DNA from: Tubulanus polymorphus
Taxonomy: Eukaryota > Animalia > Nemertea
Direction of reading: 5' to 3'
Length of the DNA: 64,000 nt
Assembly (NCBI RefSeq): GCF_964204645.1
Contig: NC_134028.1
Coordinates: forward strand, 12,695,263-12,759,262
The position numbers and the translations under genes were made by a program. Positions 1 through 64,000 of the stretch are shown one piece after another; position 1 is the stretch's first letter, and each line of letters begins with the position of its first letter. Below the pieces are notes generated by a model. It was not told the origin of the DNA and did no database searches. It worked only from the letters and a program-made list of their open reading frames with translations.

Positions 1-1154
1 GCTGTTTGCCGCAAATAGATTGCTTCCTCTATTACAGGAGTAAAGGATGATACAGCTCTGTGACCCGTTTCTCAAAAGATAGTTTAAATTAGACTTACAG
101 CTTTCTCTATTGGTTAGCGTTGTGATCACTCAAAATTAACCATAAGTTTGAATTCTCACTGATCTACTACATCTCTATAACAAAAATATATTTCATATCA
201 GGCAATTAGCTTTGATCTGTGGACAGCAGCTACGAAACATTTAAAACTACTACATTATCATTCCATCTATTCATGTATATATAATATGATATGATATCTT
301 CTTTGTTCAGTTTAAAAGTCTTGATCGTAAAAGTTTGACAAGTCTCGCATGTTGGTACCGATACGCACGTTCACGCGAGTGAAATGTGCACGTTACAGGC
401 TCAAATGCGCACGTTACAATTACAAATGGAAACGTTGTTCGTTCAAAACCCTACGTAAAAATCTTATGCATTTTAGCGGAATTTCAAAGTTAGCTCGCTA
501 CCTACAACAAAAATCGGACAAGACTTTTTCAAGCGACACATTTAAATGTAAGAGCTAGTAGTACCAACGAAGGATTCACTAAACATATAAATTACTTATG
601 GGGGTTCTGGTTAGCACTGGTAACTGGTCTGTAATGGTCAAGCATTGGTCAGTTAAACAATTTTTAGATTAATTCCCACATCCTATCTAGTTATTTGACA
701 CCAAACAACTTAATTGTTTGCAAACAAATAATTTACTATATGGTCAGTACTGGTCATGCATTGGTCAGTTAAAAGACCATGGTCCACGCCACATTCGATA
801 CCAAACATGATTGGATTGTGTCGTTTCGAAAATGTATCTGTTGGGCAATTAGTGGTCAGCCCTGGTTCGTTAGGTTCTTATTTTGCGGGCATTTTATCTC
901 GAACCACCGAAAGACCGAATCACTAATTAATTCACCAGATCGTTAATTGCTGAAAATGAAGATTAGTGTTTAACTAATAGTCCTTGTCTGAACAAAATGT
1001 CTCTGGTATGGGTCCTATGGAATCATGTCCTTAACTGTACACCGTACTGTATCTTTGTACTGTATCTTTTTATGTTCACTACTACCGTAATTGACTATGA
1101 TGTTTTCAAGTGGTCTTAAGTACCGCTAATAGCCGAAAGTCGTTGATTTATGTT

Positions 1155-4100
1155 TTACGATTACGATTACGATTTATTTACACTCCAACCATTTCCATGG
1201 TATATGGAGGAAAACTATTACACATGTATATACAAATATTTACAAAACAACACTGAAATGATTAAAATTTAGAGAATGAAAACGTAACGAAATATATATA
1301 TACATCAACTATTTACAATACTATATATACTATTAAATACATCAACTATTTACAATACTATATATACTATTGGAGGGATCTATATACATCTAAGCCGGTC
1401 TTAATGAATTTAGCTAAGTTGACCGTTGGGTTTTTCAGAATATCAAGGGTATTTAAGGTATTCAAATTCAAAAAGTTTTTGCGTTGTTCGTTAAGTAAGG
1501 TACAGTCAAACAGAAAATGGGATTCGTCACCTAAAGTATTACAAGTGGGGCATATTCTATCGGCTCTGTCTAAATGAAGGTTTGAAAATTTGTTCACAGG
1601 TAAAATATAGGACCCGACCCTAAATTCAAATAAACTAGTTCCTAAGTCATCACCAAGTTCTATTATATACTTCTCTAACCTAATATCATTTTTATATTGC
1701 CTAAAGTTAGTGTATATCGGATTAGTATTTATGGCAGATACAGTTTCTTGAAGGTGCTGGTCACGGAGTATCTGTTTTATTCGTTTTGAAAAAGATTTAC
1801 TGTTAGTCATGAATTGCTGAGTCCAAATGCAGGACAAACCACAGTCATCAAACGTTTTCTTTATATATGATAACCAAGGGCTCTTAAATTTATCCCTTAA
1901 AAATAAATTGAAAGATATTTTATAGAGTATTGAATTAAGTTTGGTTTGCTTTCCAGATACTGTTTAACCCAAAAGTTAATCATCCTGCGTCTAACATCTA
2001 TATTCAAAGGGTAACGTCCTAGCTCTGATAAAACTTGTAAGTTGCGAGAATATTTCGTCACTTTCATTAAGATTTTACAGAAGAAGCAATAAATATTTTC
2101 TAATAAATCAAGATTTTCGTATCCCCAGATCTCACACCCATACATGGCTATTGGAGCAACACACGTATCAAATAATTTAAACATAACATCTATGGGCAAT
2201 TTCAAACGTCTGCCTTTTTGAACGATCGAAAACATAGCTCTGATAGCTTTATCGTAAAGATACTTTTTTGCCTTAGCAAAGTTACCATTCCAATTGAGTT
2301 TTACTCCGAGATAAACATAATCTTCAACTACCTCTAACTCTTGATCACCAAACATAAATTTCGAAATCGTTTTTATCCGGGATTTACTTGGCGCAAATAC
2401 TAGTACTTTATTTTTCTCTGAGTTAACGGTGAGACCATTAGCCGCGCAATATTCAAATAAGGTATCTAAGTGTAGCTGAAGGGATTCCGCATCCTCACCA
2501 AGAATAACTGTATCATCTGCGTATAGTATTATGAATAAATTCAGTAAAGTATCAATATCCTGATCACGATTCAAATTTAGTTTTTCTATAAATGACAAAG
2601 TCGGTTTTCCACGATCAATGAAAAATTCTTCAATGTCGTTTAAGAATAACGAAAAGAGGATAGGTGAGATTTTCGCCTTGTCTTAAGCCTCTATCAGCTG
2701 CAAAGTATTGTGACATGCAACCATTTAATTTAACACATGATTTTATGGAGTTATACATATTTTTGACTACATTGAAAAAAATTCCATTAACACTGTTAGC
2801 AATTAATTTTCGCCATAACGTTACCCTACAAATCGAGTCGAAAGCTTTCTTAAAATCAACAAAGGCGCAAAAAAGTCTTCTTCCCTGACAAAGATACAGC
2901 TCTACGATTGTTTTAAGCGTGTAAATATGATCAATGGTGGAATATTTCGATCTAAAGCCAGCCTGGGCCTCACTTATAATGTGATTCGTATCTAGGAATG
3001 TTGACAATCTTTGATTTAGGATACTTGTAAATAATTTACCAAGACAGCTAACTAAGGTAATACCTCTATAATTATCAGGATTAGAGGGATCGCCATTCTT
3101 TTTGAAAATGGCTTTGATGACGCCTATAGACCACATCTCTGGAACATATCCTGTTTTAAGAACTAAATTGAATAATTTTTGTAATATATCAACTAAAAAC
3201 GGATACTGACTAACTCCCAACAGCTCATTCGTGATTCCATCAATGCCTGGGGCCTTATTGTTTTTGAGTAAAGAGATAGCCTTAATTACCTCATCACTGG
3301 TTATATCACTGTTCAAAATATAATTGTCATAGACAGGATGGTCACCCACGTCTGGGGGCTCATCACCGTCATAGGTTTCATTGTTAACATTATTCAAATC
3401 ATTTAATCTCATAAAATGTTCAAGAAAAATATCAATATTTTTATTAGCCTCATTATTTTTTGTTCCGCTCGCAGAGTTTAGCATCGACCAATACTTTTTT
3501 GGGTTATTAATTTCGCATTCTCTCAATTCCTTAATAAATTCATCCTTTTGTTTCTTCTTATTTCCTCGGATGACCTTTTAATAGTTTTTAGACGAGTTCT
3601 TAAGGGATTCAAAATTGGAAGGGGTAGGGCAACCACTATATCTTTTTTTCATATAATTATATTTCTTCTGTGCATCTCTACAGTCCCTGCCAAACCATCT
3701 GTTGCGGACCGGTTTTTGCAGTTATTACTTTTCCTACTTTTTCTATGGTACATCAAATTACACTCATCAGCACTTGATAATAAAGAAGATACAAATCTAT
3801 CGGTAAGTCCATTAATGTCATCTGGCGATTGATTTCCTAGATCTTGCAACCCGTCCAATAATAACTTATCTAAATCATTATCTCGTAATCTTGATTCTAC
3901 ATTCAGGAAAAATTGATTTGATCTAGTACTGTCCCACCTAATTGAAGTGTTAAAGTTCGCGTGTTCATTACCCCTTTCATTATCGCTAGCAATGGTGTCC
4001 CTAGAATTCGTATACACGCACAGATTAATAGGATTATGTCCATCAGATAATAATGGGTCAAAAGGCATTATTTCAAAGTCCTCAACATAACCAAACAGTT

Positions 4101-4755
4101 CTAAATCACACACAAAATAATCGATGACACTAGTGTTCCTAAAAGTATAATTACCTGTCTGATCATTGCCATTGAGGATAAATATTGAATGGTTCTTACA
4201 CAAATCTATTAGTTGATAGCCTGTATTATTCTTTCTTTTGTCCTGATTATTTCTAGTTGTGGGAACGCCTAAATTAATCAATGAGTCAACAATAGGGTCT
4301 AAGTTATCATCTTGAATTATCTGATTATCAGGTTCCAAAAAGTCTGGCATACAAGCGGTGTGAGCATTAAAGTCACCAGAAATTAACACATTGAAATCAT
4401 ACTCAACTTTCAATTGCAATAACTCTATTTCAATTTCTCTGATAGCTATTTCTGAATAATAACGACTATTTTCTGGAGGAATATAAATTACACCTAAAAG
4501 TACATGTTTGTCGCGATTAAATAAATCTTTATCTAATAAATACCAAGATACAAACTGAGAGTCAGTGGAAATTGGTTTTATTTTATTTTTCATGAACTTC
4601 CTATATATGATACCGACGCCACCTGATCCTTTTTTTGAAAACTTTTTCCTATTTTTAAAGTGCGCCATATGGGAGGCGGGCAAGCTACAACCTAAATTAC
4701 CGTCTAAATCATCTAAGTGAGTTTCAGTTAGACATGTGATGTCATTATTGCTAAT
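1155..4755 (-). mobile_element. Non-LTR retrotransposon (RTE-X-like LINE), copy 1; 5'-truncated, ORF2 frameshifted
   Basis: Minus-strand ORFs: 3649-4809 APE endonuclease (LTETHL, GGVGI, GDFNAH, SVIDY, SDGH); 2630-3526 RT N-part (NYRGITL, QAGFR, FVDFKKAFD, GLRQGE); 1897-2598 (LYADD); 1367-1837 with C-terminal CPTC..GDESHFLFDC Zn knuckle. 3' end has AATAAA plus an (ATCGTA)n tail at ~1155-1180. Identity to copy 2 stops at 4755. The clade is inferred from motifs. Confidence 0.9.
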
Positions 4756-4769
4756 TATGTGAAATTTAC

Positions 4770-5030
4770 ATACAGCGCCACCCGTTGATAGTAAAACTAA
4801 CCCGAGCAATACGGGTGTTAAGTAGATACGCTAGCAAACCGGCATTCTCATAATGTGTCAGATCAAACATCATACCGCATCCCCGCAAAAATTGGTAGTT
4901 CAGCAAACCGGAGCTTTCATTTGCCTATCTAGACTACCCCGCCAGTACGGGTAGCCGAGCAAACCGGAAAACTCATAATGCGAGCAAACCGGAAAACTCG
5001 TAATGCAGGATTACCCACGTTGGAGCAGTA
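4770..5030. repeat. Short repeat cluster (AGCAAACCGG motif x4, small CCCG..CGGG palindromes), probably a MITE fragment
   Basis: AGCAAACCGG near 4833, 4902, 4958 and 4983; cccgagcaatacggg and cccgccagtacggg mini-palindromes. Confidence 0.4.
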
Positions 5031-5241
5031 ACGAATCTTGAATTGAATTAATGGGCGGTCCAGGAATTCCGTACATATCTGCAATACCGTAGGCCTACAG
5101 TACGGTGTTTTCCCTACTTTATTACTGCAAAACATGAGTTTTAATGTGAAAGATAACAGTTCAATAAATGAGGATTTGAATTTGAATTTTCGGAGCCCCC
5201 CGCGGGCGCTTGTGCTGCCATCTCATTCGGCAATTTCTGGT

Positions 5242-5267
5242 CCCTTTACTTCCGTTAAAAGAATACG
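5242..5267 (+). promoter_or_regulatory. RPL38: Probable non-coding exon 1 / TCT-5'TOP start site of RPL38
   Basis: Pyrimidine tract ccctttacttcc followed by a GTATGT donor at 5268. The ATG exon at 10386 has an acceptor, so an upstream exon is required. Ribosomal protein mRNAs typically start in an oligopyrimidine tract. No transcript evidence. Confidence 0.55.
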
Positions 5268-5480
5268 GTATGTGTTGATGTCCTGTTTCTTTAATTTCAA
5301 TCCGCTATCATCTGAATTTTGAAATGTGTAAACATATTTTTCTGCCATAAATCAAAAAGTGCATCGTTTTTATTCATTAATAGATATCTCACCAAATATA
5401 TTGAAAACAAGATGACAAGATATGATTGTCGATTATGTACAGTTCTCGATGCTCATTATTGTTTATGTGTAGGGTGGTGA

Positions 5481-6685
5481 CACTGGGGCTCGTATCAGAG
5501 TTGTAGGTAATGTAAAAACGATAATCTGTTAATCCAATGTCTATAGTATATGAAATAACAAGGGGGCTGACGACGCTCATAAACTACTCAACTGCAGTCG
5601 CTTACTATTTCGTTATTTCTCATCCAATTTTGATAATCCAGGCGTGATATGAAAGCTAATAGCTTCCTGCTTCTAACGAAACTAAACCCGTTAACTTCCA
5701 ATGAAAAGTTCGTGAATTGTATGTCTTTGAACACGAAATTAGGGCCTAAATTGCCTGGACCAAAAATGCTATGTCACGGTTTTTGCCGATTTCAAAATTC
5801 AAAACGTTGAGTTCGACACGAAATCCTTTACCGATTTTGATGGTCGAGGGCTTTAAATGCGCTAAAAATTCTATATTTTTTAAATATTTTTGTTGTTTTG
5901 TTAATCCATCTTCCTATCTTCCAGCTTTGCAAACGCGAATTTTCTGATTTTACGTCAATTCACAAACTCCATGCGCGATATCAAAATTGCGACTGTCATC
6001 TACAATGCTTAGCGCAATGCCGAACCGAAATGAATTTTATTTCCAATTTATTTTCTGTGTATATTTACGCGAAATTCAGAATCTATTATAATCTGATCAT
6101 GTTTTTTCTAGCTTAAATAAGATAAAACATTATTTGATTGAATTGTTACGAAATAAAATTCACGCGGCAAGTTCAAGGTCGCCATCTTGAGATTGCGTGT
6201 CGAGTGCGTGAATTGACGTAAAATCGGAAAATTTGTGTTTGCAAAGCTGGAAAATATGGATTAACGAAACAACCGCAATATCCAGAAAATATAGAGTGTT
6301 TTGCGCATTCGAAGCGCTCGACCATCAAAATCGGTGAATGATTTCGTGTCGAACTCAACGTTTTAAATTTTGAAATCGGCAAAAACCAGTGTCATAGCAT
6401 TTTCGGTCCAGGCGATTTCTGCCATAATTTCGCGTTCAAAAACATATAATTCAAGAACTATTCATTGGAAGTTAACAGGATTAGTTTCGTTAGAAGCAGG
6501 AAGCTATTAGCTTTCATATCATGCCTGGATTATCAAAATCGGATGAGAAATAACGAAATAGTAAGCGACTGAAGTTGAGTAGTTAGTGAGCGTCGTTAAC
6601 CCCCTTGTTATTGTATATATACTATAGACTGGATTAACAGATTATCGTTTTTACATTACCTACAACTCTCATACAAGCCCCTGTA
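5481..6685. mobile_element. Foldback MITE with ~500-bp inverted arms and 8-bp TSD (P/hAT-type non-autonomous element)
   Basis: 5481-~5960 is the diverged reverse complement of ~6220-6685; GGTGGTGA flanks both ends (5473-5480, 6686-6693). Confidence 0.8.
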
Positions 6686-7089
6686 GGTGGTGATACGGAA
6701 TCTGATCATCTGATTTGCGATATACGTAGGCCTAAATAAACGAGTATCATCCGTTATTTAAGCCCACCATGAGTATTTAGCAGAAGGCATTAACACTGGT
6801 CACTTGACTGGGTGGGTGCATAGGGACCTGACAAAAAAATTTTCGGCCCCAGTATCATTGGTACTATATATATAAAGACAAGGGAGCAAACCTCGTGAGA
6901 TCGGTATGTCACTTCAACAGTTCGTAACTTCGTTATTGATAATTCAATCCGCTTCAAGTAAGATTATTCTTAAAGATAACGAATTTCTGCGTTAGACTGG
7001 GTGGTTTGAGAAAGATTTGAGTGCCTTTGAGATAGTTAAATTGTTCGATTAATCCGAAAAAATCTGCAAAATCTATCTGTACCGCACCA

Positions 7090-7743
7090 GCCTGGAAGAA
7101 AATATGACCATGATTTTTGAAAACAAACGGCGCTTTCGACCAGAAATTCTGAACCGATTTTTACAAACGAGGGCTTTTTGGAAAGCTTAGACTCGGATCT
7201 TACCTCTGCATATCGTTATTTCTGATTAAAATGATAATCCTGTCTGTAGCGAACGCAAAATTTGACCGAGATTGAAAACGGGTTTCAAAATCGCGACACA
7301 GCGGCCATTAATCATAGCTCCACGCTTAATACGAAAATTTAGAATTCAAATAAAAAACTTTTGACGCGGAAACACATCCCAAATTAGACAAAATATCTTG
7401 CATTTATGTAATTAATCTAAGAATATTTGTTTCGCGTTGTAGTTATTCTTAAAATGCGCAAAAATATGATTAGAAAATATCGCGTGATAGCATTGAGTGC
7501 GGTACTCATCAGCTGGCTCCACCATGCGGCGACCGCGATAATTAGAGGAGCCGTTTTCAATCTCTGCCCGGTTTTATATTCCCTATAAACAGGATTATCA
7601 ATTAAAACGGAAATAACAATGCTCAGAAGTAAGTTCAGGGTCCAATCTTTCCAAAAAGTCCTCGTTTGTAAAAAATCGGTTCAAACTTTCTGGTCCAAAG
7701 CACAGTTTATTTTCAAAAATCATGGTCATATTTATTCCCAGGC
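7090..7743. mobile_element. MITE with ~190-bp degenerate terminal inverted repeats
   Basis: 7090-7281 (gcctggaagaaaatatgaccatgatttttgaaaa...) pairs with 7551-7743 (...ttttcaaaaatcatggtcatatttattcccaggc). No clear TSD. Confidence 0.7.
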
Positions 7744-8044
7744 AACAGCTGACGATGTAAAGACTGGTAACCAGGTACCACATGGTGGCAGCACTTGACG
7801 GCCCAATTTCGGTTGTTGGTTCGAGTCCTGGTACTTTTCATATTTTTATTATGAATCTACGAGCGTAGTCCTTCTAAAATCAATTTTATTTTACAATATT
7901 ATCTCATATTTATCAATGTAGCCTGCAATGAATTCACCTTAGAGTCTGGAACTCAACATCATAGTGATGACTTCCCGTACCAGTCCTTCGTATGCTGCTT
8001 CCAGCGTCATCGCTAAATTTGCGATTTTTGGTGATTTTTTGACA

Positions 8045-9139
8045 TTTTTAGCCCACTTGGGACTTTAGTCCCAGCGGGCTATTGCGTTCACTTTTCGTCC
8101 GTCGTCCGTCATAGCATCCGTCTGTAGACGGAATCCAGTTATTTTGGGAAGTTCTGAAGACGCTTCAAGGTATTGTCTTGATTTTTGGTTTATACTTGTA
8201 TCTACCCTAGACACAACTTCAGCCCAAAAACTGGCCCTGTCAGAATCAAGATGGCCGACTGGCAGCCATTGTTGTTCGTCAAAATCAGCACTTTTTACAC
8301 TTTTTCAGGAAAATTTTGAAGACGCTTAAATCAATTACCTTGATCTTCCGTAAATATTTCCCAAAGGCCCATCACCATAAGAAAAATTGCGTCGATGGGA
8401 CTCAAGATGGCCGTCCTATGACCTTTTTAGTGCCCAAAAATGTCAATTTTGGCCCAAATTCTGAGTCTTGTAGCTTCCTACTGGTTTGCCATTTCTCATT
8501 GCAATTTGTGAAGGGATTCTTTGGAAAGGGATGTTTTATACCTGAGCCAGGTATATTTGATCGGCCAATTATGACGCAATTGGCGGCCATCTTGGTATCA
8601 TCAGAACTCATTTGTAGGTGGGAAAAAGTTTTTCCACATTATATTGATACCTAAGCATATTTTGTTACCACAATCAATTGCAAAGTTGTAGCTCGTGACA
8701 TTGTCTATGTTTGTGGTGAGTTTTAAGGACGTTAGTTATTCTATATGGTAACCAGGGGGCGTTGAATAGTAGAATAACTTAGTATTTCCTTATTAGATTG
8801 GTACCTAGGCATATTTTGTTACCATGATCAATTGCAAAGTTGTAGTTGACATGTTCTATTATTGTGGTGACTTTCAAGGTCATTAGGTTTTGCATATGGT
8901 CACCAGGGGGCATTGAATAGTAGAATTACTTAGTATTTTCAGATTAAAGTGGTAACAAGGCATATTTTGTTATCACAATCAATTACAAAATCGTAGCTGC
9001 TGACATGTTCTATGATTGTAGTGAGTTTCAAGGTCATTGGTTTTTGAATATGGTCACCAGGGGTTGTTGAATATTGAAATTGTTAGATTGTTGAGCATTC
9101 GACTTCCCATTGGGCATGGTGTCCCTGGACCTCTAGTTT
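8045..9139 (+). mobile_element. Helentron-associated (HINE/DINE-1-like) non-autonomous element with internal ~150-bp tandem repeats
   Basis: T-run start, subterminal cccacttggg hairpin, (CGTC)n microsatellite near 8096, three ~150-bp units at ~8650/8803/8953, and a 3' end tgggcatggtgtccctggacctctagtt. A 3' fragment recurs at ~10960-11050. Confidence 0.65.
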
Positions 9140-10408
9140 ATTTACAGAAAAATGTATTGTATAATCGATACAACAATAGGCTTTCAATTTGCAATCAACA
9201 TTCCCAAAGCATGTTTTTTTCGCAAAAATAAAATTATTGATGCTCAAAGCCTTGTACCTCCAAATGAGGGATGAAAATTAATGAGCACTTGTATGAGCAC
9301 TTTGGCCTAGAGGTTGTACTAGACTAGGTAACCTATTACGAGGGTGTCGGTATCGTGTTGTGTATGTTTACCGCGAACCAAAGCACGCCATTTTTACAGT
9401 CATTGACTTATCGAAAGATCCGATAAATGGGGTTAAATCCGCTGCAAAAAAAAGATCCAGCAATTTGTATTCAAGATTATTTCCGATTATATTGGGTTGA
9501 AAGGTGATAGAAGTTGATATTGAAAAGATTTTTGAATAATATTTTATTAATAATTCATTCGGATAGATTTATTTTACAAGGTGAATTAATATGCGGATGA
9601 CTAAATCACTCGGGTGTGAATGGGCACCTTGCACCAAGGGTCGGTACCGTAGCAGTCTTAAATTCCTTGTTTTTTGCTGGGAAAATCAGTGGGAATCTTT
9701 AACTTCGAAAGGTTGGCAGACAATGTCCTTGAAAGTCCTAATTTTTACAGGCAGACCGAAATTATCACCGAGTTGTATGACAGTGTGGCATGTGTTTATT
9801 CATTTAGGCTACTGCAGACGTATTGCGTAGCAGCTGTTGGCGTCTAGCCATACTACGCGAGGCAAGCGTGCGCTGGCAGATAACTAGTATCTCACACTGC
9901 ATACACTACAGTGACATAGTGGCATAGGCTCATATTGATGCGCACGTTATGAATACCTTTATCATAGATTTGCATTTAAGTTATTATCGGTCACATTATT
10001 ACTATTAAGACTTTGAAAGTGATATACATTGGTTTGTCGATCTTTTTGTACTATAATCGGCCATAACAAATCGATCTGACGTATTTGTCCCTGCCTACCA
10101 CTGTCTTGAGGCGCCCAGTTCCACCATAGTGTTAAGGGCAGTTGTGAAGCGAACAGATCTGCCTAATTAAAAGAGTAAGAATGATCAATGTAATATGTTT
10201 TCATTGATATAATTTTAAAAAAATTTGCCTTGAGAGCACAGGACCATTGGTCCTCTAGTTGAAAATATGGTTTTTGCCAGTTTGATTATTAGGAATATTC
10301 CGCGCATAGCTAGATCTCAAGTAATCGTGAAAGGGTTCCTCATTGTTTTCAAAGTCTTACAATTATATTGCTTTTCATTTTACAGGATAAACAGAAGAGT
10401 CATTGAAA

Positions 10409-10411
10409 ATG
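10409..10411 (+). CDS. RPL38: 60S ribosomal protein L38, start-codon exon (exon 10386-10411)
   Basis: ttttcattttacAG acceptor ending 10385; exon ends in ATG followed by a GTAAGT donor at 10412; phase fits the next exon. Confidence 0.8.
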
Positions 10412-10648
10412 GTAAGTAAATTTAGAATATTAGATTTTAATTGATCTGTTAGAGCATGCAGGCATTGTTGATGCTTCATGTCTGGTAGGGAGTTGGTGAC
10501 GTGGAATAGGGGCCTATACAGGGTTCGTAGCGGGCCTTGAAATCCTTGAATAGCCTTGAATTGTCTAAAGGAAATGGCCTTGAATATAGCACTTTGGTCT
10601 TGAAAATTGATTTTAGGGCCTTGAATTTCGAAAATGTTGGAAATCTGT

Positions 10649-10956
10649 ATGTGACCTCGTATGAATTTTATTTGAATATTTTTTCATATCGTGAAAAATA
10701 TTTTTTTGAAAAAAAAAAATAGTTTCCAATGCCGCACCTACCTGTACCTTACAAAATTTTGGACGTAGACCATAAACAAATGTTTATCTTTGGTCTTATT
10801 TGACTATAAAATAATTCTTTAAGAAAGATAAAATACAATATAAACTTCTAGAACTATGAAGTCACAAATTAAAATGATTTTTTCAGCAATGCCCCTTACT
10901 CCAAACAAACTCTGGCATTCAAGGTAAACCACACTTTGCGCATGGGCAATTTATTG
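10649..10956 (+). repeat. Dispersed ~300-370-bp repeat family A (other copies 25048-25398, 26745-27706 + 33642-33713, 48265-48549)
   Basis: Shared sequence atgaattttatttgaatattttttc...cctacctgta...ggtcttatttgacta...caatgccc...aaccacactttgcccatgggcaatttatt, with a 3' palindrome followed by TTTATT. Confidence 0.8.
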
Positions 10957-13475
10957 TTTATGGTCACCAGGGGGCGTTGGATATTGAAATTGTTAGTTGA
11001 GCATTTGAAAACAACTTCCCAAGTGGGCATGGTGTCCCTGGACCCCTAGTTACTTATTGTCTTCCGACGTTTTTTCATCATTTTGCTTATTCATCGTTTC
11101 ACCTTATTAGGGATCATTCATTTATTACGCAGGCATAAAATTTGAATTTTTCAACCCCCCTCCCATCTGCATGCAAAATCGGCCATATTTTCATATACAT
11201 TAAGCAATACAGTACGCAATTGCACTGACCCTGCCCCCTCCCCAAATGCGTACGTAATATATGAATGATCCCTTATCGTTTTACCTGTTCACTGTTTCAC
11301 CTTTCCATCGTTTCATCTTTTCCTCATCATTTCACTATGTTTTTAACATCATTTCATTACCTTGACTTTACATCATCTTTTCACTATCTTTCTAAGTAAT
11401 GCTATATCTTGGTGGTTATCGCCCGCCATAGGCTACGCGTACTAGTGTGCTCATGTCCTTGTGTTGATGATCATAAATAATATCATGAATAGCGCCACTG
11501 CGGGCGGTATGTGTACTAAAAGCATGGAGTGAAGGATAAATAAATGACAAATTTATGGCTAATTCGAGCTATTTTTCGATCAGTCACATCTCAGATCATT
11601 ATATATATACTAGTTTCTTTTGCCCTTTAAATGCTCCCGTAATAACGCGCCTCGCTTTCCACCCATGGCCACACTATTTACAATACATTCCTATAGTAAT
11701 GCATTGTTAGTTTGCTCCTTAATACTGCCATCCAGATTTAGTCTAACCAATTTTAATATTTAATTTTAATTTTTTTTGAATGAATTTAGTCTTTAGGCTA
11801 TGTGTCAGTGTACAATGCTTCAAGACAATCAATGAGACACTCCCTTACAGTTCACCAATTAGCGAACTTTCATTACAATGGTGTGGTCTTTTATACCATC
11901 ACTCACTGTTAGAATAGTTAAGTAACACTGTCGTCTATCCTGAGAGTAACGGGGTCAATAAAGCAGAGATGAGAATTCCCCACGGTTTTTTAGCAAAAAT
12001 AATATACATGTATACTTTTAATCGCGCTGCTGTTTTAATTCACCATTAATTAATTATTACTCACACAATCAGTTAGACATCTGTCAATTCGACACCTGTG
12101 ATAACAGTTTGTTTTGTAATTAATTGTGCGCTCAAACATGTCTGTCAACTTTTATAGTATTATATAAATAGAATGTAAATCCATGAACAGCAGTTGAGTT
12201 TGAGACGAGTCTTGGAGCCTGATAAATCTTGCAGGCAAATTCCCAAGCTACTCGATTGAGAATCTAAAGAATAAAATCGTCTACGTTTAGTGCTGAAAAC
12301 TACTAGCTTTCTCATTGTTGCATAACTCAGGATTTAATCGTAGCTGGAGCTTCCCCGAAAGACGAGTTAGAACAATTAGTTTTGTTTAAGTTTCCCACGA
12401 ATTTCAGTATTGAAAAATATCATTTTTCCAAATAGTCCAAAAAGGATGTAAAAGTATGGGGGTGGGTTGATGATGGTCTCACTCAGCAGGTCTGGCATGA
12501 TTGTTGGTAATAGGGTGAACAGGGTTTGAATTTCATGACGGCAATCGACGGCTTTTGCCGACTGTATTAGTACATAGCCATTGATCTATCTTTGTACCAA
12601 TGGCTTCAAAATGTCGACTTTTAAATTTCTTTAAAATGCCATTGACAATTTCAATCACTGACACCAGATTTTGTAATAGAAATTCTGTAAAATTTCTGAA
12701 CAGTTTACCATGAAATTGAAAGTCACAGGGGCTGATGCCTTAACTGTATGCCATACAGTGCTGCCACCTTGCAAAATTCCTGTGCTAGCACCAACTAATT
12801 CCGTACAGTGCTGTCACCTAACAAAAACAACTGCTATTGACATGAAATTTGATCTGAATTTTTAAACTTACAATACACAGTAGTCCCAATATTCATTCCT
12901 TCAGTAGTTTAATTTAATGGTCATGCACAGTGCCATATTCTATCATTGAGAAATTATAGATTATTAGAATATAACTATGTTATAAGTTCTTTCATACATT
13001 TAGAATCAATTATTCAATTTCAATCACATATCATTATGAACTTACCCAAATCTAATGATTTCATTTTTTAGTGTTTAATTTTTACAAATATTGTTGACAA
13101 TATTATAATTTATTTGATATACATTTAAATGATCAAGTCAAGAAACCAAATAACATTGACTTTCATATAGAATTAGTTTTCAATGTTCATGGAATACATA
13201 ATTAACCGGACATTGTTTTCAAGATAGGCACTTGCTGTGGTGAGTGCTAGACTTGCTGCGGATCGCTTCCGCCATCCACAGCATTTCTGAAAGCAACTTC
13301 CTGTGGATGACAAATTCTGGAATTTGGTCCCTGGGTGAACCGTAAAAGCGTTCACTGTCTGTTTCATTTATCGTCACGTATTGCATTGCATCACTGATTT
13401 TGTATCTGCTACGTTTAGGATGTGTATGTATTTCATCGATCGGTTGCAGACACGCGTGCGTGCAGCAACAGTAGT

Positions 13476-13790
13476 AATGTATAGGCCTATTACTGTTGCC
13501 ATGCGCGTACGTGGTGAACGCCCACAGATGTACACTGTGGTATACACGTTGATTTTTTAAGGCCGACCCATAATGCTTGAGTTGCTGATTGTCATCGAAT
13601 GAGGATATGCCACATTAAAAAGTCATTACCTTCCAAAATAGAATAGTCGGACATGAGTTCAAGATCGCTCTAAGTGCTCGTAAAACGCTTTTAATTTCTA
13701 AAATTTTCTTGGGGGAGGGCCCAGTCGGCTGGTTGCATGGGTACCTCAAAAGAAAACCGAGGTTTTAAAGGTCAGCGTTCTCATCTCTGA
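13476..13790 (+). repeat. Dispersed repeat B, probable DNA-transposon end (second copy 23277-23670)
   Basis: Both copies run from taggcctattactgttgcc to gcgttctcatctctga. Confidence 0.6.
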
Positions 13791-14037
13791 TTAAGGGCTA
13801 TCATTAGTTTCATCTGAGACCAACAGTGGGGAAGTAGTGCCCAAAGAATTCAATGAAAATGACGAGAATGTGATGATGGTGCTTTTCGTAATTATTTGGA
13901 GGATCCCATCAAGCATTTCTTTGTACCGCCAGTCTCGTTATAACGGCAAAATAAGCCACGTCCCAATGGTGGCTTTACAACGAGGTTTGACTACTTACAA
14001 ACACTTATTGAAGCTAAGTTGAAATTTTATTTTTCAG

Positions 14038-14098
14038 CCTCGTCAAATCAATGAAATTAAAGATTTCCTTCTTACTGCAAGGAGAAAGGATGCTAAAT
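14038..14098 (+). CDS. RPL38: 60S ribosomal protein L38, coding exon 2
   Basis: ttttcAG acceptor; encodes PRQINEIKDFLLTARRKDAK+t; GTAAGT donor at 14099. Confidence 0.97.
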
Positions 14099-16029
14099 GT
14101 AAGTATTATATAATCACTTTTCCTGAATATGAATATCTGACACCCATTTCTTAGCAAATTACCTTATTCTTCTGGGTCCTGCTTAACTCAATGAGTAAGT
14201 TAAGCCGCTGTCAGCCGCTTGCCGGTATTTACCGTTGCATACAGAAAGCCGCTCACCTAAGTCACAAATGTAAACACTGCCTACGTTTAAATTACACGTG
14301 ATTTTAACCAATAAGAATGCAAGTAGCAATGCGTCATAGACATTATTGATCATGGGAACTGCTGCGAACGATTTTGAATTTGGGTATTCCAGAGTGAATG
14401 AGTTATGTACGAAACGATGAAATATGTTACGAAATGTGAAACATGAAACGAAATTACCAAATGGTGACTTGTTGCAAGTAGTGCTTAAGTACGAAACTAA
14501 ATGGTCATTTCCAGCGGGACCATACTATGATCAAAGCTACTAGGCCTGCTAGGGGCAGACTATCAAAAATTTGGCGGTTCATGTAGATGATCTTTTGAAA
14601 GTTTTTAAGACTACATTCCATAACTCTGGAAGATTTAAAAAATATCCTACAATGAGTAGAAACAATTGTAAGTTGTTTTCAAAACCAAAGGATAAATATG
14701 CTGCGCCATTTCCACGATCTCCGACGCAGTAAGACATGGTGAAATGATACACATCCTACATATCGATCTTTTAAGGCTGGCTTATGTTGACCAGCAACGC
14801 AAAATTCAGAATTAGGCTTATTTCATTTTGATAAAAGAAAATAAATGTTAGGCGTGATGCTGCCTGCCACCTGTATCATCTAATATTAACATTAACAGGT
14901 GGAAAACATCGTTGGCGTAATGAAAAAAAATTTTTGATCAGTTTTTTGAGTTTGATCAGGACTGATGATTTCATTGGCGTTCTGGGGCAGGGTGAGAGGT
15001 GGTAGTGAATCAAGAGCTATTTACATACACATTGATACAAAATGAACTGCACAAGGATTCTTGCAGGGTGCAGAGCCCCTAAAATCCCTTTAAAAAACCC
15101 TCAAATTCCAAAATCCATTTTTGAGGTCATCACACACAAACCATTCACTAGATACTAAACAATGCTAAAACAAAGCTAAGTGGATCATTTCTGGTGCTAG
15201 TTGCAATTCAAATGCAATCATTTGTCTGGTGCTAGAATTAGGCCTGGGCCTGGTCCGACGTTTTTGGTCGGGCCAAATAGGCTCGGGCCCATTTGGCACC
15301 CGTGTGAACAGTTGTTCCAGGCCAAATTTGGCCAAAATGCACGTGTGATTGCAGCTAATGGTCATAAGTGAGATAAAGGCCTTGTTATCATTCCCAAGTG
15401 GCCAATACTAACTTTGTCAATTATTATGGAAGGCTTATTTGAATGCAAAGAGTCAATTAGACATATTTATCCAAGAGTTCAGAAACAGGAACCTACTTGA
15501 AGTTCGTAGGTGAGCTGAATGTCGAAGACGAAAGTTATAACAAAATGCAGAAGTCAGTAATTTTTCAAGTTGGTTGCTTAAAGACTTAAAAAACAAGCAG
15601 TCGGGATTCTTCCAAATGTATCCCATCAGGACGTGGGGGAAAATGTCTGTTCAACATTTTTAAAAAAAGCATCCTTATGGAAACCCTTGTTGAAGTTCAT
15701 CAGTCGTCAAATATGGCTGCCAGGGTAGCCATCTTGTCTTTTCTTGTTAGTACTGAAAAGCCTACAATTTCTGATTAATATTCATGTAACTCAGTGTGAG
15801 AATTGGGGCAGGCGTGTGCCCACCACTATTCAAAATAGAGCTTATCGATCATCAAAACTGCCGTCAGGACAGTCATCTTGGATTTTTTCTTAGCGCGATA
15901 CTAATTCTCGATGGATTTTCATGAAATTTAGAGAGTTGGTTTAGGTTAATGAGATGTGCGGCCCTATTGAAAATGGAAGTATCAAATATGGCCACCAGGG
16001 TAGCCATCTTGAATTTCTGCTTTCTTTGT

Positions 16030-18397
16030 ACGGGACAAACTCGTTATCCGCGAAAACCGTGACCGCGTACCGATGGACAGCCACTAGGAACCAGCGGAGG
16101 GACTTTGCGTACAATTCGTAGACCGGACTGTCCCTGTATCTCGAAGTTGTTGTTATGTTATAGAATTTGTAAATAGTGTAAATTTATGTGACAGTTATCC
16201 AAATGTAAATAGAGATATCGTTGGCTCGCATGTAAATTCTCATACGGTAGATACATACCCTGATGTAAATAGTAACAATCATGTACCTGATGTAACTCCT
16301 AACAATATCATTTCTGATGTAAATAAGCGAAATGTTAACACTTCTGATTTAAATAAGCAAAATGTAACTAGTACAGCAAACGCAGCAAACATAAGTGAAA
16401 TTCCTTGTATCAAATCATCATTAAAGTTTTCTACGCTGAATGTATGCGGCCTTATAGCTAAACTCGATATCCCAGAATTCTGTGAATTTATTAGCAATAA
16501 TGACATCACATGTCTAACTGAAACTCACTTAGATGATTTAGACGGTAATTTAGGTTGTAGCTTGCCCGCCTCCGATATGGCGCACTTTAAAAATAGGAAA
16601 AAGTTTTCAAAAAAAGGATCAGGTGGCGTTGGTATCATATATAGGAAGTTCATGAAAAATAAAAGAAAACTAATTTCGACTGACTCTCAGTTTGGATCTT
16701 GGTATTTATTAGATAAAGATTTATTTAATCGCGACAAACATGTACTTTTAGGTGTAATTTATATTCCTCCAGAAAATAGTCGTTATTATTCAGAAATAGC
16801 TATCAGAGAAATTGAAATAGAGTTATTACAATTGAAAGTTGAGTATGATTTCAATGTGTTAATTTCTGGTGACTTGATTGCTCACACCGCTTGTATGCCA
16901 GACTTTTTGGAACCTGATAATCAGATAATTCAAGATGATAACTTAGACCCTATTGTTGACTCATTGATTAATTTAGGAAAAACTAAATTTGAATCGTGAT
17001 CAGGATATTGATACTTTACTGAATTTATTCATAATACTATACGCAGATGATACTGTTATTCTTGCTGAGGATGAGAAATCTCTTCAGCTACACTTAGATA
17101 CCTTATTTGAATATTGCGCGGCTAATGGTCTCACCGTTAACTCAGAGAAAACTAAAGTACTAGTATTTGCGCCAAGTAAATCCCGGATAAAAACGATTTC
17201 GAAATTTATGTTTGGTGATCAAGAGTTAGAGGTAGTTGAAGATTATGTTTATCTCGGAGTAAAATTCAATTGGAATGGTAACTTTGCTAAGGCAAAAAAG
17301 TATCTTTACGATAAAGCTATCAGAGCTATGTTTTCGATCGTTCAAAAAGGCAGACGTTTGAAATTGCCCATAGATGTTATGTTTAAATTATTTGATACGT
17401 GTGTTGCTCCAATAGCCATGTATGGGTGTGAGATCTGGGGATACGAAAATCTTGATTTATTAGAAAATATTTATTGCTTCTTCTGTAAAATCTTAATGAA
17501 AGTGACGAAATATTCTCGCAACTTACAAGTTTTATCAGAGCTAGGACGTTACCCTTTGAATATAGATGTTAGACGCAGGATGATTAACTTTTGGGTTAAA
17601 ACAGTATCTGGAAAGCAAACCAAACTTAATTCAATACTCTATAAAATATCTTTCAATTTATTTTTAAGGGATAAATTTAAGAGCCCTTGGTTATCATATA
17701 TAAAGAAAACGTTTGATGACTGTGGTTTGTCCTGCATTTGGACGCAGCAATTCATGACTAACAGTAAATCTTTTTCAAAACGAATAAAACAGATACTCCG
17801 TGACCAGCACCTTCAAGAAACTGTATCTGCCATAAATACTAATCCGATATACACTAACTTTAGGCAATATAAAAATGATATTAGGTTAGAGAAGTATATA
17901 ATAGAACTTGGTGATGACTTAGGAACTAGTTTATTTGAATTTAGGGTCGGGTCCTATATTTTACCTGTGAACAAATTTTCAAACCTTTATTTAGACAGAG
18001 CCGATAGAATATGCCCCACTTGTAATACTTTAGGTGACTAATCCCATTTTCTGTTTGACTGTACCTTACTTAACGAACAACGCAAAAACTTTTTGAATTT
18101 GAAAACCTTAAATACCCTTGATATTCTGAAAAACCCAACGGTCAACTTAGCTAAATTCATTAAGACCGGCTTAGATGTATATAGATCCCTCCAATAGTAT
18201 ATATAGTATTGTAAATAGTTGATGTATATAATAGTATATATAGTATTGTAAATAGTTGATGTATATATATATTTCGTTACGTTTTCATTCTCTAAATTTT
18301 AATCACTTCAGTGTTGTTTTGTAAATATTTGTATATACATGTGTAATAGTTTTCCTCCATATACCATGGAAATGGTTGGAGTGTAAATAAATCGTAA
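16030..18397 (+). mobile_element. RTE-X-like LINE, copy 2; ~1.7-kb internal deletion; in RPL38 intron, sense orientation
   Basis: ORFs 16562-16999 and 16989-18041 are nearly identical to copy 1. The junction at ~16977 joins endonuclease sequence (copy 1 ~4268) to RT sequence (copy 1 ~2586). It extends further 5' than copy 1 and ends gtaaataaatcgtaa. Confidence 0.9.
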
Positions 18398-18555
18398 ATC
18401 TTCTTTAATTCTTACTAAGTGGTGGAGAGTTTTGCAGACATAGCAAGTCATCTGCCTCAGAAACATGCTCATATGACTCAAGAGTCTCCTGTTATACCAA
18501 TATGCCTAGGAATTTGTTCATTTAATTGTATGGTTGTTTGTCTGCTTGATTTCAG

Positions 18556-18678
18556 CTGTCAAAATTAAGAAGAACAAGGAAAATGTGAAATTCAAAGTTC
18601 GGTGCAGCCGTTTCTTATATACTTTAGTCATACAAGACAGAGAGAAGGCAGAGAAATTAAAGCAGTCTCTTCCGCCAG
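18556..18678 (+). CDS. RPL38: 60S ribosomal protein L38, coding exon 3
   Basis: tttcAG acceptor; encodes (S)[40 protein letters not shown]+g; GT donor at 18679. Confidence 0.98.
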
Positions 18679-19396
18679 GTAATAAAATTCTATTCTATTT
18701 AGACAATTATATACAAAGTATACCCAACATTAACGGGTCAAGTTTATCAATTGCCCTTATTAAATAGACTCAACTTGGATCCTATAAAATCGAAAAATCT
18801 GTTTAACTGGGCATATGTTGAAATTTTTTTCTACTCAAATTTTCTCACGTCGAACTAATTTTGCAATTACATGTGGCGGATCCCTTTTCGTATTAGGAGC
18901 CAATGGAGTCAATGGGCTCCTGGAGATAACTGATGGCCCAGTTCTGATTCCTTATGACACAATGTGTTTCCTTGATGAGCAATGAACTGACGATCCTACA
19001 ATACAACCACTCTATTATGACATGAAATACTTAAAAATACTTAAAAAATAGTCAAAATAATAACAATAGTAAGTATGAAAATGGGTTAACGGAATTTATC
19101 TTACATATTACCTCAATCTTGCATTGGATGACAGTTGCTATGGTGAATAAAAACTGTGATAGAACATGATGGACTGATGTAGTTGTAAAGGCCTTATTCC
19201 CTAATTACTTATAAGTGATTTTAGTGATATAGACCAAGTTTACAAATGATAGTTTCGTACTTTGAAAAAGCTATCATATGTACCCGTTTAAGTAAAAAAT
19301 TGACCTAAAAGATCAAGTGATTTTTTAGGCTGACATCAGTAGGAGTAACATTCTTAGGTACCCCACCATAAGGATTGAATGTAGAAATACGTTCTG

Positions 19397-19487
19397 CTTG
19401 CAAATGATGATCCGAATTGACACCTCTTATGGGAGTGTTTCAGAACACAATGAATAAAACTGCTTACATAAGCTATTCTGATGCAAG
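19397..19487 (+). ncRNA. Candidate intronic box C/D snoRNA
   Basis: Terminal stem CTTGCA (19397-19402) / TGCAAG (19482-19487), box C ATGATGA 19404-19410, box D CTGA 19478-19481; 91 nt, sense strand in a ribosomal protein intron. Target not identified. Confidence 0.55.
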
Positions 19488-19917
19488 TTAGTATATCGAC
19501 ATTGAAAAGATTCTGAGATTCTTTTTTGCTTGGGGTAGCTATTCAACGTTCACATAGACTCCTCTTAAAACCCTATGAAAACTGTTTATCTATTACTATG
19601 CAAATGGTTGAATAATATGGCAACTGAGCGTATATTCATACAAACTAGAGTAATACCGGTGGAAACCACGGGTGATTTCCTTTGGCCCAGAACTTCAAAC
19701 TGTTCAATTAATTTGCAATGGAATTAAGTCATGTCCATGCCCGTGGAGACCCTATGATCTCTGATGACCTGTACCCGTGGAGACCGGGAACTATCGGAGG
19801 TAAACAAAATATGTACGGTGTTGCGCGGGGCTCGAACAGCTGACCCATCAGGTGTCTTGTACAGACCTTGGATCAGCCTTATAGACAAACAAGAGATCCA
19901 CGGATCTTAATATCTTA

Positions 19918-20380
19918 AAGTCGGAAAATTTGCGTTTGCAAAGCTGGAAGATCGTATGGATTAACAAAACAACCACAATATTTAGAAAATATAGAATGTT
20001 TTGCGCATTTGAAGCCCTCGACCATCAAAATCGGCGAAGGATTTCGTGTCGAACTCAACGTTTTAAATTTCGAAATCGGCAAAAGCCGGCATCATAGCAT
20101 TTTCGGTCCAGGCGATTTAGGCCCTAATTTCGCGTTCAAAGACATAATTCACGATCTATTCATTGAGAGTTAACGGGATTAGTTTCGTTAGAAGCAGAAA
20201 GCTATTAGCTTTCATATCATGCCTGGATTATCAAAATCGGATGAGAAACGAAATAGTAAGCGACTGAAGTTGAGTAGTTTGTGAGTGTCGTTAGCCCCCT
20301 TGTTATTTTATATATACTATATACATTGGATTAACAGATTATTGTTTTACATTACATACAACTCTCATACGAGCCCTGTG
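19918..20380. repeat. Solo arm of the 5481-6685 MITE family
   Basis: Matches ~6222-6685 in the same orientation; ends gagccctgtg. Confidence 0.8.
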
Positions 20381-22194
20381 GTTGTTGGCAGGCTGGCTGG
20401 GGAACTAGCATTCACACCAGCGGCACAGGATTCCATCTATCAGGAACAACAAGGCAGTTAAACCTTATATGTACAATCTTTATTGCATCCTGGAATGAGA
20501 ATGATAATCATAACTGTACGTAGTCTTTATATACAGATTCATTAGTATAATGTGATAACTAGGTGTCAGACAAGTTGTAGACATCAGGACTCACAAACTA
20601 ACACCTAGTGACATGTTTGAGAGACATAAATTAATTAATGAGGAGCACTGACTAGAGCTAATTACTTCGAATACATATCGAGTAGTCCGACATGTTGATT
20701 ACGATAAATCACATATTGATACTATATTCATAAGTTATATTACATTATTAATACTATTATTAGGCCAGCAGTAGGCTGAGCCTATTACTATACAAATGGA
20801 GCGAATTTAAGTGACATGGTTTCCACACAAAAGGCTCTTGCTTGCCAAGTGAGGGCATATTCGAACAAATCACGTATTTAAGCGTAATCCATTCTCGGAA
20901 TCGTAGCGAGCAGAATTTTGAAATAGGCTTTCATAAAAATGTTTTCTGCATTTTTAACGAAAATAAAATCGGGAAAATTTCAATTTTTATCAGCCAATCA
21001 GGAAGTTGTGTCTTCCCTGTGATTGGTTTATCTAAAAATATCAGCAGCTGTTCACGTGAATTATCGTGATTTCATTACTGGCGCTTTTGCGCATGACGTC
21101 ATGTATCAACACGCGACAATACTTCCGCGTTCGCTACGTGTTCGCTGATTGGCCCATTTACTGGGAAATTCCACAGAAGCCTGATGTGGTTTGTTACAAG
21201 CGCTGTGATTGGCCCGACCTGATTCTGGCACGGCTTTAGCTTAGTGGGTTCGAATCCCTTGACGGGAGAAGATGATGGATCCTATCGATGCTATCAACAA
21301 ATAAGTTTCCCGGTTGGGCAGCTGCGGATATCTACCGAAAGTGTTGCGGTTCGATATTTCGAGGTTTCTTTGAATTTTGGAGTGATATTGAAATCGGGTA
21401 AACACCGGTGGTAGATTGTGGTGAAAACCCATTGCTTGATATTTGTACTACTTAATCAACGAAAAGCGTCGGGGCCGCGCCAGGAGTTTTCGCGATTCAA
21501 GTAGCTCAATAGCCTACTTCTTCGTGTTTGTCCACCTCCGCAATTTTCACTCCGCCGATCTCTGACACGGCTCTGTCGCCGTCGGCGCTGTGATTATTAC
21601 TATTATTACTATTCGTACCACCAAAATTTTTTATTTCTATATCAGGGAGGTCTGGAGAATAAAAAAGTCAAAATTTGGATATCACATAGGCCTGATTTCA
21701 TCGAATAAGTCGACCATAGTTGTTACGTTTCCGTACTAATTACCACCTAAAACCGTCTGAACAATTTTGTCACAACCAACATTTCGTTTACAGAAATCAG
21801 GTGTTCACGTGAACCCGCGGTATCGTCTATTGTTTTACTTCCGGGTTTTATTTTAAGATTTAAAATCGTATTTCAAGATCGATTTCTATGAAATCTTTAG
21901 TTGATTTGGTGTTAGGGAGGAATTTTTATTTGCTCTACAGAAAATTCATCCTTGACAATTGCGCAAGGTTCGCAAAAAATTGCTTTTCCCAAATCGAGTG
22001 TATGAACTTGATATGCTAATTAGCCATGTGCTCGAATTGCAAATTCAATCAAATTTTATTCTGCCAAAAAAAATGTTAAATCAAATTCGCTTTCCGAGAG
22101 TTAATGGTATGCTGCATGGAACAAAGTTGTTCTGAGATGGGTCTTGAAGCTATTGAGTCGAGAGATAACCATCTAGAAAGTTCGTGAGAGTTCC

Positions 22195-23016
22195 AAAGTT
22201 TTGAAGACGCTTCAAGGTAATGTCTTGATATTTGGTTTATACGTGTATCTACCCTAGAAACATCTTCAGGCCAAAAACTGGCCCTGTCAGATTCAAGATG
22301 GCCGACTGGCAGCCATTATTGTTCGCCAAAATCAGCACTTTTTACACATTTTAGAATTTTTCGAGGGAAATTTTGAAGACACTTTTATCAATAACCTTGA
22401 TCATTCGTATATATTTGTATCCCCCAAGGGCCCATCGGCATGAGAAAAATTGGGTCGATCTGACTCAAGATGGCCGTCCTGTGACCTTTTTTGTTCCCAA
22501 AAATGTTAATTTTGGACTGAATTCTGAGTCCTGTAGCTTTCAAATGGTGTGCCATTTTTCATTGCAATTTGTAATGGGTATTCTTTGGAAAAGGATCTTT
22601 TATATCCGAGAGGGTATTTTTTACCAGGCAATTATGACGCAATTGGCGGCCATCTTGGGGTCATCAGTACTCATTCGTAGGTGGAAAAAAAGTTTAGCCA
22701 CATCATTTTGATACTTAAGCATATTTTGCTACCATAATTAATTGGAAAGTTGTAGCTCATGACATGTTCTATGATTGAGGTGAGTTTCAAGCTCATTGGT
22801 TTTTGTTTATGGCCACCAGGGGGCGTTGAACAATACAATAACTTAGTATTTCTATATTACATTTGTACCTATGCATATTTTGATACCACAATCAATTGGA
22901 AAGTTGTAGCTCATGACATGGTCTATGATCTTGGTGAGTTTCAAGCTCATTGGTTTTTGTATATGGCCACCAGGGGCGTTGAACAATACAATAACTTAGT
23001 ATTTCTATATTACATT
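22195..23016 (+). repeat. Second partial copy of the HINE-like element with ~150-bp tandem units
   Basis: Aligns by eye to 8150-8950; spurious ORFs 22373-22711 and 8316-8654 are homologous. Confidence 0.7.
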
Positions 23017-23766
23017 CGCTCCTGCTGTCTGTGTTAACACACGATTGTACTATGTAAATGACATTGAGCAGGGAGTGTATATTGATAAATATAACCCACA
23101 GATTACATCATTTATAAAAAGCAAATCTGACAGGCTGGCCATTGTGCCCCTTGGGGCTCTTGTTATCATTATTAAGCATTTCATATAGTAAGAGATATGA
23201 AATATTGTGAACCATTCAATATGAAATTGTAGATATATATGATTATAGAATATGCAACTTATATCAGGGTGACAAATGTATATAGGCCTACTTACTGTTG
23301 CCGCGCGTGTGTGGCGAACGCCTTCAGATATTATACACTACTGGGTGATGATTTTTAGTGAGCATTCATCGGCGCATTTTAACTCCAATAATTCAGGGCT
23401 CGACCTGTATTGCATGAGATGCTGAATGTCAATGAATGAGCATGTGCCACATTGGAACTTGCCATTACCTTCCAAAATATAATAGCCATTCATGGGTTCA
23501 AGATCGCTCTTAAGTGCTCGGAAGACGTTTTTAATTTCTAAAATTTTCTTGAGGCGGACCCCCAAACCCCCAGAAATTGCTTCGCACTCGTGAGTGCTGA
23601 CGTCAGCTTGTTCACGTGTGTAACTCAAGAAACAAACGCAGATTTTATAGGTCGGCGTTCTCATCTCTGATTGTTGACAATTATGCCAAGTCCTGGAAAA
23701 TGACTTTTTCTCAAATCGAATGGATAACCTTGACATGCCGAATTCAATTTTACTTTATTGAACAAC

Positions 23767-24230
23767 TTAACCCCTAGGGCCTGAGCACAGTTTTATATTA
23801 TTAAAAAATTCATCCTCCCAAATAAATCATGCATGGGGTATTGTCAAACCAAAAAAAAATATAAATTATGTTGCATTTCTGCAACATCAGGCTCTAGCGG
23901 TCAATTGACACAACAAATTTTTCAAGAACCTAGTAATTATTTATTGGGTATCTAACACTTTTTCTAGTAATAACAAAAAAATCAGTCTACAAAATTCAGG
24001 TTTTACATGTGAAAGACCTTAAACAGTTCCTTTAATCATTAAAGCAAAGTCTCACGTCGCACTTTTCACGTGCTGTGTCCGTATAGCCGTCTGCGCAATT
24101 TTTACAACGCCCGCGCTTTTTCAGTTTGATAGGCCAGTGCCCATAAGGGTCCTTTTGAACATCGGAAAACGGAGCTTTTCTTATTGGTTTACTTTTGTCA
24201 GCAGTATGAGGTTGGCATTGAGCCAATTCA
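23767..24230 (-). mobile_element. piggyBac transposon 3' remnant
   Basis: ORF 24032-24226 GHWP..RGRCKNC...KCDVRLC, continuing past a stop as RNCLRSFH, is a piggyBac C-terminal cysteine-rich domain. TTAA|CCC terminus at 23767-23773 and a palindromic subterminal repeat at ~23868-23888. Confidence 0.7.
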
Positions 24231-24304
24231 TGTCAAATCGCGGTATGTTTTTTATGTGAGCATTTTTTCATTGGTTCTCGGGTTAAACGACGTATAATCG
24301 ATGC

Positions 24305-24950
24305 GATTGAAGACATGACGAACCTCCGTCGATGACATGGTCAACTCTGTTTATTAAACAGAGTTGACCATGTCATCGATGGAGAATTTAAATTAAATGC
24401 GACGAAAAACTGTTTTTGGCGGGAAAATTCTTAGCTCTTGCGTATAAAATTGCAATGACCTCGATTGGGGGGGGGGGGGGTCGTCTCTACGAGCGAATGT
24501 GATTGGCTGTTTTTGGGATATACGGGGAATTCCAGCGCTACTAAAATAATTATGGGGAAGCCATTTATGGTGAACGTTTCATTGGACTAGGTACAAATTT
24601 TATATGCTCATTGCTGGTGAGAATATAATTATTTCACATATCGCCATAGGTATTGTTTCGTTTTAATACCCGATGATTGTCTTGATTGGGATTGAAGTGA
24701 AGCGAGCGTTCACTACACAAGGCCTCCACGTGCGCGGGACGGGATTGCTAAACATTACACTGTTGCACACACAAACACACGCTCATACAGACTACTATAT
24801 GGAGATGCTGTAACGCTGCTTTGCGCGTGCACGTTTGGTATGATAACAGGCTGAATAATCATCGTAGCAGAAGATGAGCGCTGTGTTTTCTGATTGATAG
24901 AATTTGTAATGAATTGTTATTTCTTGTGACCTGAAAATACTAAGGAGCAA
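24305..24950 (+). repeat. Dispersed repeat C (second copy 46786-47692, which carries an extra block matching 21060-21266 inverted)
   Basis: Shared gattgaagacatg..cgtcgatgacatggtcaact...gtataaaattgcaatgacctcgattggggg...tcttgtgacctgaaaat. Confidence 0.7.
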
Positions 24951-26038
24951 AATATAGGTATAGGTCGAGGTCTGAATATGGTAGTGGTAAATTCCAGGAT
25001 TTAAAACGATCTAATACTACGCCCTGGTGTTTTAGCTTCCGCGGCCATACATTGGAAGAGGTTTCGTTTCCAAGACTCAATATTCAGCCACCCCTGATAT
25101 GTGACATCATATGAATTTTATTTGAATATTTTTTCATAGCGTGAAATTATTTTTAAAAAAATATAAAATTGTTTCCAATGCCGCGCCTACCTGTACCCTA
25201 CGAAATTTTGGACGTGGACCGTAAACAAATTTATATTTTTGGTCTTATTTGACTATAAAAAAATAATTCTTTGAGAAAGATAAAATACAATATAGAACTT
25301 TGAAGTTACGAATTAAAAAGATTTTTCAAGCAATGCCCTTACCCCAAACAACCTCTAGCTTTCAAGGTAAACCACACTTTGCCCATGGGCAATTTATTTA
25401 CATACTTTTACCTGAAAAATTAAACAACGAACAAAAATTAGAACAGCAGTATACTCCTCAGGGAATGGAGAATCCTCTGCGACTGGGTTCATGGTGGGAC
25501 CTGAAAGATGACCATACCCAGGCTGCGTATGGAAAAGATAAACATCTTAGTGCATGAGAGACACTTTTGTAAAGTGCTATACAAAAATTAGAACCTAGAA
25601 TTGCCATCTAAACCTGATGTTGCACATTTACAACACCAAAATATAGCAACCTACCCACAACAGTGCAGAAGAACTCATTTCAATACAAATAGGAGTTCAA
25701 CGTGTTCATAGTATTTATTTATCATACTAAAACTACTATTTTTTACTTCAACGTACCTGTAACCTTGTAAAACTTGAGTATAAAAACTTCAGTATTCATG
25801 AGATTTCCATGCTTTCACTTCCTGCTTTATTGTTCAAATACCACCCGTCAGATGTCAGCACCGATCAATGTCTTATGGTGTAGATTTCTTATGCCTTCGA
25901 TTTCTTACTGTCTGCTGTATGCAGACTGTATGAAATTGAAGGCTTGGTAGGTAGCCAACCAGACCTAGGGGAGACTGGTACTACCATTATTCAAGCATTG
26001 ACGGCAAATTTTTAACCTGAAATTTTTTTCTCTTGTAG

Positions 26039-26064
26039 GTTTGGCTGTGAAAGAACTCAAATGA
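26039..26064 (+). CDS. RPL38: 60S ribosomal protein L38, last coding exon
   Basis: tttttttctcttgtAG acceptor; (G)LAVKELK-TGA. Exon lengths 3+61+123+26=213 nt give 70 aa plus stop. Confidence 0.97.
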
Positions 26065-26108
26065 ACACCAATGAATCTGAAATTTCTCTGTAAATAGATT
26101 GAGTGGTA

Positions 26109-26114
26109 AATAAA
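26109..26114 (+). terminator. RPL38: RPL38 polyadenylation signal
   Basis: AATAAA ~45 nt after the stop codon. Confidence 0.7.
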
Positions 26115-26986
26115 TGATATTCGATGCATCAATGGAATGAATGTGCTCAGTTGGTTGTAGGACTCACTGTAGGATAGCTGCAGGATGGCTGTAGGAATAT
26201 GGCCCAAAAAGACACCTTGTTTCTCATTTACAATTTTAGGATCTCTGTTAGTCCGAATTACATTGGTTTTGTGAAGTTCGCTTGCAAAATTCAATTCTCA
26301 CATGCCTAGTTAGGTTACTGATGTTGGATCATTCATGCTTTCCCAATTACAGTCAACCTCGGTTAATCCTTATCACTAGGGACTGAGCTTTTTAGTACAG
26401 ATTAGGTCATATACGGAAAACAGATAATTTGTAATTGATACAAATTAAATATTTTCTGTTTGAACTATGATTTAAGTGCACAATCCAAAAGGTTCATAGT
26501 ATCCGATGGTTCATTAGATCCATTTGATATCATTTAAACATGGAAAGAAAACACCCCCTGGAGTGATGAAACAAGCCTACTAGTTTCAGTAGAGTAGGAC
26601 TATTTGAAGCCATTGTGTGTACTCACAGACCATATACTTGAGGGCGATTCATCTAAGGACTTTTGCTGATTGACAAATAATAGCATCTGTACTATTATTA
26701 CTACTATTATAGCACCTGTACTGTAATATTTTAGTGGTAAAATCTACATTGGAGGAGGTTCCTAGACTCAATTTTCAGCCACCCTCTGATCGGTGACATA
26801 TGAATTTTATTTTAGTATATTTTCATTGTGAAAAATATTTTTTCAAAATATGAAATAGTTTCCCTGCCTACCTGTTCCCTACGAAATTTTGGATGTGTTA
26901 CCATAAACAAATGTTTATCTTTGGTCTTATTTGACTACAAAATAATTCTTTGAGGAGGATAAATACAAAATTAACTTAAAGAACTT

Positions 26987-27491
26987 TGATCATACTTTGA
27001 TCAGCCCGGATACTGTTACAGCACAGTCGGGTATTCGTTTGCCTAAGTCCGGTTTGGTGGCCATGACGTCAATCCTGGACAATCTTACCAGGGTTGGTTC
27101 GTTTCAAGATATGGCACTTAAGGTGTTGACGGGTGAGCTTCGCGGGACTCACGCCGCCATTCATGCGGGCTCCGACCCAGAGTCAGTTGCCCTAAAACTG
27201 GAGGGAATGGACCGGATTATCCAATCTTTGGCTCGGTCTGTTTCGCATGTAATTCCGTTGTCGGTTCGGGGTCAGGCTAATCTGGTGTTAGCCTCGCGTC
27301 AGTCAGTGATGGACTCCAGTTCCAAAACTCGTCTACCGGATATGGTGTCCAATGCTTTGCTGAGAGCCCCATTGGGGACGTCTTCATGTCTCTTCTCCGG
27401 TTGGTGCGCTCCGGTTTCCGCAGAGCTGAGGAAGATTCGGGAGGTTCAGGCCAAGTCCAACCCCCGAACTACGTGGAAAAAGCGTTCTGGT
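26987..27491 (+). repeat. 505-bp duplicate of DIRS gag segment 29532-30036
   Basis: No differences seen by eye; lies between two copies of a 198-bp flank (26792-26989, 27489-27686). Confidence 0.95.
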
Positions 27492-28042
27492 GACATATGA
27501 ATTTTATTTTAGTATATTTTCATTGTGAAAAATATTTTTTCAAAATATGAAATAGTTTCCCTGCCTACCTGTTCCCTACGAAATTTTGGATGTGTTACCA
27601 TAAACAAATGTTTATCTTTGGTCTTATTTGACTACAAAATAATTCTTTGAGGAGGATAAATACAAAATTAACTTAAAGAACTTTGAAGTCACGGATAAAA
27701 AAGATATTTCCGTCGAGTACTGTACCCTTTCCAATGGTTTTTGCCAATATTTTCTAAATTTGGATTGATCGCCAATGGTTTTTCTATACGACCCGGGCCT
27801 GCGGTATTGCATTTAGCCACCGGCGAAATCCGTCATCTTTTTTCTTGGCGTTCTTGCAGTAGAACGCGTTGGATTTTTTCGCCGTAAAAATCTGGGAATT
27901 AGGATATTAGGGAGTTTTCACTCTCATAACGGTGAGTCCGTTCGGTTTGGGGGTTATCCCTGGTTTCTTTTTTTCCATAAGAATTTTATTTACAAATATA
28001 ATTTGATTGAATTGAAATGTTTTGATTTGTAACAGGATAATT

Positions 28043-30249
28043 ATGCCACCCCCTCCTAAGGGTCAGCATCGTGGCGGGGAGGGATGCGGGCATTTGTTTG
28101 GCGCCTGGGACAACCACGATTCATGTGCGTCGTGCAGGCGCAAATCCGGTCAAATATGTGCAAGGAACAATCCTTGCAAGATTTGCGTCGTGTGGTCCGA
28201 GGACCTTTTTGGCTTCGGGCCGATAAGGCTCTTAAACTAAGAGATCGTCGTCGAGTTAGCAGGGATTCGTCGGTTTCGGCCGACGTGCCTACCGACATTT
28301 CTAATCCTGTTTCTTATCGTAAAGCGGAGAGGTCGCCGGTCGTTCAGGTACGATCGGCTTCCCAACTCCGTTCACCGGGGAGGAACGCTGGTGCACCGGT
28401 CTCCGGTCATTCCAGTCTCTGGTCGTTCACCGGTTCGGCCAGTTCAGACTTCATGTACGGAACCGAGCGCGCGCCGCAGTAGTCGCGAACGGCCCGCACC
28501 CGTTCGGTCGGTACCGGGTCGGGCATCGGTCCGGTTCGGGCACCGGTCCGGTCCAGACGTCGTCCGGTTCAAAACATCCGGTATGTTCATCGTCTGATTC
28601 TGATCGTCGCTCCGGGGATAGAGCTCGCTCTCCCACTAGATTTAGACGCCGTGAGCGTAATAAACGAGCAAGATCTCCTTCTCGCAGATCAAGGTTTGAT
28701 CGCGAGAGGGACTACGATCGTTATTGTCGGAAGTTTCGCCGTCGGTCTTCTCATCATTCGTCGACGTCGGTTAGCGATGAAAACGATTCTTCTAGTAGGT
28801 CGCGATCCCGTTCGAGGGACCGTCACCGAAGTCGGCATGATCGTCGGGATACTGGAAAATAGCTGACTCGGAAGGATTTCCATGTATTTGAGGAGAAAAT
28901 TTTGAACTTGTTATCTTCGTCGCAACAAGTCGCTGCAACCTCTACAACAGGTAAGCCTATTCCTGATTGTCCGGTTAGAAGTTCGCCAGCCCACTCAGTT
29001 TTTCGGAATTCTGACTCTGAATTCCTGGATGCTGCGGTAGGGTCTGATTTCAATGAGGATCCGGTCCCAGAAGCGGCAATTCCTTCTGGGGTCGTTCCTG
29101 CAATTGTGCAATTGTGGGTTGCCCCAGACGATGGGGGCTTCCCTGGCTCGCAATGTATCTCCGTCCCGTTCAGTTTTATCCGAACCAGCGGGGGACATGC
29201 CATTTAGAGCGATGTTCTTTGTCAAGCACGGGGCAACTCGCGCTAAGCCCACAGCAGCTCCTCTTGTCGGTGAGTCAATGGAAGCTTATCGCCCTCCGGA
29301 CTCCGATCTTAACGTTTTACGGGAATCGTCAGCGGTTTCGAGAGAATGGGCTCGATTGGATACGCAATTATGGGGTGAATGTCGGCCTGGAACATTTTCA
29401 TTTCCCCCTCCAGAACGGGGTATGAAATCTGGGAAATATTTTAGTTCAACCGATCCACCTATAGGCGCATTTCGCTCGGGGTATTACGCAACTCCAGGTG
29501 CTGTGGATCACAGTCATAACTGCCTGGATGCTGATCATACTTTGATCAGCCCGGATACTGTTACAGCACAGTCGGGTATTCGTTTGCCTAAGTCCGGTTT
29601 GGTGGCCATGACGTCAATCCTGGACAATCTTACCAGGGTTGGTTCGTTTCAAGATATGGCACTTAAGGTGTTGACGGGTGAGCTTCGCGGGACTCACGCC
29701 GCCATTCATGCGGGCTCCGACCCAGAGTCAGTTGCCCTAAAACTGGAGGGAATGGACCGGATTATCCAATCTTTGGCTCGGTCTGTTTCGCATGTAATTC
29801 CGTTGTCGGTTCGGGGTCAGGCTAATCTGGTGTTAGCCTCGCGTCAGTCAGTGATGGACTCCAGTTCCAAAACTCGTCTACCGGATATGGTGTCCAATGC
29901 TTTGCTGAGAGCCCCATTGGGGACGTCTTCATGTCTCTTCTCCGGTTGGTGCGCTCCGGTTTCCGCAGAGCTGAGGAAGATTCGGGAGGTTCAGGCCAAG
30001 TCCAACCCCCGAACTACGTGGAAAAAGCGTTCTGGTCCGAAGCCGGCGGCGCAAGGTTCGGCACGGGCGCAAACAGGACCATCTCAAACTTCAGCGCTTT
30101 CTCAGGTGGCTTCGGATGCCGGTTGGAGAACTAGCGCGCAACTTCAACAATCGTGTCAAGCCTCGTCCGGTCGTAACAGTTCCGGTTCGTATCGAGGCAA
30201 GGGGAAGGCTCCAAAAAGGGGCTCTTCCTTTTGGAAAAACTCGAAATGA
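28043..30249 (+). pseudogene. DIRS ORF1 (gag-like), interrupted
   Basis: N-terminal Cys/His cluster CGH..HDSCASC..C..PCKIC, an Arg/Ser-rich middle split across frames, and C-terminal ORF 29053-30249. Confidence 0.75.
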
Positions 30250-32283
30250 ATTCTTGGGACCAGTGGGAGGTTGTCTGCAGCAGGCAGCAACCCACTGGTC
30301 CGACCTCTTTGGAGACGGTTGGCCCTCCCGGGTCGTCTCTCGTGGCTACCGTCTCCGTTTCCTAAGGCGACCGCGCCTGATGAGGTCACCTCCCGACATG
30401 CGGCCAAAACCAGGTCAGGAGGCCTTAATCTCTCCGGCTCTCAAGGAATTGGCCGAGAAGGGAGCAATAGAACCAGTTTGCAACGAAACTTCTCCCGGCT
30501 GGTTTTCTCGAATATTCATGGTACCAAAGGCCACAGGGGGTCAACGGACAGTGATAGATCTGTCATCCCTCAATCGGCACCTAGACATTCCAAGGTTCCG
30601 GATGACTAAGCCCAAGGACGTGATTCAAGGGTTCCGTCCGGGTAAATGGGCGGCTTCATTGGACCTGAAAGATGCTTACTTTCAGGTTACAATTCACCCA
30701 AAATCTCGGCGATTTCTCAGGATAAAGTGGAAAGGCTGCCAGTTCCAATTCAGGTCTCTTCCATTTGGCCTCAGTACGGCCCCGTGGGTTTTCACCAAGT
30801 TGGTCAAGTCAGTTCAGAAGGTACTTCAGTCAAGGGGTGTTCGACTGTTCGTTTACCTCGACGACTGGTTAATAGTCGCAAATTCGGCTCAGGAATGTCG
30901 GGAGGCAATGACCTCAGTCTTGGACTTAGTCCATCAGCTAGGGTTCCGCGTAAACAGGGAAAAATCTCAGTTGACGCCGGCCCAACAGTTCACTTATCTC
31001 GGCATGGACTTCGATCTCCGAATCGGCAAAGTCTTTCCGTCTATGGTTCGTGTAGCCAAACTTCAAGGAGCTGTAGCGGGAGTGTCCACAACCCCGAGAT
31101 CAGCTCGTTACTGGTCACGGCTTCTAGGCCCCATCAGCTCCATGGGTCTGGTGGTGCCCTTAGGCCGCCTCAGAAGCAGGCGCTTGCAACAATATTGGAA
31201 GGTCTTCTGGTCTCAGTCGAAGGGCAACTGGGAGGCCTTGATTCCCGTACCTCCAACCGATCTAAGTCCGGATCTTCAGTGGTGGGCGGCAACTACGAAT
31301 CTTCGGCTCGGGGTGTCACTAGCCCCGTTAGAGGCTCCAGTTCGTGTATTCACGGATGCCAGTCACCAAGGATGGGGTCACATCTGGAGAACCGAGTCAA
31401 AGCCGGGAGATGGTCTCGCTACGAGGCCACCAACCACATAAATTTCCTTGAAATGCTGGCCGTGTGGAAGGCCCTGAAGTTCTTTCACAGGAGAGTGGAG
31501 GGCCACCACGTTTGGTTAGCCACAGACAATTCAACAGTGAGGGCTTACCTTCAGAACCTAGGGGGCACACCCTCAGAGGTCTTTCGGCCAAAATTCTTCT
31601 TTGGTGCCAGACAAAGGGCGTGTCCCTGACTATGGCACATTTAGCAGGGAAAAGGAACGTGACGGCCGCCGATGCTCTTGTCTCGTCGAGGTCAGGCTAT
31701 TGCGACAGAATGGGTTCTCCACCAAGAAGTAGCCGATCGGGTTCGGGGCATTTTTGGCAATCCGCTGCTGGATCTGTTTGCCACCCGGTTCAATCGGAGG
31801 TGTCCTCTGTTTGTGTCCCCGTTTCCAGACGCGGGAGCGTGGGGGGTCGATGCCTTCTCTCTGGACTGGTCGGGGATGCATGCGTATGCGTTCCCGCCCA
31901 CACCACCAGTCCTGCCGCGCTTACTGGATCAAATAGAGAGATCAGTCAATTGCAACATAGTTCTGGTAGCACCATGTTGGCCGGCTCAGAAATGGTTCCT
32001 ACCACTTCTCAACCTACTGTGTGACAACCCCAGGATTCTTCCGAATTTCCCATCGCTTCTGTCTCAGGGGAACTTTCGGCATCATCCAAACAGCCAGTGG
32101 TTAAATCTGCTCCCCTGGCCATTGTCCAGCGATCCTTGTCAGCTTCAGGCTTTTCAGATCAGGCTGCCTCCTTTATCGCAGGATCTAAGCGGCCATCAAC
32201 AAGTACCATTTACGATGCCAAATGGAGTCATTTTGCGGATTGGTGTGCTGCAGGGGAAATTGATCCATGCTCACCCTCTGTAG
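30116..32283 (+). pseudogene. DIRS pol: reverse transcriptase, RNase H and methyltransferase-like domain
   Basis: LDLKDAYF, LPFGLSTAP, YLDDWL; FTDAS, HINFLEMLAV, TDNSTV, NVTAADAL; DLFATRFN and AYAFPP; several frameshifts. Confidence 0.92.
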
Positions 32284-33124
32284 CTCAATCGGCAGATTTT
32301 TTACTGCACCTATTTGTAGTAAAAGGTTTACAGGTCATAACTATTAAAGGTTACCGCTCCGCGATTTGTCATACATTGCGTGCTTCTGGATGGCCAAATG
32401 TAGCAGGGATCATCGGATATCCCAGCTGGTTGCAGGGTTTTCTATTTCCCGGCCTCGGGTAACAAGGACAGTTCCACCATGGGATCTGTCTGTAATTTTG
32501 AAGAAGTTAATGGAGGCTCCATTTGAACCTCTTTCGGCAGCGTCATTTGCAAATTTGTCAAAAAAGACTGTATTTTTGCTGTTCTTGGCTTGCTCGGCCC
32601 GTCGCTCTGAGATTCATGCGCTTTCAGTCCAACAAGGTCATATTGTCTTTGGGCCAGCATATGAATTTGTTTCGCTGCGGCCTGCTTTGGAATTTTTGGC
32701 AAAGAACCAATGACCAGGCTCGGTTGGGCGTCAATGGCGAATTGAAGCCCTAAAACATCGAGTGGAACCGGGCATCCCGGACAGGACTTTATGTCCTGTG
32801 CGGGCGTTGTGTTTCTATTTAGATCGCTCTGCTTCACGGAGGGGTTCACGGGAGCGGTTATTTATTCCGCTGCTGGATCACCTAAAGGGGGATATTTCGC
32901 GGGACACAGTGGCCCGATGGGTCTCTTCACTGATCAAGGACATTTTATTGAAGGAGAATCTTTCTGCGGAGGGAGTGGTTTCTCATCAAGTGAGGTCTAT
33001 GGCTACTTCCTGCGCAGCCTTTTCGGGTGCTCCGTTGGAGGAAGTCTGTCGGGCCGCCTTTTGGAATTCACCGTCGACATTCACGTCATTTTATTTACGG
33101 GATGTTTCAGGCCAGTTAGGCTGA
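32097..33124 (+). pseudogene. DIRS tyrosine recombinase
   Basis: SAM-like N-domain (STIYDAKW..F, TIKGYRSAI), ARRSEIHAL, LCPVRAL, HQVR and FTSFYL catalytic motifs; a frameshift and an in-frame stop at 32711. Confidence 0.9.
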
Positions 33125-35299
33125 TTAGCTTCACTTGGTCCTGTTGTCATGGCTCAAGGTGTCCGTTCTTTCCGATCCGACCCTTTAGCGTAGAATATTT
33201 ATGTTGCATTATCAGGATCACAGGGGGTGTATCCTTGTACATAGTTTGGGCTCATATCTGCAAGTATTAATTTCGCAAAATTCTGGGGGGGGCCCTGAGC
33301 TGGACGGACTCACTGTGGCCAACCGGTCTTCCCTGTGCTACAGTGCTCCATTCCGTGCTTGGGTAAGTGCTCTCTTTTTCCCTCTTACCTTCATTGAGCG
33401 GTGGTTTTTCTATCTACCTTTCCCACCATCCTTGTGCTAGGCTAGTCTAGCAAAAACCATAGGAAAGGGTACAGTACTCGACGGAAAAATTACAATTTTT
33501 GGAACTAAAATTTGTATTTCCGAGTAGTACTTACCCTTTCCTATGGTGGGAATCCCGCCCACCTGCCCCGCATAGCTAAAACCATAGGAAAGGGTAAGTA
33601 CTACTCGGAAATACAAATCTTAGTTCCAAAAATTGTAATTTTCAAGCAATGCCCTTGCTCCAAACCTCTAGCGTTTTCAAGGTAAACCACACTTTGCCCG
33701 TGGGCAATTTATTTCACTTCAAGTGTATGTTCCCGTTTGCTGATACGGATCACACATAAGGATTTACATATAAAGTGGGCAACGGGACCATGCATTTGTC
33801 TACGGGATAAGTGAAAATACGAATTATGGAGTACATAAAGACATGTAATTTAAAGGGAATAACGTTACTGAAAAACGGGACCAATTTATTTATACGGAAT
33901 AGGCATGTTTGTACGGTTTAACCGGACTAACCGAGGTTGATTGTATTGGGGGGTATGTCAATGACATGTAATTAAAAATAGCCAGAAAGGAGACTGCAAG
34001 ATACTCTGCCTTAGCTTGGCGGGTAACCTCTAAACACCGAATGATATCTATAGGTCCGCCGAACCTCATAATTTTTCGGAATACGAAACGGACCCGTTAC
34101 AACCAGAGGACCTCACTTGCCACATGATTCATTCAATCAAAATATTCTACAAGGTTCGGAAGCGGACCTAAGATTCAAGTAGAGAATTTATTATACATGT
34201 ACAATAAAAGTTATATGTTTTTGAGCCTCGTATCTCCTCATATAGCAAAAATGTTCAACGATAAATATTTGAAAAAACTCGTCATTGTCATCAGTTACAT
34301 CAGCAAGCGCCGCTGCGCCAAGATGTTGTGTACTTTATTCCACTGCTCACGATCTGTAGTAATTTGTTTTAGGATTTCAATATCTGATGTTCTAAAAACT
34401 GGGGAGCAATTTTTTTTTCATAAGAGTTTCCACCATTTTGTTTCGCAGTGAACACACGTGGAATGGCTGAACACAGTGGAGCACTGTGTCACTGTAGTGT
34501 AGGACTGTGCCCGCGTGAAGTCGCGTAGAAGAAGTGTGTACATATACTCTACTGTTAGTACACTGATACAGTATAGTTGTGTACGTTTCTCTACTTATCG
34601 AATGGAAAACCTGCTTATCAAACCCGGGCGTATAGCGCAACGTTTTCTTACTTGATCAAAATGTTTAAACCTTAAAGAGAAAAGACTTGTTGTTGAATCT
34701 GACGATTCTTAGAAATTTGCCCCACCGAGATCATTTTTTGAGGAAATCATACTAAATGCATAGAAAATTCGGATTTCCAAACCACTCTCCAAATGCTATC
34801 TTTGAAAGAATTGAATGATTTAGATTTCATCTTATATTTTCTCCTCACTCATCATTGTACAGTAAGTACTAATTTTCCGTTTCAAGCATGAGCGCGTTCA
34901 TTTAAAAAAGGCATAATGACTAAATACTCTACTCTTCACTGGAGGTCAACCCGGTTTGCGGATAAACACTTGATACACGAATAAAAATGCGAAAACGTCA
35001 GAAATTGATTAAGGCCTGATCATGTAAGGATGTAAAATCGTAGAAAAGGTTGGCGGGTATTTGACACGGTTTTGTTTGTATAAGTTATTGTATATATGTT
35101 GTTCTAGACCAAAGGTCAAGATGTCGAGCTCATAAAAAAATGAAAAATAAAATCTAGCGCACTCGCCCTCTCAACCTTTGATCTAGAACCACATATACAA
35201 TGACTCTAATAATTCCATATATATGAATATCATATATAAATGAAAATTTTATATATGAATAACTTCTAAAATCAATTTGATAAAAAATTTGTTATTAAA

Positions 35300-38200
35300 A
35301 TGGAAGCAAATAAGAAGTACTACTGTCAAACATGTAAAATCAATATGAATAAATCTCAAAAAGCAAGACATAATAAAACTAAAACACATTTAGAAAATAA
35401 ATTGAAATTAGAATATAATGATGATTTATTAGAAACTAAAATAGAGGAATTAAAGAATGAAAAAGAAATATATAAATGTGATACATGTAATCAATTATTC
35501 AGAAAAAAAAGATATTATAAAGAACATTTAAAATCTTAGTCATATTAGAAATATCAATAATGATATTTTAGGTGAAGATTATTTTGATAAAGATAATGAT
35601 AAGAAACAGAAGACAATTAAAAAAATAAAAAATCAATAAAATAAAAGACCATACATGGAAGATGTTAGAAATTATATTAATTCATTAGATAATAAAAAAT
35701 TAATAGAGATAACGGAAGCATTTGAAAGTGATATTGGTCCAGCAGCTATCAAGTTTAAATTTTATAAAGGTAAAACGTTAGAAGAAAAATATTAAAAATG
35801 AAAAATAGTTTAAAAATAATTAATGACGTAGAATATCCTAAAATTAGTGTATCTGCTGAAGTTAAATTTATAAAATCTGAATATAAACCAATACATATTA
35901 TAAATTCTCATTCACAACATATTATATCTAAACAGCATATAGATGATAGATAAGATAAATGTTATGATGAAGTAAAAAATAAAATAGAAGAGAAATATTT
36001 TGAAGGATCGGGTTTGATATTTGATGAGATAATATTTATTACGTTACATGTGTACAATACAAAATATAATAAATTAACTAAATCAAAACCAATTGATGAA
36101 AATAATTTATCATATTATAAAGATGATAATATTAATGGATCAAGTTATATCAAATTACCATTTAAAACTAATGCTGTTATAAATGTACAAAATTCTGATG
36201 ATAAGTGTTTTCTATGGACAATTATAAGTTGTTTACATCCTGCAATTGATCATATTTGTAGAGTATCAATTTATTGACAATTTGAAAATAATTATAAGAT
36301 AAGACAATTATCGTGTTAAAATTTAACAAATACCAAAAATAGAAAGAGATAATAATGTAAAGATAAATGTATTCGATTTAATCAAATTACCAAAAACAAA
36401 AGGTAACAATATAAAACATTATACACTAGAACCTTTATATCTATCAAAAGATTACGATTCAAATGATGTTATATATATATTATATCATTTCCAATTAATT
36501 AAACGATTAAACAAATTGATTTATTTTTTAAATCAAGATTATTTTGATAATAAAATATATCTATGTAGAAAATGTTTACATAAATTAAGAACTGAAACTG
36601 CATTGTTAAATCATGAACAATTATGTGATAATCATGATTATTGTAAATTGATTTTACCAAATGAAAAAGATAAAATATTAGAATTCAAAAAATATGATCA
36701 CAAAAATTAAGTACCATTTGTAACATATGGAGACTTCGAGTCATTGAATAAAGAACTTACTGACCAAGATAGAAAAGAAATATATTATAAAAGAAAGATG
36801 TTAAATTCTGGTGTAATGGATTATTCAGATCCTCCAATAACAAATACTATTAAAAAGATTCATCAATCAGCTGCAGCTTTCGGGCTATATATTAAATCTG
36901 ATTATCCTGAATTATTAAAAGGTGAACATTATCATTATAGAAATGTAAATGTTATCAATCATTTTTGTGACTTATTAATTCAATATGAAATGAAGTTTAG
37001 TAAATTATTAGATACAAATATAGAAATTATAATGACAGAACAAGATAAAGAAGAATTTGAGATCGCAGATGTTCTTATTGTGAAAAACTATTTAATTTTA
37101 ATGATCATTTGAATGGTAAATTTAGAGGTGCAGCGCATGAGAATTGTAACTTACAAGCTAAGAAAATAAATTTTGTTCCAGTTATATTTCATAATTTATC
37201 AGGGTATGATGCTCATTTATTCATCAAGCAACTATGTCATAAAATAGAAGAAATCAATAATGAAATAGAAAGATTAAATTCAAATAGATCAAAAGATGTT
37301 GCTAAAATACCAACTTATAAATTTAAAATGTTAGCTAAAATATCTGAAAATTATATATCTTTCCAATTTGGATGTCTAAGATTTATAGATTCATATAGAT
37401 TTTTAAGTAAAATATTAAAACAACATTATCCAAATAATGATTATTTTCAATTAATGAGATATAAAGGAGCAATTCCATATTCATTTTATAAAGCGCATAA
37501 TGATTTTAATATAACTGAATTATTAAAAGAAAAATTTTATGGTGAATTAAGATCCGAATATGTTAAAGATGGAGTTTATAATAGAACATTGAATATTTGG
37601 AAAGTTTCAAAATAAAAAAATCATGGACAATTAGTAGATTTATATCTAAAATCAGATGTATTATTATTAACTGATATATCTGAAAGGTTTAGAGATGTAA
37701 ATCTAAAATATTTTAATATTGATCCATGTCATTGTTATTCATCACCAGGTTTAACTTGGGACTGTGGATTAAAATTTACAGATATAAAAATGGATTTATT
37801 AACAAATATAGATCAATTATTATTATTTGAAAGATCTATATGAGGAGGTGTTTCAGGTGTATTAGGTGATAGATATTTCAATGTAAATGATAATCCTGGG
37901 TATAAGTTATTATATATAGATGCAAATAATCTATATGGTTGGGCAATGATGGAACCACAACCTTACGGAGTATTTCAAATAACTGAAATTTTACAGCACG
38001 AAAATGTTGATAAATTTGATTGGAAAAAAAGAATCTAGATATTGCAGATGATTCAGATACTGGTTACTTTTTTTTTGTAGATTTAGAATACCCTGAAAAT
38101 ATTAAATTTAAATCTAGAAATCTAGCATACTGTCCCGGACATAAAACTGTAATACATGAAGTATTATCAAATTATCATAAAAGAATTAAACCTGAAAATC

Positions 38201-39090
38201 ATATTCATACAGAAAAGTTAATGGTAACTCAGGAAGATAAATATAATTATGTAGTACATTATAGAATTTGAAAATTCTATTTGAATCAAGGAATGATTCT
38301 AAAAAAGTACATACATGTAGATATATTTCATTTAGTCAAACTAAATGGTTAGAAAAATATATAGATTTTTATCACCAAACAGAGAACTAAAGCTAAAACT
38401 GATTTTGAGAAAGATTTTTTCAAACTAATCAATAATGCATTCTAAGGTAAGACTTGTGAAAATATTAGAAAAAGAAATGATATCGAGTTAGTTAGTTATG
38501 GTAAAAGAATTAGACATTTACAAACATATCCTAAATTTATTGGTAACAGAGGAGAATATTTGATGAAAATTTAGCTGCTGTCAAAATGAAAAGAACTTCT
38601 ATGAAGTTCAATTAACCAATTTATGTTGGAGCATCTGTTTTAGAAATATCAAAATTATTAATGTACGAATTTTACTATAACGTATTACAACCACTTTTTG
38701 GAGAATTATTTTGATTTCAGTAATTATCCAAAAGATCATGAATTATTTAGTAATGATAATAAAATAGATCCTGGGAAGTTTGAGGATGAATTTGGTGGTG
38801 AAGAAATGATAAGAGTTCATTGGAATTCGATCTAAAATGTATAGTTATAAAACTAAAGAATATGAAGCTAAAGAATTGAAAGGAATTACCAAAAGTGTAG
38901 TAGAAAAAAATATTCATTTCAAAGATTACATCAATTGTATATTTAATGAAGAAGTTAGAAAAAAATAAGATGAAATGTTTAAGATCTGAAGATCATGAAA
39001 TGTTTATAGAAGAGATAGAGAAGATAAGTTTAAATCCATTTGATGATAAAAGATATATTCTGGATGACGGAATTAATACAGTCGCGTAAT
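35300..39090 (+). pseudogene. Protein-primed family B DNA polymerase with N-terminal C2H2 Zn fingers (copy 1)
   Basis: GSSYIKLP..NVQNSDDKCFLW, YGDFES, GKFRGAAHENCNL, FHNLSGYDAHL, CLRFIDS, DPCHCYSSPGLTWD, YIDANNLYGWAM, NNAF-GK, DDKR; many stops and frameshifts. Confidence 0.9.
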
Positions 39091-39155
39091 CCTGTAATAT
39101 ATGAATTAGTTGTATGATGTAGAGAATAATTAATAATTTTTTTATAATAATAAAT

Positions 39156-40200
39156 ATGAATATAACAGTAGGACCGAGTATATGGTTTGGGTTTGATTTT
39201 AAACATGGTAAAGAAATGAGAATTAAACTAAATGATGTAATTACTGATATTAAAAAAGTAAATCATTTAATAATGCATCAATGATTAATAAAGAAAATTA
39301 TAATATAGAAAAAGGAATTGATTTAATTAAAACATCTTTATAGTACATGTATTATGAATAAATGAAGATGGAATTATCGATGATATCAAAAATATATTAT
39401 CTAAAATATATGATAATTATAAAAGTAGTAATGAAATAAATGTTGAAATGATTATAACTTAATATTTTGAAGATAGTAATTTCTTTTCTAACTAAATGGC
39501 GGATCAGAAGTGGATAATAACTGGTTTATATAATGGAGCATTGCTATAAGTTGGAACTGTTGGTTATACAATGTTATTGAAGAAAGTATTTAAAATGGGA
39601 AATATTAATGTTGATAGATTTGATAACAATGATATTTTAAAATTAACATAAGCAGTTACTTTTTAACAATTGATTATTTGGAAAAACAAAAATTTATTCC
39701 TATTGATGGGTAATTTTTTGTTAAATAAATGGCATCTGCAATTATAAATATTATCGGATCGGCAATTGTTAACGCTTTAGCACTTACAGGTGGTGGTTAA
39801 AAATGGTTCATTATTAGAACAAAAAAGACATAACTTAGCGTTACAGAAATAAAATAAAGCAGCAGAAGAATATAGAGAAAAGAGGCAAAATTATATAGGT
39901 TATATTAACAAAGAACTATATAATCAAAATATTTCACATACAGATTTTAAGTCAGTTGATGATGCTATGAGTTTATATAACGCAGTAACAAATCGTGAAA
40001 AATTACATCTATATAAACCTAAATTATCAGATTATTATACCCCAAGTAAAGAACAACAACAATATGAAATAATTTGGATTTTAGGTGGAACAGTTATTGT
40101 TATATTTGTAGCATATTAATTTACCAATTAGTAATTCTTTTGCTAAATAAATGGATGATTTAGTTGATAATATTGATATTATTCCTCATGATATAAATAA
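39156..40200 (+). pseudogene. Cassette of small viral ORFs (MNITVGPS.., MADQKWIITG.., MASAIINIIGSAIVNALA.., MDDLVDNIDII..), copy 1
   Basis: Starts at 39156, 39496, 39729 and 40151, in the same order as copy 3 (61411, 61751, 62028, 62468); disrupted. Confidence 0.7.
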
Positions 40201-40219
40201 AACATTTCCAACCTATAAC

Positions 40220-41423
40220 ATTTCCAACCTATGTTTGAAGAATCTGGGTATGATATAAATGAAAAAGGTGCTAGACTTTTAGTAAAAGATTTGAAATTTT
40301 TAGATGGTGAATATTATTATCGTTTGAAAGATGATTCGGATTATTATTATATTTATATCACTTCGCAAAAATAGAAAAATAAGATTAAGATATTAGCAAA
40401 ATCAACTTTGCTTAAGTGAGAACCATCAAGAATTAAAAGAATAATTAATAGTAATGAAATAGAAAATGTTACTGACGCAGAAAAAAAGATAAATGAAAGA
40501 TCATTTCATCTAAAAATTAATGAATTTTTTGATACAATCAAAAATAATTTAGAAACAGAAACAACTTCTGAACAGAATATAACTTCCAAAACTAGTAATT
40601 TTAAATCAAGAGGAGTTCAAACTGAAAAACTTTTACCGAATGGGTTACTTGATAGAACAGATCAAGAATTAGAAGATATAAATATATTTTCTGATAAAAT
40701 AATTAGAGAAATTATTAGTGCAAGACTTGCATCTGATAAAATTTCGCATGATAAAAGTATGAGATTCTAAAATTAGAACTTTAAAAAAAGAAAAAACTGA
40801 TAAAATTAAAGAAATAGAACAATTAAAATTAGATAGAGATAATAAAGTTATTGAAGAAATTGAATTAAAAAAAATGCATATTGAGAAAAAGAAATTGATG
40901 ATTTAGAATATAACATAGAATAACAGAAAGAAGAAATGAAATTATTATTGAAATCATATGATTATGATATTAATAGATCAAAAGTTATTATTAAAGAGTT
41001 ATAATAAAACCAGATTCTGATATATCATTAAAGATAGAATAAAATTATTATTGAAGTTAGAAGGTATAACAATTCTTTCAATTCTAACAGCTGTAACTAT
41101 GGTATTTACAACAATAGGTTTAGCTATGACAAATTCTTTAAAATCTACACCAAGTCCTAACAAACCGGATAAACAACCAATAACAATAATTCTATACAAG
41201 ATAAAGGTTAGGATGGATTAAAAAAATATTAGCAAAATATTTATGGGAACTATCTAAAAAATCTGCTGCAGCTTTACCAGGAATTATTGCATCAATTGTT
41301 GGTTTTGTTTTAAAATCTGCTGGAAATGTTATTAGTTTTGCTGCTGAACATATTATTTTATTTTTGATAAGAGTTGTTAGTGCAATTATTTTTGGATTAG
41401 TGAATATGATAGAAAATAAATAA
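40220..41423 (+). pseudogene. Coiled-coil protein with hydrophobic C-terminus (putative viral membrane protein), 5'-deleted
   Basis: Charged K/E-rich region, then GITILSILTAVTMVFTTIGLAM and AAALPGIIASIVGFVLKSAGNVISFAAEHIILFLIRVVSAIIFGLV, read across frameshifts on the + strand. Confidence 0.6.
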
Positions 41424-41801
41424 TTAATTTTTTTCTTAAACAAATGAGTGGGGGTTATATAAATCCTTCTAAGAATTCTAGAATATCTAATGCAATTAAA
41501 GGAGTGAGATCTGATCATATAATTACTCATAATCCTTCTAATATCAATCCCGAAGAAACTTAATACGTTAGAATTCCACGATAACACAAAATCCTTTTTA
41601 TGTTCTAAATAGTTTTTATTTATCAGCTGATATAAAAGTAACTGGTCATGATAATAATTACGTTGTCGATAATGTTGGAAGATATTTGATTAAAGAATTA
41701 ACTATAAAGATTGGACCAGAAACAGTTTTTTCATTAGATGATTATGATTTATTTACGCATTGTAAAGATTTATGGTTAACAAAAGAAAATAGAAATGATA
41801 T

Positions 41802-42021
41802 GATAATAAGATAAAATCCCACTATTTACAGATTAAAAGAATTTAAAAACAAGAATTTATTTATTAAATCTAAAATATTTAAAAGACACGACGTTTCGAT
41901 CTCACCCTAGAGATCATCGTCAGGTGACGCCACCAATTCTTGTTTTTAAATTCTTTTAATCTGTAAATAGTGGGATTTTATCTTATTATCCGTTCACCAC
42001 GTTTGAGTGTGGTCATCGTTC
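41802..42021. mobile_element. Penelope-like element pLTR fragment (inverted arms plus tail) with TSD
   Basis: Perfect 56-bp inverted arms 41802-41857 / 41935-41990, a 31-nt tail 41991-42021, and TSD TAGAAATGATAT(GATA) at 41790 and 42022. Confidence 0.75.
41887..41926 (-). ncRNA. Minimal type I hammerhead ribozyme motif
   Basis: Minus strand reads CAC CUGACGA U GAUCUC UAGGGU GAGAUC GAAA CG UC GUG: core boxes, 6-bp stem II, 3-bp stem I and minimal stem III. Confidence 0.75.
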
Positions 42022-43206
42022 TAGAAATGATATGATATTTCAAGGAATTCAATCCTTAAATAAAAATAAATTGAGGTCAGGAGCTAATAATGCAATAGTA
42101 GATAATACCGCAGACAATTTGATTAAAAATATTTATGGATGTAAGTATAAAATTCCATTAGACTTTGAATCAATAAATAATAATGCGCCTTAATATAAAT
42201 ATGCAATACAAGAAGATATTATATTCGAAATAACATTTGCTCCTGTTAATGAAATTGTATAATCTAGCGTTATTAAAGATATGGGTTATAAATTATCGAA
42301 TATATATTTAGAATATGACACAGTAACTGATGAAAATATTGCTAACACAATTCAAACTAAATACAATCAAGGATTTTCATTATTATATGATTATATTGAT
42401 AAATTTAACACTCTTACTATTAATGCAAATGATGAAATAATTAATGAGAATATTAACTTCCCAAGAAGATCTATCAAAGGTATATTAATATTTTTTACCA
42501 TTGCAACATATTCTAATGGAGCAATAAAAGTTGATAATTATTATAATCCCGAAATATCAAAAGTTGAAATAACTATCGAAGGTATAGGAAATAAAATATT
42601 TCGTCAAGGAATGAGAATGATTGATCGATGGGTTGAAATTTTAAAAAAAACATTTTATGAATGAAAAAATAAAATCATCCGAAGATTGTAATATTAATCA
42701 AATTGATTACTATACCGGCAATAAATATGCATTATGGTTAGATTTTAGAACAACTGAAGATAACTTATTACATGGTTCTGGTAAAAAACTACAGAACACT
42801 AAAGATGGAATTCAATTATTCATGAAAAAGTAAAAGGGAAGTTTGAATTATAAAATGCACATTTATATTATATCTGACGCGCAATTAAATATTATAAATT
42901 CTCAATAATTAGATAGTGTTATGTATTAAAATTTTTATTTTGATAAAACTTTTTATAATAAATGGAAGGCGGAATATATGAAATACAAATTCCAAGTGAA
43001 ATTATATCAGATATATATTATATAATACCTTATGAATAAAGTAAGTATTTTGGAGAATTCTATAATCAATTCAAATATAGAATAAGTAAAATAAATAATA
43101 TTAAAAGCGACGTGGTTGATAATTTAAGTAATGAAATTGATAATAATGTTTTACCTTCTACATCTCATAATGTTTAACCAGTTATTATCCACTTCTGATC
43201 CGCCAT

Positions 43207-43557
43207 TTATTTAGAAAAAAAATTACTATCTTCAAAATATTTAGTCATCTTATTTATAATTATTTCAGCACTTATAATATTAGTTTCATTTTCATATATT
43301 TCAGTTATTATTTTTTTAATATCATCCATAATAATATCTTCATCTAATTCATAAAATCTTAAAGAATTTCTAATTAAATCAGTAATCTTTTCTACGTTAT
43401 AAATTCCTTTATCTATCGTTGTTTCAAATGTTGTTTCATAAAAAAATGCAATATTTTTTATATGAGTTATGATGACATCATTAATATTAAATTTCATTTC
43501 TTTCTCACGTTTAAAATCAAATCCAAAACATATACTCGGTCCTACTGTTATATTCAT
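43207..43557 (-). CDS. Intact 116-aa viral ORF of unknown function (MNITVGPS family)
   Basis: Open ORF; three diverged paralogous copies in this window share both N- and C-termini (YFEDSNFF). Confidence 0.6.
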   Translation of the reverse strand: MNITVGPSICFGFDFKREKEMKFNINDVIITHIKNIAFFYETTFETTIDKGIYNVEKITDLIRNSLRFYELDEDIIMDDIKKIITEIYENETNIISAEIIINKMTKYFEDSNFFSK

Positions 43558-43924
43558 GTTTATATATCCAAAAGAAATACTCTATATCTTATAACTAATT
43601 CATTAATTATAGGAAAATTATTTAAATTAATTAAGTAACCATTATGATTTCGTATTTCTAATTTAAAATTATTAGATTTTGAAATACAAGGCTTGAATCA
43701 TTCACTTAAATTATAGTTTATTTGCGTACCAAATTGTTTAACATTTTTTAATGGTAGAATATTCAATAAACCAGAATTACAAATTGTATCTTTAGTTGCT
43801 TCGAAAGTTTTTTGTTGGGTCAATTAAATTGCTATAAATATAAAAGTGTGTAAAAGGTATTATAATTGACCTACCTTCTACGCTTCCAGTAACAATATTT
43901 GGTTTATTTTCCTAACATTTTAGC

Positions 43925-44918
43925 CAAACAATTTATCATTTCAACTGTCAAACAATTTATCATTTCAACTGTCAAACAATTTATCATTTCAACTGTCAAA
44001 CAATTTATCATTTCACTGTCTAACAATTTAACATTTCAACTGTCAAACAATTTATCATTTCAACTGTCAAACAATTTATCATTTTAACTGTCAAACAATT
44101 TATCATTTCAACTGTCGAACAATATATCATTTCAACTGTCAAACAATTTATCATTTCAACTGTCGAACAATTTATCATTCCAACAGTCGAACAATTTATC
44201 ATTTCAACTGTCAAACAATTTATCATTTCAACTGTCAAACAATTTATCATTTTAACTGTCAAACAATTTATCATTTCAACTGTCAAACAATTTATCATTT
44301 CAACTGTCGAACAATTTATCATTTCAACAGTCGAACAATTTATCATTTCAACTGTCGAACAATTTATCATTTCAACTGTCGAACAATTTATCATTTCAAC
44401 TGTCGAACAATTTATCATTTCAACTGTCGAACAATTTATCATTTCAACAGTCGAACAATTTATCATTTCAACAGTCGAACAATTTATCATTTCAACTGTC
44501 AAACAATTTATCATTTCAACTGTCAAACAATTTATCATTTCAACTGTCAAACAGTTTATCATTTCAACTGTCAAACAATTTATCATTTCAACTGTCAAAC
44601 AATTTATCATTTCAACTGTCAAACAATTTATCGTTTCAACAGTCGAACAATTTATCATTTCAACTGTCTTATCATTTTAACAGTTGAACAATTTATCATT
44701 TCAACTGTCAAACAATTTATCATTTCAACTGTCAGACAATTTATCATTTCAGCTGTCTTATCATTTCAACTGCCAAACAATTTATCATTTCAACTGTCAA
44801 ACAATTTATTATTTCAACTGTCAAACAATTTATCATTTCAACTGCCAAACAATTTATCATTTCAACTGTCAAACAATTTATCATTTCAACTGTCAAACAA
44901 TTTATCATTTTAACAGTC
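43925..44918. repeat. 24-bp minisatellite, ~41 units (CAAACAATTTATCATTTCAACTGT)
   Basis: Head-to-tail array with a few variant and truncated units; no spacers. Confidence 0.97.
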
Positions 44919-45029
44919 TATTAGATATTTAAATCATTTAACTCAATTCAATAATTATAATGTAGAATTGTTATTCTTTACGCCAGTTTTTATGTTTAAT
45001 TGTTTCATAATGCTTTGATTTATGTGATT

Positions 45030-45587
45030 TTAAATATTTACCTCCACAATAACAATGAATTTTTCATTAGGATTAGATGTTTTGAATTCATTTTCTAAAT
45101 CATATTGAATTGCAATATCTTTATATGATTTTTCATTATCCAATTCACATTGAATTCCAATATTTGATGAATTTTCATTAGAGATAATTTGTTTATTATC
45201 AAAATTGAAATAATATAATTGTCTTTTTTCAATTCTTAAGTTAATCAAATCATTATGATCTTTTGAAAGTATTATATCATCATTTCTTTCATTGAAAGGG
45301 GTTTGAAGTACATTTATTATGTTTTCATCTGAAGTTCCTTTAAAATTAAAAACTGTATTGAACATTTAAGGATTTTTGATTCCATTATCAAAAGTATCTA
45401 CTAGTTCAGTAATTAAATATGTTTCATTTGATAATATTTGATTAATCATAGTTATGTTATCGATTTTATAATGTCTTGCGGACACTAAATTTGTTGCTGA
45501 AATATAATTTCAAATGTTAAACTGTGAAAATGATTTATTGGTTTCATTGATTTCGATTTTAAAGTTGGGTTCTTCTTCTTTCTTCAT
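45030..45587 (-). pseudogene. Unknown viral ORF next to the inverted terminus (MKKEEEPNF...FIVIVEVNI)
   Basis: ATG at 45587 preceded by aaaaattttgttataaaa, like the PolB start at 35300; ORF 45030-45365 is its 3' part. Confidence 0.45.
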
Positions 45588-46019
45588 TTTTATAACAAAA
45601 TTTTTATTAAAACTCATTCAAATATAAACATTCACTGTTTTAAATATGAATTATTTCACTCACACTTTACTCGCACTTTTAATGTTTAAAAATCTAACTC
45701 ATACAAATATAAATATTGAAATATGTTTAAAATATAAACTATTTCACTCACACTTTACTCACACTTTTATATTCTTTTAGTTATCCATTTATTTTACTTA
45801 TATTTTTACTCGAAATCTGTTAAAATATGAATTATTACTCACACTTTACTCACACTTTTGTAATTAACATATAAATGATTTTAAAATATATGAAATTCAT
45901 GTAAATAATGTTCATTTATATGAGTTTCGCTACTAATTCAAGTAGAAATTGTTATTATTTTCATGTTTTTCATTTTAATGAGCTCGACCGTTCGACCTTT
46001 GGTATAGAACAACTAAACC

Positions 46020-46785
46020 CCTATTACTAGCAACGAAAGTAATAATGATTCTGTTGAAACTGAACCTGAAATGATTTGGAAAAGACCTTTTTTATTTTAT
46101 GACAAGAATAATATAAAGAATCATTTCTGTGAGCATTGTCGAATGAAATATAGCCCTGAAATATAGAAGATTGAGAGAATCATCAATTTAAAAAAACACA
46201 TTTAGATAAAATTTCTTGTAAATTTGAAAAAGAAATTAATGAAAGAAAAAATAAAATATTAGAAAAAATAAAATACGAGAAAACGTTACCAGATAATAAA
46301 GACACTCTTGAAAAGTTAGAAAAACAATATAATGAATTAGTAAGAAAAACATATTATTGTAAATATTGTACATTGATTATTTTAAAAAAAAAGTAATTCA
46401 AATCTACATAATGAAACAATAAAACATAAGAAAACGCAAGAAAATACCAAGAACTTAATGAAGGTCTATCGCCAAGATATGATAGAAAAAAATGCCCACA
46501 ATGTATTTATGAGTTCTTAAGACAAGAAGATTCTGTGATATTTTGCAATGAATGTGGATGGCAAAGAAATTTATGGGGTGATGAAAAAATTAGAGATTTT
46601 CTTATAGTACCAAAATTAAAATATCTAGATGAAATTTTTAAAATATTTTCTATGGAAGATCATACACCAGATTATAAGCAATGGCTTGAAAAATGAAAAT
46701 GATAGAAAATAAAATTGGTGAAATAACTAAGAAAGATATAATAAAAACAATTACTCCATCAACATGTAACACACAAAAAAAGAAA
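46020..46785 (+). pseudogene. Degraded AT-rich Zn-finger ORF, probably from a related element
   Basis: Fragments FCEHC..H...H, YYCKYC..H.....H, KCPQC..FCNECG; composition like the viral copies. Confidence 0.4.
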
Positions 46786-48769
46786 AGATTGAAGACATGG
46801 CGAACCCCGTCGATGACATGGTCAACTGAGTTAAAATTCTACGAAAAACTGTTTTTGGCGGGAAAATTCTTAGCTCTCGCGTCACCCGTCAAGGGATTCG
46901 AACCCACTACGCTAAAGCCGTTCGCCGAACCCCTTGACCTCACGAGTCGTTGGAGTCGTTACTAGCCGACCAAAATCCGGTCGTACCAATCACAGCGCTT
47001 GTAACAAACGACTTTAGGCTTCTATTGGTTTTCCCGTTAAATGGACCAATCAGCGAACGTTTTACTGAACAAGGAAGTATTTCGCAAATCGATATACGAC
47101 GTCATGCGCAACAGCGCCAGTAATGAAATCACGCTTCGTGAGGCCAGTGGGCTGGTGGAAGCGAGTTCGGGAGTGATACCGGACCCCTGGCAAGCGAGGA
47201 TGCTCTCGCGTATAAAATTGCAATGACCTCGATTGGGGGGCGTCGTCTCGACGAGCGAATGGGATTGGTTGTTTTGGGGGTATACGGAGAATTCCGGCGC
47301 TACTAAAATAATTATGGGAAAGCCATAGAATGGCGTACGTTTAATTGGACTAGGTGCCGTATACGTGCCGATTTCAAATGCTCATTGCTGGTGAGGATGT
47401 AATTATTTCACTCATCCGCCATAGGTATTGTTTCATTTTAATACCTGGTAATTGTTTTGATTGACATTGATTGAGGTGTAAGCGAATATTCACTTACACG
47501 AGGCGCGTGGAGTGCTGCACGACATAACCACAAAATCGTACAGTACACTACTAATAAGGGTGATGCTGTAACGCGTGCACGTTTGACATGAAAATAGGCT
47601 GAATAATCGTAGCTGAAGAGCGCTGTGTTTTCTGTTCGATATAATTTGTAATAAATTGTAATTTCTTGTGACCTGAAAATAATAAGCAGCAAAGTTTAAG
47701 GTCTTACGAGGTAAATTTCAGTATAACCCGACCAACCCGACTTCAAAGGTACCGAATGAAAACTTTTTTCTGGGATTCATTGAAATAAATTTTATTATTG
47801 ATATAAACGGCCAACCGACCCACTGCCGACTATGAGCTACGTATGTTTGAATTCAAGTGTGCATCGTGTGAAAACATGCCTTGACATGTGGCCTAGTTTA
47901 AGTTTTCCAGGAAACTGGCAGTGTTCCAATAAGCTGCCATTCATTCTAATAGTGACTATATTAAAGCTGGTAACGTAAAAGCGCGCACATATTCAATGTA
48001 CTGTTTCATTTTTAACAGAGATGACGCTCTGGACATAGTTATAATTTTAGAATAATTCTTGAAATCTACGCTATTGGACAAATTTCCCGTGCACAACGTA
48101 GATGATTTTCTTTGCGATATTGCTTCCATGTAAAAAAAGCCTAAAGGTGAAAAATTTGATTTTTTGCCCAAAAATTTTGCAAAAGAAATTTCTACCTACC
48201 TACCGACTCATCCTGAAAAGTTGAGTCGGTGTTGCGGCAAACAGACAATTATTTTGGGATGGCCTTATTTGAATATTTTTTCATTTTGTGAAACCTTTTC
48301 TTGAAAATATAAGATAGTTTCCCTGCCGCGCCTACCTGTAGCCTACAAAATTTTGGACGTGGACCGTAAACAAATATATATCTTTGGTCTTATTTGACTA
48401 CACAATAGTTCTTTGAGAAAGATAAAATACAATATAAACTTGTGGAACTTTGAAATCACGAATTAAAAAGATTTTTCAAGCAATGCCCTTATTCCAAACA
48501 ACCTCTAGCTTTCAAGGTAAACCACACTTTGCCCATGGGCAATTTATTTAAACATCGATATCATTATTCCATTTGATGAATTAACAAATAAAAAGAAAGA
48601 AAAAAGGCGAGATGAAATGTGGAACAATGTGGAACTTCATTTAAATGAGAAAAATAAAATGAAAGAACCTAAAGAACCTAATAAATGTAATTCTACATTT
48701 GTATATTTTAAACCACCATTGCCAGGTAAAACCAGGACTTGAATAACAATAACAAGGATCAACATTAAA

Positions 48770-50103
48770 ATGATTTAAATTAACTTCTCTAAATTTTTCA
48801 AATATATCAGCCAATATCATCTGATTTTTAGTATAAATCTACTAATTCACCATGATTTTTGAAATGATTCCAAATATTTAATGTTCTATTAAAAACTTCA
48901 TCTTTCACATACTCCTCTTTTAATTGATCATAAAATTGTTTTTTTAATAATTCTATAATAAAATCATTATCAACTAAACTTTTTGCAAAATTAGCTAATG
49001 AACTTGCTAGAAATCTATAAGAATCTAAAAATCTTATGCAACCAAATTGAAATGAAATATAATTTTCAGATGTCTTAGCTCATAGTTTAAAATCATATTT
49101 TCTTACATTTAAATCATTTATAGCATTATTTCTCCTATTTCTTGATTAATTGCGCCTAATTTTCCTGATAATTGTTTCATAAATAGATGAGTATCATATC
49201 CTGATAAATTATGAAATAATATTGGAACGAAATTTACTTTTTTAGCTTGTAAATTACAATATTCATGAGCCGCTCCACGATATTTTGAATTTAAATGATC
49301 ATGATCTTTAACTTTTTTATCAAATGAATAAAAACGTTTTTCACAGTAACAACAATGAGTTGCATAATTAAAATCAATTTCATCTTCTTTTGTCATAACT
49401 TTTCTTTTATTTTTGTTTAATAATTGTGCAAAATTACTTTCTAATTCTATAATTTTATTATAAAATTCATTTACTACATCTTCACCTCTAAAAGAAATAT
49501 ATTGACTTTCATATAATTCAGGACAATTTGATTTTATATACATTTCATAAGCAGCAGCTCTTTAATGAACTTTTTTAATTGTATTTATGATTGGTGGGTC
49601 TTGAATTATGTCTTCATTTAATTCATTTCCTTTGTCCATTGATTTTAAAAATTGCTTTTTGTTATATGTTTCTTTTCTATCTTGATCAGTTAATTCTTTA
49701 TTCAACGATTCAAAATCCACATAAATTACAAATGGAACTATATTTTTAAATTCATAATTAGTAAAATTTCAGTTTATAATCTTTTTCTGTTGGCATTATT
49801 AATTTGAAAAATCTTTATTATCACATAATTCTTTATGTTTTAGTAATGCATTTTCAGTTCTAAATTTAGATAAACATTTTCTACATAAATATAATTTATT
49901 ACTGTTAAAATCATTTTCCATTCTAAAGAAAAATTCTATTTGTTTTAACCACATATAATGTTCATTTTCATCTTTTTTATAGTATAATCAATCTATAACA
50001 TTTTCATTATCATAATATTCTGTTAAATATAAAGCTTCTTATGTATAAACTTTATAATATTTTCACCTTTTATCTCTGGTAATTGCATTAATTCGAATAC
50101 ATT
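48770..50103 (-). pseudogene. pPolB fragment from a diverged subfamily (copy 2)
   Basis: ORF 49118-49543 CCYCEK..VKDHDHLNSKYRGAAHEYCNL..FHNLSGYD; flanks translate to VIYVDFES and CIRFLDS. Confidence 0.85.
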
Positions 50104-51968
50104 TGTACCGACTGCTAAATAATGGATACATAAGCCCGCGATAACTAGCGGCAGAAAAAACCAAAACACAAACTAGAGGACTGTATTTAAAATATAAAAG
50201 AAAAATTACAACTTTATTGCTCAAAGTAATTGCCGATTCCAAAATTGTCCAATAAAACGATCTCAAAAATTTGTGAAATGTCAGGCGCCAAAAACTCACA
50301 CAACGCAGTAAACACGGACGATACGATCGCTAACCAGCTATTAATCCAAACAAGCGCGTAACTACGAATACAATTAAGGCCTTAAACGGAATTACGGAAC
50401 GGAACACCACGATAACGAACGCGCACGCAAATTAATTCCAAATCCAACGGTTGATCGATCATCAAATGAGAACGACTCCGAATTCCATCCTCTCAAGATG
50501 AGTTACAGCTCCTATGGAACATCTATGGGTTGAATCATCTTCGGCTACCAGTATGACACAGACTCTCGAAGGATATATGATTACACGTAGCTAGACTAAT
50601 TAGGTCATACGACTGCAACAGATACGTCACTAGCTCATAAACCAGATTAATCAGACCAAGACAAAGTTCACTGTGACAAAAATATCAATTAAAAGCTCTT
50701 ACTATATCATCATTGCATGATTTACCATACCAATGCCTCTGAAGGCTCTCTGAAACATTCTCTCATTAATTTTAGAAAGTAATCTGCTCTTCAGAAATAC
50801 AAAACAAAAAACAATGGCTACCAGCCTCCTCCCAGCTTCCATTCACTAATTCCCTATTGTGCAATCACAATGGGTGGTGGCAGCACCATCAATAGGACAA
50901 AAAAAATCAAATTCAACCAACTTCATTACATTACTCCTAGCCACAACATACTCCCCTCTGAAAATCGTAAAATATATGCGATTGTCATATATCTAATGTA
51001 TACAATACTAAAATAACGCTTATCATACAGCCGTCAACTGCTCAGTGAACTAACTATAAAGTCTCTAAAACTACTTAGGTCTTTTCAGACAAGTCACTAT
51101 ACGTACAGAACCAAGGTCCACTTCACAACCCACAATAATAACTGTCACTCTGTCAAATCTAAGATTCACCAATATGCTCTTCCATAGCTTCCAGTAACCT
51201 CAGTCGCTGTACCGGACGACTCAATTTTCCTTTCACTGTCTTTACAATGACATTCCTCACCAAGCCATCTCTTCCCGGTAGAATTTTCTCAACTCTTCCT
51301 AGTGGCCACTCTTGTTTTCTTGGATTTTCATCAGCGATAAGAATAACATCTCCTATTGCAACGTTTTTTTGCACATCCTGCCATTTCTTCAAAAGGTTAA
51401 GTTGTGATAAATACTCTTTGGTCCAACGAGACCAAAACTGTTTTGCTAAAGACTGCCTGTATGCCCATCTCTTGGTGAGTGCAGTGGTTTTCATTGCTGC
51501 AGGCAGGTCAGGCACAGTTTGCGGGCTTAGACCAATTGTTAGCATTCCTGGTGTGAGCGTTTGCTCATCGTTCATGTTAGAAAAAACTTCAGTTAGCGGT
51601 CTGGAATTCAGTTGTGCCTCGATATCTGTTAATACAGTATACAACTCCCAGATTTTTAGTCTAGATCTCCCAAGTATCTTCTTCAATGGTGTTTTCACAC
51701 TCCGGACTATTCTTTCAAAGAAACCTCCCTGCCACGGTGCTTTAGCCGAATTAAATCTCCACTCGATACCAAGTACAGCCAAACGTCTAGTAATTCTCTC
51801 ACGACTTCTGGCCTCTAGAAATATTCTCCTCAGTAGATTAGCTCCACTCTTGAAAGTCAAAGCATTATCTGAGACTAGTAGAGCACATCTACCTCTCCTG
51901 TTCACCATTCGTTCAAAGGCTGCTGGGAATAACTCTGTGCTCAAATGAAAGGCTGAATCCAAGAACAT
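50104..51968 (-). mobile_element. BEL/Pao LTR retrotransposon 3' remnant (integrase, PPT, 3' LTR)
   Basis: ORF 51159-51968: SDNA, APWQGGFFERIVRSVK, LNSRPL, FWSRWTKEYL, WPLGRV..PGRDGLVR. Minus-strand PPT AGAGGGGAG near 50951-50959, then an LTR running TG (50948) to CA (50104) with an internal AATAAA. Confidence 0.9.
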
Positions 51969-53459
51969 GTCTATCGCACTTCTTTTGAGCCCAAACGTCT
52001 ACTTTTACTTAGTAGCCACTTGAGAACAATAAGCAATTAACGATATCAGCTACTTTTCCAGTAGTATACATTTCAAAACAGTCACTCTGAAGTAGTATTC
52101 CTTTCAATTCGGTTGGTTTTCTATAGTGGCTGTTTCGAAGAGTCTACTATTGAAAAGTGACCATTTTAAAACATCTGGTTTCGATAGTGCACACTAGCAG
52201 TAGAGGTGACTGTAAAACCACCCGTCTGTCAACAGTGACTTTGTGATAGTAACTCTTACCATAACAGCTACTCTCAAAACACATCGTTTCTAAAAGTCAA
52301 CTATTGAAAAATGACCATTTTGAGATGTCATGGTAATTTCCTGTTCAAAATTGCAGCATCTGTTAAAGATTTGCAGTGATACGTGACAGGTTCAAAGGTA
52401 CTGTTAAACCCTATCTGCTTTGTATACAGAACTCTGTATGCTTTGAATACAGTTCTGTGAATAGAAAATCAAAGTTTTTGAGTTGCTGAGAATCCCCTAA
52501 ATTATATCATCATGGATTAAATCCATTAATACGAAAATATAGTGCCAGTCCTAGAATTTTTAGAATTTTAAGATTTGCGATTATAAAACATTCTGGTGCG
52601 TTCATAAATCTTTGATTTTGTAGAAAAGAAAGACAAAAAATAAATTTGTCTTTTAGGCTTAATTTGTTTTTAAGGGTATATGAGAGAGGAATATACAAAT
52701 AATATCATATGTTCAGAAAATGAATTACGAAAACAATGTATCTAAAATACTTAGAATTAACCTTGAATTTATTGTTTATTTCGATACAAACGATTTTTAA
52801 GTAATCCATGTGATGTTCACTTTGTTACGCGGTTCTCTGCTTGTTCGTTCTTGAATATCGTTTTATCGCTTGCTAGAAGTGATACCCTAATCAAAATCTT
52901 ATATCATAGTTATATAGTTTGGTTGAAATGAAATTACCAACTATTATGAAAGATCAAAGGATTAGCGTATAAGAGTTGAGTGTTGAGATGTTCACGTAAT
53001 TTTGAAATCAGCAATTTCATTTGATAGAGAAAACTTCGTTTGGCTTAAGAAGTAAAAGAAATGTGAGGCTGTAATTTCAGTTTCACATACTTTCCAACTT
53101 TGTTGAGTAAATTGTTTATATAGATTATCAAAAACTCAGCAGCAGCTATCGGTCAGCAGGTCAATTACACTGGCTAACTAGACAGTGATTGATGAACGAA
53201 TGAACTAACTGCACTAACCACCTAAAGACCACGAACCTAAAGTAATTACCTCTCTTAATAGTAATAAACTTAGCACCGCAATATCTCTATGAGACTTTAT
53301 TTTATTTTTACGAATTGATGAACCAATGAATCGCTGAATTATAAGATAATCGTCAGTTTTCTCCAACTAAACTCTTTTTCTCAAATTATCGTAAACCAAC
53401 GTTACCAATACTTGAATTTGGAAGCGAATGCGGGCTAGAACCAACAAGGGTACCGCTTT

Positions 53460-56400
53460 AAGACACAATAAAACTAGAACACATTTAGAAAATAAATTAA
53501 AGTTAGAATATAAAGATGATGTATTGGAAACTAAATTAGATAAATTAAAGAATGAAAAAGAAACATACAAATGTGATACATGTAATCAATCATTCAGTGA
53601 TAAAAAATATTATAAAGAACATTTAAAATCTAAAAGTCATATTAGAAATATGAATAATGATATTTTAGGTGAAGATTATTTTGATAATGACAATGATAAG
53701 AAACATAAGACAATTAAAAGAATAAGAAATAAATTAAACAATAAAAGACCATACATGGAAGATGTAAGAAATTATGTTAATTCATTAGATAATAAAGAAG
53801 AAATAGAGATAACTGAAGCATTTAAAAGTGATATTGGTCCAGCTGCTATTGAGTTTAAATTTCATAAAGGAAAAACATTAGAAGAAAATAAAAAACATTT
53901 AGAAAATATGAAAAATATTATAGAAATAATCACAGATGTTGAATACCCAAAAAATTAGCATATCTTCTAAAGTAAAGTTTATAAAATCTGAAGATAAACC
54001 AATATATAATATAGATTCTCATTCACAACATATTATTGCAAAACAACATATAGATGATAAATTAGATGATAAATTAGATAAATGTTATGAAGTAAAAACT
54101 AAAATAGAAGAGAAATATTTTGAAGGATCAGGTTTAATATTCGATGAAATAATATTTATGACTTAACATGTTTATAACACAAAATATAATAAGTTAACTA
54201 AATCAAAACCAATTGATGAAAATAATTCATCATATTATAAAGATGATAATATAAATGGATCAAGTTATATTAAACTACCATTTAAAACAAATGCTGTTAT
54301 AAATGTACAAAATGAAGATAATAAATGTTTTCTATGGACAATAATTAGTTGCTTACATCCAGTTGAGGATTATAATAAACATACTTATAGATTAACAAAT
54401 TATAAACAATTTGAAAATAATTATAAGATAGATAATTATCCTGTTAGAATTAAAAATATCCCGAAAGTAGAAAGAGATAATAATCTAAGAATAAATGTAT
54501 TTGATTTAATCAAATTACGAAATACAAAAGGTGATAAAATTGAACATTATACATTAGAACCTTTGTATTTATCAAAAGGTTGTGATTCAAATGGTGTTAT
54601 AGATACATTATATTATGAAAAATTATATGTGGATAAAACAAATCGATTTATTTTTTAGAACAGAAAATAACCACAATAAAATATATCTATGTAGAAAATG
54701 TTTTCATAGATTCAGTAATGAAAGCACATTATTAAATCATAAACAATTATGTGATAATCATGATTATTGTAAAATAGTTTTACCAAATGAAAAGGATAAA
54801 ATATTAGAATTCAAAAAATATGATTACAAGAATAAAGTACCATTTGTTATATATGGAGATTTTGAATCACTAAATAAGGAACTAACTGATCAAGATAGAA
54901 AAGAAATATATTATAAAAGAAAGAAACTAAACTATGAAAATGATTTTTCAGAAGAACCACCAATAACAAATACTATTAAAAAGATTCATCAATCAGCAGC
55001 AGCTTTTGGATTATATATTAAATCTTATTACCCAGAACTAATTAAAAGTGAATATTATAATTACAGAAATGAAAATTTTATCAATCATTTTTGTGATTTA
55101 TTAATCGAGTATGAAATATAATTTTATGAAAAGTTAAATGAAAATAAAGAAATAATTATGACAGAAGATGATAAAGAAGAATTTGAGTTTGCAGATAAAT
55201 GTTATTATTGTGAAAAACTATTTAATTATAAAGATAAAAAAGTAAGAGACCATGATCATTTGAATGGAAAGTTTAGAGGCGCAGCGCAAGAGAATTGTAA
55301 CTTACAAGCTGAGAAAATTAACTTTGTTCCAGTGATATTTCATAATTTATCAGGGTATGATGCTCATTTATTCATCAAACAGTTATGCCATAAAATAGAA
55401 GAAATCAATAATGAAATAGAAAGATTATATAAATAAAAGTTGTATAAAAGTATTATCGGACTTGATAAAAACCACCCGAACTACGTTGAATATAAAAAAT
55501 ATCGTAACGCCTATAATTCTGCTAAAAGAGCAGCAAAGGAAAGATTCTACAGTGAAAAATTAACTAATTTTAGAAATAACGGTAGAAAACTTTGGTCCAC
55601 TATGAAAGATCTTCTCGGAAAAACAAATAATAAAGATTGCATTCCTGATATCTTTAATATAAATGGTAAATTAAGTAATAACAAGCAAGACATTAGTATT
55701 GGTTTTTGTAAATTCTTCAGTTCTGTAGGTCATGAGTTATCAAAAAACTTCCAAAACCAAGAACAGATTTCAAAGATTATATGCCTGATATATAGCAGTA
55801 ACTTGTTTTTATTTCCGACGGATGAAAGTGAAGTTGAAAAAATGATTTATAATTTTGATCCCAAACCGTCCGCGGGTCACGATGATATTAGTAGTATTCT
55901 TTTAAAGCACATCGGTAACACAATTGCAAAACCTCTTGTTACAATTTTTAATAAATCAATAGAAACTGGAATCTTCCCGGATGCATTTAAAATAGCCAGT
56001 GTTACACCTATCTATAAAAGAGACGATAAAAGGAGCTTTGAAAACTATCGACCGATATCACTATTGCCAACCATCTCTAAAATTCTTGAAAAGATAATAC
56101 ACAAGCGATTATATGGCTATTAGGTTAAGTACTCTATCTTATATAAAAGTCAATATGGTTTTAGAACTGACCATGCTACCAGCCATGCTAGCATGGAACT
56201 AATAGGAAATATAATAAAATCATTTGAATCTAACTGTTTTACACTAGCCGCATTTATTGATTTGAGTAAAGCATTCGATTGCCTAAATATTGAATATCCA
56301 ATTCATAAATTATATGTATATGGTATAAGAGGAAACGTTTTGACATGGTTTAAAAGTTACCTAGAAAAGCTCTCAATGTATGTTAACTTCTTCAGTATTC

Positions 56401-59400
56401 AATCTGAAATATCACACATTAACTACGGTATACCTCAAGGTTCCGTATTAGGACCATTACTGTTTTTAGTATACATTAACGATATGCACATGTGTCTGAA
56501 AAAATGTAAACCTATCTTATTCGCCGACGACACGACCGTATATATTAGTGGAAGCTCAAATGATTATCTGATACAATGAAAATGACTTGAATATACTACA
56601 AGATTGGTTTACTGCTAATAATTTAACTGTTAACATTTTTAAAACAAAAGTAATTCTTTTTAAACCAAATAGAATTAAAAATATTAAGAATCAAGATTAT
56701 ACGATAAAAGTAGACAACAAGGAACTTAATTTAGTATCATCAACATGCTTCCTTGGATTACATTTAGACGAGTTTCTTGATTTCAATTTACACATAAAAT
56801 CTGCACCAAAATAGCTAGTCAAATTTATTTAATTAACTCTGTTAAACATTTAGTACCTACATATTGTTTAAGACAACTTTATTTCAGTTATATCCATTGT
56901 CATTTTACGTACTCACTCATCTCATGGGGCCCTCTTATCTTAAAAAGAAACCTGTCCTGATTAGAAAAATTACAGAAAAAAGCCGTTCGGATTATTTCTA
57001 AATCAGCATACAATAGCCCTACATATCCACTCTTTCGCAAATCAAAAATTCTAAAATTCCAAGACATGATCCAGTTAGAAATACTTAGAAACGCATATCA
57101 GCTTATCAACAATGAACTACCAGCACCGATTATAGACTTATTTCAAAAGAATTCGGTATACCATCAGTACAATACTCGTCAGCACAATCATCCCCGAAAC
57201 GCTCACCATAAGAAAAGCATTTATAATAAAAGTTTCCTCAATTTAATCCCAATAATGTGGCAAAACTCCAATAACAACCTTAAATCAAAGAAATCACTAA
57301 ATTCCCTCAAACAATCATTTAAAAGCAATAAACTCTTAAAATACTGAATTTCAAACAATCATTTATCTGAGCCATGTTTACCGTACTGGTATGTTGTGTG
57401 TGAATCTGTGAATGTCTGCATGCTTGTGAAGAATGAGTGTGTGTAGAGTGGGTGCCCAGATCTACAAGCATTTGCTTCACTGGGTTCCTTCATTTGATAT
57501 TGACACATTTTATACTTATTTATATTCATGTATGGATATCATGTTATAAATTGTTTCAATTTCTTTGAAATATAAAGATTATTAGATTAGATTAAATTCA
57601 ACTAGATCAAAAGATAAAACACCAACATATAAATTTAAAATGTTAGCTAAAACATCTGAGAATTATATATCATTCCAATTTGGGTGTCTAAGATTTATAG
57701 ATTCATATGGATTTTTAAATAGTTCATTAGATAATTTATCAAAATCACTAGTTGATGATGAATTAAGAATATTAAAGCAACACTATCCAAATAATGATGA
57801 TTTTCAATCAATGAGATATAAAGGCGCAATTCCATATAGTTTTTATAAATCACATAATGATTTCAATATAACTGAATTATTAAAAGAACAATTTTATAAT
57901 GAATTAACAAATGAATATGTTAAAGATGAAGTCTATAATAGAACATTGAATATTTGGAATCATTTTGGAATGAAAAATCATGGACAATTAGTAGATTTAT
58001 ATTTAAAATCAGATGTATCATTATTATCTGATATATTCGAAAGGTTTAGAGTTGTAAACTTAAAATATTGTAATATTGATCCTTGCCATGGTTATTCATC
58101 ACCAGGGTTAACTTGGGATTGTGGTTTAAAATTTACAGATATAAAAATGGATTTGTTAACAAATATAGATCAATTATTATTATTTGAAACATCTATAAGA
58201 GGAGGAGTTTCAGGTGTATTAGGGGATAGATATTTCAATGTAAATGATAATCCTGGATATAAGTTATTATATATAGATGCAAATAATCTATATGGTTGGG
58301 CAATGATGGAACCTTAGCCTTATGGAGTATTTGAAATAAGTGAAGTTTTACAACATGAAAATAATGATAAATTTGATTGGAAGAAAAGAATTCTAGATAT
58401 TGCAGATGATTCAGATGCTGGTTACTTCTTTGTTGTAAACTTGGAATATCCTGAAGATAAAAAATTTAAATCTAGAAATCTAGCATACTGTCCAGAACAT
58501 AAAACTGTAACGCATGAAGAATTATCAAATTATCAAAAATGAATTAAACCTGAAAATCATATTCATACAGAAAAGTTAATGGTAACTCAGGAAGATAAAT
58601 ATAATTATGTAGTACATTATAGAATGTTGAAGTTTTATTTGAATCTAGGAATGGTTCTAAAAAAAAGTACATAGATATATTTCATTTAGTCAATCTAAAT
58701 GGTTAGAAAAATATATAGATTTTTATCACCAAACAGAGAACTAAAGCTAAAACTGATTTTGAGAAAGATTTCTTCAAACTAATGAATAACGCATTCTATG
58801 GTAAGACTTGTGAAAATATTAGAAATAGAAATGATATTGAGTTAGTTAGTAATGGTAAAAGAATTAGACATTTACAAACATATCCTAAGTTCATAGGTTA
58901 CAGAATATTTGATGAAAATTTAGCTGCAGTTAAAATGAGGAGAACATCTATGAAATTTAATAAACCAATTTATGTTGGAGCTACAGTTATAGAAATATCA
59001 AAGTTATTAATGTATGAATTCTATTATAACGTATTACAACCTCATTTTGGAGAAAAGCATATAGAAATCTTATATTTTTATACAGATTCTTACATATTAA
59101 AGATAAAAACTAATAACATAACGGATGATTTAAAAACATTAAAACATCATTTTGATTTTAGTAATTATCCTAAAGATCATGAATTGTTTAACAATGATAT
59201 AAAAAGGTGCCTGGTAAATTCAAAGATGAATTAGGTGCTGAAGAAATGATTGAATTCATTGGTATTAGATCTAAAATGTATTCATATAAAACTAAAACTC
59301 ATGAATCAAAGAAATTGAAAGGAATTACCAAAAGCGTTGTTGAAAAGAATATTCATTTCAAAGATTACATCAATTGTATATTCAATGAAGAAGTTAGAAA

Positions 59401-59587
59401 ACATAAGATGAGATGTTTAAGATCTGAAGATCATGAAATGTTTAATGAAGAGATAGAGAAGATAAGTCTAAACCCATTTGATGATAAAAGATTGGTTGCT
59501 TATGGTTGTAATTTAGATGAAAACTTAAGATTTAAAATGGAAGAAACAAAAGAGAAGGAAATAATGAACAGGATTCTAACGTGTTAA
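53460..59587 (+). pseudogene. Protein-primed family B DNA polymerase (copy 3), split by a LINE
   Basis: C2H2 finger CDTC..HLKSKSH, VIYGDFES, CYYC..VRDHDH (endonuclease VII-like insert), YLKSDV, RGGVS, YIDANNLYGWAM, MNNAFYGK, YFYTDS (degenerate YxDTDS), KKLKG, DDKR. Confidence 0.92.
55428..57588 (+). mobile_element. 5'-truncated CR1/L2-group LINE inserted in PolB
   Basis: NYRPISLL, FIDLSKAFD, GIPQGSVLGPLLF, FADDT; 3' stem-loop near 57450-57488; (ATTAG)n tail; AGATTA duplicated at 55422 and 57589, whose removal restores IERLNS as in copy 1. Confidence 0.92.
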
Positions 59588-60337
59588 TCAAATTTTAATT
59601 AAAATATGTAATATAAATGGAGAGTAAACAAGCAAACAGTGAGAACAACAAATCATTTCTATATAGAATAAAGGATACTACAAATGTTGTGTCTTTATTG
59701 TCTTTAGTACTTTTAGTACATAAAGAATAAATCTTTATTTTATAAGTACTGAATAAAATTATTTTCAAAACTAATAAACTACTAAAGACAATAAAGACAC
59801 AGATTTATCATTGCTGAAACAGTAATATATAATAAATCTTTGAGATAAACAAATATTACTGAATCAAATATATATAAAAAATCTGTGGAATAAAAAAAAA
59901 TATTATTATTGAAAAAGTAATATATAAAATCTATCAGATGAATAAATATTATTATTGAAAAAGTAATATATAAAATCTATCGGATAAATATATATTATTG
60001 TTGAAACAGTAATATATATATTTATGTCTTTATCTCTTTAAAAGTTTAGTAGTTCTATTTTATTTTTAAAGTATTGATAATATAAAGATTTATTCTTTAT
60101 GTACTAAAAGTACTAAAACTACTTAAGACAATAAAGACATAGAGGGTATTATATTCATATTATAAATCCCTGTCAACCTTTAACCTGAAACAATTTATTC
60201 CCTATTATTCTTGAAATATTAATCTAATAACTTCTAAAATCAATTTTAATTAAAATATTTATTATAAATGGAGAGTAAACAAGCACACAGTGAGAACTAC
60301 AAATCATTTTAGATAGAATAAAGATACTTCAAATGTC
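59586..60337. repeat. Intergenic palindromic region bracketed by a ~100-bp direct repeat of a gene start
   Basis: 59586-59687 matches 60238-60337; inverted blocks ~59689-59750 and ~60080-60140; internal direct repeat aatattattattgaaaaagtaatatataaaatctatc x2. Confidence 0.7.
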
Positions 60338-60619
60338 AAATCAGTAGATTATAAATTTAAGAAGTTAACAGAATTAACAATTCATAAGTAATATCTAATT
60401 ACAAATATTGATACAGTTACTAATAGATATGGTAGTAAATTAGTTATCCACTTAGAATATGAAGGATTGAAAGGAAATACATATAAATTCAGAACATATT
60501 TACCAGATAGATTTCATAGATTATCAAGTGAAGATTTAGAAGAATTATGTTCTGGAGATTTCTATTTCATATACAAAGGTAAGAATGAAAAAGGGCACCA
60601 TGAAATAGATTTCGAATAA
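60268..60619 (+). pseudogene. Small viral ORF, possible OB-fold ssDNA-binding protein
   Basis: FKKLTEL..YLITNIDTVTNRYGSKLVIHL..FRTYLPDRF..FYFIYKG beta-rich pattern next to PolB; stops present; function is inference. Confidence 0.4.
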
Positions 60620-60636
60620 GAAAATATGTAAAATAA

Positions 60637-61394
60637 ATGGTAGAATTAAAAGAATACAGAATATTTGTTGATTCTAGAAGACTTACAAATTATAAATCAC
60701 ATAATTTATTAGTACAATTAGATAGAGAATTTAAGAATTGTGTTGATTTAGAATTAGTAAATGTAAGTTTATGTTACTCATTTTACAATATATCGAATAA
60801 AACTATTGAACATAGAGCCTTTTTAATTTTTGATAAAGGTAAAAATGAATGGTCCTATATATATTTAAAACCAGGGTTATATAATTTAGATACATTGTCA
60901 CAAGAAATTAAAAGAAAAGCCTGGCAAAAATTAGGTAATAATTCCAGGTTTAGTATTAGATTTTTAAAAAGTGATAGTTCTGATAGAATAGAGATAAGGT
61001 TGTCTAATATTGAAAAACATAAATTTATGGTAAAAAACCTATAGCTAAACTGTTAATTCCTCCAGATAGATCTTTTACAAATATTGATGCTGCTACACCA
61101 AACTTAATACCTTACACGCATTTTTATATTTATTGCAATTTAATTGATCCTACAAAAACATTTGAAGCAACTAAAGATATAACTTGTAATTCCGGTTTAT
61201 TGAATATTTTACCGTTGAAGAATGTGAAAGAATTTGGAACGCAAATAAATCATAATTTAGCTGAGTGTGATTTCAAACCATGCATTCCTAAATTTAATAA
61301 TTTTAGATTAGAAATTAGAAATCATAATGGATATTTAATTGATTTGAATAACTTTCCTGTGATATATGAATTAGTTATCAGATGTAGAGAGTAA
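60637..61394 (+). pseudogene. Penton / minor capsid protein-like (single jelly roll), one frameshift near 61044
   Basis: IFVDSR..LELVNVSLCYSFYNI, LKPGLYNL, FYIYCNLI, RLEIRNHNGYLIDLNNFPVIYEL: the motif order typical of Polinton/virophage/NCLDV minor capsid proteins. Confidence 0.7.
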
Positions 61395-61410
61395 TTTTTT
61401 TGATATATAA

Positions 61411-62902
61411 ATGAATATAACAGTAGGGCCGAGCATATGTTTTGGGTTTGATTTTAAACATGGTAAAGAAATGAGAATTAAACTAAATGATGTAATTACT
61501 GATATTAAAAGTAAATCATTTAACAATGCATCAATGATTAATAAAGAAAGTTATAATATAGAAAAAGTAATTGATTTAATTAAAACACCTTTAGAATATT
61601 ATGAATTAAATGAAGTTGGAATTATTGATGATATTAAAAACATATTATCCAAAATGTATGATAATCATAAAAGTAGTAATGAAATAAATGTTAATAATTA
61701 TCACTAGAATAACTAAATACTTTGAAGATAGTAATTTCTTTAATAAATAAATGAGTGATAATAAGTGGATAATTACTGGATTATATAATGGTGCCTCCTA
61801 TCAGTGGGAACTGTTGGTTATTCAATGGTATTAAAAAAAGTATCTAAAATGGGAAGTGTTAATGTTGATAGATTTGATATAAATGATATTTTAAAATTAA
61901 CGCTAGCAGTTACTTTATCTAATTTGACTATTATTTGGAATTTATTTTATTATTTTTTACTAACGATTATTTGGAAAAACGAAAATATATTCCTCCCACA
62001 TAAATGCATAATTTTTTTGCTAAATAAATGGCATCTGCAATTATAACTATCATAGGATCGGCAATTGTTAACGCTTTAGCATTTACTGGTGGTGGATATT
62101 TATCTAAGCATATTGATAAAAATGGTTCATTGTCAGAAATAAAGACATAATTTAGCATTAGAGAAATACAATAAAGCAGCAGAAGAATATAGAGAAAAGA
62201 GACAAAACTATATGGATTATATTAACAAGGAATTATATGATCAGAAGATTTCACATAGAGATTTTCAATCAGTTGATGATGCAATGAGTTTATATAACGC
62301 AGTAACCAATAAAGAAAAATTACATCTATACAAACCTAAATTATCAGATTATTATACCCCAAGTAAAGAACAACAGAAATATGAAATAATTTGGATTTTA
62401 GGTGGAACTGTTATTGTTATATTTGTAGCATATAAATTTACTAATTAGTAATTTCTTTTCTAAATAAATGGATGATAAAGTTGATAATATTGATATAATT
62501 CCTCATGATATAAATAAAACTAAATTAGAATTATATTTGGAAAAACAAAAATTAGAATTTGAAAGTGACTTAAAAATAAAAAAGAAAAAATATTTAAAAA
62601 GTAAAATTATATATTATTTTATTATCAGTGGTTCAGTTACAATTAGTTCTGTAATAACATTTTTAGTAATATTCAGTCCATTAACACCTTTAGCTATATC
62701 AATTTGCGTGCTAGGATTATCATCAAGTGTTTTAACTGGTATAAGTTCAAAATTAAATATAAAAAGTAATAAAGAAAAAATCAAAACTAGTACAAAAGAA
62801 ATTAATAAATAAAAAAATACACTAGATTATATAATAAGTTTAAATGGAAATATTACAGTTGAAGAACAAGATAAATTATTAAAAGAATTAATAAATTATT
62901 AA
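61411..62902 (+). pseudogene. Cassette of four small viral ORFs, three with hydrophobic segments (copy 3)
   Basis: Starts at 61411, 61751, 62028 and 62468; hydrophobic stretches IITIIGSAIVNALAFTGGG, IIWILGGTVIVIFVAY, IIYYFIISGSVTISSVITFLVIF, LAISICVLGLSSSVL. Confidence 0.7.
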
Positions 62903-62918
62903 TTTTTTAATTATATAA

Positions 62919-64000
62919 ATGGGGTTTCCAAAAGCTTTCCAATATAATAAATCAATTAAATATAATATCCCTGCAATAGATTTTAATAAAGATATTTCAT
63001 GTAGAAATGAAGTTTTAGATTCATTAATTGATTTAGAAATTTATGTTACTGAAACTAATAATTTTAATGTTAAAATGGAAAATATATTTCATGTGTATAC
63101 AATTAATTTTAAAAATTCAAATGAGGCAAAACAATGGTTATTAAAATCTAATATGAAATATTGTCAGAACCAATTAAATTTTGCAGTTTATTGTGCAACA
63201 ACAGGGTGCGGTATTAGTTGGAATAGATCATTTAGATAAACCAAGTTTACCATTGATGTTATCACTTTTTAGATTTCATACATATTTTCAAATAAAATTA
63301 ATATTAGATGAATTAGAATGTTCTTTACCAGGTTCAAAATACTTTAATGAACTAAATAATAATATTAATTTTTCTAAGTTTTATAAAATATGTAATGAAT
63401 TTAATATTAATTCAAATAATGATTTTAGATCAAAAATTGGAACATTGGGTGGATTAGGAATATTATATACTAAAGAATTTGGAAAAATAATGACAAATAC
63501 AGATATAAGAACACTAAATTGGAATGAATTACCAAAATATTGTAATAATATACAACAACAAAATAATAATGGTTGGATTAATTTCATTTTAGAAAATAGT
63601 GAAGGTTTTACAAAATCAGGCATACAAAGAATAAATCAATCAATTAGAACTTATTTGATTTGTATTTTAGGTGCGCAAGTTGAAACAAGATCACCAATAG
63701 TTGGAAATGATAACACTTCATTTGATGCGCAGAAACAATTCAAAGTATTATTTGAAGATTCCATTCATAATGATAAAAATAGATCGATTCCAGAAAACAT
63801 TGTAAGATATCAAAATTATTTAGATAAATCACATATTAGATTAAATTATTGTATAGGCCCTAATCTATTAATTATTTCTAATGATTTAGTATTAAAGATG
63901 GGAAATATAATTGGTTATAATAATCTAATTAAAACTGCAACAATAAATAATTCATTTGGATCGAATGATATAAATAAAAAGATAATTATTGCTCCAAAAT
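62919..64000 (+). pseudogene. Larger viral ORF of unknown function, one frameshift, truncated by the window end
   Basis: MGFPKAF..QLNFAVYCATTGCGISW, continuing in another frame as SLFRFHTYFQ..LPG..GIQRINQSIRTYLICILGAQVETRS. Confidence 0.6.

What the first reader, a model, noticed from the sequence alone, without database searches (positions are those of the whole stretch)
35083..64000. Multi-copy endogenous pPolB/jelly-roll virus with membrane-protein cassette and no visible integrase, ATPase or protease
Seen: at least four related pieces (35083-43176 +, 43177-46013 -, 48770-50103 -, 53460-64000 +). Overlapping them gives a consensus order: terminus, ZnF-pPolB, small SSB-like ORF, penton, MNITVGPS ORF, three small hydrophobic ORFs, CATTGCG ORF, gap, coiled-coil membrane protein, MCP-like gene. 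Established: canonical Polintons/Mavericks carry a retroviral-type integrase, an A32-like packaging ATPase and an adenain-like protease, have 6-bp TSDs and typically AG-rich termini; none of these is recognisable here. Inference: a distinct lineage of small linear dsDNA animal virus, possibly membrane-containing, endogenised passively and repeatedly from several diverged variants. Caveat: every copy is deleted or truncated, so the missing genes could lie in lost segments.
Basis: partly seen in the sequence, partly recalled or inferred. Interest (0 to 1): 0.85.

Follow-up and report, generated by a model that had tools for sequence, protein, structure and literature searches.

The report
Animal virus fossils with poxvirus promoters
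These are four broken copies of a Polinton-like DNA virus in what is likely an animal genome; close relatives do carry the integrase and packaging motor missing here, and most gene starts bear a poxvirus-style late-promoter signal, so the virus likely lived as a parasite of a poxvirus-like helper virus.

Summary
A metagenome contig (L002, 69-82% DNA identity) has the same order. The headline is wrong: L002 carries an rve-chromodomain integrase and an A32 ATPase just after the capsid gene, where the window's copies break off. Reads from a run labelled as the same species as the best holder cover capsid, integrase and ATPase at similar depth. Both termini start 5'-AGT. The capsid is a double jelly-roll (Z 24). 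What survives: a wide family with a fixed module of five to seven predicted membrane proteins of unknown fold, and no adenain-type protease found (no positive control). New here: on the window's side of the family tree, 69 of 86 gene starts read TAAATG with a T-block at -14/-12, against 0 of 154 on the other side (GC-matched 42/43 vs 0/20). This matches the published vaccinia late promoter. The window keeps it at 12 of 17 starts. Best reading: an integrating Polinton-like virus likely transcribed by a pox-like helper's polymerase, that is, an animal virophage. Helper dependence is inferred, not shown.

The parts
35083..35207 (+). Left terminus of piece 1, starting 5'-AGT; folds into a long hairpin
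   Evidence: Aligns with piece 2's terminus; DNA fold -20.4 kcal/mol, z -7.0, 0 of 200 shuffles as good
35300..39089 (+). Piece 1 protein-primed DNA polymerase B pseudogene (zinc fingers at the front); many stops and frameshifts
   Evidence: POLB profile hits 36128-39089; zinc-finger Pfam hits; 84-87% DNA identity to piece 4
39156..40204 (+). Piece 1 cassette: MNITVGPS ORF, 75-aa hydrophobic ORF (39496), 139-aa two-TM ORF (39729), stub of SLATT-like ORF (40151); all broken
   Evidence: tblastn to L002 genes; TAAATG at 39496, 39729, 40151
40225..41423 (+). Coiled-coil protein with predicted C-terminal TM helices, 5' part lost in a deletion that also removed the 441-aa gene
   Evidence: 35-71% identity to L002 485-aa ORF; 2-3 predicted TM segments in 26 of 26 relatives
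41444..42930 (+). Double jelly-roll major capsid pseudogene, split by a ~200-bp palindromic insertion (about 41805-42010) and by frameshifts and stops
   Evidence: 65-73% identity to L002 MCP; relative P0032 model pLDDT 76, Z 24.0, rmsd 3.5 over 333 residues to a PBCV-1 capsid chain; insertion
42962..43176 (+). Truncated ORF after the MCP, TAAATG start, no homolog among the 80 loci; piece 1 ends here, before the place of integrase and ATPase in L002
43177..46028 (-). Piece 2: terminus (46028, 5'-AGT), unrelated ORF region, 24-bp minisatellite (43925-44918), 3' part of penton candidate (43863-43587), MNITVGPS ORF (43557), start of 75-aa ORF (43206)
48679..50104 (-). Piece 3: internal polymerase fragment of a more diverged variant
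   Evidence: 69-78% DNA identity to pieces 1 and 4
53460..59500 (+). Piece 4 polymerase pseudogene (endonuclease VII and pPolB domains), interrupted by a LINE at about 55437-57580
   Evidence: Pfam Endonuclease_7 E 1.7e-6, DNA_pol_B_2 E 9.5e-5, RVT_1 in the insert
60268..60619 (+).
   Evidence: 35% identity to L002 125-469
60637..61394 (+). Penton (minor capsid) candidate, frameshifted; assignment inferred from size and position, fold not tested
   Evidence: Family in 50 of 80 loci; no PDB sequence match
61411..62902 (+). Piece 4 cassette: MNITVGPS ORF (61411), 75-aa ORF (61751), 139-aa ORF (62028), SLATT-like ORF (62468); all four start TAAATG
   Evidence: SLATT_fungal E 0.0013 on the L002 copy
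62919..64000 (+). 441-aa family protein with predicted C-terminal membrane anchor and conserved Cys/His; one frameshift; runs off the window; TAAATG start
   Evidence: 29 homologs; 336 metagenome stretches; model without fold match

Best explanation
These are four decayed copies of an integrating Polinton-like virus whose relatives encode a double jelly-roll capsid, A32 packaging ATPase and rve integrase, and whose genes start with a poxvirus-type late-promoter signal, so it was likely transcribed by a pox-like helper virus in the cytoplasm, like a virophage. SHOWN: gene content and order in L002; capsid fold of a relative; integrase and ATPase in relatives and in same-species reads; the TAAATG/T-block signal and its confinement to one side of the tree; codon-biased divergence between copies; later decay (LINE, palindromic inserts, deletions). 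INFERRED, in order: (1) integrase-mediated insertion of several variants, then decay; (2) in a cell infected by a pox-like virus, that virus's late RNA polymerase reads the element's genes; (3) pPolB copies the linear genome from the AGT ends; (4) capsid, penton and five to seven tail-anchored or two-TM proteins build a particle with an inner membrane, filled by the A32 ATPase, without a separate maturation protease. I give about 0.9 to 'integrating Polinton-like virus', 0.75 to 'no adenain protease', and 0.55 to 'depends on a pox-like helper polymerase'.
For: L002 order and Pfam hits. Read depth on L002 in run X5: MCP bins 239-750, integrase bins 102-620, ATPase bins 512-795, from 1,934 Mb read. 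MCP Z 24.0. Start signal: all L002 genes read TAAATG except the downstream half of its interrupted integrase frame (15 of 16 ORF starts); window 12 of 17 starts, against 75 of 889 ATGs in pieces 1, 2 and 4 overall. First ATG of every family ORF: 69 of 86 on the window's side of the 441-aa tree, 0 of 154 on the other; non-start ATGs in the same loci 155 of 3580; GC 0.33-0.45 loci only, 42 of 43 vs 0 of 20; only 3 of 69 TAAs close a long upstream in-frame stretch; T 74% at -14 and 70% at -12, T 83% at -3. Vaccinia late promoters: TAAAT usually followed by G at the start codon, with a T ten bases upstream among other Ts (PMC11980589 passages). Precedent: only virophages with helper-like late promoters are reactivated (passage in 10.1101/2025.10.09.676808); PLVs found in entomopoxvirus occlusion bodies (PMC11296320 abstract). 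No RNA polymerase gene among the scanned ORFs.
Against: No helper virus, transcript or particle was seen. No complete genome from the TAAATG side was in hand, so an element-encoded factor in unseen parts is not excluded. Two loci on that side lack the motif (L006 0/9, L007 0/2). The tree is the quick version, has long branches and composition bias, and is unrooted; related loci are not independent. Many L002 starts also read TATA just before ATG, which fits asfarvirus late promoters too. Hosts of the metagenome loci are unknown. The polymerase start of piece 1 is TAAAATG, not TAAATG. L002's integrase frame has one in-frame stop, and the TIR-bounded L033 has no integrase, so integrase is not universal. 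X5 is tied to the window only by species label; 10,860 of its 11,730 laid reads are under 90% alike, and they do not show that the three genes lie in one element.
Confidence: 0.55

Rival explanations
1. An autonomous, nuclear Polinton/Maverick-type element transcribed by host Pol II; TAAATG is an inherited lineage habit (initiator or translation signal) unrelated to any helper.
For: Own pPolB, integrase and ATPase; high read depth suggesting many genomic copies; the other side of the family has no such motif yet the same module.
Against: T at -3 in 83% of starts runs against the purine-at-minus-3 preference of animal translation (recalled; A is 56% at -3 on the other side). The upstream T-block sits where vaccinia's does. 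The motif is kept at unrelated genes, including the dNK and zinc-finger genes.
Confidence: 0.25
2. Helper-dependent, but on another cytoplasmic large DNA virus (asfarvirus-like, egovirus-like or an unknown group) whose late promoter resembles the poxvirus one.
For: TATATAAATG-type starts in L002 also contain the asfarvirus-like TATA(TA) late motif. L006, on the same side of the tree, has TATAGA at 6 of 10 starts (0.1 expected) and a weak VLTF3 hit. The capsid's near matches include faustovirus (Z 21.7) and ASFV p72 (Z 19.7).
Against: The invariant core across loci of GC 0.20-0.44 is TAAATG fused to the start codon; L045, L051 and L070 have it at 19 of 19 starts, mostly without TATA.
Confidence: 0.15
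3. One reading: an integrase-less, ATPase-less virus endogenised passively.
For: None of these genes is in the window. L033 is TIR-bounded and has no integrase. L002's integrase is interrupted. Piece 1's post-MCP ORF differs from L002's.
Against: The closest relative has both genes directly beyond the break point; same-species reads cover both at capsid-like depth; L033 has the ATPase.
Confidence: 0.05

Closest known systems
Polintons/Mavericks/adintoviruses, groups 1 and 2 (Polintoviricetes)
   Same: pPolB, rve integrase with C-terminal chromodomain, A32 ATPase, double jelly-roll MCP, 5'-AG ends, terminal inverted repeats in L033, multi-copy in a likely animal genome.
   Different: No adenain-type protease, phospholipase or gasdermin-like gene found (no positive control). 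A fixed set of unrecognised membrane proteins instead. Best capsid fold matches are giant-virus MCPs. Clade-wide TAAATG starts.
Animal PLVs outside the two Maverick groups (cnidarian MCP outliers, PMC10120064; Octocorallia/Hydrozoa/Bivalvia ATPases near Aquintoviruses, 10.64898/2026.06.19.733378; PLV-like coral elements, PMC11131425)
   Same: Animal-associated; replicase swapped for an SF1 helicase in L042; three ATPase relatives are filed under lucinid-clam symbiont bins, consistent with bivalve hosts (host link inferred).
   Different: In the passages read, these papers give a sentence or a tree clade and no gene module or promoter. Identity with this family is likely but untested, as their profiles were not available.
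Entomopoxvirus-associated PLVs (PMC11296320)
   Same: Small integrative jelly-roll viruses proposed to parasitise poxviruses.
   Different: They encode an adenovirus-type protease and mostly a phospholipase; the main text has no occurrence of 'promoter' or 'TAAAT'. Found in occlusion bodies rather than by a cis signal.
Mavirus/EMALE virophages of Cafeteria
   Same: Works like it: integrated virus whose gene starts carry a large virus's late promoter, with different clades carrying different motifs (passage; cf. L006).
   Different: Protist host and mimivirus-type helper; virophage capsid (mavirus Z 15.0 vs 24.0 for PBCV-1); virophages have a protease as a core gene.

Membership tests
Polinton-like supergroup (Polisuviricotina) | [quoted passage not shown] | tested here: met
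   Relative P0032 model: Z 24.0, rmsd 3.5, 333 aligned; top 14 rows all DJR capsids or kin; 129 viral matches at E<=0.001
Polinton-like supergroup (Polisuviricotina) | A32/FtsK packaging ATPase | tested here: met
   In L002 and L033, in 29 of 80 loci, in same-species reads; lost from the window's pieces
Polinton-like supergroup (Polisuviricotina) | [quoted passage not shown] | tested here: inconclusive
Polinton/Maverick (Polintoviricetes) | Protein-primed DNA polymerase B | tested here: met
   PF03175 on the window piece (E 9.5e-5, below Pfam's cut-off) and on L033 (E 6.4e-19); profile hits across pieces 1, 3, 4
Polinton/Maverick (Polintoviricetes) | rve integrase | tested here: met
   L002, L031, L042; reads. 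Variable: absent from L033, interrupted in L002
Polinton/Maverick (Polintoviricetes) | Adenain/Ulp1-type maturation protease | tested here: inconclusive
   No peptidase family in 30 + 94 ORFs; among unassigned families only the 441-aa protein has both conserved Cys and His; L033 has no free gene slot. No known polinton protease as positive control; leans absent
Polinton/Maverick (Polintoviricetes) | Terminal inverted repeats starting 5'-AG | tested here: met
   Both window termini start AGT; L033 has a 133-nt 99% inverted repeat and AGTAGT at its first bases. No window copy has both ends
Polinton/Maverick (Polintoviricetes) | 6-bp target-site duplication | not testable with these tools
   No two-ended copy with flanks; no whole genome held
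Polinton/Maverick group 1 or 2 versus Aquintoviricetes | Placement in published MCP/ATPase clusters | not testable with these tools
   No named reference sequences or group profiles in hand; Atlas clusters are unnamed and of mixed taxa
Virophage-like lifestyle | Late promoter shared with a large DNA virus | tested here: met
   Sequence match to the published vaccinia late consensus; function of the motif untested
Virophage-like lifestyle | Replication only during helper infection | not testable with these tools
   No helper or transcript data in hand

The most novel reading that the evidence does not exclude
A large, so far undescribed clade of protease-less, inner-membrane Polinton-like viruses are virophages of poxviruses (or their near kin) in invertebrates. 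They sit in the host genome in hundreds of integrated copies, every gene wired to the poxvirus late promoter, while sister clades with the same virion module are wired to other helpers (TATAGA in L006) or to none. The promoter would then be a readable record of unknown invertebrate poxviruses and a candidate heritable antiviral system in an animal.
Probability: 0.4. Interest if true: 0.85.

Novelty: new variant of a known kind. Interest (0 to 1): 0.62.

Why it matters
Whether animal Polintons make particles, and whether they need a helper virus, is a long-open question. A clade-wide, position-fixed match to the poxvirus late promoter makes it testable with a reporter assay and with 5'-end RNA data, and predicts pox-like viruses in hosts where none is known. 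The family is large (1,193 representatives at 50% identity match the MCP profile at E<=1e-10) and carries several conserved membrane proteins with no known fold, which bear on how small jelly-roll viruses acquire an inner membrane.

Tried and rejected
No whole genome held. Viral-contig scans found no relative with P0001, A1, A2 or A3, so no virome support for free particles. 441-aa model (mean pLDDT 66; residues 308-428 low): no Foldseek match at E<=0.001 in PDB or BFVD, best Z 4.5 of 48,161 chains, no usable Atlas hit; this does not show a new fold. PDB profile searches with penton, post-ATPase, 441-aa and 139-aa alignments: nothing below E 0.05. No RNA holder listed. Earlier-findings look-ups were empty. 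Pieces 1 and 2 as one TIR-bounded element: rejected, the ends are alike over only about 170 aligned bases with many mismatches and have no shared flanking duplication. 46029-46964 as the right arm of piece 1: not supported; 46787-46964 is a host repeat and the rest has no homolog in the loci. A vaccinia early-promoter-like A-rich TGAAA motif near both termini and a low sense-strand count of TTTTTNT in L002 (5 vs 77 antisense): uncontrolled for A-skew, not used. TAAATG as a stop-start overlap or a GC artefact: rejected. One search chose starts by alignment column (58 of 93 in AT-rich loci, 3 of 170 in the rest); it was replaced by the first-ATG rule. The careful tree did not finish; the quick tree was used. 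One search scanned 94 ORFs: most of the 132 listed minus antisense shadows and redundant family members, plus five from other loci.
Full report
OBSERVATION. Self-comparison shows four related AT-rich pieces: 35083-43176 (+), 43177-46028 (-), 48679-50104 (-) and 53460-64000 (+). Piece 1 vs 4 is 83-87% identical, piece 2 vs 1 and 4 74-78%, piece 3 vs 1 69% and vs 4 71-78%. All are pseudogenised. Piece 4's polymerase holds a LINE, piece 1's capsid gene a ~200-bp palindrome, and piece 1 has lost the 441-aa gene by deletion. In 8 of 8 polymerase segments compared between pieces 4 and 1, and 3 of 3 between 4 and 3, third codon positions differ most. So the variants diverged as working genes before they decayed. 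The two termini align and both start 5'-AGT; piece 1's folds into a hairpin (z -7.0). The host is likely an animal, inferred from BEL/Pao-, DIRS- and LINE-like neighbours (assignments partly recalled). No whole genome is held.

RELATIVES SETTLE THE 'MISSING GENES'. The 63178 frame found 29 homologs. Their alignment found 336 metagenome stretches, of which the best 80 were kept. L002 (11,483 bp) matches pieces 1, 2 and 4 at 69-82% over the longer DNA segments. Its integrase frame has one in-frame stop. Piece 1 ends just after the MCP and piece 4 leaves the window before it. Of the 80 loci, 31 hold the MCP, 29 the ATPase and 14 the integrase; most are too short to hold all. Run X1 holds 38% of the sampled words of window 57586-64000, and X5 is a raw-read run with the same species label. 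Laid on part of L002 at 80% likeness, X5 gives depth 239-750 over the MCP, 102-620 over the integrase core and 512-795 over the ATPase, and 0 over three bins in the integrase's 5' part; X1-X3 show the same pattern. From 1,934 Mb read this would be of the order of hundreds of copies if the genome is 0.5-2 Gb (size unknown, inference; free virus in the sample cannot be excluded). Against this: the reads do not link the genes, and L033, bounded by inverted repeats, has the ATPase but no integrase.

WHAT THE FAMILY IS. The MCP relative P0032 folds as a double jelly-roll: Z 24.0 to a PBCV-1 capsid chain, 21.7 faustovirus, 19.7 ASFV p72, 15.0 mavirus, 11.1 adenovirus hexon. Its profile matches 1,193 representatives at E<=1e-10. 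The longer loci share one module: penton candidate, 441-aa protein, coiled-coil protein, MCP, ATPase, post-ATPase protein, 130-, 75- and 139-aa proteins and a SLATT-like protein, with integrase and pPolB or a helicase. Hydropathy predicts TM segments in 34 of 60 441-aa proteins (C-terminal), 26 of 26 coiled-coil, 15 of 17 139-aa, 21 of 21 SLATT-like, 10 of 17 130-aa, 14 of 21 post-ATPase and 3 of 17 75-aa proteins. Controls: 0 of 19 MCPs, 0 of 20 ATPases, 0 of 8 integrases, 6 of 36 pentons. No peptidase family appeared in Pfam scans of 30 and 94 ORFs. Among the unassigned families only the 441-aa protein keeps both Cys and His. With no positive control, the absence of a protease is likely rather than shown.

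THE START SIGNAL. In L002, 15 of 16 ORF starts read TAAATG, most behind a run of T; the exception is the downstream half of the interrupted integrase. The window keeps TAAATG at 12 of 17 starts that I could place; overall 75 of 889 ATGs in pieces 1, 2 and 4 have it. A quick tree of 73 441-aa proteins splits the loci. The window, L002 and the 22 motif rows lie on one side with L006 and L007; 45 rows with no motif form the other (support 97), and long-branched L064 is uncertain. Using the first ATG of each family ORF: 69 of 86 on the window's side, 0 of 154 on the other; non-start ATGs 155 of 3580; loci of GC 0.33-0.45, 42 of 43 vs 0 of 20; only 3 of 69 could be a long upstream frame's stop. T is 74% at -14, 70% at -12 and 83% at -3. 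Related loci are not independent, so these counts describe one clade-wide trait, not 69 events. The vaccinia late promoter is described as TAAAT, usually followed by G at the start codon, with a T ten bases upstream among other Ts (PMC11980589). That is this pattern. Asfarvirus late promoters use TATA(TA) (PMC11788076), which overlaps many L002 starts but not most of those in L045, L051 and L070. L006 has a different motif, TATAGA.

MECHANISM. Shown: an integrase-bearing jelly-roll virus family, multiple diverged insertions, decay, and a pox-type signal at gene starts. Inferred: copies wait in the genome; a pox-like virus's late polymerase transcribes them in the cytoplasm; pPolB copies the linear DNA; the membrane proteins and capsid build a particle with an inner membrane, filled by the ATPase. 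This is how mavirus-type virophages use a helper's late promoter (passage in 10.1101/2025.10.09.676808).

AGAINST WHAT IS KNOWN. Canonical Polintons have a protease in 74% of a 72-element set (PMC4028283), so its absence alone is not new. Animal elements outside the two Maverick groups have been noted: cnidarian MCP outliers (PMC10120064), octocoral, hydrozoan and bivalve ATPases near Aquintoviruses (10.64898/2026.06.19.733378), PLV-like coral elements (PMC11131425), and PLV-rich bivalve genomes (10.1101/2025.04.19.649669). This family may be among them; I could not test that. Holin-like and SLATT genes are common in this subphylum (10.64898/2026.10.13.758929). Poxvirus-associated PLVs exist but have a protease, and that paper's main text never mentions promoters (PMC11296320). 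Searches pairing TAAATG or poxvirus promoters with polintons listed no paper whose title or abstract start describes this; I did not open the three hits, and the library lacks most subscription journals.

WHAT I READ. Passages only: PMC11161782, PMC11071296, PMC4028283, 10.1101/2024.03.23.586382, PMC11980589, PMC11788076, 10.1101/2025.10.09.676808, PMC10120064. Abstract plus passages: PMC11296320. Abstract, passages and section 6: PMC11131425. Parts 2-3 of 6: PMC8502044. Abstract and first part of section 10: 10.64898/2026.10.13.758929. Passages and sections 5-7: 10.64898/2026.06.19.733378. Passages and section 7: 10.1101/2025.04.19.649669. I opened no supplements; those of the two 2026 preprints and of PMC8502044 and PMC11131425 may already hold members of this family.

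VERDICT. Observation partly confirmed, headline refuted, residue interesting. New variant of a known kind; interest 0.62. The animal-virophage-of-poxviruses reading has probability 0.4 and would deserve 0.85.

Noticed in passing
window 46029-46786: AT-rich segment directly beyond piece 2's terminus, with broken ORFs bearing CxxC pairs (weak zinc-ribbon Pfam hits); no homolog among the 80 loci. Possibly a fragment of another viral element.
   Followed up: partly
window 51159-51998 (-): Integrase C-terminal part with DUF5641 (E 1.8e-28), typical of BEL/Pao retrotransposons (recalled); it is not the virus's integrase.
   Followed up: partly
window about 26950-33270 (+): GC-rich retroelement with RT- and tyrosine-recombinase-like frames, DIRS-like by recalled motifs.
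   Followed up: no
window 1167-4830 (-) and 16088-18397 (+): Two near-identical (98-99%) LINE copies in opposite orientation.
   Followed up: no
window 59586-60336: Palindromic insertion (59690-60139) between two ~100-bp direct repeats after piece 4's polymerase.
   Followed up: partly
L033 1-13235: Relative that starts at its AGTAGT terminus with no flank, has terminal inverted repeats, pPolB, ATPase and a tail-fibre-like gene, but no integrase; may be a free linear genome.
   Followed up: partly
L006 1-10290: Relative with Bcl-2 (E 2.3e-18) and weak VLTF3 genes and its own start motif TATAGA (6 of 10 starts, 0.1 expected).
   Followed up: partly
L042 9279-12458 (-): Same virion module paired with an SF1 helicase instead of pPolB.
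   Followed up: no
L002 10343-10981 (-): Deoxynucleoside kinase (E 1.7e-31), also with a TAAATG start.
   Followed up: no
window 35954-36277 and 54167-54658: The polymerase's front half has an N-x-D-x-K-C-F-L-W motif, recalled as the vOTU protease motif described for polinton pPolBs (PMC11161782 passages); not tested.
   Followed up: no
P0386, P0389, P0404: Family ATPases annotated as proteins of Candidatus Thiodiazotropha bins, likely host-clam viral DNA misbinned as bacterial.
   Followed up: no
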